Below are positions 1 through 64,000 of a stretch of 64,000 bases of DNA, one piece after another. The first letter of the stretch is position 1, and every line of letters starts with the position of its first letter. Origin of the DNA: Squalus acanthias (taxonomy: Eukaryota); assembly GCA_030390025.1 (NCBI GenBank), contig CM059431.1, positions 141,858,001 to 141,922,000 on the forward strand. Reading direction: 5' to 3'. The translations under genes and the position numbers were made by a program. The notes below the pieces were generated by a model that saw only the letters and a list, made by a program, of their open reading frames with translations, was not told the origin of the DNA and made no database searches.

Positions 1-600
1 TGAGTGTTTTTGGAGCTGCATTCATCCAGGCACGTGGAGAGTATTCCATCACACCCCTTACTTGTGCCTTGTAGATGGTAGAATTGCTTTGGGGAGTCAG
101 GAGGTGAGACACACGCCACAGAATACCCAGCCTCTGACCTGCTCTTGATGCCACATTATTTATGTGGCTGGTACAGTTAAGTTTCTGGTCAATGGTTTCC
201 CCCAGGCTGTTGATGGTGAGGAATTCGCCGATGGTAATGCCGTTGAATGTCAAGGGGAGTGGGTAGACTCTCGCTTGTTGGAGATAGTCATTACCTGGCA
301 CTTCTGTGGCGCGAATGTTAACTTTAACTTATCAGCCCAAGCCTGTACATCGTCCAGGTCTTGTTGCATGCTGGCATGGGCTGCTTTATTATCTGAGGAG
401 TTGTGAATGGTACTGAACACTGTGCAGTCATCAGCGAACCACCCCATTTCTGACCTTTTGTTGGAAGGAAGGTCATTGATGAAGCAGCTGAAGATGATTG
501 GGCCTAGGACACTGCCCTGAGGAACTCCTGCGCTGTGATGATTGGCCTTCAAACAGCACAACCATCTTCCTTTGTGGTAGGTATGACTACAGCCAGTGAA
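1..600 (-). mobile_element. Non-LTR retrotransposon (CR1/L2-group LINE) reverse transcriptase fragment, decayed
   Basis: ORF 250..621(-) contains AGVPQGSVLGPIIFSCFINDLP and FADDC RT motifs followed by W...LTFAPQKCQVM. Confidence 0.8.
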
Positions 601-629
601 GAGTTTACAGCCTTTGCCCATTTATTCTA

Positions 630-1606
630 ATCTCAATAATGACTTGGATAATGGGACCGAGTGTTTTGCAGCCATGTTTGCGGATGATACAAAGATGGGT
701 GGGAAAGCATGTTGTGCAGAGGACTCAAAAAAGCTGCAGAGGGATATGGACAGGCTAAGTGAGTGGGAAAACATTTGGCAGATGGAGTATAATGTGGGAA
801 AATGCGGAATTATCCACTTCGGCGGGAAAAATAAAAAAAGCCAATTATTATTTAAATGGAGAGACATTACAAAATGCTAACGTTCAGAGGGACCTGGGGG
901 GCCTTGTGCATGAAACACAAAAAGTTAGCATGCAGGTACAGCAAGTAATCAAAAAGGCAAATGCAATGTCGGCCTTTATTTCAAGGGGGTTGGAGTATAA
1001 AAGCAGGGAAGCTTTGCTACAACTGTACAGGGTATTGTTGAGACCACACCTTGAGTACTGCGTACAGTTTTGGTCTCATTATTTCAGGAAGGATATACTT
1101 GCATTGGAGGCAGTTCAGAGACAATTCCCTTGGTTAATTCCAGAGATCTTGGGGTTGACTTATGAGGGAAGGTTGAGCAGGCTGGGCCTTTAATCATTGG
1201 AATTTTGAAGAATGAGAGCTGATCTTATTGAAACATATAAGATACGGAGGGGGCTCGACAAGGTAGCCGCAGAGAGGATGATTCTCGTCGTGGGGAAATC
1301 TAGAACTCGGGGGCACAGTTTCAGAATAAAGGGTCGCCCTTTTAGAACTGAGATGAAAAGGAATTTCTTCTCTCAGATGGTCGTAAATCTGTGGAATTCT
1401 CTGCCCCAAAGAGCTGTGGATGCTGGGTTATTATATACATTGAAGCTGGAGATAGACTGATTTTTGCTAGATAAGGGAATGAAGGGTTATGGTGAGCGGG
1501 CAGGGAAGTGGCTTTGAGTCCAAGATCAGCCATGATATTATTGAATGCCGGAGCAGGCTCGAGGGGCCAAGTGGCCTATTCCTGCTCCTATTTCTTATTT
1601 TCTTAT
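630..1606 (+). mobile_element. CR1 LINE, 5'-truncated 3' fragment
   Basis: FADDTK, WQMEYNVGKC, LRPHLEYCVQFWS and EMKRNFFSQMVVNLWNSLP across frameshifted ORFs; CR1 3' UTR GCAGGCTCGAGGGGCC...CCTATTCCTGCTCCT with a TTCTTAT tail. Confidence 0.9.
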
Positions 1607-1815
1607 AATGTCATTAGTGGTGACATTAATCTTACATTATTTACGATGACCGAACTATAACATTACCGATGGCGGTTCTACACTATCAATACTGGTGGTC
1701 AGTCAACTCTAACATTTTTGGCGGTAACCGTATTCTAACATTATTGTTGATGACGAGACACTAACATTAGCGGTAATAACGACAATTTAACATTTCTGAT
1801 GCTAACCCTACTCTA
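1607..1815 (-). repeat. Degenerate 26-bp satellite remnant, reverse complement of the array at 62100-64000
   Basis: Recurring CTCTAACATT...TGGTGGTGAC-like units at about 26-bp spacing match the reverse complement GACCCTACTCTAACATTACTGGTGGT. Confidence 0.6.
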
Positions 1816-2704
1816 CATAAGAACATAAGAATTAGGACCAGATATCATACAGTCATAGAGCCACACGGCACAGAACGAGGGCATTCGGCATATTGAGTCC
1901 GTGCCGGCTCTCTGAAGAGCAATCCAGTCAGTCCCATTCCCCCGCTCTATCCCCGTGGCCCTGCAAGTTTATTTCCCTCAAGTGCCTATCCAGTCTCCCC
2001 TTGAATACATCGCGTGTCTCCACTTCCACCACTTCCGTCGGCAGCGAATTCCAGGTCATCACCACTCGCTGCATAAAAAAGTTTGTCCTCACATCCCCCC
2101 GTATCTCTTGCCCAAAAACTTAAATCTGTGTCCCCTAGTCCTTGTACCGTCAACTAGTGGGAACAGCGTTTCCACTTCTAGCCTATCCAAACCCGTCATA
2201 ATCGTGTAACGCCCAGGTCCCTCTGTCCCTGCACACTCTTTAAAGTTGTGCCATTAAGTGTAAATTGCCTCTCCCTGTTCCTTCTGCCAAAATGCATCAC
2301 CTTCCACTTCTCTTTATTAGAATCCATCTCCACTTGTCCGCCAATTCTGCTGGCATTTCTATGTTCTGTTGCAGTCGATTGGTATCATCCTCACTGTTTG
2401 TCGCACCCTCAAGTTTGGTGTCATCGGCAAATTTTCAAAATCTGCTCTGTATACCAATATCCAGGTCATTTATATATATCAAAAAAGCAGTGGCCCCAGC
2501 ACTGACACTTGGAGAACGTCACTGTCTACCATCCTTAGTGTGAATAGCAGCCATTTAGCTCAAATCGCTGTTTTCTGTCCGTATGACAATTCATTAGCCT
2601 GGCTGCCACTGACCCACCCATTCCATGAGCCTCAATTTTGTTAACCAGCCCTCTATGTGGTACTTTTTCAAACGCCTTCGGATAATCCATGTAGACAACA
2701 TCCA

Positions 2705-3789
2705 AAATAACAATAGAAAACGCTGGAAAAACTCAGCAGGCGAGGCAGCATCCGTGGAGAGAGAAACAGAGTTAACGTTTCAGTTCGAGAACTTTCATCA
2801 GAACTGGAAACAGTAGGAAATCAAATAGATTTAAGGCAAGGATATGCTGGGAAAAGGGGGAGGGGATGAAAGAACAGAAGGAGAGATTAAGAGACATTAA
2901 GAGATATTCAAGGCAAGAGGTGGTGTTGATGTAACAGGTTGAGGCTGAAAGAAGAGTGAAATGCACTGGCAGAATGAAGGACAGCTGCCAGCTTCTAGGA
3001 GGGAAAAAAAGGGAGGGGGGAAATAAAAGGGTGGATGAAAAAATAAAATATAAATGTGATAGGGGCCGAGGTTATGATCTGAAATTGTTGAACTTGATGT
3101 TTAGTCCAGAGGGCTGTAGGGTGCCTAATCGAAAGATGAGGTGCTGTTCCTCGAGCTTCCGTCGAACAGTGTAACAGGCCGAGGACGGTGAGGTCAGAGT
3201 GGGAGTGAAGCGGTGAATTAAAGTGACAGGCGACCGGGAGCTCGGGGTCCCCCTTACGGACTGAACCGAGGTGTTCCGCAAAGTAGAGGAGACCACATCG
3301 TGAGCAGCGAACACAGTATACTAAATTGCAGGAAGTACAAGTAAATCGCTGTTTCACCTGGAAGGGGTGTTTGGGGCCCTGGACAGTGGGAAGAGGGGAG
3401 GTATAAGGGCATGTTTTGCTTCTCCTGCGCTTGCACGGGAAGGTGCCGGGCGAAGGGGAAGGTGTGCTGGGGGTGGTAGAGGAGTGGACTAGGGTGTTGC
3501 GGTCGGAGCGGTCCCTGCGGAATGCTGAAAGGGGAGGTGAGGGGAAGATGCGTTTGGTGGTGGGATCACGCTGGAGGTGACGGAAATGGCGGAGGAAGAT
3601 CCGTTGAATGTGCAGGCTGGTGGGGTGAAAGGTGAGGACAAGGGGAACTCTATCGTGGTTCCGGGAGGTAGGGGCAGGGGTGTGGGCAGAAGTGCGGGAG
3701 ATAGAACGGACACGGTCGAGGGCCGTGTCGACCACGGTAGAGGGGAATCCTCGGTTGAGGAAAAAGGAAGACATGTCGGAAGCACTGGT
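2705..3789 (-). mobile_element. Penelope-like element, 5'-truncated (RT C-terminal region, GIY-YIG endonuclease, terminal region)
   Basis: ORF 2995..3798(-) has FLNRGFP, RVPLVLTFHP and TCTSCNLVYCVRCSRCGLLY...FAEHL...PVACHFNS; flanking direct repeat AACATCCA (2697-2704 and 3790-3797) restores the host CR1; 33-nt in-frame deletion of IGETKRRLGDR relative to the copy at 20274. Confidence 0.85.
2770..2805 (-). ncRNA. Putative minimal type I hammerhead ribozyme in Penelope terminal repeat
   Basis: Minus strand reads AGTT-CTGATGA-A-AGTTCTCGAACT-GAAA-CG-TT-AACT: CUGANGA and GAAA core, stem II hairpin, stem I AGTT/AACT, palindromic AACGTT in place of stem III. Confidence 0.6.
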
Positions 3790-5407
3790 AACATCCATTC
3801 CATTCCCTTCATCAATCCTCTCTGTTACTTCCCAGAAAATGTAATTAGATTAGTCAAAACGATCTGCCTTTTACAAATCCGTGTTGGCTCTCCTAAGTTA
3901 GGTTAAAACACTCCAAGTGCCCGTTATTTTTTCCCTTGAATATTGTTTCTAAAATTTAATCAACATTGATGTTAAACTGACCGGCCTATATTTTCTAGGA
4001 TTGTCCTTATGCCCATTCTTGAACAATAGCGTCACATTTGCCACTTTTCAATCCTCAGGCATCTCCCAGGCAACTGGGGAACATTGGAAAATTATGGCAA
4101 GCCCTTCTGCTATCTCGTCCCCCAAATCCCTTAGCAACCTGGGATGCAAGACATCTGGACCAGGCGACCTATCCACTCTCAGCATACCCAGCCTTTCTAA
4201 TACATCCTGTCTCTCAATTATTACTCCTTCCATTGCTTCTAACATTTCCACTTTTACCGATATTTTGTCAGCATCCATCACCTTAGTAAACACCGAAACA
4301 AAGTATTAATTGCGTATTCTTATCTTGCCCTGTTGTCCTGAGCAGACATCACCTACTTTATCCCCAATAGACCGCAGCCCGCCTCTTACTACCCGCTTAC
4401 TGTTTACATAGCAGTAGAAGAATTTTGGATTGCTTTATTTGTTAACCGCTATTCTACTCTCATATTCTCTCTTTGCCAATCTGATTTTGATCTTCACTTC
4501 CGCTCTCAACTTATTGTATTTGGTCTGGTTCTCCCTTGAAGAATTCACCAGACATGCATCATACAATCTCGTTTTTTGCTTCGTCATCTTCTCTATCTCC
4601 CTCGGCTTCCAAGGAGCACTTGTTTTGGTTCCCTTTCCCTTCTCTCTTGTTGGAATGTACCTAGCCTTTACTTGAAACATCTCCTCCTGAATGATCGCCC
4701 ATTGTTCCATTACAGTTTTTCATATCAGTCTTTGCTTCCATTTTGCCCTGGCTAGATCCTTTCACATCGCATTGAAGTTAGCCCTATTCCAGTTTAGATG
4801 CTCCACTCTAGATTGTTCCTTGCTCCTCTCCATTGCTAATCTAAATTTTATGATACCTTGATCACACGTACCCAAGTGTTTTCCCACAGCCACTTGGTCG
4901 AATTGGCCTACCTTATTCCCAAGCGCCAGCTCCAGCAATGCCTCCTTCCTAGTTGGGCCAAGAACATATTGGTCAAGGAAATTCCCCTGAACACATTTCA
5001 GAAATTCCTCCCTCTCATTTCCTTTACCCTAGCATTATCCCAATCGATATTTAGATAACTAAAGTCCCTCAATATGACCACTCGATAGCTCTTGCATATC
5101 TCTGCGATTTAACTGCAGATTTGCTCCGCAACCTCGCTCTCACTATTTGGAGGCATGATCATACCCTTTTTGCTCCTCAACTCTAACCAAATTGATTCTT
5201 TCCTTGTACCCTCAAGAACATCCTCCCTTTCCAAAGCTACAATGTCTTCCTTAAACAGCACTGTCACAGTACCTCCCTTTTTTCCTTCACTGTCTTTTCT
5301 GAACACCTTGTACCCTTTAATATTCAGTACACAGTTCTCACCGTTTTTAAGCCACGTTTTCGTTATTGCCACGACATGAAATTGCCACACGACTAATTGT
5401 TCTTGTA

Positions 5408-5687
5408 GGTAAAATGTGCGGGTTAGGTTGATTTGGCTATGATAAATTGACCCTTAGTATTAGGGGGGGATTAAATATGTGGGGTTATGGGGATAGGATG
5501 GGATATGTTAGGGGGAATTAAATACTTGGGGTTACGGGGGTAGGGTGGGATATGTGTACTGTGGGGATTCAAGCAGGGTACTGGATTTGGATGATCAGCC
5601 ATGATCGTATTGAATGGTGGAGCAGGCTCGACGGGCCGAATGGCCTACTCCTGCTCCTAGATTCTATGTTTCTATGTTTCTATGTAA
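5408..5687 (+). mobile_element. HE1-like (V-SINE) fragment joined to a CR1-type 3' tail
   Basis: GGTTAGGTTGATTTGGCTATGATAAATTGACCCTTAG and a duplicated TAAATATGTGGGGTTATGGGGATAGG resemble the shark HE1/V-SINE body (recalled, not searched); ends in a CR1 stem-loop and (TTCTATGT)n. Confidence 0.5.
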
Positions 5688-5949
5688 GCAACCTTATTCA
5701 TCACACATTGTGCGTTTACATACATGCATTCTAACCCAATGTTTGAATTTTTCACAGTCTATCTTAGTCTACTCCTAACTAATATGGTACTACTACCGCC
5801 TCAAGTACTATATTCTCCAGTACTATCCAACACACTCACTCTTTTATGCACCTTATTCCTCTTTTCTACTCCTATATGCTTGTGCCCATCCCCCTGCAAA
5901 GCTAGTTTGAACCCTCTCCAACAGCTCTTGCAAACGTCTCCACTCCAGA

Positions 5950-8150
5950 CCATACAGCACCTCGAGCCTGCTCCATCATTCAATAATTCCATTGATGATT
6001 TTCTACCTCAACTCCACCTTCTCGTTCGAACCCCATATCCCTTACATAAGATAACATAAGACATAGGAACAGGATTAGGTCGTTTGAGCCCTCGAGCCTG
6101 CTCCGCCATTCAATAAGATCACGGCTGATCTGATCTTGGCCTCAACTCCACTACCCTGCCCACTCCCCATAACCCTTGACTCCCTTACCTTTCAAAAATC
6201 TGTTTTTTCTCGACCTTAAATATATTCAATGATACAGCCTCCACAGCTCTCTGGGGAAGAGAATTCCAAAGATTCACGACCCTCTGCGAGAAGAAATTCC
6301 TCCTCATTTCCGATTTAAAAGGGTGCCCGCTTATTCTGAAATTATGCCCCTTAATTCTACATTTCCCGACGAGGGGAAACATCCGCTCTGCATCTACCCT
6401 GTCAAGCCCCTTCAGAATCTTATATGTTTCAATAAGGGCCCATCTCATTCTTCTAAATTCCAATGAGTATAGGCGCAACCTGCTCAACCTTTCCTCATAA
6501 GACAATCCCTTCCTCACCGGAATCAACCTCGTGAACATTCTCTGAGCTGCCACCAATGCAAATATATCCTTCCCTAAATAAGGAGACCAAAAATGTATGC
6601 AGTACTCCAGGTGTGGTCTCAACAATGCCCTGTACAGTTGTAACAGGACTTCCCTGCGTTTATACTCCATTCCCTTTGCAATAAAGGACAACATACCATT
6701 TGCCTTCGTAATTCCTTGCTGTACCTGCATGCTAACTTTTTGTGATTCATGTACAGGGACCCACAGATCCTTCTGTACCTCAGAATTTTGGAATCTCTCC
6801 GCATTTAAATAATATATATTTTTTTTCCTACCAAAGTGGATAACCTCGCATTTTCCCACATTAAACTTCATCTGCCAGATTTTTGCCCACTTACATAGCC
6901 TACCTATATTCCTTTGGAGATTCGTTGCGTTCTCCACACAATTTCCTTTCCCAGCTGTCTTTGTATCATCAGAAATTTGGCTGCATTACACTCAGTCCCT
7001 TCATCCAAGTCATTAGTATAGTTTGTAAGTCGTTGAGGCCCCAGCACTGATCCCTGCGGCATCCGACTAGTTACAGTTTGCCAACATGAAAATGACCCAT
7101 TTATACCGACTCTCTGTTTCCTGTCAGTTAGCCAATCCTCTATTCAAGCTAATATATAATCCCCAACCCCGTGAGCTCTTATCTGGTTTAGTAACCTTTT
7201 ATGTGGCACCTTATCGAATGCCTTCTGGAAATCCAAATACACGACATCTACTGGTTCCTCCTTTTCCACCCTGCTCGTTACATCCTCAAAGAATTCCAGC
7301 AAATTTGTCAAAGATGATTTCCCTTTCATAAAAAAATGCTAACTCTGCTTGACTATATTATGATTTTCTAAATGTCCTGCTATCACTTCCTTAATGATGG
7401 ACTCCAACATTTTCCCAATGCCAGATGTTAGGCTAACTGGTCGTTAGTTGCCTGCTTTCTGTCTCCCTTATTTCTTAAATAGGGGCGTTGCATTTACGGT
7501 TTTCCAGTCCACTGGGACCTCTACAAAATCCAGGGAATTTTGCTCGATTACAAACAATGCTTCCACTATCTCTGCAACCGCCTCTTTTAAGACTCTAGGA
7601 TACAGTCCATCGGGTCCAGGGGACTCCCCTTGTCCACCTTTAGTCCCATTAGCTTCCCTAGTACTTTCACTCTAATGATAGTGATTGTTTAAGTTCTCCC
7701 ACCACCCCAATAGCCCCTTGATTATCCATTATTGGGATGCTTTTACATTCTTATATCATGAAGACCGATACAAAATATTTGTTCAAAGACTCTGCCGTTT
7801 CCCTGTTTCCCATTATTAATTCCCGAGACTCATTCTCCAGGGGACCAAAGTTTAACTTAGCTACTCTGTTCCTTTTTATATACCTGTAGTAACTCTTACT
7901 GTCCTTTTTTATATTTCTTGCTAGCTTACTCTCATAAGCTATCATCTCTATCATTTTTTTAGTCGTCCTTTGCTGGTTTTTAAAAGTTTGCCAATTGTCT
8001 TACACTATTCTTCGCAGCATTGTATGCTTTTGTTTTCAATTTGATTCCATCCCTTGATTCCGCCAGAGCCTAAAAATCTATCTATTTCAGCCTTGAATAT
8101 ACCAAACGAAAGTGCCAGGGATAACTTTGTCGCTGGCACGTAATCACAGA
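5950..8150 (-). mobile_element. CR1 LINE ORF2 3' portion with additional nested tails
   Basis: ORFs 6185..6937, 7144..7329 (VDVVYLDFQKAFDKVPHKRL) and 7751..7954; CATAAG tail repeats at about 6045-6065. Confidence 0.88.
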
Positions 8151-9544
8151 GTCCTCGAATGATGCAGCAGAGAAGGAGCCCATTTGGCCCATCGTGCCTG
8201 TGCAATGACAGCAGACGCCCCAGAATGAGGTCAACGTCCTGCAGATTCTCCCGGTTCCACACCGGGGAAAGTCCTGTCCTCACTGAGTTACACAGTCCGG
8301 CTCTACCAGCGGAAGTCAATGCGGGAATTGGTGCCTGGCCTTTCTGTAACCTCTCACTGCATCTTCATTCATCTCAGAACATGAACAATCCCCACAGATC
8401 ACAGCAAGTGCAGAGTAAAGTTACCACAATATTAATTAGTAGTTTGAGGAGATGTAAGCAGTTCAATTCCGACACCAAAATATCGTTTGCAACTACAAAT
8501 CTGTTTATTGTGTTCGACCAAGTCCAGATACATGCATGTTTTCTTTGCTTTTCGACATAACTACAACCTCACTCTAAAGTCTGTCTCACTAGTTCCCCGT
8601 TTGCCATGGAGAGAAGCGCCTGATGCCCTCGTTTATTTAATGCAACAGAGACAAACAAAGGTATTCGTTCAAAATCAACCTGCAGGAAGAAACGTACAGA
8701 TAAACACAGCCAGAGATACAGAGAGTATCGGGAAACACCGGGAAATAGACAAGAGATATTGACAAGAATAAAGGCCATCTGAACATTCCTGAACCCTGTG
8801 GTCAATGAATGGTTTGATGGTTGACTTCCTCATACACCTTGGAATTCTGGAAGACTTGGTCCGTGGTTTGTAGAACAAGTTGAACCAATGGGGCGGAGCC
8901 AGCAGCCACCTCGCTGTAATAAGCGACAAGGCCGGAAAATGTAACCAGACCCGGCGAGTTCAGTCGGAAGAGCATCAGATTCTTAATTTCAGGAGTCGTC
9001 CGTTCGAGCTCCCCGTTGGGTGAATATTTTTTCAACCTTTCATTGTTGATTTCACGGCGACCCCCAGCTCTGAATTCCTGCAGCAGTGTCACTTCGCTGA
9101 AAATGCGAGTAATATAATTACTGGTTTAAGAGTGAAAACTGGCCTCCACTTCACTGTAAGTGTCAGATACAACATTGCAGGTGCCGCGTTACCATAGAAT
9201 GATAGAATGATACAGCAGTGAATGAGGTCATTCGGCCCATCGTGCCTGTGCCGGCTCTTTGACAGAGCTATCCCATTAATCCCACTCCCCTGTATTTTTC
9301 CGTGCAAGTAATGTACAATAAATGGTAAAACGTTTAAAAGGAACAGGACGTGTTAGGGATTCAGATACACAAACATTTCTGAGGGGCCTCAAATTTTTGT
9401 AAAGGTTTCAACCTCCCCTGCTTCATTGCCCTTAGCGAAGCAGGTGTGATGTTCCAGTCAAAACTCTGTCCGAACAAAACTGGCTGCAGTCACAGAATTA
9501 GAATGGCCACGTCCTGGGGACCAATAGCAGCCGGTCCAGGTCCA

Positions 9545-9805
9545 AGAAGAACGAGAGGGAACTTTTTTTTTACACAGCGAGTTCTTGTGCTCTGGAATAC
9601 AATGCCTGGCAGGGCGACGGAAGCAGATTCAGCAGTAACTTTAAAAGGAGAACTGGATAAGTACTTGAAGGGAAACATTTACAGGGCTATCAGTAAATAG
9701 CAGGGGACTGAGATTAATGGGATAGCTCGACCAAAAAGCCGGCACAGGCACGAGGGGCCGAATGACTTTGTTCTATGCTGTATAATTAAATAATTCTATG
9801 ATTCA
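9545..9805 (+). mobile_element. CR1 LINE 3' tail fragment
   Basis: RTRGNFFFTQRVLVLWN...FKGELDKYL-like peptide and a GGCACAGGCACG...GGCCGAATG tail. Confidence 0.7.
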
Positions 9806-10259
9806 ATTCAAAGGAACCCGGCGAGAATTATCTGATTCAGGAGATTGGGGAGGGACAATTAGGGAGCTCCTTCAGAACATTAATCACTTAACAATCAATT
9901 TCCTGTGTGACGAGTGTGGTTTCGATCAGTGAAATGTCTGTAAAATGCAATGGAGGTGAAGGATTGAGGGTTTTTAGTGTGGGACAGAAGTGATGTTGTT
10001 TATGGTCACTGAGCCTTCCAGCAGCATTTCCGGGGGACCAGAATGAGTGGAACTTTCTCTGGGCCTTCTCCGGTGGAATTCAGGCCTATTGAAAGATTTC
10101 TCCTTGAGCACAGGTGGCCGAGCAGTCTATGGTGCTGCGTTCAGGTCGCAGTCTCCTCTGGGAGTGTGGGTATGAATCCCACTCCAGACATGCCGGTCTT
10201 TTCACTCCTCCGTGCAATTGCATTTTATGGAATTAGCTGGAAATGCATCTTCGACACGT

Positions 10260-11520
10260 TGTTCCTATTTTTGAGGAGGTAACAAGGAGGCAGATGCGGG
10301 TAATGCGTTTGATGGAGTGTATATGGATATTTAGCAAGGCTTTTGATAAGGTTCCACATGGCAGACTGGTCACGAAGTTAAGAGCCCATGGGATCCAGGT
10401 CAAAGTGCCAAGTTGGATTCAAAACTGGCTCGGAGACAGATAGCAGAGGGTAATGGTTGATGGGTGTTTTTGTGAATGGAAGGCTGTTCCAGGGGGTTTC
10501 TGCAGGGCTCAGTACTTGGCCCTTGTTTTTTGTGGTATATATCAATGATCTAGACTTGAATATAGGGGGTAGGATTAAGACGTTTGCAGATGATACTAAA
10601 ATCGGCTATGTGGTTGATACTGAAGAAGGGAGCTGTAAACTGCAGGACGATATCAATAAATTGGTCAGGTGAGCAGAACAGTGGTAAATGGAATTCAATC
10701 CGGAGAATTGTGAGGTAATGCATTTGTGGAGGGCTAACAAGGAAAGGGAATACACATTAAATGGTAGGACACTGAGTCGTGTAGAGGAACAAAGGGACCT
10801 TGGAATGCAAGTCCACAGATCCCTGAAGGTAGCAGGCCAGGTTGATAGGGTGGTTAGGAAGGCATACGAAATGCGTGCCTTTATTAGTCATGTCATAGAA
10901 TACAGGAGCAGGGGGGATTATGCTTCAACTGTATAAAACACTAGTTAGGCCTCAGCTAGAGTACTGCGTGCAGTACTTTTCACCACATTACAGGAATGTT
11001 GTGATTGCACTAGAGAGGGTACAGAGGAGATTTACAAGGATGTTGCCCGGAGTAGAGAATCTTAGCTATGAGGAAAGGCTGGATAGGCTGGGTTTGTTTT
11101 CCTTGGAACAGAGGAGGTTGAGGGGAGACCTTATTGAGGTGTATTTAAATTATGAGGGGCAAAGATAAAGTGGATAGAAAGTACCTATGTCCCTTAGCAG
11201 AGGGGTCAGAACCAGGGGGCACAGATTTAAAGTAATTAGTGGAAAGTTTAGAGGGGATTTGAGGTGAAATTTCTTCACCCAGAGGGTTGTGGGGGGTGGG
11301 GGGGGGGGTCTGGATCTCACTGCCTGAAAGGATTTCAGAGGCAGGAACCATAACCACATTTAAAAAGTACTTGGATGTGTTACTTGGGATGCTCTAATCT
11401 GCAGGGCAACGGACCAAGAGCTGGGAAGTGGGATTAGGCTGGATAGCTCTTTGTTGGCAGGCGTGGACATGATGGGCCGAAATGGCCTCCTTCCTTGCTG
11501 AAACTTTCTATAATTCTATT
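10260..11520 (+). mobile_element. CR1 LINE RT to 3' end, decayed
   Basis: FSKAFDKVPHGRL, YINDLD...FADDTK, VRPQLEYCVQ; 3' tail ends in TTCTAT repeats. Confidence 0.9.
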
Positions 11521-11549
11521 ATTCCATCAGAAAACGAACCCTGACATTG

Positions 11550-11960
11550 TTTTCCCGAGAGCAGAGAAGGTTTAGGGGAGACCTAAAAGGGATATTGAAA
11601 ATTATGAGGTCTTTTGATAGAGCAAGTAGGGAGAAATTGTTTTCTTGCCGAGTGGATCGAAAACCAGAGGTCATAGATTATAAATAATTGGCTAAAGAAC
11701 TCGAGGCGGCTTTAGGAGAGTTCTTTTCACACAGAGGGTTGTTAAGATTAGTAACACATTACCTGAAAGGATGATGGAATCAGATTCCATAGAAATATTC
11801 AAACGGCAATTGTACATGTATTTGAAGAGAACTAATTAGCAGGGTTATGGTCTAAATGCTTGGGTGTGGGACTAAATTGGACAGTTCTTTCAAAGAGCTG
11901 GCACAGGCAGGACGGGCCGAACGGCCTCATTCTGTGTTGTAAGATTATATGATTCAATGA
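11550..11960 (+). mobile_element. Old CR1 3' fragment
   Basis: Degenerate CR1 C-terminus and tail GAGCTGGCACAGGCAGGACGGGCCGAACGGCCTC. Confidence 0.65.
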
Positions 11961-12356
11961 CTCAGGCCTCTTGTTCATCCCCCTTTCTCTTCACACTACA
12001 AATAGTCTGCGCCTCGCTGCCGGGAATTTCCTTCCCAAACCCTCTCATCTCCTCCTTTAAGACCCTCTTATAACCATAAGCTTTGAGGAGTCTTTTGGTC
12101 ACACGTCTTAATGAATCCTTCTTTGGATTGGCCTCTATGAAGCGCATTGGGAGACCCCCTACAAGTGGGGAGGGGCCCAGGGTTTATCAAGCTGTATGGA
12201 GCACTTTACTGAACAGGTGTGTTTGTGTCTGTTTGTTACATTAATGAGGGCATCTGACGCTTCTCTCCCTGACACTGGGGAACTAGTGAGACAGATTTTA
12301 TAGCAAGGTTCTGTTTCTGTAATGATCAATACTCTGATCAACGCTAGAAAGAGCTT

Positions 12357-12428
12357 TGACCCTGACGTGATTTGAACTCGCAGCCTTCTGATCGGGAATA
12401 AGACGCACTGTCGTTGCGCCACGAGGTC
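12357..12428 (-). pseudogene. tRNA-Trp-derived pseudogene (anticodon now CCC)
   Basis: Reverse complement GACCTCGTGGCGCAACGACAGTGCGTCTTATTCCCGATCAGAAGGCTGCGAGTTCAAATCACGTCAGGGTCA is colinear (72 nt) with vertebrate tRNA-Trp(CCA); D-loop GG lost, stem mismatches, anticodon altered. Confidence 0.85.
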
Positions 12429-12649
12429 AACGTTTGCAACAGCGCAGGAATGGTTATATATATCAATGTTTCTCAAACACCGTTTAATTCTTACCCAGAA
12501 TAAGCACATGACAGGAAAATAAACTAGGGAACTGCTCAAAATACAAAACAGGTCGAGCAGCTTCTGAAAAACAATGAACCTTTTGGCGTCCAGACATTAG
12601 TTAGAAATACAAACAAGGCCGTGTGAAACTATAAACTGTGGGTGTGTTC

Positions 12650-13512
12650 ATAGAATCATAGAAACTCACAGCACAGGAGGACATTCGGCCCGTCGTGTCT
12701 GTGCTGGTTTAGAAAGAGCAGCCGTGCTCAGTCCCACAGCCCTGCTTTTTGACCCTAACCCTGTAAGTTCCTCATCCTCAAGTACCTGTGAAACTCCCTT
12801 TAAAATTATTGATGGAATCAGCGTCCACCACCTGTTCAGGTAGAGCGTTCCAGATCCCGACAACTCTCTGAGTGAAAAGAAATCTTCTCATCTCCCTCTC
12901 GATCTTTGGCAAATGATTTTAAATCTAAGACCTCAGGTTATTGACCCACTCGCCCGAGGGAATAATTTTTCCTCTATCTACTTTAAAGCTATCATTATGT
13001 ATTCAAGTAACCCATATGCTTGATTAACCACATTATCAACTTGCCCTGCCACCATTAATGATTTGTGTATATGACACCAAGGCCTCTCTGCTCATCTGCA
13101 TTTTTCAAAATCGGACCATTTATAATACACTGTCTTTCCATATTAGTCCTACGAAAGTGCATCACTTCACACATTGTACTCCAACTGCCATGCTTCGGCC
13201 CGTTTCACCATCCTGCCTATGTCATCCTGAAATCTACAACTATCCTCATCGCTATCTCTAATGTTGCCAAGTTTCGTATCATCTGCAAACTGTAGAATGC
13301 TGCTCCCTACATCCGAGTCTAGATCGTTTATAAAAATTGCAAAGAGTAATGAATTCAAAACTGACCTTAGGAACACCACTGCAAACCACCTCCCCGTCTG
13401 ATAAACATCCGTCCAACAACACCCTTTGCTTCCTGTCACTGAGCCAATTCCGTATCCATACCATCACTTTTCCCTTAATTCCATGGGCTTCCATCTTCTT
13501 AAGAAGCATCCT
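12650..13512 (-). mobile_element. CR1 LINE fragment
   Basis: AHGIKGKVMVWIRNWLSDRKQRV and FINDLD...FADDTKL; CATAGAAT tail at about 12650. Confidence 0.8.
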
Positions 13513-13986
13513 GTGTGGGTGTGATATTTATCTATAAAGTTCGTGTTTATGTGATGAGTGCGAAGCTTTATATGTGTGTCAATTCATAGTTTATTATTAT
13601 AATATGACACACAATACATAAAAATATAAATGTAAATAATTGCATCTGTGATACTTCTAAATACAGTTGGGTGTATTTGTGTCCCAGTTATAAATATATT
13701 TGTGTGTTATTTATCATTGTATTTGTGTGTGTCTGTATTATGTATACATGTATTTGTGTGTAATTTAAAAGTACCATATTGAGAAATAAATATTACATAA
13801 AACATTTGGAATGAAGACAGATGACTCACAAAAAATGAATAAATTTTACAGATACATGTAAATACATTTGTACGCAGCAGCGTCATGAAATACATTTACA
13901 TGTAAAACAAGTCAAAACTAAATCGGTATCCAACATGGAGAGTTCCCAATTATGTTTAACATTATAGCAATGGTTTGACTCTGTTT

Positions 13987-14058
13987 TCCATGATGGTTTA
14001 GTGGTTAGGATTCGATGCTTTCAACGCCGTGGCCTGCGTTTGATTCCCGGTCAGGGAA
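13987..14058 (+). pseudogene. tRNA-Glu(TTC) pseudogene
   Basis: TCCATGATGGTTTAGTGGTTAGGATTCGATGCTTTCAACGCCGTGGCCTGCGTTTGATTCCCGGTCAGGGAA is colinear (72 nt) with vertebrate tRNA-Glu; anticodon TTC kept, but stems are mismatched and the B box reads GTTTGATT; T4 run about 20 nt downstream. Confidence 0.85.
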
Positions 14059-14369
14059 TTAAGAGGTGAAAAAGCAGCTTTTAATTAAATGACTTCCAAT
14101 ATTTAATGTGAAATAAGAATTGTTTTAATCACCATTAATTACTGATGACCTTCTTTTGCAGAATGAAAGAAATGCTGATTAACCAAGAGTCGATACTTCA
14201 ATATTTTTCTCTGATGATTTGTGACCCACATCTCATTTCACACACAGGAGTCTGGTTTAAAATGTTCATTGCTTCTGACAACAGGAATCTGGTGCAACAT
14301 TTGTTAAACTTAACAGGACCGGTCAGTTCACAGACAAAATATTCACTGACGTAATATTAATGTTGACAG

Positions 14370-15100
14370 AGGCGTTGATGTGGAGGAGAAAATGGATTTG
14401 AGTCTCCGTGTACACAAATCAGTAAAAGCCAGTGCACAGTTACAAAAATTATCAAAACAGCCAATGGAATGCTGTCCATTTTCTCAAAGCGTTTGAGTTC
14501 AAAAATGAGGACTCGATGCTTCCGTTATACATAACCTTAGTCAGACACCATCTCGAGCATTACTTTCAGATTTGGGAACCGAATTCAGGAAATATAAATT
14601 AACCTTATAGCAGGTACAGTGCACATTTACCAGAATTATACCAGTGTTTGCAGAGTTAAATATGAGGACAGGTTGCATAATTCTGGTTTGTATTTCCTTA
14701 AGTTTAAACGGTTGAGGGTTGATCATATCGAAATATTTAAATTCATAAAGGAAGTCCATAAGGTAGGTACAGACAAATTATTTCCACTAATGGGGAAATG
14801 CAGAATAAAAGGGCATCATCTTTAAATTAGAGCTGGGCCATTTAGGAATGAGATCCGGAAGCATTATTTCACACAAAGGTTATTGGAAATCTGGAACTCG
14901 CCTCTTCAAAAGGCTGTGGATGCTGGACAATATACATTCTGAAGAATTAAATAGAAATAAATTTATTTAGGTAAGGATATCAGCGGACATGGATTAAAGG
15001 CGTCTAAGTGGATTTAAGAAACAGATAAGCCATGATGTGATTGAATGTTGGAACAGACTCGAGCTGCTGAATGACCTAATCATGTTCCTCCGCTTCTATG
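14370..15100 (+). mobile_element. Old CR1 3' fragment
   Basis: Degenerate LVRHHLEH, KLFPLMGKCRIKGHHL and CR1 3' UTR. Confidence 0.7.
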
Positions 15101-15679
15101 CAAATAAAATAGGACATAGTCAGATTTGCAGATTTGCTGTAAAAATGTTGGTTGAAATTTAAGGAGAAATGTTCTGTCTCTGAGCTCACAGTGCGTGGAA
15201 ATACAAGTAGGAAAATTACACAGCAGTGCAAAACCTCAGCTGCAGTGAGCATTTCTGGGCGCCCTACATTGGGAAGGATGTGAAGGCCATGGAGACGGTC
15301 AAAATAAATTCACTAACATCATACCATGGATGAGAGGTTTTAGTTATGAGGAGAAAGAAGGCAAAGTGAACCAAGAACGTTAAGTGAAATTCGGAAAGAC
15401 GTGTTGAAAAATTTACAAGGCTAGCTGGGTGATTCGGCAACTAAAATGTAATCTCGCCAGCAAAAAATAACTTAGAAACTAAAAGATGTTTATTTTAGGA
15501 TGAGATCTGTTAGTACCTGGAATGCCTTACATGATGATGGAAACAGAATTCATAATAAGATTCTGAAAGAAATCTCTCTAATTTTCATTTGAGTTATTTA
15601 TTTCCAACTGCTTCCATGGTCTTTCTAGGGAGCCTGTTCCAAAGATTGTTTATGATATTGTTTATATAGATTTATATCG

Positions 15680-16660
15680 AATGTAAAGCACAGGAACAGA
15701 CCACACGATCCAATTGGTCCATGTCGGTGTTTATGCTCCACGCGAGCCTCCTCCCACCTCACTCAACTAAATTTATCAGCATATCCTTCTGTTCCTTTCT
15801 TTCTTATGTACTTACCTAGCTTCCCCTTGAATGTATCTAGGTCACTTGCCCCAACTAATCTTTGTAGTAGCGAATTCCACATTCTAACCAGTCTCTTGTT
15901 GAATACGTTTCTCCTGGACTCCCTGTTGGCTGTATTAGTGCTAATCTTATACTCATGCCCCTAGTTTAATTCTCCTCACAAGAGGGAATGTCTTCTCTTC
16001 GTTTACCCTATCAAACCCATTCATAATTTTAAAGACTTCCATCATGTCACCCGTCAGCACTCTCTTGTCCAGAGAAAAGAGCCGTGGATTGTTCAATCTT
16101 TCCTGTAAGGTATAATCTCTCATTTCTGGCATAAAACCTTTAAATATCTTCTTTACCTATTTCAGTGCTTCCAATTCCTTTTTATAATATGAAAATCAGA
16201 GTCTAGCCTCTGAACCACAGTGTAAGTGTAGTGGTACTTCAAAGAATCATAGAATCATAGAACGTTACAGCACGGAAGGAGGCCATTTCGGCCCATCTTC
16301 TCCGCGCCGGCCAACAAAGAGCTATCCAGCCTAATCCCACTTCCCAGCTCTTGGTCCGTAGCACTGCAGGTTAGAGCATCCCAAGTCCACATCCAAGTAC
16401 TTTTTAAAAAGTGGTTAGTTTTCCTGCCTCTACCACCCTTTCAGGCAGTGAGTTACAGACCCCCACAAATCTCTGGGTGAAGAAATTTCCCCTCAAATCC
16501 CCTCTAAACCTTCCACCAATTACTTTAACTCTGTGCCCCCTGGTTTTGAACCATCTGCTAAGGGAAATAGGTGCTTTCTACCCACTTTATCTGTGCCCCT
16601 CATAATTTTATACACCTCAATAAGGTCTCCCCTCAGCCTCCTCTGTTCCAAGGAAAACAG
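15680..16660 (-). mobile_element. Two CR1 3' fragments; 16245-16660 is a close inverted relative of about 11090-11520
   Basis: (GAATCATA)n tail at 16243-16262; ORF 16411..16605(+) is nearly the same peptide as 11150..11359(-). Confidence 0.75.
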
Positions 16661-16664
16661 ACAC

Positions 16665-18930
16665 AACTGGTACTTCTAGTTCCAGAGGAGGATGTTTAAA
16701 TCCAGTGTAATTATAGGTTGCCACTAATATTGGAGGAGAACGGTCAGTTCTATTGTAAGTGTAGGATACCAATAGTAGCGGATTAGCATGCTCATTACAC
16801 TGTAAGTGTAGGGTAATACTCGTACCGCAGTAGCACTGAAACCGCTAGTTTAAGTGTAGAAGCAACCCTAGTGGTGGAGGAGCATGTTCTACTCATTTGT
16901 ATGTTTAGCCAACCTCTAGTACCGAAGGAGTGCGCTCACCTCTCTTGTAAATATAGCCTATCACGAGTACAGGAGGAGCACGGTCATCTCTACTGTAGGT
17001 TCAGGGTATAAATAGTACAGGAGGAGCACGGTCATCTCTACTGTAGGTGTAGGATATAAATAGTACAGTAGGAGCACGGTCATCTCTACTGTAGGTGTAG
17101 GATATAAATAGTACAGTAGGAGCACGGTCATCTCTACTGTAGGTGTAGGATATAAATAGTACAGGAGGAGAACGGTCATTTCTACTGTAGGTGTAGGATA
17201 TAAATAGTACAGGAGGAGCACGGTCATCTCTACTGTAGGTGTAGGATATAAATAGTACAGGAGGAGCGCGGTCATCTCTACTGTAGGTGTAGGTTATAAA
17301 TAGTACAGGAGGAGCACGGTCATCTCTACATAGAAACATAGAAGATAGGAGCAGGAGTAGGCCATTCTGCCCCTCGATCCTGTTCGCCATTTAATGAGAT
17401 CATGGCTGATCATCCAAATTCAGTACCCTGTCCCTGCTTTCTCCCCATATCCCTTGATCCCTTTAGCCTTAAGAAATATATCTAACTCTTCTTGAATATA
17501 TTTAATGAATTGGCCTCAACTGCCTTCTGTGGTAGAGAATTCCATAGGTTCACCACTCTCTGGGTGAAGAAATTCCTCCTCATCTCAGTTCTAAATGGCT
17601 TACCCCTTATCCTCAGACTGTGACCCCTAGCTCTGGACTCCGCCGCCATCGGGAACATACTTCCTGCATCTAGTCTGTCTAGTCCTGTTAGAATTTTATA
17701 AGTTTCAATGAGATCCTTCTCATTCTTCTGAACTCTAGCGAATATAAGCCTAATCGACCCAATCTCTCTTCATACGTCATTCCAGCCATCCCAGGTATCA
17801 GTCTGGTGAATTTTCGCTGCACTCCCTCCATGGCAAGAACATCCTTCCTCAGATAAGGCGACCAAAACTGCACACAATACTCAAGGTGTGGTCTCACCAA
17901 GGCCCTGTACAACTGCAGCAAGACATCCTTGCTGCTGTACTTGAATCCTCTCGCTATGAAGGCCAACATACCAGGTTATAAATACCATTTGAATTCTTAA
18001 CCGCCTGCTGCACCTGCATGCTTACCTTCAGCGACTGGTGCACAAGGACACCCTGGTCTCGTTGCACTTCCCCTTCTCCCTTTCTATTGCCGTTCAGATA
18101 ATAATCTGACTTCCTGTTTTTGCCACCAAAGTGGATAACCTCACATTTATACACATTATACTGCATGTGCCATTCATCTGCCCTCACACCCAACCTGTAC
18201 AGATCATACTGAAGTTTCTCTGCATCCTCCTGACAGCACACACGCCCACCCAGCTTTGTGTCATCTGCAAACTTGGAGATATTACATCTAGTTCCCTCGT
18301 CTAGATCATCAATATACAGAGTACTGGAGGAGCACGGTCATCTCTGCTGTAGGTGTAGGATATAAATAGTACAGGAGGAGCACGGTCATCACTACTGTAG
18401 GTGTAGAATATAAATAGTACAGGAGGAGCACGGTCATCTCTACTGTAGGTGTAGGATATAAATAGTACAGGAGAAGCACGGTCATCTCTACTGTAGGTGT
18501 AGGATATAAATAGTACTGGAGGAGCACGGTCATCTCTATTGTAGATGTAGGATATAAATAGTACAGGAGTAGCACAGTCATCTCTATTGTAGATGTAGGA
18601 TATAAATAGTACAGGAGTAGCACGGTGATCTCTACTGTAGGTGTAGGATATAAATAGTACAGGAGGAGCACGGTCATCTCTAATGTAGGTGTAGGATATA
18701 AATAGTACCTGTGGAGGAATGTCATCTCTACTGTAGGTGTAGGTTGTAAATAGTACAGGAGGAGCGCGGTCATTTCTACTGTCGGTGTGGGGTGTAAATA
18801 GTACTGTAGGAGCACGGTCAACTCTACCGAAGATGTAGAATCTAAATAGTATAGGAGGAGCACGGTCAACTATAGTGTAAGTGTAGATTGTCACTAGTAG
18901 TGGAGCAGCACGGTATCGTCTCGTGTAAGT
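16665..18930. repeat. 48-bp minisatellite (GTACAGGAGGAGCACGGTCATCTCTACTGTAGGTGTAGGATATAAATA)n with degenerate flanks, split by a CR1 insertion
   Basis: Unit starts at 16967, 17015 and onward (48-bp period); 16-aa periodic ORFs on the minus strand; homogeneous blocks at about 16965-17328 and 18315-18870. Confidence 0.95.
17329..18310 (-). mobile_element. CR1 LINE 3' fragment inserted into the 48-bp minisatellite
   Basis: ORFs 17688..17969 and 17954..18241 (LVRPHLEYCVQFWSPYLRKD); CATAGAAA tail at 17329. Confidence 0.9.
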
Positions 18931-20273
18931 TTAAGAATTGCCAGAGAACTAACTCATAAATCTGAGTAGTATAAACAGCGAGGTTCGTGTGCAGTTTGTC
19001 ACGGAGTGCACCTTGACATAAAGTGAACATATTGGGAGTTCGGTCAGTGTGGGAGTTCGGTGAAGTTGGGGAGGGAGGTGCTGCTTTGCCTTGCTTTTCC
19101 TAACTTCTCCCGCAGAGTGGCGGCGGACCTGAGCGGGAGCAGACCGAGGCCCGAGAGCGGGGTAAAAGCAGCAGCAGACCTGCAACTGCAAGAGAAAACG
19201 TCAGTGTAACGTCACAGCAAAGGCAGGTAAGTGATTGGTTGTAACTGTGGGCTGACGTTTAAGTTAACATGTAACATATAACTACATTTTAAAAACGAAG
19301 CTTAATTTAACTAATCTAATAAATTAAGCGAGGATAATACTTTGATTACCTCTAAACTATTGAATTAAATAAATAAAATAATGGGAGGAAAGGAGATGTG
19401 TTGCTGCTGCAATATATGGGAGCTTGTGGACATTTTAGTCCAGGGCGACTACCTCTGTGATAAGTGTCTGCGGCTTGAGGAACTTCGTCTCCGATGTGAG
19501 GAGATGGAGTACGAGCTGTAGACATTGCGAGACATCAGGGAGGGAGAAAGTTACCTGGACTTTTGCTCCAGGAGGCAGCCACACCCCTTAGACTAAATAC
19601 TTTAGAATTGACACGTGGTCAGGGACAGGAGCGTGTGACTGCGAGTGAGGCAAGTACTCGGATCCAGGAGGTACTATTGCTGGAGCCTCAGTCCCTGCAC
19701 TTGTCCAATAGATTCAAGGTTCTTGCAACTCTTGTGGACCAGTGCGGGGACCTCAGGGAGGACGCGCAAACTGGCCAATGCACCGTGGTACAGGAAGCCG
19801 TTCAAGTGGGGCGGAGTAAAAATGAAGGTAGTTGTTGTTGTCGACAGTATATTTAGGGAGATAGAACTGTTCTCTGCAGCCAGGAGCGTTTGACCCGACG
19901 GCTATGTTGCCTACCTGGTGCCAGGGTAAAGGACATCTCCTCGGTGCTGGAGAAGAACTTCGAGTGGGAGGGGAACGATCCAGTTGCCATGTTCCACGTA
20001 GGTACCAACGACATAAGAAGGACTAAGAAAGAGGTTCTGCAGAGAGACTTTGAGCAGCTGGGGACTAAATTAAAAAGCAGGACCACAAAGATAATAATCT
20101 CTGGATTATTACCTGAGCCAGGAGCAAATTGGCATAGGGCCAACAGGATCAGAGAGATGAATGCGTGGCTCAAAGATTGGTGTGGGAGAAGTGGGTTTCG
20201 ATTCGTGGGGCACTGGCACCAGTACTGGGGAAAGAAACAGCTGTTCCGTTGGGACGGACTACACATGAACCAT

Positions 20274-21297
20274 CCCCTGCCTCCCGGAAACACGATAGAG
20301 TTCCCCTTGTCCTCACCTTTCACCCCACCAGCCTCCACATTCAACGGATCATCCATCGCCATTTCCGCCACCTCCAGCGTGATCCCACCACCAAACGCAT
20401 CTTCCCCTCACCTCCCCTTTCAGCATTCCGCAGGGACCGCTCCATCCGCGACACCCGAGTCCACTCCTCTACCACCCCCAGCACCACTTCCCCTTCGCCC
20501 AAAAACTTCCCGTGCAAGCGCAGGAGATGCAACACATGCCCTTATATCTCCCCCCTCCCACTGTCCAGGGCCCCAAACACCCCTTCCAGGTGAAACAGCG
20601 ATTTAATTGTAGTTCCTGCAATTTGGTATACTGTATTCGCTGCTGACGATGTGGTCTCCTCTATATTGGGGAGACCAAACGCAGATTGGGTGACCGCTTT
20701 GCGGAACACCTCCGTTCAGTCTGTAAGGGGGACCCCGAGCTCCCTGTGGCCTGTCACTTTAATTCTCCGCTCCACTCCGACTCTGACCTCACCGTCCTTG
20801 GCCTATTACATTGTTCCACGGAAGCGCAGCGTAAGCTCGAGGAACAGCACCTCATCTTTCGTTTAGGCACTCTACAGCCCTCTCGACTCAACATCGAGTT
20901 CAAAAATGTTAGATCATAACCTCGGCCCCTATCACATTTATATTTTATTTTTTCATCCACCCTTTTGTTTGGCTCCCCCCTTTTTTTTTCCTCCCAGAAG
21001 CTGGCTGCTGTCCTTCATTCTGCCAGTGCATTTCACACTTCATTTAGCCTCAGCCTGTTACATCAACACCTCCTCTTGCCTTGATTATCTCTAAATGTCT
21101 CTCAATGTCTCTTCATCTCTCCTTATGTCCTTTCATCCCCTTCCCCTTTTCCCAGCTTTATACTTGCTTCAAATCTATTTCATTTCCTGCTTTTTTCCAG
21201 TTCTGACGAAAGGTCTTCGACCTGAAACGTTAACTCTATTTCTCTCTCCACGGATGCTGCCTGGCCTGCTGAGTTTTCCAGCGTTTTCTGTTGTTAT
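20274..21297 (+). mobile_element. Penelope-like element (5'-truncated) inserted in CR1 ORF1
   Basis: HDRVPLVLTFHP, CKRRRCNTCP and LYIGETKRRLGDRFAEHL (GIY-YIG); 14-bp target-site duplication TACACATGAACCAT at 20260-20273 and 21298-21311. Confidence 0.9.
21199..21235 (+). ncRNA. Putative minimal type I hammerhead ribozyme in Penelope terminal repeat
   Basis: AGTT-CTGACGA-A-AGGTC-TTC-GACCT-GAAA-CG-TT-AACT. Confidence 0.65.
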
Positions 21298-24200
21298 TAC
21301 ACATGAACCATGCTGGGACCAGAGTTCTAGCGAATCGAATAACTAGGGAGGTAGATAGGGCTTTAAATTAATTAGGTGGGGCGGTCACGGTGGAGAGAAA
21401 TCTAGAATGCCGAAGAGAAAAGACAAGGAAGCAGTGCAGGAACGGGTATGGGGTAAGGGTAACCAGATTGTGTCAGGAAGGGACAGAGCGTAGAAACAAA
21501 AGAGTGCACTAACAAATAGGGTCCTGGTAAGAAAAAAACGGAAGACAAATAGGGCCATAGTACCAAAAAAAAATTAATGTCTAAAATTGATAAAAAGACA
21601 AATCTAAAGGCACTGTATCTGAATGCACGAAGTATTCGTAATAAGGTAGACGAATTAGTAGCGCAAATAGATATAACTGCAATTATGGAGACATGGCTGC
21701 AGGGTGACGAAGGCTGGGAGCTGAATATCCAAGGATATTCCATATTTAGGAAGGACAGTCAAAAAAGGAAAAGGAGGTGGGTTGGCGTTGGTCGTAAAGG
21801 ATGAAATCAGAGCAATAGAGGAAGGATATTGGCTCAGAAAATTAAGATGTAGAATTACACAACGTGGAGCTAAGAAGCACCAAGGGGCAGAACACGTTGG
21901 TGAGAGTTGTATAAAGGCCTCCAAACAGTAGTGGTAATGCAGGGGACGGCATCAAACAGGAAATTAGAGATGCAGGTAACAAGCGTACTGCAGTAATCAT
22001 GGGTGTCTTTAGCCTACATATAGACTGGCCAAACCAAATTTGCAATTATACTGTGGAGGATGAATTCCTGGAGTGTGTACGAGATTTTTTTTATACCAGT
22101 ACGATGAGGGGCCATCTAGTGAACAGGCTATCAAAGATTGGGCATTGTGCAATGAGAAGTGGTTAATTAATAATCTTGTTGTGCAGGGTCCTTTCGGGAA
22201 GAGTGACCATAACATGAAAGAATTCTTCATTAAGATGGAAAGTGAAGTAATCCAATCCGAAACAAGGTCCTAAATCTAAACAAAGGAAACTACGAAGGTA
22301 GGAGGAGTGAGTTGGCTATGATAGATTGGGGAGCTTCATTAAAAGGCATGAAGGTGGATAGGCAATGGCTAACTTTTAAGGAACGAAGGCATGAGTTGCA
22401 ACCGTTACACATTCCTTTCTGGCGCTAAAACACTAAAGGAAAAGCGGCCCAACCATGGCTAACAAAACAAATTAAGGATAGTATTAGAACCAAAGAGGAG
22501 TCATATAAAGTTGCCAGAAAAAGTAGCAAGCCTGAGGAGTGGGAGCAGTTTAGAATTCAGCAAAAAAGGACCAAGAGATTGATTAAGAGGGGAAAAATAG
22601 AGTATGAGAGTATACTGTCAAGGAACATAAAAGCGGCTTCTACAAGTATGTAAAAAGATAAAGATTAGTGAAGACAAATGGAGGTCCCTTACACTCAGAA
22701 ATGGGAGAATGTATAATGGGGAACAAGGAAATGACAGAGCAATTAATCAAATACTTTGGTTCTGTCCTCACGGTAGAGGACACAAATAACTTCCCAGAAA
22801 TGCTAAGGTCTAGTGAGAAGGAGGAATTAAAGGAAATTAGTATCAGTAAAAAAATAGTATTGGAGAAATTAATGGTACTGAAAGCCGATAAATCCCCCGG
22901 GCCTGATAATCTGCATCCCAGAGTAATAAAAGAGGTAGCCATGGAAATAGTGGAGGCATTGGATGTCATCTTCAGAAATTCTATAGATTATGGAACAGTT
23001 CAAGCAGACTGGAGAGTGGCAAATGTAACCCCACTATTAAAAAAATCAGCGAGGGAGAAAATAGGGAACCACAGCCTAACATCAGTGGTAGGGAAAATGC
23101 TAGAGTCTATTATTAAGGATATGGTAACAGGACACTTAGAAAATTTCAACGGGATTTGACAAAGTCATCATGGATTTATGGAAGGGAAATCGTGTTTGAC
23201 AAACCCACTGGAGTTTTTGAAGATGTAACTGGTAGAATAGATAAGGGAGAGCCAGTGGATGTGGTGTATTATGATTTTCAGAAGGCCTTTGAAAAACTCC
23301 CACATAAGAGGTTAGTGTGCAAAATTAAAGCACATCGGATTGGGGATAATATACTGGCATGGATTGAAAATGTGTTAACAGACAGGAAACAGAGAGTAGG
23401 AACGAATGTGTCTTTTTCAGGGTGTCAGGCGGTGATAAGTGGGGTACCGCAGGGATCAGTGAGTGGGCAAATACATGGCAGATGCAGTATAAAGTTGAGA
23501 AATGTGTAGTTATCCACTTCGGTAGGAAAAACAGAAAGGCAGACTATTGTTTAAATGGTGATAGATTGGGAAATGTTGATGTTAAAAGGGACCTGGCAGT
23601 CCTTATACGCCAGTCACTGAAAGCAAACATGCAGGCGCAGCAATCAGTTAGGAAGGCAAATGGTATGTTGGCCTTCATTGCAAGAGGATTAGAGACAGGA
23701 GCAAGGATTTCTTACTACAGTTATACAGGGCCTTGGTGAGACCCCACCTGGAGCACTGTTTGCCGTTTTGGTCTCCTTACCTCAGAAAGGATATAATTGC
23801 CATAGAGGGAGTGCAGCGAAGGTTCACCAGACTGATTCCTGGGATTGCAGGACTGTCGTATGAGGAGAGACTATATCGAATAGACTTGTATTCACTAGAT
23901 TTTAGAAGAATGAGAGGGGATCTCATTGAAACTGATAAAATTCTGACAGGGCTAGACAGACTGGATGCAGGGAGGATGTTTCCCCTGGCTGGGAAGTTTA
24001 GAACGGTTGTTCACATTCTCAGGATTCGGGGTAGGATATTTAAGACTGCGATGAGGCGAGATTTCTTCCCTCAGAGGGTGGTGAACCTGACGAATTCTCT
24101 ACCACAGATGGCTGTGGAGGCCAAGTCACTGAATATATTTGAGAAGGAGATCGATAGATTTGCAGACACAAAAGGCTTCACGGGGTATGGGGAGAGAGCG

Positions 24201-24315
24201 GGAATATGGTATTGAGATAAAGGATTAACCATGATCATATTGAATGGCGGAGCAGGCTCGAAGGGCCGAAGGGCCTACTCCTGCTCCTATTTATCTAAGT
24301 TTCTATGTTTCTATG

Positions 24316-24410
24316 TAGGTTATCACTAATAGTGAAGGAGCAGATTCACGTCTATTGTAAGTTTTGCGAGCTACTATTACCAGAGGAACAAGGTCATCTC
24401 TAATGCTGCA
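24316..24410. repeat. Remaining degenerate units of the 48/49-bp minisatellite, downstream of the large CR1 insertion
   Basis: TAGGTTATCACTAATAGTGAAGGAGCAG and GAGGAACAAGGTCATCTCTA match the unit. Confidence 0.65.
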
Positions 24411-24845
24411 GGACCGTTTCATATATTATAGGATTTGTTTCATCGCCTGTTCTAGAGGAGTTGGAGCACTAGGAGTCAGTGAAGGGCTGGGTCAGGCCGA
24501 TGACTGCCAGTGGAGCAGCTTCCACCAGTTCTGCTGGAATAGGTTCAGCTCCATTTTTGGGTGATTCCAGTTTCCATTTGTAAAGAATGTTTGTATTTAT
24601 TGTGTGTTTTTGAAACTGTACAATAACAATTTCATTAATTTCTCTTAAGCTGAATTAACAGTCAAAAAAAACAACTTACCTCAGTCTATTTGTTAAATGA
24701 CTGTAACTAATGCCAATAATGAGTTAATTTGATTAACTCCCTGACGGATTGATGTGTGAATAAATATAGGTTCCCCTCTATTGTCTCAGCCGTGCGCCAG
24801 TCAGAGTCTTTAATCTCCTACAGAATTCATCCATTCTCACTGAAA

Positions 24846-26256
24846 ATGGGGCGACCAGCTATGCTGCTGATAAAAGAGATTTACTACCCGATTCTCGCAG
24901 CTTTCGGTGTCCCCGGTGAGCCATTGTAACCTGCTTGTTGTTAATCGGTGTTAACTGTGTCCCTGTTCATGTCGCATATTGGATAAGGTAACAGTTTTAC
25001 AGATGTCAGCATGACACAGTGAACCGCGTGTCTGCACTTTCCACGTTCCCCTTAATACCATAACATTACTGATGTTACAATGATTTTGAAGTTCCAACAC
25101 CAGGATTTTAGCGGATTTCCGGACCGTCTTTTCCCCCCGTGCAGAGTGAGCGCTGTAGCAGCTCATTAAAATGTGTGTGTGGGTTTCCCAGGTAATGGCT
25201 CCAATACTAATCCTGTTCTCACACTGCTACGTGTTGAAAATCACACTGAATGGAGTAAGATGCTCTCCATAGGTATCTGCATATATATTTCAATCAGATA
25301 CTGGAACATTATTTCTCTCCTCTCTCTTTCTTACAGCGAACCTGGTGACAATTGTGATTCTCTCCAGAGGAAACTGCGGTCTTTCCAAGTGTATCTCTGT
25401 CTACATGGTGGCCATGGCAACAGCAGATCTACTGGTCATGATCTTCAATGTAATGGTGTATTATATTTTCAGTTATCATTTTCCATATTCATTCCTGTCC
25501 CAGACTCCGGTGTGTAAGTCCAATCTATACATGAATCATGCCACCTTCGATTTGTCTGTTTGGTTCACCGTCTCCTTCACATTTGACCGATTTGTAGTTA
25601 TCTGCTGCCAGAAGTTTAAAGTAAAGTATTGCACCGAGAGAACTGCGGCTGCGGTTATAACAGCGTTCACGGTTCTAGTCGTTTTAAAGGGCATCCCCGT
25701 GTTGTTTGGATATGAATCTCAGCAAATAATTAACAAGGTGCAGTGGGGCTGTCAGTCAAGTGTAGCTTTTTTTTCCTCCCCTGCAGGTGAAGCGTATCTC
25801 TGGTTTCACACCATATGGGTCGTTTGGCTTCCCTTTACCTTAATGGCCCTGTTTAATTGTTTGACCGTCAAACGTATATTAATGGCCAGCAGAGCCCGCA
25901 GGGGACTCCGGGGTCAGAGCAGTGAGAATCAGAGCGATCCAGAGATGGAGAGCCGAAGGAAATCCATCATTTTGCTCTTCGCTATATCGGGCAGTTTTAT
26001 ATTGCTGTGGCTGACATCTGCCGTGAGTTTTTTGATTACCAGAATGTCGAACACCACTTACTACCGAGGCGACCGCACAAACCCAGCCTATGTCGCCACT
26101 GAAACCGGAGCCATGCTGAAGCATTTGAGTTCCTGTCCGAACACGTGTATTTATGCAGCGACCCAGAGGAAGTTCAGAGAAGAGCTGAAGAAGGTGTTGA
26201 AAACTCCCTGGACACTGATTCTAAGATTGGTTAAACATGAAAGAAAGCCGAACTAG
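24846..26256 (+). CDS. GPR139-like: Class A GPCR, GPR139/GPR142-like, two exons (24846-24915, 25337-26256), 329 aa, intact
   Basis: Exon 1 MGRPAMLLIKEIYYPILAAFGVP ends G|GTGAG; pyrimidine-rich acceptor TTCTTACAG|CG AAC restores GVPANLVTIVIL (phase 1; compare GLPANILTVIIL in GPR139). Seven hydrophobic segments, MATADLL, VCK, SVWFTVSFTFDRF, ECL2 WGC, FILLW, NTCIY...KFR. Confidence 0.9.
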
Positions 26257-28719
26257 AGCTTCGGTTGGGACATTAGAATTCCGTTCTAGCTCGTGTTCCA
26301 GCTTAGACTGGGGTTCTCTCTGCTAACCGCTGCATAAGGATTGTTCTTGTAAAAACTCACAGGTACGCGACTCTATTTGGGGCACTTTGTAACATTTAAC
26401 CAACATGGACCGTGTGTTTCCGCAGTTCTTTGGCCGAGTGTCTCCTCCCTAACAAGGTCATTCCCCCTTAATATGAAAAATGTCAATGATGAAGTGAAAT
26501 TTAATAGGGAAATATAACAGTTGATCAACGGGTTTAATATCTGATTCTGCGAGGACTGTAATTTAATTCTGCCATATATTGACCGGATCAGTCAGCAGTT
26601 TTAGGGAAAGATTTAGTCGTTTACAACTCCCTTTCCCTTACTTTTTTCTCGCAGGTTTGGTTAAAATGTTGCTTGGACTGATTGTAGCTGCAAGGGCCGC
26701 TTCACCCCTTCTCCTGGGAATAAGGAGCGGTGCCGCTGTCCCCTTCACAGTGTCGCGATGTTTCACCACTTTTTGAATGTTTACTGGAGTTGCCTCGTTT
26801 TACTTTTTTTTCTGACGTCTTTATTAATGAGAAATAGTTGAAGGCTGCCCAGCAACATTAAATAAAGTTGTTACTTGCTGTTACTAAATGTATCATGGTG
26901 AATCTGCGTGTTATTAACGTGAATCAGCCAACCTGTAACCTGGTAACACAGTGCAAGAAATACGAATTTATAATCGGGGCATTTCAGGCAAGGGTCAGTA
27001 ATCAGGACTCTCAGATATTTACATGGAATAATCCGCTGTGTGTGTTGGTGCACAGACAGTGCCCTGTAGTACCCCGTCCCTTTTACCAACTGGTGTTGAA
27101 CGGGTACCCCCAGTGCAAGGCGGTGTATTCGGAGCGCCGTCCGGCATCACTGGGGACCTGGGTTTGAGAGCGTTTCTCGGTGTAACGGCTTCAGATGAGG
27201 ATTCGAACCAATTAACTAGCATTTTGTCCGCCCGCTAATTTCAGTGGCTCGGTTGAAACTTTTTTCCAATTTATTCTGCAGTATATGTGATGCAGGTTGG
27301 AAGATGTCGAGGAAAGCTGTTCCTCGAACTGGGTAAATCCACTGTTCACACTGCAGGATGTGTAAGAAAGTCAGAGGACTGTCTCTAACTGCTTACGCTG
27401 TTCTATTCAGTATCCCGGGTTACACATATAAACAGGCAGCGCTGTGTCAGCTCGATCTTTACACTTCTTCAGCGATTGATGCGCGCCGCAGATATTAATG
27501 GTTCTGGTGGTTTATATTAATTTTAAAATGATTGGCTTGCATGCATTTTCTTTTCCCCAGTCGGATTGTATTTTTATCGCGGTGCCTTCCATCCACTGCA
27601 TGCCTCTAGTTATCAGTCCATTTGGGATTAGTGGAATCTGAATATTCTGAAATTAAGGTCATTTTCAATTTCGGCCTGGGCGGAAATCTGGCTGGAGCGA
27701 ACTGTCCGCCAGTCATACACCTCGACCGAATTTCCTTTTTCATTGTCTATAATGAAAAAGAGAATTGGGTGGATGTAAAATACGCTGCTGCCAATCGACA
27801 AAATTCACTGAAGCAAAGGAAACTACAGTCAAATCACGGAATTATTGACGTGTATCTTATTTCTGAATAGTAATTGATAAAATACCGACACTTTTGAAAA
27901 CGCCAGCAATTGTTTCTAGACTCTTTACTGTCAGAGTCAGTTTGGCAGTGCCAGTATTTGGATTGTGGGTCAGTTTTTAGTTCTTGTCGATGAAACCTAG
28001 TCTCTCATAAATTCTTAGACTCAGTAACAGATTTAAATGTTATTAAAATTGTATTGCATATTCGGATCGAAAGACAGACTTAACAATTTGTGGTGTAACT
28101 CACGCGAAGTTCTCCATCGCATATCGACATATCGGAACACGATGATCGCGTTGGATGTGTTTGTATAACAGTGCAGAGTGTTCTGTGGTTGTGGACAGTT
28201 AGTGGAGGATTACAGAGCTCCATCCAGAGGCTGACGGCCGTCCTTAACATCGGAATCTGTCTCTTGTTCCACTCAATGCCAGAAGAATGTAAAGGAATCT
28301 TTACCACAGCCGGAATGAAATGCATCTTGATTTATATTAATGTTAAGAAAATCAATGCCCAGAGTTGATGTCCACAAGTCTAATGATCCCGAAAAACAGT
28401 AGGCATAAATATTAGTGATTTATTTATTATCCTTGAACTGAAAAAGTATAATAAAGCTGCTGAGCAAACAAACTGCATGGAGTGAAAGATGCAGGAGCTC
28501 CTGAATATAATTGGTGACACCTCACAGAATCGCTTGAGCGTGGCACCCATTGGCTGTTAGTGACAGAAGTGTGACGAACCAGATTCACTTTTGAAGCACT
28601 CGGTACGTCATCAGGAGCCCCTTACTCCAGAATGTGGCACTTTTCACGATGGGCTGCAGGAAGTGAGGTTACAGTCTGATTGTCTTAGAACAGGAAATGC
28701 TGTCGCCATCAGTGCTGCC

Positions 28720-29390
28720 AGGGTAGTGGTGCATCGCAAATATTGCACCCCGTTCAAATAAGGGGAGAGGGATAATCTGGCAACTCAGGCCAGTCAACCT
28801 AACGTCGTGCAGAAACATTTAGAGACAATAATCCGACAGAAACGTAATTGGCACTTGGAAAATGTGGGTTAATCAATGAAAGCCAGCACGGATATTTTAA
28901 TGGGGAATCATGTTTTACTAAGTTGATCGAGTCCTTTCATGAAGTAACTGAGAGGATTGTTGAAGATAGTGCAGTTGATGCTGTGTATATGGACTTTCAA
29001 AAGGCGTTTGCCAAAGTACAACATGTAAGACCTGGTAGCAAAATTGAAGCCAAAATTGAATTCAAAATTGATAACAGAAAAAAAGGATGCTTAAGATAAT
29101 TGTTTGGTAAATAATTCAGTGGAGCACCAAGCTGAATACAAATTAGGCAGGGTTTTGATAAAGTAAATTCGACGAAATTGATTCCAGGAGCAGTTTGCTC
29201 GGGAACCAGAGGATATAGATTTAAGATAATTGGTACAAAAACCAGCGGGGACATGAGGTAAAAATAAATGAAAAAAATAGGTAGCAGAGGAGTGGGACTA
29301 ATTGGTTATCTATTTCAAAGAGCCGGCACAGGCATAATGGGCCAAATGGCCTCATTCTGTACTGTATAATTCTAGGATTATATGGTTCTG
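28720..29390 (+). mobile_element. Old CR1 fragments with internal deletions
   Basis: SQHGYFNGESCFTKLIE...VDAVYMDFQKAFAKV and a CR1 tail at about 29280-29390. Confidence 0.75.
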
Positions 29391-29923
29391 TGATCCCCGT
29401 GCCATTGTTGGTTGCGAGTTCCAGTGTAGAGTGTAAATTTAACAAATGCTGCACTAAGAAAGCGGAGAGACTGATTGTGGGATGCGGACGTGGGATCTTG
29501 GAGTAACTTTGGGAGATGTGGGCTCAGAGTGAGGAGCTCAGACAGCAGAGACAGACACAAATTCACGTGAACCCTCCGCGAGCCCTAATTCGCACTAACA
29601 TTTAAGTAAGGGTGAAAGGGCTTTTAATTTCGTTTAAGATAAATTGGAGTCAATCAGAAAACTATAAAAAATATTTTATTATTGGTAGTTGTCCAACTGA
29701 AGCGCATCATGCACTATATCCAATCATTCCAATACATAAGTAAAGGTAATAAATTCATAATAAACATTTAAAATTGGAATTGAAACTAAACATTAGGGGT
29801 TTCTCAGCAATTATCTGTGAGAAATGCCTCCTGTAGTTTCACCCCAACCTCGCATCTCTTTCTGGAGCCGCATCCTTATATTTTGCTAAATTTTTAAAAT
29901 CATGATAATCAGCCAAGCACAGG

Positions 29924-29988
29924 TCTCCCATAATGCACCAGTTCTGTTTAAGTCTCTGTCACGGGAGGACTACAAGTCCCAGAATGCA
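29924..29988 (+). promoter_or_regulatory. Two ZNF143/Staf-type binding motifs
   Basis: TCTCCCATAATGCACC (29924-29939) and GACTACAAGTCCCAGAATGCA (29968-29988) match the SBS and extended ACTACAnnTCCCA motifs; motif match only. Confidence 0.45.
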
Positions 29989-30904
29989 GCAGAGTCGCAG
30001 TGCATCTCAACCTGTTGCAACTGGGTTGCCAGCTTTTCATTTGTTAAAGTAGGGACAGGCACCACAGACTATCCCATTAACAACTGGGAGGTTGACTTGG
30101 ATAAATCGGCAACTTAACAAAAAAAGGTTAAACAATAAAGTTCCTATTATTGCCTCCTAAACTCCAGTAAATGTAGTGACAGGTGTACACCATTTATAGG
30201 TGTACTTTTTGATAATCCTCCCTTCCTTCAAGGTAATTTTCTTGCTTTCTCCGTTGTATATCTTGACTGTTAAACTCCTCAGTTCGAAATTCATCAGTTT
30301 ACCTTTGCCTGTGTTATGCAGCACATGGATTTTGCAGTTTGTTTACAGAAGCTTATGTTTGGCATGTGAGAAACTTACGATAATATAGTTGTCAACTTCA
30401 GAGCCAGCAAAATAGGTTCGTGCCGAATGTTCCTCTTGGTAATTCAATATATAACATACAGAATACAGTATCCCAGTGAGCTGAAATGTTCTGCCCGGCG
30501 CCCCTTCTTACTCCTAATTTCACATTTTGAACTTATGGATCTTAATGATTGAACTCCTTGCTACAGTGAGGAATTTGGGTATATTGTGCATACTCCTCGT
30601 TACATTAAAACTGACATTAGATCACCTGGGGGGGTTTCCTCTTTTCTAAAGATAGAAAGTAGGATTTTCTATAATTTCTTCCAAACAGGAATTGTGAATC
30701 CCTTTAATCTCTGGTACAGAGCTGTGTGACCTATAAAGTGCAGAAATATACTTTCCATGATTAGCTTATCAGAACTGCTCACACAGTACGAATGAAAGAA
30801 CTCAACTCTTCTTGTGACAACAATAATAGATTTAATTGGAACTCTATTCCTATGATAATCATGGGGCCATTCTCTAACAAAGGGGAGATCGGGAACTAGC
30901 AGAT

Positions 30905-32460
30905 TATGGGAACCCGTGAGACTGGGAACTGGCAGAGTGCGGTTACCCATGGGACTGGGATCTGGCAGAGTGCGGGAACCCGTGGTACTGTAAACTGTCA
31001 GAGTGCGGGAACCCATGGGATTGGAAACTGGCAGAGTGCGGGAACCCGTAGGAATGTATACTGGCAGAGTGCGGGATCCCGTGGGACTGGGATCTGGCAG
31101 AGTGTGGGAACCCGTGAGACTGGGTTCAGGCAGAGTGTGGGATTCCGTGGGACTGGAAACTGGCAGAGTGCGGGAACCCTTGGGACTGGGATCTGGCTGA
31201 GTGTGGGAACCCGTGTCACTGGGATCCGGCAGAGGGTGGGAACCCGTGGGACTGGGATCTGGTAGAGTGTGGGAACCGGTGGAACTGGGATCTGGCAGAG
31301 TGCGGGAACCTGTGGGACTGGGATCTGGCAGAGTGTGGAAACTCGTGCGATTGGAAACTGGCAGAGTGCGGGAACCCGTGGGACTGGGAACTGGCAGAGT
31401 GCGGGAACCCGTAGGACTGGGATCTGGCAGAGTGCGGGAACCCTTGGGACTAGGATCTGGCAGAGTGTGGGAACCCGTGGGACTGGGATCTGGCAGGGTG
31501 CGGGAACCTGTGGGACTGGGATCTGGCAGAATGTGGGAACCCGTAGGACTGGGATCTGGCAGAGTGCGGGAACCCTTGGGACTAGGATCTGGCAGAGTGC
31601 AGGAACCCTTGGGACTAGGATCTGGCAGAGCGCGGGTACCCGTTGGACTGGGATCTGGTAGAGTGAGAGAACCCTTGGGATGGAATCTGGCAGAGTGTGG
31701 GAACCCATGGGACTGGAAACTGGCAGAGTGCAGGAATCCGTGGGATGGGAACTGGCAGAGTGCGGGGACCCGTGGGCCTGGGATCGGGCAGAGTGCGGGA
31801 ATACGTGGGACTGGAAACTGGCAGAGTGCGGGAATCCGTGGGACTGGGATCTAGTAGAGTGCGGGAACCCGTGGAACTGGAAACTGGCAGAGTGTGGGAA
31901 CCCGTGGGATTGGAAACTGACAGAGTGCGGGAACCCGTGGGATTGGAAACTGGCAGAGTGCGGGAACCCGTGGGATAGAATCTGGCAGTGTGCGGGAACC
32001 TTTGGGACTGGGATCCGGCATAGTGAGGGAACCCGTGGGACTGGGATCTGGCAGAGCGCGGGAACCCGTGGGACTGGGATCTGGCAGAGTGTGGGAAACC
32101 GTGGGACTGGGATCTGGTAGAGTGCGGGAACCCGTGGGACTGGGATCTACCAGAGTGTCGGAACCCGTGGAACTGGGATCTGTCATAGTGTGGGAACCCG
32201 TGGGACTGGGATCTGGCATAGTGTGGGAACCCGTGGGACTGGGATCTGGCATAGTGTGGGAACCCGTGGGACTGGGATCTGGCAGAGTGTGGGTACCAGT
32301 GGGACTGGGATCTGGCAGAGTGTGGGAACCCGTGGGATGGAATCTGGCAGAGTGCGGGAACCCGTGGGATGGAATCTGGCAGAGTGTGGGAACCCGTGGG
32401 ACTGGGATCTGGCAGAGTGTGTGAACCCCTGGGACTGGGATCTGGCAGAGTGTGGGGATC
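30905..32460. repeat. 33-bp G-rich minisatellite (GGGAACCCGTGGGACTGGGATCTGGCAGAGTGC)n, about 47 units
   Basis: 11-aa periodic ORFs in several frames on both strands; the tandem unit is directly visible. Confidence 0.95.
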
Positions 32461-33134
32461 CGACAGAAAGAAAGGGGACCAGGTGAGCGGGGCGAAGATG
32501 AGAAGGAGTGCGGGAAGAGTCGAACAATTCCATAGAAGGAGAGAGCTCCACTATGAATTAATAAAATATCAATCATATATTTTTTCAACCGATGAGTCAA
32601 ATGTAATGAAAAGGGATTCGATTAAATCGGTAAAGGAAGAGATTGGATCCTTTCCAAAGGGGAATTTGTTAACATATTTAAAATGTGATTCTTATTTGTT
32701 GATTGTACGAAAAAAAATTAAGAATAATCTTCTTAAATTGTTGATTATACGAAAAAAAATAAGATTAAACTGCTAAACTGAGCAAGGAAGAGATCAAGGC
32801 AAGACTGGTGGTACCCGGATGTAAGGTCTCGGGCGGGCCCTCGCCCACAGCGGGTGAAAGACCTGAAACTGCCGACATGGCGAGAAGCTGGGATAGTTCT
32901 CCATAGAGCAGAGAATGTTCAGGGGAGATTTAACAGAGATGTGCAAAATTATAAGGGGTTTAGGGTAAATAAGGAGAGATTGTTTCCACTGGCAGGAGGG
33001 TCAGTAATCAGAGGACGCGTATTTAAGGCAATTAGATAATGATCCAGGGAGGAGTTGAGGAGTTTTTTTTTCTACGTAGCGAACTGTTATAATCCAGAAT
33101 GCATTGTCTGAAAGGGTCATGGAAGCGAATTCAA

Positions 33135-33590
33135 TAATAAAAAATAAATATTACATGTTTACATCTCCTTTAAAGATCCAAGACATCCTAAAGTGCTTTA
33201 CAGCCAATGAGGTACTTTAGAAGTGTAGACACTGTTGTCATGTAGGAAGCGAGACACCAAATTGTACACAGCCAGGTCTCACCAATAACCATGAGATGAT
33301 GACCAGGGATGTTGGTTGAGGGATGAATCTTGTCCCGGACTCTGTGCAGACCTCCCCTGCTCTTCTTTCAAATAGTGCTGTGGGATCTTTTACGTCCTCC
33401 TGACAGGGCAGTCGGGGACTAGGTTTAACGTCCCATCTGAAAGACGGCACCTCTGACAGTGCAGTATTCTCTCAGTACTGCATTGGAATGTCAACCTAGA
33501 TTTTGTGTGCAAGCCTCTGGAGCGGGACTTAAACCCATTGCCACCTGATTCAGAGGCGAGAGTGCGACCACAGAGCCACTGTTGACACCC
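33135..33590 (-). mobile_element. tRNA-derived Deu-domain SINE (SacSINE1/AmnSINE-like) inserted in a CR1 tail
   Basis: Reverse complement starts GGGTGTCAACAGTGGCTCTGTGG (A box) and GGGTTTAAGTCCC (B box-like), with core GAGGTGCCGTCTTTCAGATGGGACGTTAAACC...GTAAAAGATCCCACAGCACTATTTG; CR1 tail pieces on both sides (about 32890-33130 and 33595-33765). Confidence 0.75.
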
Positions 33591-33804
33591 TTATACCAAT
33601 AGCAACTTTAAAAGAGAACCGGATATTTACCTTAAAAGGCAAGGTTTGCTGGGCTTTGGGGAAAAAGCAGGGTTGTTGGAATAATTGGATACCCATTTCA
33701 AAGAGCCGGGAGAGGCACGATAGGCTACATGGTCTCCTTATGTGCTTTCTGATTCTATGATTCTGTGCCGCTTGCGTTATCCGCCCATTAATGTCAATGG
33801 AATT

Positions 33805-35615
33805 AAACTAATGAAGGAGCAGGGGGGGGGGGGCGGGAGAGTTCAGGAAAGAGTACATTTAAAAGCAGTGAAATGTCAAGGCACTAGAGCAGAGTAGAGT
33901 TTTGTGTAAAAATAAACAGAGTGCGTCAGGAAGGGACAGAGAGAGTAACAAAGGTAATAAGGCATCAGTGACTAAGGTGACTGCAGGGAAAAAGGGAAAT
34001 AAGTCCAAGATAAAGGCATTATATCTAAATGCGTGAAGCATTCGCAACAAAATAGATCGATTAATAGCGCAGATAGAAGTTAAAAGGTTTAATCTAATAG
34101 CCATAACGGAGACGTGGTTGCAAAGTGGCCACGGTTGGGAAATAAACATTCCAGGATACATCAATTTAGAAGGGAGAGGCAAAATGAAAAAGGAGGAGTG
34201 GTAGCCCTGATAATAAAGCATGGGATGCAGACATTAGAGAGAAAGGGTCTTAGCTCTGAAAATAAAGAACGAGAATTAGTTTGGGTGGAGCTAAGAAACA
34301 GTAAGGTGCAGAAAACATTGGTGGGAGTTGTTTATAGGTCCCCAAACATTAGTTGTAATGTAAGGCAGATTATAAATCAGGAAATTGGAGGCGAATCTAG
34401 CAAGGGTAATACAGTAATGATGGGGGACTTTAATCTACATATGGACTGCGCAAACCAAATGTGCAGTAATAGCGTGAAGGACGAAATCATGGAATGTATG
34501 TAAGATAGTTTTCTAGATCAGTATGTTGAGGAACCAACCAGGGAACAGGAACTTAGATCTAGTATTGTGCAACGAGAAAGGGTTAAATGATAACCCCGTA
34601 GTAAAGGGGCACTTAGGAAAGAGTGACCATATTATTGTAGAATTTTATATTGAGTTTGAAAGTGACTTATTTAAATCCGAAACTAGGGTCTTCAATCTAT
34701 ACAAAGCAAACTACTGAGGTATGAGGGAGGAGTTGGCTAATGTAAATTGGGAAAATACATTCAAAGGTATGACAGTGGACGAGCAATGGCTACCATTTAA
34801 AGAATTAATACATAATTTACAACAAATATACATTCCATTAAGGCACAAAAACTCCACATGAAAAGTGGTCCAACCGTGGTTAACAAGATAAGTTAAATAT
34901 AGTATTAGGTCAAAGGAAGAGGCTTTTAATGCTGCCAAAAAGTGTAGTAAGCCTGAGGATTGGGAGGATTTAAGAATTCAGCAAAAGAGGACTAAGACAT
35001 TTAAGAATCAAGATGTAAACCTGCAATTATATAGGGCCCTGGTGAGACCACACCTGGAGTACTGTGTACAGTTTTGGTCTCCTTACCTAAGGAAGGATAT
35101 ATTTGCCATAGAGGGAGAGCAACGAAGGTTCACCAGACTGGTTCCTGGGATGGGGGGATTGTTCTATGAGGACAGATTGAGTAGACTCGGCCTATATTCT
35201 CTAGAGTTTAGAAGAATGAGAGGTGATCTCATTGAAATATACAAAATTCTTACAGGGCTTGACAGGTTAGATGCAGGGAGGATGTTTCCCCTGGCTGGGG
35301 AGTATAGAACCAGGGGTCACAGTCTCAGAATAAAGGGTCGGCCATTTAGGACTGAGATGAGGAGAAATGTCTTCACTCAGAGGGTGGTGAATCTTTGGAA
35401 TTCTAGACCCAGATGAATGTGAAGGCTCAGTCGTTGAGTATATTTAAGACAGAGATCGATAGATTTTTGAATATTAAGGGAATCAAGGGAGATGGAGATA
35501 GTTCAGGAAAGTGGAGATGAGGTTAAAGATCAGCCATGATCTTATTGAATGGCGAAGCAGGCTCCAAGGGCTAAATGGCCTACTTCTGCTCCTATTTTTT
35601 ATGTTCTATTGTTTT
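33805..35615 (+). mobile_element. CR1 LINE ORF2 with a large internal deletion (APE joined to C-terminus) and 3' tail
   Basis: ITETWL, VGVVYRSP, MGDFN and LGKSDH, then a jump near 35000 to RPHLEYCVQFWSPYLRKD. Confidence 0.88.
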
Positions 35616-37485
35616 TAGGATTGGAAGCTAACGAAGCCCTTCCATAATTATCTGATAATCCGCCCGCTGTCCGTGTGAGATTCCGGCCATGGTGCAGGTC
35701 TGGAATGTCCCAGCGCTGGAGTACACAAGCGGAAAGTAGTTAAGACAGTGTTAGTGAGTGTGGAATTAAAATGTATTTATCCATTTAAAAGAAAATAGGA
35801 GACACCGTGGGTAGAAGTCATAATGCAGGGAGCAATATTAAGGATTTAATTAAAAGCTTTATAATTATCCAAAAATCTGGCAGGTAGATAGTAAGGAGTA
35901 ACCAAGACTGTTTGGTAAATATTCGAAATAGAACACAAGTGAATCATTGAAGGAGTGCTTGTATGAGCGACAGAGAACAACGGGATTTGAAATATAGTTA
36001 CAGTGTTCAACCACATAAAATGGGAATCTGGAATCCAGGGACCCAGATACCTCGAGATAAAGGAATGGGGACTGACAGGAGTGACGGTTTACTGACACTG
36101 TTGCAAGTTTCCACAATTAGAGAAGATTCCTGAGGATCCGACAGCAGCTGAAATAATCCCAGTGTTTAAAATAAGGCCAGGGGAGATCCAATGGCTGAGC
36201 ACCTGGGAGAGGAGCAATGTAAAAGGGAATTATATTGGTTTAAGAGACGATGTTTTATCTTTAACTGACCTGCTGGAGTTTCTGAAACACAACACTGGCC
36301 TGTAGGACAGGGGAAATGCAGCTGCAATGACCCAGCCTGATTTTAACGAAGCAGCGGACAAGGTTCGACATCTACAAACGGTGAGGAATTATGGGATGGG
36401 TGGGAGCTCTGGCTCTGCACAGACAGCTCATTACAAAATGAAAGTAGGTTATCGACAAATGGGAATCTGTAAGGGACAGGTGACTATTGAACCTCTGGGA
36501 TCTTCCTTGGTATCAGTTTATTTATAATATTTTGTTCAATAGAAGCTCAACGGAGATGAGTGTATCTTAAAAAATGAAAATAATGCCAACAGAGATAAAA
36601 CTATAAAACCATAGAAATTAACTGGGCGGGAGTAATTAATTTGATCCATTCAATCTTTACTGGGTTATTTGAGACAACAATGAAAAACTATCGGCACTCT
36701 CCTCCTCTCTCTCCACAGACAATTATTTTCTTGTTTTCAAATATTCTCCTAACTTTCCCTTAACTATTCCGTGAGGTAAAACGTTATGTGCTCCAGCACC
36801 TTTTGCATAAATAAGTTTCTTCTAACCTCTCTGCTCATTCCCATTGTGACCATTTTAAGTCGGACACCCTTTATTGCTGTCTCCCCAACTAGATGGAATA
36901 ATCTCTCCCTCTTTATTCTGACGAAACTGTTGATAATTTGTAGAATCTCTATTGAATCTCATTTTAGCTTGCGCTGTTCCAGTGCAAATAGTCCCAATAT
37001 CTTGCCCCTCATCACCAGTATAGTTCTGATCCAGGCACCAACCTGATGCATCAACAATGCCCGTTCTCAGTGGATTTAATGGCCTTTACACAATGAGGGG
37101 CCGAAGCTGTACCTGTTGTTCTAACGGAGGCCTGAACAACATTTTGTAAAGATTCATCATCACTTGTTTAATCTTGTGATCAATGTCCCTGTCTATGAAT
37201 CAGTAATTCCTGTTGGTTTTCTCAGGAACTTTCTAGGAATTGAATATTTGGATCCCTATCGCTCCATCCACACCCTTCAGCTCCTTCCCATTGAGATTCT
37301 GCTCCCATTCCTTGGCATTTCTCCCACAATCAGGCGAGATCACCGATGGACAAGTTGTAACTGATTCAAAGTTTCTGGTATTTTTAAATTATTATTTTGA
37401 ACAATGTGTAACCGCATAATAAGACAGTAATGACCAAAGATTATTTCTGACCGTCTGCAAATGTTCATCCAAACACAGAATACTG

Positions 37486-37632
37486 TGGCTCTTCCCAGTT
37501 CTGATGAAATGTCATCGACCTGAAACGTTAACTCTCTTTCTCTTTCCACGGATGCTGCCTGGCCTGCTGAGTTTTTCCAGCGTTTTCTGTTGTTATTTCG
37601 GATTTCCAGCATCCGCAGTATTTTGCTATCGT
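37486..37632 (+). mobile_element. 147-bp non-coding Penelope-terminus-derived insertion carrying a hammerhead motif (37497-37533)
   Basis: Same terminal sequence as the two Penelope copies; AGTT-CTGATGA-A-ATGTC-ATC-GACCT-GAAA-CG-TT-AACT; 11-bp target-site duplication ACAGAATACTG (37475-37485 and 37633-37643). Confidence 0.8.
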
Positions 37633-38450
37633 ACAGAATACTGAATATTAGTTGTATTTTATCTGAATTTTTGGCAGTGTTTTTAACAGATCACTTGCAA
37701 CAATTGTAATAATGAATAACTTTATGAAAAGTAATTCCTTTTACATTCCTTTAGACCTTTGTTTGGGAGACTGATTGAGACTGAATATCAATAATATTAC
37801 TCATGATACTTTTATCGACAGCACAAAACAAGCGCAGACTCCATCTTTGTGCTGAGTGAGAGACACCAGTCAGCGCACAATCAAGATTTTAAGTCTGTAT
37901 TTGGGACAAAAGAGGTGAAAGGTCACATCTCTGAGCCGGGTTCCGGCTGTTTCCTCCATTCGAACACTGATCACGTGACAAGAGCCGTTTGTCAATGAGG
38001 AATGGAGTCCGATAGAGAGACCCGCGCCTACAATATTCAAACCAAACTTCCAGGAGAGTTACCAATATCGGCGATCGCAAGAACTTTGATTGTTTTGGCA
38101 CCGAATGAATCTTTATTGATGATTTAAAAGTGCCGCGCCAGATCCCAGTATCTGCAGTGTAAGGTGGATTCCTCTGTTCCTCACATGTCCGCTGCTGAAC
38201 CGCATCATTGTTATCGTTGATCCCTGAATTTAAATGTGCTCAATTTGCAGGAATAGGTTATGTTTAGTCAAAGAAAGAAGCATGCAAAATTAGACACCGA
38301 AGACATCAAACACATGCTGCAAAATGGAAGAAATGTTCACAGAAGAAATCTCCCATGTCTTCCATTATTAGAAAGAATGACGTTCTACGGTGAAAAAGGA
38401 GTTGACATTGAGCTTTAGTTAAGAGGAAGCTTTCGTTTGACTGAATCTTT

Positions 38451-39814
38451 TTATTCTGATTTTCTAACTAATCTCAGAATGAGTGCCCATGGAGATTTTA
38501 TCACCCTCTTCAGCTCTTCTCTGAATTTCCTCTGGGTCGCTACATAAATGCACGGGTTTTGAAAGCAACTCAAAAACTTCAACATTGTTCCGGTTTCAGT
38601 GGCGATATATCCAGGGTCTGTGCGGTCACCTCGATAATAGGTGATGTTTGTCAGTCTGGTAGTTACCAAACTTACGGCAGTTGTGAGCCACAACAATATA
38701 AAACTACCCGATATGGTGAGGAGTAAAATGATGGATTTCCTTCGGTTCTCCATCTCTGGATCGCTCTGATTCTCAATCCTGTGGCCCCGGAGTCCCCTGC
38801 GGACTCTACTGGACACTAAAATACGTCTGACTGTCAAATAATTTAACAAGGCAAGTAAAGTAAAAGGAAGCCAAACTACCCAGGCCATTTGAAACCAGAC
38901 GTAAGCTATACCTAGAGGTGAGGAAAAAAAAGCCGCACTGTTCCTGCAGCCCCACTGCACCTTGTTAATTATTTGTTGAGGTTCAAATGCAAACAAAATG
39001 GCGATCTCCTTACAACAATTAGGACCGCGAACGCTGTTATAACTGCGGCCGCAGTTCTCTCGGTGCAATACTTTGTTTTAAACTTCTGGCAGCAGAGAAC
39101 TACAAATCGGTCAAATGTGAAGGAGACGGTGAACCAAACAGACAAATCGAGGTTGACAGCAGTGATGTATAGAATGAACTTACACACGGGAGTGTGGTAC
39201 AGGAATGAAACTGGAAAGTGATACTTTAAAATATGATACACTATTACATTGATTATCAAGGCCAGTAGATCTGCTGTCGCCATGGTCACCATGTAGACAG
39301 AGATGCACTTGGAAAGGCCGCAGTTTCTTCGGAACAGAATAACAATTGTCAGCAAGTTCGCTGTAAGAGAGAGAGAGGAGAGAAATAATGTTCCAGAGTC
39401 TGATTGTAATATATGTGGAGATACCTGTTCACAGCAGTTTACTCCATTCAGTGTGATTATCCACACGGAGCAGTGTGAGAACAGGATTAGTATTGGAGCC
39501 ATTACCTGGGAAACCCACACATTTTAATGAGCTGCTGCAGCGCTCACTCTGCACGGGGGGACTCGACGGTCCAGAAATCCGCTAAAATCCTTGTGCTGAA
39601 GTTTCAAAGAACATTATAACATCAGTAAGGTTATCGGATTTGTTTACTGCTTACATCTAGGAAACTCCTTACCTTATCAAACAGGTTGTATGTACATGAA
39701 TACAATTAACACCGATTAACAACAAACAGGTTACAATGGCTCACCGGGGACACCGACGCCCGCGAGAATCGGGTAGTAAATCTCTTTGATCAGAAGAATA
39801 GTTGGTCGCCACAT
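38451..39814 (-). pseudogene. GPR139-like: GPR139-like GPCR paralog, two exons (39814-39745, 39360-38451), one 1-bp frameshift at about 39010; recent pseudogene or sequencing error (326 aa if corrected)
   Basis: Exon 1 MWRPTILLIKEIYYPILAGVGVP ends G|GTGAG; same acceptor as copy 1. ORFs 38969..39520 and 38451..39068 give the N and C halves; GTA AAG GAG is missing one A. No other disabling change was seen. Confidence 0.85.
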
Positions 39815-40249
39815 TTTCTGTGAGAATGGATGAATTCTGTAGGAGCTGAAAGACTCTGACTGGCGCACGGCTGGGGCAATGGAAGGGAACCAATATTTAT
39901 CCACACGTCAATCCTCCAGCGAGTCAATCGGGTTAAATCAAAATTCGCATCAGTTACAATCATTGAACAAATAGGCTCAGGTAAGTTGTTTTTTATTTGA
40001 TACGCCAGAGTAAGAGAAATATGTGAAATTGGTATTGGACAGTTAAACAATACAAAATGAAAACATTGTTTTTGAGTAGGAAGTGCAATCTCCCAGTACT
40101 AGTGCCGATCCTAGTCCTACAGGCTTGGCGAATGCAGCTCCCAGGCAATAATCGTCATGACCCTGCTATTGATTCATTCCTAGTGCACCAACTCCTGCAG
40201 AACAGGCGGTAAAACAAATCCTGCAATACTGGTGATGAACCCATTCTGA

Positions 40250-42155
40250 CAGCATTAGAGGTGACAGGGCTCCTCCCGTACTAGTGATACCCTACATTTA
40301 GATTAGAGGTGACAGTTCTCCTCCTGTACTACTGGCACCGTACACTTACGCTAGATGTGTCCGTGCTCCTCAGGTACTGTACATTACTAGAGTTGAACGT
40401 GCTGCTACGGTAATAGTGGTAGCACTACACTAACACTACTATTGATAGAACTCCTCCGGTACTAGTGGGAACCCGCCTCATACACTAGATGTGCGTATGA
40501 TCCTCCTGTACAGTGGTACCACTGCACTGACATTAGGTGTGACCGTTCGTCTCCTGTCCCAGTGTTACCGCTGCACTGACATTAGATGTGACCGTTCCCC
40601 ACCTGTCCCAGTGCTACCCCTACACTGACACCAGACGTGACCGTGTCCTTCCTGTTCCAGTGCTGCCCCTACACTTATACTAGATTTGTGCTAGTGCCTT
40701 CGGTAAAAGTGGTATCACTAAAGTTGCACAAATGGTGAACCTTGTCCTCCCGTACTAGTGGGGCCACTACACTGACACTAGTTATGACTGTGTATCTCCG
40801 GTATTATGGGTACCCTACACTTGCACTAGAGGTGACCGTGCTCCTCTGGTACTGGTGGTATGACTGAAATTATACTAGAGGTGGCCGTGCTCCTCTGGCA
40901 CCAGTGGTACCCCTACATTTACATTAGGATTGGCAGTGCTCCTTAGGTTCTAGTGGTACCCCTACACTTACACCAGATGTAATCGTGCTCCTCCCGTACT
41001 TGTGGTCCCCAAAACATATACTTGATGTGAACGTGCTGCTCAAAATGTGGCACTTGCACTATATGTGACCATGCTCCTCAGGTAACCGACACTGACACTA
41101 TATGTGACATTGCTCCTCTGGTACTTGTTGTACATTCACTTATACTAGAGATGAGCATTCACCTCCTGTACTAGTGGCACCCCTACACTTACACTTACAG
41201 TGGCCGTGCTCCTCCTCTACTATTGGTATCCCTACACTTACACTAGAGGTGACCGAGCACCTCCTGTACTAGTGGTATCCCTACACTTACACTAGGGGTG
41301 ACCCTACATTTACACTAGATTGGAGCTTGCTGCTGCAGAAATAGTCGTATCAATAAAATTACCCCTACACTAACACAAGTATTCACCGTGCACATACTAC
41401 ACTAGGGTTACCCCTACACTAACACTAGTATTCACCGCGCACATTCTACACTAGTGTTACCCCTACACTAACGCTAGTATTCACCGTGCACATTCTACAC
41501 TAGTGGTACCCCTACACTAACACTAGTCTGGACCATGCACTTCCTACACTAGTGTTACCCCTACACTAACACTAGTATTCACCGTGCACATCCTACACTA
41601 GTGCTACCCCTACACTAACACTAGTATTAACGTACACATCCTAAACTAGCGGTGCCTCTACACTAACACTAGTGTTGACCGTGCACATCCTACACTCGTG
41701 GTACCCCTAAACTAATACTAGTTTTGACCGTGCTCCTCCTACACTCGTGGTACCCCTACACTAATACTAGTTTTGACGGTGCTCATCCTACACTCGTGGT
41801 ACCCCTACACTAACACGAGAGGTAACCGTGCTCCTCCAGTACAAGTAGCACCGCTACAGTTAAACTAGGTGTCAGCATGTTACTCTTGTATTAACGGTAC
41901 CCCTACAATTACACTAGAGATAATAATGCTCCTCGGATACTGGTGGTACTCCGACATTTACACTAATAGTGTCCGTGCTCCTTCAGTAGCTGTTGGAACC
42001 CTATACATACACTAGAAGTGTACCTGCTCCTCCGGTATGAGTGTTACGCCTGCACCTACACTAGTGGTTAACGAGCTTGTCCTGTACTCGTGGTTTCCTA
42101 CACTTCCACCAGCGATAATGCTGAATCTACGGTACTAGTGGTAACCTTACACTTA
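40250..42155. repeat. 49-bp minisatellite (CCCTACACTTACACTAGAGGTGACCGTGCTCCTCCTGTACTAGTGGTAC)n, inverted homolog of the 48-bp array
   Basis: 49-bp period (41181/41230; 41361/41410/41459/41508); the reverse complement aligns to the 48-bp unit; locally homogenised variant block at about 41360-41820. Confidence 0.9.
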
Positions 42156-42159
42156 ACAA

Positions 42160-43030
42160 TAACAAAAACTTTATTTTTATAGTGCCTTTAACGTAGTAAA
42201 ACTTCCCAATGGGCTTCACAGGAGCTTTACCAAACAACAATTGACACCAAGCCATATAGGGATATATTAGTTCAGATAACCAAAATCTTGAGCAAAGAGG
42301 TAGGTTTTAACGAGCGTCTTAAAGGAGGAACGAGAAGTAGAGAGGAGGAGAGGTTCAGGGAGGGAATTCCAGAGCTTAGGATCTTGGCAGCTGAAGGCAC
42401 GGCTGCCAAATTAAAATTAGCGAAGCTCAAGAGGCCGGAATTGGGGAAGCACAGATATCTCGGAGATTTCTGGGGATGGAGGAGATTACAGAGATAGGGA
42501 GGGGCCAGGCCATGTAGCGATTTCAGAACAAGGATGAGAATTTTAAAATCGAGGCGTTTCTTAACCGGGAGCCAATGTTGGTCAGCGAGCACAGCGATAA
42601 TGTGTGAACGGGGCTTAGTGCGAGTTAGGACAGGGGCAGCAGCGTTTTGGATGACCTCAAGTTAACGGAAATTAGAACGTCGGAGAGTTGCCAGGCGTGC
42701 GTTGTAATAGACAGGTCTAGAGGTAAGCAAGCCATGGGTTCTGTCGGAGATGAGCTGAGACAGGGGCTTCGTCGGGGGATGTTCTAGAGGTGGAAATAGG
42801 CGGTCTTAGTGATGGTGCGGTTATGTGGTAGGAAGCTCATCTCGGGGTCAACTATGACACCAGGTTTGCAAACTGTCTAGATTAGCCTCAAATATTTGCC
42901 AGAGTGAGGAATGGAGTCCGGCGCTAGGGAACGGTTTTCATGGTGGAGACCGAAGAAAATGACTTTGGACTTCCATATATTTAGTTGGAGGAAATTTCTA
43001 CTCATCCAGTAATGGATGTCGGACAAGCAG
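42160..43030 (-). mobile_element. L2 LINE 3' fragment
   Basis: LADQHWLPVKKRLDFKILILVLKSLHGLAPPYLCNLL is a typical L2 ORF2 C-terminus. Confidence 0.8.
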
Positions 43031-43174
43031 TTTGTGTTCCACACGAGCCACCAACCACGCTACTTCATGTAAACCCAGCAGCATGTCATTTTTTTCCTTT
43101 CTCTCTCATGTACTTATCCAGCTTGCACTTAAAAGCATCTAAGCTATTTACCTCAATTATTCCATATAGGAACA

Positions 43175-45470
43175 TAAGAACATAAGAAATAAGAGCAGGA
43201 GTAGGCCATACGACCCCTCGAGCTTGCTCCGCCATTCAATATGGTCATTGCTGATCATCGACAAAAAACTCCACTTTCCCGCCGGATCTCCATATCGCTT
43301 GATTCCCCTAGAGACCATAAATCTATCTATCTCAGCCTTGAATATACTCAAAGACTCAGCATTCACATCCTCTGGGACAGAGAATTCCAAAGATTCACAA
43401 CACTATGAGCGAAGAAATTCCTCCTCATCTCAGTCTTAAATGGCCGACCCCTTATCCTGAGACTATCCCCTCGCTCCCCGTAACCCTTAATGCCCTTTAC
43501 TTCTAGGAAACTGTCTATTTCTGTTTTAAATTTAATTAATGTTGTAGCTTCTACAGCTTTTTGTGGCAGCATATTCCATGGACCTACCACCCTCTGAGTG
43601 AAGTAGTTCCTCCTCATCTCAGTTTTGAAAGAGCAGCCCCTTATTCTAAGACTATGTCCCCTAGTTCTCGTCTCACCCGTCATCGGGAACATCCTCCCCG
43701 CATCCACCCGATCCAACCCCTTCACAATCTTATATGTTTCAATAAGATCGCCTCTCATTCTTCTGAACTCCAATGAGTAGAGTCCCAATCTACCCAACCT
43801 CTCCTCATATGACCACCCCCTCATCCCCGGGATTAACCGAGTGAACCTTTTTTGCACTGCCTCGAGAGCAAGGATGTCTTTCCTTAAGTAAGGACACCAA
43901 AACTGTATGCAGTATTCCAGGTGCGGTCTCACCAATACCTTGTACAACTGAAGCAATACCTCCCTATTTTTATATTCTATCCACCTAGCAATGAAATCCA
44001 ACATTCCATTTGCCTTCTTAATCACTTGCTGCACCTGCATACTAACCTTTTGAGTTTCGTGCACCAGGACCCCCAGATCCCTTTGCACTTCAGTACTCTC
44101 CAGTTTCTTGCCATTAAGATAATAAATTGCTCTAGGATTTTTCCTGCCAAAGTGCATCACCTCACACTTTCCAGTGTTGTATTCCATCTGCCAAATCTCT
44201 GCCCACTTACTTAGCCTGTCTATGTCCCCTTGCAGGTTTTTTATGTCCTCCTCACTCACTACTTTCCCTCCCATCTTTGTATCATCTGCAAATTTTGATA
44301 TGTTACACTTGGTCCCTTCCTCCAAATCGTTAATATAGATTGTGAAGAGTTGGGGACCCAGCACTGACCCCTGTGGAACACCACTAGTTACTGATTGCCA
44401 GTCTGAGAATGAACCATTTATCCCAACTCTTTGCTTTCTGTTAGATAGCCAATCCTCTATCCATGCCAGAATGTTCTAGACACTCCAGACAGGGGAAACA
44501 ACCTCTCAAGATCTGCCCTGTCAATCCCCTTCAGAATCGTGTATGTTTCAATGACAGCACCTCTCATTCTTCTAAACTCCAGAGAGTATAAGCCCATTCT
44601 ACACAATCTTTCGTCATAGGACAGCCCTCTCATCCCAGGAATCAATCTAGTGAACGTTCGTTCCACCGCCTCCAAGGCAAGTATATCCTTCCTTAGATAA
44701 GGAGACCAAAACTGTGCACAGTTCTCCAGGAGTGGTCTCACCAAGGCCCTGTACAATTGTAGCAGGACTTCCTTTCTCTTATACTCCAACCCCCTTGCAA
44801 TAAAGGACAACATGCCATTTGCCTTCCTTATTGCTTGCTGTACCTGCATGCTAGCTTTCTGTATTTCTTGCATGAGGACACCCAAATCTCTCTGAACACC
44901 AACATTTGAAAGTTTCTCCCCATTTAAAAAAATTCTGCTTTTCTATTCTTCCTACCAAAGTGAATCACCTCACATTTCCTTACACTATACTCATCTGCCA
45001 CCTTTATGCCCACTCACTTAGTTTAACCTTTACAGACTCTTTGTGTTCTCCTCACAGCTTAATGTCCCACCTAGCTTTGTATCATCAGCAAACTGGGATA
45101 TATTACACTCGGTCTCTTCATCTAGGTTATTAAATATAGATTGTAAATAGCTGAGGCCCTAACATTGATCCTTGCTGCACCCCACTAGTTACAGTCTGCC
45201 AACCTGAAAAAGATCCGTTTATCCCTACCCTCTGCTTTCTGTCCGTTAACCAATCCTCTATCCACGCTATTATATTACCCCCAACCCCATGAGCCCTAAT
45301 CTTGTGTAATAACCTTTTCTGTGGCACCTTATCGAATGCCTTTTGGAAATCCAAATATACTACATCCACTGGTTCCCCTTTATCTACCCTGCTAGTTACA
45401 TCCTCAAAAAACACTAATACATTTGTCAAACACGATTTCCCTTTCATAAAACCATGTTGACTCTGCCTAT
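43175..45470 (-). mobile_element. Nested or chimeric CR1 LINE 3' regions, including an uninterrupted 333-codon ORF (43363..44364)
   Basis: LGPQLFTIYINDL...FADDTK...LVRPHLEYC; outer copy in ORFs 44457..44885 and 45130..45447; (CATAAGAA)n tail at about 43175. Confidence 0.92.
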
Positions 45471-47414
45471 AGTAGCGGGTTCCACATGCTCACAACTCTC
45501 AGAGTAAATACGTTTCTCCTGAATTCCCTGTTGGATTTATTAGTGAAGATCCAATGCGGTCCCTAGTTTAGGATATCCCAGCAAGTGGAAACATATTCTC
45601 TACACCTACCCTATCAAAGCCCTTCTTAAGTTTAAATAACTCTATCAGGTCACCCAACAGCCTTCTCTTTTCTAGAGAAAAGAGCCCCAGCCTGTTAAAT
45701 TTTTCCTGATACTTATAAACTCACATTTCTGTTATAAGTCTTGTAAATATTTGTTGAAAATTTTCCAGTGACTCTCTATCATTTTTGTATTACGTCTACA
45801 TCGTCGGGACACCCCACCTTGCCCAAAATATTTCTCCTTATTTAATTGTACTAAAAATGATAGGAAACCATTCTGTGTGCTTTCCTATTTTGATAACCCG
45901 CAGTTCCCCTGCCGATTTTATTACAATTATGGGCTCTTTCATCCCAGCCTCTTCCCTCTCCTCAGTGGGCCTTCAGCACCAGGCGGTTGTGAGCTGATTG
46001 ACTGATGCCTTCCAGCACGCTTCTTGTGGGACTGAGGCGGAACTTCCTTATGCAAGGTGTTGGGTTGTTTCCCCTTTCAGAAGAAAGTGCAGAGTGTGAA
46101 GCCAGTCCGCTTGGCGTTATCTGAAATGTAACCCAGGGGCCAGAAAGCGAAGCTTAATGTGGGTGATAACAGGGACAGAAAGCAAGCAATAAGCGTCATG
46201 TGAGTCTTCCACTGGTTTCTGACATGTCGGCCTGTCTGGAAAGGATGGGGTGGGCTGAAGCGTATTGAGGAACCTCATGCACATTGCTACCCAGCTCTCT
46301 GGTGATCAATGAAATGAGGCCCGGGGGTTGGCAAAATTGAACATGGTTATTATAGCGCACTGTTACATGGGTCACTGACTCCTGTTACCTTGGCTGCTCC
46401 GGGGAGTTCACTGATCATCGCCTGGCTTTCAGTAGCCATTGTATTGTAAAATTGGTAGTTGACAATATTTCTTTGGTCCACTCACCACATCCTCCCAGCC
46501 CGACAGCCGCCCACTCAATGCCCATTTATTTATATTGTTTGGACTACAGAAAACCTCACGGTGCTTTGCTCTGAGTGTTATGGATCCACTGGCAGTGGGC
46601 TGGGTTCTAGTGACTGAATTGGGTCCGTTACATCACTGCATGTGATTGACCAATAAACGGGGGCTCTCGGTTTTCTTACCACTACGCGGGGTTTCAGTGC
46701 AAACTCTTTCTTTCCCTCTGGCAAGGGAAGGGCATGCGCTCTTTATACAGAACAGTCGGATATTCAGCATAACACCGCGAGCTGGAGCTGGCACCATCCA
46801 AAGGGGGAGTGTTCTCCACATCTGGATCCTTCCCCTCACGCTCCCGTTTATGGTCAGGGCTAACGTTGCTCCGTTGGTCAATCAGGGGTTTATTCTCCCT
46901 CAGCTAGTAGATAATCTGGACAATGAGATATTAAAGGGAGGCGTCACATTCCTCCCCCTCGTTTTTATCATTACAGCAACCCATTTCGGAGCCAATACTT
47001 TCCGTCATGTGTACAGCGCAGATTGAGTCCAGCCTGACATGGTGAACTCTGTAGGGAGCAGTTGAGGGCCCATTAGTTGAGAACAGTCACTAAGCTGTGA
47101 CACTCTCTGTCCCAGTGCTGACTGCAGATGAACGCGTTGTGAATCGGGGTCAGATTCCTTTTCTGCGCTGAACCAGGAGATTGTGATGATCGGCGGTTCA
47201 GTCCCACTAATGGAATCAGTACAACCCAACCCCACGGATCATTGTAAATTGACCGAACCACCTAGATACATGTGAGTGACGGGATTGGCCAGAATGGACT
47301 GGTTATGACAAGAGAATCATCACCACAGCTCAACCCCACTGATCATTGTACATGGACCGAACAATCTAGATATGTGTGAGTGAGGGATTCGCCAGGATAG
47401 GCTGCTCATTACAA

Positions 47415-48985
47415 AAACAACAACGTTCATTTATGTAGCGCATTTAAATTACTAAAATACCCCAAGGCACGTCACATGAGCGGGATCAGGCAAAATAGGA
47501 TAGCGAACGAAAGAAGGAGCCATGAGGACAGGTGACCAAAAGCGGGGTCAGAGGTAGGTTCTCAGGAGAGTCTTAAAGGAGAGAAATTGAGAGTCTTAGG
47601 GAGGGGATTCCAGAGTTTAGGGCCTAGACAGCTAAAGGCACCTCCTCCAGTGATGGGGAGAAGGAAGTGGAGGATAGACAAGAGGCCTGAGAATGAGCAA
47701 TGCACAGTTCTCGGAGGATCGTAGGGCTGGAGGAGGTTACACAGATTGGGAGCGGCGAGGCCATGAGGGATTTGAACAGGAGAATGAGAATTTTAAAATC
47801 GAGCCGTTGCTGGAACAGGATCCGATGTAGTTCACCGAACAGAGGGTGATGTGTGAATGGGACTTGGTGCGAGTTCGGTTCTGGGCAGCAGAGTTTCGGG
47901 TGAGCTGCACAGTTTATGGAGGGTGGAAGATGGGAGTCGGGACAGGATAGCATTGGATAAACCAGGTCTGGAGGCGGCAAATCCTGGAGGGATTCAGCGG
48001 CAGAAGGGGCGGAGCTTGGTGACGTTACACGGTCTTTGTGATGGAGACGATCTGGTGTCAGAAGGTCAGCTCAGGGTCAAATGGGAGGCCGAGAATGTGA
48101 ACCGTCTGTTTCAGGCTGAGACATTCGCCAGGGAGGGAGATGGAGCCGGTGGCGAGAGAACGGAGTTTATCACTGGGACAAAGACAATGGATTCAGTCTG
48201 CCAATATTTAATTGAAGGAAATGTTGACTCATCCAGGACCGCATGTCAGTCAATACTTTCATATCACAGAATCAGTGGAGGTGTGGAGAGAGCTGTTACT
48301 GAGGTAGAGAGATGCGTCATCAGTGGATATATGGATGAAGTCGCTAAGGGGCAGAATATAGATAGACGGGCGAAAGAATATAACCTTCGGGGACTCCAGA
48401 GGTAACGGTGTGAAAGCTCGAATATAAGGCATTGCAGGATATTCTCTGGCTGTGACTGCATAGGGAGCAGTGGGACCAGGTGACTGCAGTTCACTCAGCT
48501 GGAAAATGGAGGAGTGGGGTTGGAGAAAGATGGTGTCGTCAACCGTGTCAAAGCCGGGAAGAATGACAATGGAAAATGCGTCATGGTGACAGTCCCATAA
48601 GAATATCATTTGTGACATCAATAAGGACGGTTTCAATGCAGTGACAAGGGCAGAAACCTGACTGGAAAAATTCAAACATGGAGTTGCCAGAAAGATCTGG
48701 GAGACGGCTATAAGTTCAAGGAGAGGAAAAGGAGGTTGGAAATGTGGCGGATGTTTGAAAAGACAGAGGTTCAATTGTGGAATTGTTAGGTTGGTGCGAT
48801 GACGGCAGATTTGAAAGGGTGTGAACAGTGCCAGAGCTGAGAGAACCGTTCATAACATCAGCCAAGCATGAGATCTAGAAAGGGAAGCTGGGTGATCAGC
48901 AATTTAGTGGGAATCGGGTTGGGAGAGCACGAGGTGCGGCTTGTGGACAAATTGAGCTTGGAGAGGACACAACGGGAAATAGGGA
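47415..48985 (-). mobile_element. L2 LINE, decayed RT to 3' end
   Basis: RLDFKILILLFKSL, GFDTVDDTIFL, STDDASLYLS (YADD-like) and PIPTKLL. Confidence 0.75.
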
Positions 48986-49445
48986 AGCTCGACACCATCC
49001 AGGACAAAGCAGGCCGCTTGATTGGCACCTCATCCACCACCTTAGCATTCACTCCCTCCACCACCGGCGTACCGTGGCTGCAGTGTGTACCATGTACAAG
49101 ATGCACTACAGCAACTCGCCAAGGCATCTTCGGCAGCAGCTCCCAAACCCACGACCTCTTCCACCTAGAAGGACAAGGGCAGCAGGTGCATGGGAACACT
49201 ACTACCTCGAAGTTCCCCTCCAAGTCACACATCATCTTGACTTAGAAATATATCGCCGATTCTTCATCGTCGCTGGGTCAAAATCCTGGAAATCCCTATC
49301 TAACAGCACTGTGGGAGTACCTTCACGACACGGACTGCAGCTGTTGAAGAAGGCGGCTCACCACCACCTTCTCGAGGGCAATTAGGGACGGGCAGTATAT
49401 GCTGGCCTTCCCAGCAACGCCTCATCCCATAAAAAACGAATAAAT
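48986..49445 (+). mobile_element. LINE 3' end fragment (CR1/L2 group)
   Basis: KLDTIQDKAGRLIG, VAAVCTMYKMH and FIVAGSKSWKSL peptides; A-rich end with AATAAA. Confidence 0.65.
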
Positions 49446-50871
49446 CAATGCTAATGCAAAGGGAGAAAACAAATCATCCCCCAAACAAAGGAATTAGAAT
49501 CACATTGAAATGACAACATGATAGAGGCCAGTTTATCCAAACAGCCGTGTTGTTTGTACATGATCAGTATTCCTAATCCCATGTGACCACCGTGTTCCCA
49601 TGTAACATTATCCGCCTTTCATTCAAACAGCTATCTAATATATTCTTAAGTGTTGATTTTTTTTAAATAACTCTGATTTGGCCAATTACTGGCCATCAAA
49701 GTTGCCATAAGATGTTAGTCTTGGGCCTTCTTCTTGAACCACTGGTAAAAGTTTGATACAACTTGTTGTGCTAGGGCACTTCAGAGGCCAGTTGACAGTG
49801 AATTACGTTGGTGTGAGGTATGCTCCAGACTGGGTAAGGACGGCAGGTTTCCTTCACTAACGAACATCAGTGAGTCAATTGAATGTTTTAAGGAAATCTA
49901 CCAGGTTCACTTTTACTGATACTCGCTTTCTTATTTTTTACAAATTGTATTAAAAACTGAATTAAAGTTCTCAAACTGTCACGGTGAGATTTCAACTCAC
50001 GTTCTTCAAATTGTTAGTTCAGGTATCGGTGTTATCAGTCCAATAACAGACCCACTGCACATGGGCTCTGCTTCAGTCAGTAAATCTGGTCGCGTGTTCC
50101 ACAGCCAAACAACACTCCGAATAAAAAATAAAACCTGCTCTCTGTGGTAATTCCCGAGTATTTAATCTATTATCTCTGTACTCTAATTCTAGGCATCTGA
50201 AGCAACAAGAAAATCCTGCTGCTATCTGCTCTCTACAATCATTTTCATATCTTGAAACATCTACATCAAATTACCCCATAATCTGCTCTGATCTAACGAA
50301 AACAGGCCTGATTTTTCATGTCGTTCTCGGTATTTCTTTTCCCCGATACCAGGCAGCAGCTCAATGAATCTGTGCTCTCTCATCTCTCTTGCCTCAGCAG
50401 CCCACGTAAATTCTGCAGCACCAAAATGCACATAGAACTGCAGCTGTTGTCTCACTAACGATTTACACAGATTCACCATTACATCTGTACATTAATAGTC
50501 TACGCCTCTTCCTATAACACCCAATAATGCATTAGCTGTTTTAAAGCTATATCCAGTTGAGGTGCTGTTACAAAATCCTTATGGACATAATCCCCCACCC
50601 CAAACCAAATGCTCTTCCAAATCATGCAGCTTTTCCCATGCAAGGAATAAATACATTATTTGACAAAGATGCCAGCTCACATTTACTGACACTCAGTTCC
50701 AAATTGCATTTTCCCCAATTCAGGTCTCTTATCAATGTCCCTTTACAGCTTCCTTTGCTTCTCAGAATGATTTACTGTCCCTTCTATGTCAGTATCCATC
50801 ACTCTCTCAAACTAAATATACGAATTGCTCTGGATGAACAGGAAGGACGACTTTAAGATCCTCTGGAGGAG

Positions 50872-51335
50872 GCTGTGGCCCAGTGGGAATGGTCATTTCT
50901 CCATATTTACCGTTACACAGTGAAGCTCGGTGTTGGTACAGTGTCAGCCGGGGCTTGGTGGGAATGGTCATTTCTCTATATTTACCGTTACACAGTGATG
51001 TTAGGTGTAGGTACAGTGTCAGCCGGGGCTCGGTGGGAATGGTCATTTCTCTATATTTACCGTTACACAGTGATGTTAGGTGTAGGTACAGTGTCAGCCG
51101 GGGCTCGGTGGGAATGGTCATTTCTCTATATTTACCGTTACACAGTGATGCTCGGTGTAGGTACAGTGTCAGCCGGGGCTCGGTGGGAATGGTCATTTCT
51201 CTATATTTACCGTTACACAGTGATGTTAGGTGCAGGTACAGTGCCAGCCGTAGCTCGGTGGGAATGGTCATTTCTCCATATTTACTGTTACACAGTGATG
51301 CTATGTATAGCTACAGTGTCAGCCGGGGCTCGGTG
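50872..51335. repeat. 75-bp tandem repeat, about 6 units, containing a SINE 5' head
   Basis: GTGGGAATGGTCATTTCT at 50883, 50958, 51033 and onward; 25-aa periodic ORFs. Confidence 0.92.
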
Positions 51336-51740
51336 GTAGCAGCGTGGTAGTCAGAAGGAGTGGCTACCAACCCCACTCCACAGACTAAACCACATCATCT
51401 AGGCTGGTGGAGGTGCCATTTTGCAGAGGTGATGTTAAACCGAGGCCGTGTGTTCCCTCTCAGGAAAACGTGAAAGATCCCATGGTACTATTTCGAAGAA
51501 GAGTAGGGGATTCATCCCCCGCATCATAGCTGATCTTTATCTCTCAATCAATATTATTCAAACAAATTAAGTCGTCATTATTGCATCGCTGTTTGTGGGA
51601 TCATGCTTTGCGCAAATTTGCTGACGTGTTTGCAACATTACAGCAATGACTACACGACAAATAGTTGCTTCATTGGCAGTAAAGTTGTTTGGGGCGTCCT
51701 GGGGATGTGTAAGACGCTATAGAAATGCAAGTCTTTCTTT
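51316..51740 (+). mobile_element. Deu-domain SINE, decayed
   Basis: Head GTGTCAGCCGGGGCTCGGTGGTAGCA, core GGAGGTGCCATTTTGCAGAGGTGATGTTAAACCGAGG...GAAAGATCCCATGGTACTATTTCGAAG, tail GACGCTATAGAAATGCAAGTCTTTCTTT; homologous to 33135-33590. Confidence 0.7.
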
Positions 51741-52814
51741 GATAAGCATAGAACACAGAACTGCTACAGTAATATGCAGCGCAGACTAAACTGTGAGTAC
51801 TTAATGAATGGCAATGTGAATGAGGAGAGTGGGTACAGTGAGCGCTGTGAAGCAGCAACCAAGCAGACGCCTGAGCTACACCGCCCAATCAACGCCAGGT
51901 TTCAGCTGCAGCTCTGAGGTGCTCTATTCAGGTTTCACCCTGGGAAATGACCTGATTTCTGGTAACCCTGGTACAAGGTTAGCATCCACCCCGATGAGAG
52001 GTTAGAAAGGGGCCACTAGGCCGAGGTCCACTGTCAGCGGACTCGGCTACAAGGAACGTGCAGGGAAAGTCACATTATTCAACCTTCAGAGACGTCGCAA
52101 GAACAGACGAACAGACAGAAATGACGGGCAACAAAACACCGGCTGGTCCAGCAAGCCTGCCCCACACTCATGATGCTCGCAGCACGATGAGTAAACACTT
52201 CATATCTCCCTGCAGCCTGTGATCTTCGGGGAGATGCAATGTAGCAGAAAATACCCAAGGTCAATAAAGCGGGAAAAACTGTGGAGTATTCCTCTCCGAC
52301 ACCCTGAGGCAATCAAAACCACTTCAGGAGGTGACATTGACCCTGCGCACGTTAATTGTTAATCTTCTTTCCTTGAATATGCTGCGATATCTGCCCCAGG
52401 CCAGAAGCGGTCCAGCTCACTCTTGAAGAGATGCAAAGAGGCAGCACGTGTCGCCCCAGCTTGCAACACATTCCAGAGGCTCGTTACTCTTGGTGAAAAG
52501 AAAAACCACCTACCGAGCTCATCGGCATGTCTCCTGCTCCTCTTTAGCCTGTCAAACTGAAATCATCTTTCAATAGGCGCGCAATCCAGCAAGTGCATTA
52601 TTTGATAAGCCTTTATCTGGTCGCTTCTCGGAGTGCCGATCCTGCACCTTTATGTAAAGTACTAAGGGGCGGGGTTAAGGTAGGGGCGGGGTTAACAATG
52701 TTTGTCTTCAGCAGCATAAAGGATACAGGGCAGTAAACGGGCAGATAAGACAGCCAACACGGTTTTGTTGAAGGCAAATCGTGTTTGATTAATTTGATTG
52801 AGTTATCTGATGAA

Positions 52815-53612
52815 GTAAAGTGAAGGGTTGAATGGCCTCTCCCTGTTCCTGTGCTCAGTTCCGCGGTCTGAATATCCTACTCATGTTGCTATTTTGTTGG
52901 CTCTGAATATTCTCCTCCCATTCCTATATAACAGGCTCGATGAGCCGCCAGTTCTACCCCGGTAAATATGTAACAGGCTCGAGGGGTTGAACGGTGTACT
53001 CCTGTTCCTGTGCAACAGGCTCAAGGGGCTGACTGGCCTACTTTTCAAATGTGAGCGACCAAACGGTGCAAAATAGCTTACCCCTGTTTCTATGTAGCTG
53101 GCTCGAGGGGCTGTATGGCCTTCTCCCATTCCTATGTAACATATTCTACGGGCCGCTCGCCCTGCCCCTGTAAGTATGAAACTGGCTTGAGGAGTTGAAT
53201 TGCCTACTCTGTTATTTTGGAACAGGCTCGAGGTGTGGATGGCCGACTCCTGTTCCTATGCAGCACGATCTGGAGGATTAATGATTTAATCGTATTCCTA
53301 TACAACAGGCTCGAGGGGCTGAATGGTCTTTTTCAGTTCCGTCCTAACAGAAGCGAGGGGCTGAATGGCCTACTCCTGTTTTTATGTAGCTGGGTCGAGG
53401 GTCTGGAAAATCTACAGCTATTCCTATGTTACGGACTAGAGGGCTAAATGGCATCCTCCTTTCCTATGTAACGGGCTCGAGTGGCAGAATGGCCTCGTTA
53501 TATTCCTATGCAACAGGTTTTTGGGGCTGAATGGTCAATTCTGTTCCTACACGTCAGGCTGAGGGAGGCGGGGCGGGGGCTGAATGCCTTTCTCCTGTTC
53601 CTATGTAACAGG
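52815..53612 (+). repeat. 42-bp degenerate tandem array derived from the CR1 3'-terminal motif (TAACAGGCTCGAGGGGCTGAATGGCCTACTCCTGTTCCTATG)n, about 18 units
   Basis: AGGCTC at 52933, 52975 and 53017 (42-bp period); the unit matches CR1 tails at about 1553-1592 and 24252-24290. Confidence 0.85.
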
Positions 53613-53634
53613 CCCGAGAGAGTGCGACAATAAG

Positions 53635-54425
53635 GCGGTGACGTGTCTACTGGCCACGGGCTTCAACCTCATCGGAATTTCGGTTATGTCTTTCCACTTC
53701 CCTTCCTGTTCCACACTCCAGTTTGCATTCTCTGCTTGAATGTCTCCACCCTGGAAAGTTCTGTGCGGTTCACCGTCTCCTTCACCATTCAACGCTTTGT
53801 GGCGATATGCTGCTCGAAGCTTACAACGTCATATTGCACGGAGAGGACTGCAGCCGCGGTCTAACAGTGATCACAGACCTAGTCTGTTTCAGTTACAGCA
53901 TCCGATGCTTTGAACAGGAAGAAATAATTGACAATGTGCAGCGGGGTTGGAGCACAAGTGTGGAATCCCTTGTATTACATTCGTGGACAGTATATTCCCG
54001 GTGAAATCTATGTTTTCCCTTGATGTCATTTGCTTTGATTTCACTGTTTAAGAATCTGGCCGTTAGCCACACCTTGCGGTCCAATCGAATCCGCAGGGCA
54101 CTCTTGGTCATAACGGCGAAAAGAAGAGTGATCCAGAGAGGGAGAACTGAAACAGATCGATCAATTCGCTCTCCACTCTACCGGCAAATTTTACCTTCTG
54201 GTGGTTGAAAGCTGCTGTGAGCTTTAATTGTCAGAATGACGGCCAGCGTTCATTACCAAGGCGATTTCACCAACCCAATATGTATACCGACTCGAACCAG
54301 GTTCATGTTCATGTATTTGAGTTCCTGTACGAACACCTGCATTTCTAGAGCCACTCTGACCAAATACAGAGAAGAGCTGAAGACTTCGCTGATATTCCTC
54401 AGACTGGTTTAAAGAACAAAAATAA
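53635..54425 (+). pseudogene. GPR139-like: GPR139-like GPCR pseudogene, 5'-truncated, with multiple stops and frameshifts
   Basis: FPLPFLFHTPVC...SVRFTVSFTIQRFVAICCSKLTTSYCTERTAAAV*, EIIDNVQRG, and nucleotide similarity to the SDPE, YYRGD.TNP.Y and LSSC.NTCI segments of copy 1; 3' flank similar to about 26340-26370. Confidence 0.85.
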
Positions 54426-57400
54426 GTCGAACCAAAATTTTGCTGTCCAACTTTAGAGCTCACTGTCAGTTTTTGTTGCAGCTCCGAATATTTCGCTTTT
54501 CAAAAACACAGTAGGATGGCTCTTGTAAACATTACCAGGCGCACGAAAATATACCCTGTATATAGCATGCGAGTCATGTCGGCATTGCCTCTGGGTGCTT
54601 GTATTTCAGAGCGTCCGATATGTTCCTTTCTCGCTAAGGTTGTAATTGAATAATCACAAGTAAGATGTATTGGTGGAATAACTTCTTTGAGAAGCAGAGA
54701 TAATTGAGTTCTATGCATGCCAGCAATTTAGATTTACCAGATAAATTCACAATTAAAGTTTCCGGTCGGCAAATCCAATGACGTATTTTGCCCTCGTGCC
54801 TCGGTAAGATTTCTGCAGATGCGGGTCTCACCTTTAGCCGCAACTCCCTACTGTTTCCGGTCCACGTGGAACAGGGCACGTGTCTCTTGCGAAATGTCCT
54901 AATGATGCAAAACACTGAGAACTCTGCTTTTAACTGTGACGTTTGCCTGTTTCGATAAGAACGAGAAATCACGACTGGTGATCAAAAGTTGAAAGCTAAT
55001 CATCGAAATTAAAATTAAGGTGCACACCCCGTTTATCAGTGTAATACTTCTTTCTGAATTAGAACAATATTGAAAGATTTATGTAAATTTAATTTATTGG
55101 TAATGCAAGTAATAACTGCGAAAAATAATTGTCAGATATTTGAGATAAAATTTATATTTTCCTGAATAGTCAGTCTTGTGGACCTCTGCATATTGTTACG
55201 AAGAATGATCAATTATATTACTCAGATTCTCTGATCAGTATGGTGAGCTGCAAGGGGAAAATCCAGTCGGGAGTTTGATAACAATGCTGAATAGTTATAC
55301 GATTTAACCACACATTGCATTCCAAAGCTCGTTGATGACTCACTATAACTAGATTTACAACACACTGCCACCAGGACAAGTCAATATAAATAGGCACACT
55401 GTGTCAAAGAATACTTTGAATAATATGGTAATAACATCGGTAAATGTAAAGGGAAGCTGCCTGCTCTAAAGATACAAACTTGTGTTGAATCCGTGTCTAA
55501 TTTCATAGAGTTAACTGTGGCCAAGGCAAGCCTAGAAACCTGTGTCTTATTATCATTTTTATTATTGCTCCAAATAGTAATTGTTAAAAAGCAACACCTT
55601 TGTTTGGTCACCAATTGTTAGTTAAGAGGTTATCGACGTTGCTCTAGCTGACCTGGGATTGGCTGTACTGAAGGTGTGGGGGACAGAAGGTCATCAGCGC
55701 TGGATAAAACCTGATGAACACAACAGCAATAGAAGTAATATTAGAAATCAATTCAACATCTTAGCACTACACAATAAATGTAAATTTGCAGCAAGTAAGG
55801 AAAAGAATCTATCTCACAGTTGTCAGTGTGAGAACTGTAACAATGGAAAAACATTGTGAAGCACCTCGAGGATAAAATAGTCCAACAGGAACCACGTGGT
55901 ACAGGCGGATGTAGTCGATACAACGGAGCAGTGAGAGGTGGTCTTTGTTTGTAAGGCCGACCTACTATATAAAAATAAACAGAATTTCCAGCTAAACAAT
56001 CTGTGGCAGAACACTCAGGTTATATAAGTGACCACCTGTTACTGTTGATAACTAACATAGCTTCTTTAGTATCAGTGTTGTCGGATCAAAAACAAACGCC
56101 TCTCATTAAAGGTTATATTTCTTCTGAAGCGATAGGGGAGGAGAGTTTGGGAAAAGTGTCGCTATATTTGTAAAGGAAACGAACTATTGTGAAAGCGCCG
56201 ACTTTAAAACATCAGTTACAGACGAAACTATTTGGATTCACTTCGTTCAAAGTCCCAAATTAATCCGTCACACCTGTTACAGTCCCCCAGGAGAAGGAGA
56301 CCTTTGTGACGAGACACTTTGAACACAAATTACTAAATGCAGTGGATTGGGACAGTGTGGAGGTGGACCAGATGGGACGTTGACTATTAAATGAAACCAG
56401 GTATTATTGTGGATAAGGCAGCAGGCACTTGGGCTATGGTTTGGCCAACGGTGAATCCGGATGGATAGTTAGGTTACCTGACAGATAGGTCTCAATATGT
56501 CGACAGGGGCTCTTTGGAAAAAATATCGAGCGAAGTTCGAGAAGAAGAGTGATGACACACTATTAGTGGAGTGTCTAACGAAGTATCTGAGCGTACCTTT
56601 TGAGGATGCGGTCGCATTCATTGAAAGACAGGTTAAGGCTAAGAAATGGAAGCCAGATAATGTAATGAGTTTGATTGCGTATGCAGCTTTCTACTGTTCG
56701 AGCGAGATGATGATGTCTTCCTCACACAGGAGGATAAAGTGTTGGAACAACAGAGTCAGATTAAAATTCTTCAAAGTCATGTTACCACATCTACCGGGAT
56801 CATGCAGCAACAAAGTGTTAATACAGTTCAGGCAGGATCCGCCATACAGAATCTTGAGGGAGGCAGGTTTCAGATAGTTACCCTAACAAAAGATCTAATT
56901 TGCAGGCTAATCAATCTGAAAACTCAGCAAAGAAAGGAAGAAAACAGTCATTTAGAAAGCCAGGGAAAGCTGCTGAGACGCCGATTTAAAAAAAGGAAAA
57001 GAAAAAGTTTTACCGACATGGAAGTTATTAATGTATGTGCCGAGACGAATAAAACACAAGATTTGCTGAGTGAAAGGAAAGTTAAAAAAATGCTGGAGTT
57101 TAAGTTTGTTTGAAAGTGTGTGTTAAAGAGTGAAGGTTTGCCTGACTATGAATGTTTAAGAAGTTACAGTATTCCTTTTGTCTGAAAGTCTGTCTTTAAT
57201 TCTCCAATCACTTCTCTGTTTTAAGAATGTGCAGTTAAGATTGTACACCCAGAATTGAAAAAAGAACTGTGAACTACAATTTAATTTAAGCTGGTGTGGA
57301 AAAACTGAGAAAAACAAAAAGTTTGTTTAACAAAAGATTAAGTTCCAGTCTAAGATTTAACCGTGGAGTCGCGGTTGCTATGGTGAAATTTCCAAAGCAG

Positions 57401-59099
57401 TTTGAGTTGATTTGTTTAAATGTGAAAATAACTAATTTTTCTCCAGTTGTATTCAATGTTCTTACAGTCATTTGGAAAGGCATCTGAAGAAAGGGCAAAA
57501 AGAAATATGACGTAATTTACTGTTTTCTGCAAGCATGTGCTATTGTGTTTTGATACTGTTCGTGTTTAGTTAATAAAAGATTGATCTTAATTAAATTGTA
57601 ATTATAAAAGGTAACAAATCTTTTAAAGTGTGAAAACACAACTGCCTTTTTCGATTGGGAAAGTTTTTATAAATTAAGTGAAGTGATGCAATTGCGTGCG
57701 CCTGACAATGCAGCACTCCACCTTCTTAAAAACCAGCAAAGGAGTTAACCCTTTCCACTGACAGCTGTTTAAGTTCACCAAGCAACAACTTTAGTATTGC
57801 TGAATTAAATTTAAAGATATTGGACATTATAAAATTTAATTTTAAGTTAATATTTCCCCACAGTGGTAAATTAACGCTTTGGGCTCTTAAGCAGAATAAC
57901 AATGGATCTCTCCTTTCTTTTGTTATATGAAAGTTACCTTGTAAACTAATTGCAGTACTTCTGCCTCTAATGTTAAAACACCGAGTAAACCACCTAGCCT
58001 GGGAATCACTTGTTTCTGAAATTGGAATTGATAAGATAAATTGATAGAAATGTAATTGAACATTGACAAAACATGTCAGTTCAACAATACTGCTGTTTGG
58101 ATTTTGGGATAATTTTGAAATGACAAAATAGTGTCTGGCACTAGATATTGGGTTACTTTTGGGAACATAAAAGATCCTCTAAAATAATGATATATAAAAA
58201 GTGATAATAACTTGGACCAAGTGAGAACGTTTGATCTATGTTTTCTATCTTAAATATTGTACTGGACAGTAAAGTTCCTCCAGTGCTAATGAATGAGATA
58301 TGCATGTTAATTAAAGGGAAGTGATTGAGGGTGTGATTGATACAGGAAAATTACACTACTGAATGGTAATTTTCCAAACTTTCTAGTGAAAGTCAGGAGA
58401 GTGCAGCTACAAGTAGTAAATTGATAGCTTTCTCTTGGAGACATTTGAGTCCCTGCCTATAATGAACCTTTTAAGAAAACTGAATTTGATAGTGCAGCCA
58501 TTACCCAAGACATCGGGACCATGCAGAGGAAGACGAGCAAAGATCTCCAGACGATTATAACCTTTTGAAAAGATACTTGAAAGCCCAAGAATGGCTTGTA
58601 TCGCATGGTACGTGTGGCACGATCTTGAGTTACCGATATGAATGTACAAATGTGATTTGTTACGTATGAAGCAATTACCATCCGGAAATGCGTGGTGAAT
58701 TTGCACTGAAGAACAGGTCACAGACATGCTCAGTTACTTGAACACAGCAAGACATGAAATGGTTAATGTGACTCAGGAGACAACTTTTAAAGCATTGACA
58801 CAAACTCCATCGAGAAACTATCTAATTAATGAAACAATCAGAAAACAGTTAAAAACTGTGGGACCTGTTCGAGGAATTGAAATTGAAGTTGAAGTGGAAA
58901 GGTACATGGAATTTGGATTGGTATAATTGAGACTAAGCAGAAATCATGTTTAGCAAGACTTATCCACAAGATGGATACGAGTAAGAGAGATCTGGGTAAT
59001 ATTTTAAGTCCATGATTTGTTGATTAAATGTTAAAATGTAATGTCGCTTGAAATGATAGTAAGACTGAATTATACCTTGTAACTGTAATAATTGTGTTT

Positions 59100-59575
59100 T
59101 CTCGATAACAGAGCGTGGGAAAAAACAGTACAAATCCAGAATGAGTTGGTTTTGGTGGTGCCTCCAATATCACTGCTACCGCAACTACCATGCTTTACGG
59201 GTCTAAGAGGACCTGTCCCATCAACCAACACGTTTCACTCAATATCAAAACCTATGCTCAAGTGAAACTGACAGTAAGTGAGACATTAAGTATGAGCTGC
59301 GCAATTCAGATACAACATTACCCTGTTGTCTGAGGGCTTCAGTGAGCTCGTGATGCGACTGAACTCCTCCCAAAAGCATTTTTATTTTTGGAGCAAGACA
59401 ACTCGAGAATAGATATTGAATTTGACAGCATAAGGGACAACTCACACTGGTGGGATATTGGGCTTAATTTACCAGCACAACCTTAGGTTCGTATTATTTC
59501 ACACGCTCTGATAGTTCTCCAACTTGTAATGATAGTGTATTTGATATATTTAACCCGTGTAGTAAGACTTTGAAC
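59100..59575 (+). pseudogene. Env/fusion-glycoprotein-like remnant A (C-terminal part, heavily decayed)
   Basis: Across frameshifts: EGFSELVMRLNSSQKHF/LEQDNSRIDIEFDSIRDNSHWWDIGLNLPAQP*VRIISHALIVLQLVMIVYLIYL; aligns with remnant B. Confidence 0.6.
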
Positions 59576-59646
59576 TATGTAAAATCAGAAGTTTGATTAA
59601 GATCTACCCAGTTAAACACGAATGAAACAAGGTAGGGAATCAAAAA

Positions 59647-60545
59647 TTGTTCGGACTAATAATACAAATTCTGAGTCTAATGAATCGAACCAGACCCAAC
59701 CCTTTGTTTAGAGTAGAAAATATAGGAGTGGCGGAAAGAAATACCATTAATCAATTCCTCACAGCATCAGAATGGTTGGTCCAGTCAGAAGAACTGACAT
59801 GGATTGAACCAAACCTACAAGGATGTAGTACAAATGAGGATGCACTCATTTGCCCATACAATTTATACGATCTCTCAAAAGATACCTGTCGTTTTGATTG
59901 GAATAAGGCGGGTCTAAACTGTACCATGGAAGTGACAGGTCCATCAGATTTGAGAACCAGAATGGCCTATGTACGAGCGGGAAGATATTGTTTTACCACA
60001 TTATAAACCTATTATTATAACGGATTACTTAAATGTTCAATTAAGCAGGGAACCTATTGCATTACCCTAAAAACCACAGTCATAGGAGGAAAAACAGTCC
60101 TTGCAGTTTCTAGATCTGATCAGCAGGTCTTACAAGTAGAAGATAAATTGAATATAAATTTAGAGGACTATGTCATTAAATTTGATATGACGTCCCTGAA
60201 CTACTTGAAGCCTTAACAAAATTAATGAACCAGGTGAACGCCTCCCAACAACATTACATTACACTGGAGCAAGGGAACAAAGATGTAGCCAAGGACATTC
60301 CACATATAGTAGATTTGACACATTGGTGGGATATCGGGACGGACATAGATATTCCCCCTTGGATTAGAATAATTTCAAACGTACTGCTCATAACCCAATT
60401 TATAGTATTAATGTGCTTACTGCTCTACACCTGCTACTTAAGGCACCTAATGTACAAGACAAGATCACAACTAGACATAATCACAGCCCAGAACCTCCTG
60501 GAACTGAGCAAACGTGGGAGAGCAAACACATATAAAATAATTTAA
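59647..60545 (+). pseudogene. Env/fusion-glycoprotein-like remnant B (Cys-rich ectodomain, heptad region, HWWD motif, transmembrane helix, tail); one stop and one frameshift
   Basis: ORF 59647..60006 (GCSTNEDALICPYN...TC...NCTMEV...RYCFTT), in-frame continuation (KCSIKQGTYC), then ORF 60225..60545 (LMNQVNASQQHYITLEQGN...HWWDIG...PWIRIISNVLLITQFIVLMCLLLY); N-X-S/T sequons present. Confidence 0.65.
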
Positions 60546-62099
60546 AATTGAGGGGTCGGTTTGAACGCCTCGCCCTCAAGGTGGAATAGAGCGTTCATGT
60601 ATGATTTGACAAAGTTTTAAATGTAATGCTTTTCTTAAAAATACTATGATATATAATAATGTATGTTAGAAGCATAAAACATCTGTTACAATATGCATAA
60701 CCTTAGCTAAAAAGACACAAGGCTGAGAAGTAAAGCATCATGGTAAAATTAAGCGAACATTATGTTAACTGAGAGAATAGTGCGAAAGTAGAAAAGATTT
60801 TCTGTTATGTTAAAAACAAGCAGCCAGTGAAGGACAAACATTAATTAAGTTTCAAAGTAAGACAGAGAGTTTTCAACACCTAACATCCCTTATCGCTGAA
60901 GTTTCAGACCAGGCTAGATATTGGTCTATGTGAAAGGCAAAATATATCTGTCGTAATTCGTGGGAAGTTTGTTTGTGTAAAAGTTCTCATCGAAAAGCTC
61001 ATTCAGAAAAAGGAAGGGAATCATTAGCACCAAGAATGGTGAAATAAATCAGGCGCTGCAAGTTGCCAAATATTTTGTGAGGGAAAAGATATAAAAAAGC
61101 ACCAATTGAACACTGAAGGCAGCGCGAAACCAGAGGAAGAGAAAACTTCAGTCAACAGAAGACAGCAAGACTGAGATGAGTTTGATTGCATATGCAGCTT
61201 CGTACTGTGTGGTGAAGATGGTGATGATGTCAAACAAAGGGTACGCCCCAGTGTCCGTAGTCACAGAACCGCTCCCAGAGAAGGAGTTACCAATGAATCA
61301 GTATGTTGTATAGATCTGGTCTATATGGTTCCAAGCATAGCCAATATCACAAGGACATCGCCGAAGCAGTAAGAGAACCTTGAAATTTATGAATTCGACA
61401 CCCTTGGGATTCCAGTAGGATCCCTGGACAATCTCATAGGTAGTTAATTCGGGGCCAGTGGTGTCCTACCTGGATCAGAAAAGGTCTGACCCGGGGGCCA
61501 ACAAGAGGGGCTGAAGTGGCAACCCGGAGGGCCAGTGGTTGACTTGAGGGGCTAATAGGATAGTAACATTGCTCAATGTACTGATGTGGTGAGAACCTGT
61601 GATTATTCCATCACGTGTAAGTCGATACCTTTTAATGTATGCTGCAATAATGTCAGTATCCATGTTAGTAACAAGCCATTGTAATCGCAAGGCATGATGG
61701 GAAGCTTGGCCATATGTAAGCTAAGATGTAAAAAACTGTAGGTGTAAGCAGTTTGGACGAAAATACGTTTTTGTCTATGAAACCAAGGCTAATGAGCAAA
61801 AGATAAGGGGGAACTGAAGGTCAGATAATGTGGTTAAAAGAATCACAGGAAAGCAGACGTAAGGGCCTTGAGACTGGGACAGTTGAGGTAACAAGAAACA
61901 TCTGTCAAAGCCTACGTAACTGGTAATTAATGTTTGAGCAATTATCGGTAGTAGCTTGATTATGTATAAATAAACTTCCACGACCATTGTAAATTTGAGA
62001 GACTTCGGTGCGCTGAAGATTCTCCCCAGCATTTTTGTAATAAAGTGTTCCCGTATTGCAGCCTATCCGTGACTCCGAGTGGTTTCTTTCCACAAAATT

Positions 62100-64000
62100 A
62101 TACTAGGGTCTCCGCCATTAATGTTAGAGTAGGGCCAGCATCAGTTATGTTACTGTACGTTCAGCTTTCGTAATGTTAGAGTAGGGCCAGCATCAGTAAT
62201 GTTATTGTACATTCAGCTTTCGCAATGTTAGAGGAAGGTCAGCAACAATAATGTTAGAGAAGAGTCACCAGCAGTAATGTTAGAGTAACGTGAGCCACCA
62301 GTGATGTTAGAGTAGTGTCCCCAACAGTAAATTGATCATAGGCACAACATCAGTAATGTTAGAGTAGGGTCACCATCAGTAATGCTAGACTAGTGTCATC
62401 ACCAGTAATGTTTGAACATGGTCACCAACATTTATGTTAGAGTAGTTTCAATACCAGTAACGATAGAGTAGGGTCACCACTAGTTATGATAGAACGGGGT
62501 AAACACCAGTAATATTAGATTAGATTCACCAACAATAATGTTAGTGTAGAGTCACCACCAATAATGTGAGAGTCGGGCCACCACCAGTGAAGTTAGATCA
62601 GAGTCACCACCAGTAATGATAGAGAAACCTCGCCACCAGTAATGTTGGAGTACGATCACCGCCAGTAAGGTTAGAGTAGGGTCACCACCAGTAATATTAG
62701 AGTAGTGTCACCAACAGTAATGTTAGAGTAGTTTCAACACCAGTAACGATAGAGTAGGGTCACCATCAGTTATGCTAGAGCAGGGTAAACAACAGTAAGG
62801 TTAGAGTAGAGTCACCACCAATAATGTTCGAATAGTGACATCTTCACTAATGTTAGAGTAGAGTTACCAGCAGTAATGTTAGAGTAAAGTAAGCCACCAG
62901 TAATGTTAGAGTGGGGCAACACTAGTAATGTTAAAGAAGGATCACTACCATATATGTTACAGTAGGATCACCATCAGTAACGTTATCATAGAGTCACCAC
63001 CAGTAATGTTAAAGTAGGGTCACCACTAGGAACGGTAGAGTAGGGTCACAGTCAGTTGTGTTAGAGTAGGGTCAGTAAGAGTAATGTTAAACCAGCGTCA
63101 CCACCAGTATTGTTAGATAGTTTCGCCACTAGGAACGTTAAAGTAGAGTCATTACCAGTAATGTTAGAGTGGGATCACCGCCAATAATATTAAAGTGGTG
63201 TCAACAACAGTAATGTTAGAGTATGGTCACCACCAGTAAGGATAGAGTAGTTTCACCACTGTTAGAGTAGTTTCACCACTGTTAATGTTAGATTAGAGTC
63301 ACCACCAGTAATGCTAGAGTAGGATCACCACCAATAATATTAGAGTAGGATCACCAAAAGTATTTTAGAGCAGGGTCACCACCAGTAATGTTAGAGCAGA
63401 GTCATCACCAGTATATTAGAGTAGGGTCACCACCAGTAATGTTAGAGTAGGGTCACCACGGGTAATGATAGAGTAGGTTCACCAAAAGTAATGTTGGAGT
63501 AGTGCGACCACCATTAATGTTAGAGTAGGAACACCATCAGTAATGTAAGAGTTGGGTCAACACCAATAATATTAGAGTGGGGTTAACACCATTAATGTTG
63601 GATAGTTTCACCACCAATAATGTTGAAGTAGGGTCACCAACAGCAATGACAGAGTAGGGTCACAATAAGTTATGTTAGAGTAGGTCACCAACAGTAATGT
63701 TAAATCACGGTCACCACCCGTAATGTTGGAGAAGGGTCACCGTGAGTAGTTTTAAATTAGTTTCAACATAAGAAACGGTAGAGCGAGGGCGCCAACAGTA
63801 ATGTTATAGTAGGATCAACACCCTTAACGTTAGTGTTGGTACACCACCATTAATTTTAGAGTAGGATCACCACTAATAATGTAGACGTAGTATCACTGCA
63901 ATTAATGTTAGCGTAGGGTCACCACCACTAATATTAGAGTAGGTTCACCAATAATAATATTATAGTTGGGTCACCACCAGTAATGTTGGAGTAGATTCAT
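62100..64000. repeat. 26-bp satellite (GTAGGGTCACCACCAGTAATGTTAGA)n, about 70 degenerate units, running off the window end
   Basis: Unit repeats at 63421 and 63447 and throughout the interval. Confidence 0.95.

Follow-up and report, generated by a model that had tools for sequence, protein, structure and literature searches.

A GPR139/GPR142-related receptor family of cartilaginous fishes with variable predicted ligand pockets and a possible role in chemical sensing

The window analyzed here, a 64-kb stretch of Squalus acanthias DNA, contains three paralogous receptor copies, i.e., one intact, one with a single frameshift and one decayed. The initial annotation had described three paralogs at three stages within about 30 kb, and this was borne out by alignment and open reading frame anatomy. 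Paralogous copies were found by tblastn with E-values of 4e-129 and 1e-30, the three-copy relationship is hence far beyond chance. A six-frame profile scan found no fourth copy in the window. Copies 1 (plus strand) and 2 (minus strand) are oriented towards each other and not head-to-tail, copy 2 being inverted.

16966..18914, plus strand: two blocks of a 48-nt minisatellite, upstream of copy 1, with LINE-like sequence between them (sequence comparison)
24313-24405: relic of the copy 1-side 48-nt minisatellite (sequence comparison)
24760..24766, plus strand: putative TATA-like element seen in the sequence, in the proximal promoter common to copies 1 and 2
24846..24915, plus strand: first coding exon of copy 1 (70 nt), encoding the N-terminus and the greater part of TM1, GT directly 3'
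24916..25336, plus strand: intron of copy 1 (421 nt) with GT-AG ends, in phase 1 and 87% identical to that of copy 2
25337..26256, plus strand: copy 1 coding exon 2, from the end of TM1 to the stop, with PF00001 match and seven-helix model
38451..39360, minus strand: copy 2 coding exon 2 with one 1-nt deletion, 760/909 nt identical to copy 1
39361..39744, minus strand: copy 2 intron, 384 nt, GT-AG
39745..39814, minus strand: first coding exon of copy 2 (70 nt), 61/70 identical to that of copy 1
40253..42155, minus strand: 48/49-nt minisatellite on the upstream side of copy 2, a homologue of that of copy 1 in the same orientation (alignment)
53646..54410, plus strand: copy 3, a decayed, 5'-truncated pseudogene from late TM2 to helix 8 (alignment, seven non-triplet indels)

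Copies 1 and 2 share the 70-nt first coding exon and the phase-1 intron in TM1, as had been stated before, and their promoter and exon 1 region is 85% identical across 345 nt. Their minisatellites align with a score of 168 in the same orientation versus 25 in the opposite one, with a shuffle maximum of 39. To judge from these alignments, the oriented minisatellite belongs to the duplicated unit of copies 1 and 2. For a 75-nt array 5' of copy 3 and a 33-nt array at 30.9-32.5 kb, the relation to the 48-nt satellite was not above shuffle level. Turnover of the family would continue via duplication of a compact cassette of minisatellite, promoter, 70-nt exon, short intron and main exon.

The only break in copy 2 is the 1-nt deletion near 39011 (codon 140), without an in-frame stop, and 241 of 321 residues of its protein are identical to copy 1. 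The deletion adjoins a short run of A and could reflect either an error in the assembly or a mutation that arose very recently. We found no support for copy 2 as a chimera, as the closer relatives of each half sit in other species and are not copy 1. Copy 3 aligns between 53646 and 54383 with 68% identity (497/733) and contains stops in addition to its indels; exon 1, TM1 and early TM2 of this copy were not detectable in the window.

Between copies 1 and 2, the intron and the 5' half are closer than the 3' half (dS 0.19 vs 0.45, p 0.005), which is consistent with conversion. This pattern, the minisatellite within the duplicated unit and the two broken copies out of three in the window would also fit a largely neutral expansion, in which unequal recombination multiplies a satellite-flanked cassette whose copies mostly drift and gain little new function. 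However, copies 1 and 2 have a dN/dS of 0.41, signalling residues are invariant in 73 paralogs despite a variable pocket (see below), and subfamilies of about 43% identity have persisted from before the chimaera split. We hence regard neutral expansion as very unlikely.

Exons 1 and 2 of copy 1 form an open frame of 329 aa with the phase-1 intron at the TM1 end. The protein matches PF00001 (7tm_1) with 74.6 bits against a cut-off of 30.5 (E 1.1e-20), and its Pfam search gave nothing besides 7tm_1 at E≤0.1. The predicted structure has seven helices (mean pLDDT 88.7) and an ECL2 hairpin of peptide-receptor type; in Foldseek it reached TM-scores of about 0.7 to class A receptors, with GPR139 at rank 9. 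Class A motifs are present, i.e., N25 (N1.50), D54 (D2.50), C83/C162 (C3.25-ECL2 cysteine), D107-R108-F109 (DRY), W248 (CWxP) and N292/Y296 (NPxxY), with T in place of both P6.50 and P7.50. Fold, profile and activation motifs fit, and copy 1 is a class A (rhodopsin-like) GPCR.

GPR139 and GPR142 are class A orphans with L-Trp and L-Phe as activators. Copy 1 and human GPR139 are 20% identical over 292 columns; human and zebrafish GPR139 orthologs are reported to be 70% identical (PMC7318219). In phmmer, copy 1 matched GPR139 with E 2.6e-6, not better than the motilin receptor, and phmmer and Foldseek searches with copy 1 only cannot tell class A receptors apart; profiles alone can. The best solved relative of the family profile is GPR139 (E 2e-23), well before the chemokine receptors that follow (4e-16), and GPR139 is also that of the outgroup profile (5e-42). 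Thus, by profile, the family appears to be GPR139/142-related in a wide sense, with GPR139/GPR142 (PDB 7VUG/9M42) as best solved relatives. Moreover, GPR139 is described as having two exons, like copy 1 (PMC7318219). Within the L-Trp/L-Phe site (F3.33, H5.42(5x43), W6.48, R6.51, N7.39(7x38)), copy 1 retains two of five residues, H5.42 and W6.48, whereas F3.33, R6.51 and N7.39 are all replaced, as is the P6.50 of GPR139. One site residue is kept in 48, two in 70 and three in 2 of the best 120 relatives, and a basic residue (R/K) at 6.51 was found in none of these 120.

The proposal that these genes are not GPR139 orthologs is thus upheld, given the low identity, the loss of three of five site residues and a family far from single-copy, with dozens or more genes per genome in contrast to the single GPR139 and GPR142 genes. 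The suggestion of amino-acid sensing in the manner of GPR139 is, in contrast, weakened by the replaced residues and the lack of a basic 6.51 among relatives. The near absence of an extracellular N-terminus holds for the copy 1 subfamily, where N1.50 is residue 25 as in copy 1 (74/91 scorable relatives), but not for another subfamily whose N-termini carry glycosylation repeats.

With GPR139/MIP-receptor neuropeptide ancestry, the family might serve internal or reproductive signalling, e.g., as receptors for peptides or pheromones in the brain, gonad or sperm. GPR139 is reported to be expressed in brain (PMC7318219), the group is described as clustering with protostome neuropeptide receptors (PMC11004728), and the ECL2 hairpin in the copy 1 model is of the matching type. 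On the other hand, receptors for endogenous peptides are usually about 1:1 across species, as has been argued for nematodes (PMC2576165), and the shark family shows species-specific blooms and, in each genome, dozens of variant pockets. We therefore consider an internal role unlikely.

Family counts refer to protein clusters at 90% identity. A single-query search with copy 1 gave 1,979 clusters at E≤1e-5; the best 120 of these came from sharks throughout (10 species) and are 61-79% identical to copy 1. With the family profile, at least 2,186 clusters of 7,999 scored candidates were found at E≤1e-80, a cut-off that excludes the amphibian sister gene (its best 1.4e-70). The 120 profile matches listed of these 2,186 are from cartilaginous fishes without exception, and among 20 representatives across the radiation, the 19 named are each a shark, ray, skate or Callorhinchus. 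Among the matches listed, Heterodontus (horn shark) has at least 73, Heptranchias at least 53 and Pristiophorus at least 42 distinct clusters. RefSeq/UniRef models of cartilaginous fishes named 'probable G-protein coupled receptor 139' are the same family as copy 1, although automatic naming is inconsistent and includes allatostatin-, capa-, vasopressin-, CCR3- and FMRFamide-receptor-like.

The family tree, whose rows lack GPR139 and GPR142, placed 46 chondrichthyan rows on one side of a branch (SH-aLRT 91), as sister to seven amphibian rows plus sturgeon (SH-aLRT 98). Single-species clades have sizes of 17, 11, 10 and 9, a chimaera member is nested within the radiation, and the subfamilies of about 43% identity have been retained since before the chimaera split. 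Cluster number, species-specific clades and the broken window copies agree with the earlier view of a large lineage-expanded birth-and-death family. That it is uncharacterised also stands for the open literature, where we found no description (subscription papers were outside the search). A word search of PMC11979771, PMC8455134 (text and 24 supplements), PMC10620051, PMC10468316 and PMC10116579 gave no mention of the family.

The sister gene is annotated 'probable GPR139' (e.g., Pleurodeles XP_069092602.1), is about 34% identical to copy 1 and has an ICL3/TM6 signature in common with it. It occurs as one cluster per species (20 amphibian clusters and sturgeon) and is apparently single-copy. 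The outgroup clades B and C (Latimeria, Odontesthes; Engraulis, bichirs, lamprey) form separate branches, are 24-33% identical to copy 1 and fall outside the radiation-plus-amphibian clade. They are probably GPR210A/GPR210B, GPR139/142-related orphans of coelacanth and fishes described as having no human counterpart, in a survey that leaves sharks unmentioned (PMC6504862).

We compared chemical-class entropy at 30 pocket and 28 same-depth helix positions, the pocket positions being hand-numbered from a class A set and the sequences not being independent. In shark paralogs, variability at the predicted pocket positions was about twice that of the helix positions next to them, i.e., 0.89 vs 0.48 in 120 close relatives (p 0.016), 1.63 vs 0.83 in 45 deep members (p 0.0006) and 1.25 vs 0.66 in 73 Heterodontus proteins (p 0.004). 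The excess was significant in five of six shark tests; with the full alphabet it was not in the 120 close relatives (p 0.11). When the register was shifted, the effect became weaker or reversed. Changes between copies 1 and 2 fell on 12/30 pocket positions versus 68/291 elsewhere, which is not significant (p 0.07). In 22 amphibian orthologs the direction was reversed (0.08 pocket vs 0.46, full alphabet, p 0.0005), and this sister gene, unlike the shark family, has a nearly invariant pocket with a basic residue at 6.51.

The 73 Heterodontus proteins display 69 distinct 9-residue pocket signatures, and W6.48 and Y7.53 are invariant across them; the signalling core of W6.48, R3.50 and Y7.53 is invariant against the variable pocket. 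An acidic residue is found at 5.39 or 5.42 in 39/73 and at 3.37 in 66/73 of these proteins, and the copy 1 pocket has none at 5.39 or 5.42. Variable pocket sites indicate divergence and not positive selection. Nevertheless, diversity of this kind on a conserved core looks like a ligand-diversified receptor repertoire. As pockets differ between copies, the family is likely an overlooked chemical-sensing repertoire. We are highly confident of the family-and-repertoire part alone, i.e., of an undescribed GPCR family with a pocket-diversified repertoire across cartilaginous fishes.

A contig of one paralog in probable RNA of the same species (run X1) covers 24789-24910 and then joins 25336 across the predicted intron; a retrocopy could be an alternative source of this joined contig. 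Run X2 contains an intronic contig of one paralog and must thus include unspliced RNA or DNA as well. Family contigs occurred in all three probable RNA runs of Squalus acanthias, which carry no tissue label, as short pieces with depths of 94-176 that may reflect words common to many paralogs. Chemoreceptor transcripts are of low abundance. For this reason, that no GPCR appears among the 50 most specific genes of a catshark brain-plus-olfactory library (PMC11979771) is weak evidence against sensory use.

If the three runs stem from ordinary non-sensory tissue, the family contigs in all of them favour an immune or general role. The family could then be an immune or irritant-sensing repertoire in leukocytes, mast-like cells or nociceptors, standing in for MRGPR or formyl-peptide receptors (FPR) towards microbial or cationic host peptides. 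Expansion and pocket diversity fit this, too, acidic pockets are frequent, and MAS1 and its relatives are reported absent in cartilaginous fishes (PMC8455134). But the window holds no immune gene, GPR139 precedes chemokine receptors in the profile search, and neither MRGPR nor FPR is among the 60 solved-relative matches listed for the family profile. Chemosensory use, to which we give about an even chance, is the likeliest reading, and immune or itch-type sensing follows as a distinctly less probable one.

OR, TAAR, V1R/ORA, V2R/OlfC, T2R, FPR and MRGPR families have clusters, pseudogenes, lineage blooms, a variable pocket and a compact coding region, as does the shark family. Moreover, acidic 5.42 is shared with clade III TAARs, where Asp5.42 is described as the amine anchor (PMC8890504). 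In contrast to these known vertebrate families, the shark family would be of independent origin, and its sensory-cell expression is a prediction. Its sequences do not place it in OR, TAAR, V1R, V2R, T2R or FPR, as 7tm_1 was the sole Pfam match and the nearest relatives are GPR139-like. Another parallel is nematode srw, a birth-and-death family from FMRFamide/myosuppressin-type receptors that is speculated to sense environmental peptides (PMC2576165). The srw chemoreceptors reportedly derive from the same broad receptor neighbourhood (PMC2576165, PMC11004728), and in the atlas, copy 1 has Srw-bearing and FMRFamide-receptor-like clusters among its neighbours. However, srw is a separate expansion in another phylum, and copy 1 has no Srw Pfam match.

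We propose a birth-and-death GPR139/GPR142-related family that, with roughly balanced chances for the statement as a whole, is a combinatorial sensor of external chemical cues in surface sensory cells. A single ancestral jawed-vertebrate gene would have multiplied before the chimaera-shark split, and amphibians and sturgeon would have retained it as a conserved, apparently single gene. Paralogs would bind different ligands, likely amines or short peptides, and signal via a common G protein in sensory cells at body surfaces. More tentatively, and with somewhat less than even confidence, cartilaginous fishes may possess a large chemoreceptor family of their own, in the olfactory organ or skin, that evolved independently out of the GPR139 lineage and outnumbers their V2R, OR, TAAR and V1R repertoires combined.

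Cartilaginous fishes are held to be GPCR-poor (PMC8455134), with a very small olfactory receptor set despite large olfactory organs; catshark is reported to have only 34 V2R genes and 4-9 genes per other olfactory family (PMC10116579). One shark alone has at least 73 members with diversified pockets, more than catshark's four olfactory families summed; the family has been masked by one automatic name and missed by surveys restricted to known families. The conserved amphibian sister gene (Xenopus, axolotl) offers a laboratory handle on the ancestral ligand. The family would be novel either way, as a chemosensory class or as an immune/itch repertoire in place of the missing MRGPRs. If the chemosensory reading is true, the family would add one more class to the vertebrate chemoreceptors, parallel to nematode srw, and would explain the good sense of smell of sharks, for which about 50 receptor genes are known.

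The initial annotation had described three GPR139-like receptor paralogs in the window, one intact, one frameshifted and one decayed. All three are present, and their structures could be resolved together with the surrounding repeats:

1606–1769, − strand: relic of a 26-nt satellite near the left end, pointing out of the window
24846–24915, + strand: copy 1, exon 1 (coding, 70 nt), from sequence
24916–25336, + strand: copy 1, intron (421 nt, GT–AG), from sequence
end at 26256, + strand: copy 1, exon 2, with exon 1 encoding 329 aa
30908–32456: 47 copies of a 33-nt tandem unit, between copies 1 and 2
39814–39745, − strand: copy 2, exon 1, from sequence comparison
39360–38451, − strand: copy 2, exon 2, 84% identical to copy 1 exon 2
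50883–51336: 75-nt tandem unit
about 52850–53620: array of a ~40-nt unit, similar to the 3′ tails of LINEs, immediately upstream of copy 3
53646 to about 54410, + strand: copy 3, 68% identical, seven non-triplet indels
about 56400–62100: decayed retroelement-like stretch with broken frames
62104–63994, + strand: 73 copies of the 26-nt satellite at the right end, pointing out of the window

In copy 2 a single nucleotide is deleted at codon 140, and no stop codon lies in frame. Since this deletion is its sole defect and dN/dS against copy 1 is 0.41, the frame break may be an error or a very recent event. Copy 3 is without exon 1, TM1 and early TM2; the ~40-nt array occupies the expected place of this missing 5′ part. 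A six-frame profile scan found no fourth copy in the 64-kb window. Within the retroelement-like stretch, broken frames at about 59.2–60.5 kb resemble part of an envelope/fusion gene, Pfam gave no match on the frames tested there except one sub-threshold UBA, and a possible LTR end lies near 62050.

Copies 1 and 2 have in common a promoter of about 500 nt (77% identical overall, 85% close to the gene) with a TATA-like element, an intron identical at 331/382 positions and an upstream 48/49-nt minisatellite in identical gene-relative orientation. The 26-nt satellite is weakly similar to this 48-nt unit. The intron (K 0.15) and codons 1–135 (dS 0.19) have diverged less than codons 142–322 (dS 0.45; p 0.005). 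In the protein tree, the two copies are each closest to a different Pristiophorus protein; we therefore infer that they are old paralogs; constraint or gene conversion would explain how alike their 5′ parts are. The introns (24916–25336 versus 39361–39744) also lie below the overall synonymous dS of 0.33 (p 5e-5), and a third paralog's intron from the probable RNA run X2 is 90% alike; the conserved intron possibly marks a shared regulatory element or gene conversion.

Copy 1 belongs to a large family. At E ≤ 1e-5 it retrieved 1,979 clusters (90% identity; 3,139 candidates), of which the best 120 were from sharks only, by hand count 32 from Pristiophorus, 31 from Heterodontus, 26 from Heptranchias, 7 from Rhincodon, 11 and 8 from two Scyliorhinus species and 5 from four others. 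A family profile matched at least 2,186 of 7,999 scored candidates at E ≤ 1e-80, a locally calibrated cut-off that the nearest non-chondrichthyan protein fails (1.4e-70); these are clusters pooled across species, with recent paralogs merged and isoforms possibly split, and not a per-genome count. The best 120 of the 2,186 were cartilaginous fishes without exception, and 19 of 20 representatives across the radiation could be named, as sharks, skates, rays and Callorhinchus. Among the matches listed, the proteins closest to copy 1 came from Heptranchias and Pristiophorus (77–79%), and there were at least 73 clusters from Heterodontus, 53 from Heptranchias and 42 from Pristiophorus. The proposed lineage-specific expansion is borne out.

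Pfam matched copy 1 exon 2 to 7tm_1 only, and the copy 1 model shows seven bundled helices and a hairpin in ECL2 (mean pLDDT 88.7). Compared singly, copy 1 matches human GPR139 no better than it does the motilin or neurotensin receptors, and Foldseek put GPR139 in ninth place, at 20% identity. When a profile built from 37 family members was compared with solved structures, in contrast, GPR139 came first (2e-23; runner-up 4e-16). True GPR139 orthologs of human and zebrafish are given as 70% identical in a section of PMC7318219. From this rank and these identities, "GPR139-like" reads correctly as kinship and incorrectly as orthology, as the initial annotation had held. GPR139/142 are in turn described, in part of PMC11004728, as kin to protostome MIP-type receptors. 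The initial annotation's suggestion of amino-acid sensing fared worse as far as the GPR139 mode is concerned. The L-Trp/L-Phe site of GPR139 is built from five residues according to an excerpt of PMC5430874; in the alignment, two of these (H5.42 and W6.48) are present in copy 1 and the other three (F3.33, R6.51 and N7.39) are substituted. R or K at 6.51 occurs in none of 120 close relatives, but is present in the amphibian proteins and in most of the remaining outgroup. Amino-acid binding of the GPR139 type is hence unlikely.

In a tree of 65 rows, GPR139 and GPR142 not among them (IQ-TREE quick mode, SH-aLRT support only), the 46 chondrichthyan rows fell on one side of a branch (91), with seven proteins from amphibians and one from sturgeon, themselves a clade (100), as sister (98). 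Latimeria/Odontesthes and Engraulis/bichir/lamprey clades branch outside both; they may correspond to the orphans called GPR210A/B in a survey whose consulted sections do not mention sharks (PMC6504862). Because a Callorhinchus protein nests within the radiation, the tree places the start of expansion before the chimaera–elasmobranch split. Single-species clades of 17, 11, 10 and 9 among the 120 close relatives, and 35 species-label changes versus 71.8 in shuffles (FastTree), show that turnover continues. A search with the newt protein gave 25 matches among 1,675 candidates, namely 20 amphibian clusters at 66–100%, one per listed species, a 46% match in sturgeon and four weaker ones (32–33%) to shark or skate proteins; within the reach of this word-limited search, the sister gene turned up in amphibians and sturgeon only. 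This gene (for example Pleurodeles XP_069092602.1; handles P0219, P0269, P0272 and P0292–P0311; frogs, salamanders, caecilians, sturgeon) is apparently single-copy, annotated GPR139 yet distinct, and uncharacterised; its pocket is nearly invariant and N replaces D2.50. It is a good target for deorphanisation.

We compared entropy at 30 putative ligand-pocket positions, taken from a general class A set, with 28 other positions of the same depth, numbering helices by hand from conserved anchors. Pocket positions were more variable in the 120 close relatives (full alphabet 1.49 versus 1.12, p 0.11; chemical class 0.89 versus 0.48, p 0.016), in 45 deep members (2.39 versus 1.86, p 0.014; 1.63 versus 0.83, p 0.0006) and in 73 Heterodontus proteins (1.91 versus 1.31, p 0.008; 1.25 versus 0.66, p 0.004), p-values that are optimistic as the sequences are related, with variability denoting divergence and not proof of positive selection. 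Shifting the Heterodontus register by one or two positions shrank or reversed the excess, and 22 amphibian orthologs were inverted (0.08 versus 0.46, p 0.0005; 0.03 versus 0.14, p 0.06). The most conserved positions are intracellular. Nine pocket positions, picked after viewing variability, gave 69 distinct signatures in the 73 Heterodontus proteins, all of which have W6.48 and Y7.53 and 72 of which retain R3.50. Copies 1 and 2 differ from each other at 12/30 pocket residues versus 68/291 elsewhere (p 0.07), with pocket dN close to dS on small counts. An acidic residue stands at 5.39 or 5.42 in 39 of the 73 and at 3.37 in 66; copy 1 has L and H at 5.39/5.42. These acidic pockets recall Asp5.42, the amine anchor of clade III TAARs in the portion of PMC8890504 consulted, and some family members may accordingly bind cationic ligands.

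Three probable RNA runs of Squalus acanthias, without tissue label, yielded 19, 16 and 14 contigs at ≥80% likeness on 24300–26600, nearly all paralog-derived and at most six different ones overlapping one position; contigs carry no information on level, strand or cell type. One contig of run X1 joins 24789–24910 (17 differences) to 25336; it skips the predicted intron and so, in a paralog, bears out the predicted gene structure. It could also stem from a retrocopy; an intronic contig is present among the runs too. Some short contigs, recovered in all three runs, have loose ends that match a distant subfamily (P0161, P0227, P0237, P0243, P0248) with a long N-terminus of 13-residue repeats, each with an N-glycosylation site; P0248 has seven such sites.

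Expanded receptor repertoires are an established kind of system, and OR, TAAR, V2R, FPR and MRGPR repertoires combine a constant core with a variable pocket. The shark family resembles them: a compact gene cassette would have been multiplied many times, the class A switch and the intracellular side being retained in its products while the pocket varies. The nematode srw family, likewise expanded from related peptide receptors, is read as such a repertoire in part of PMC2576165. We favour external chemosensation, at about even probability, since few receptors are known from shark noses (catshark, 34 V2R and 4–9 genes in each other olfactory family, in sections of PMC10116579) and the searches located the sister gene in no group but sturgeon and amphibians. 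The serious rival, though less likely, is an immune or irritant-sensing repertoire: MAS-related receptors are reported absent from cartilaginous fishes in a passage of PMC8455134, and each of the three runs without tissue label contains family contigs. A role in internal or reproductive signalling fits more poorly and is improbable, neutral amplification slightly more so.

Family proteins already stand in RefSeq under automatic names. We found no description of the family in the open-access texts searched, word searches in shark papers included, and a passage of PMC8455134 asserts a "relative paucity" of GPCRs for cartilaginous fishes. The family is an independent expansion, from a branch for which none had been known in vertebrates; external chemosensation is the role that we tentatively prefer for it.
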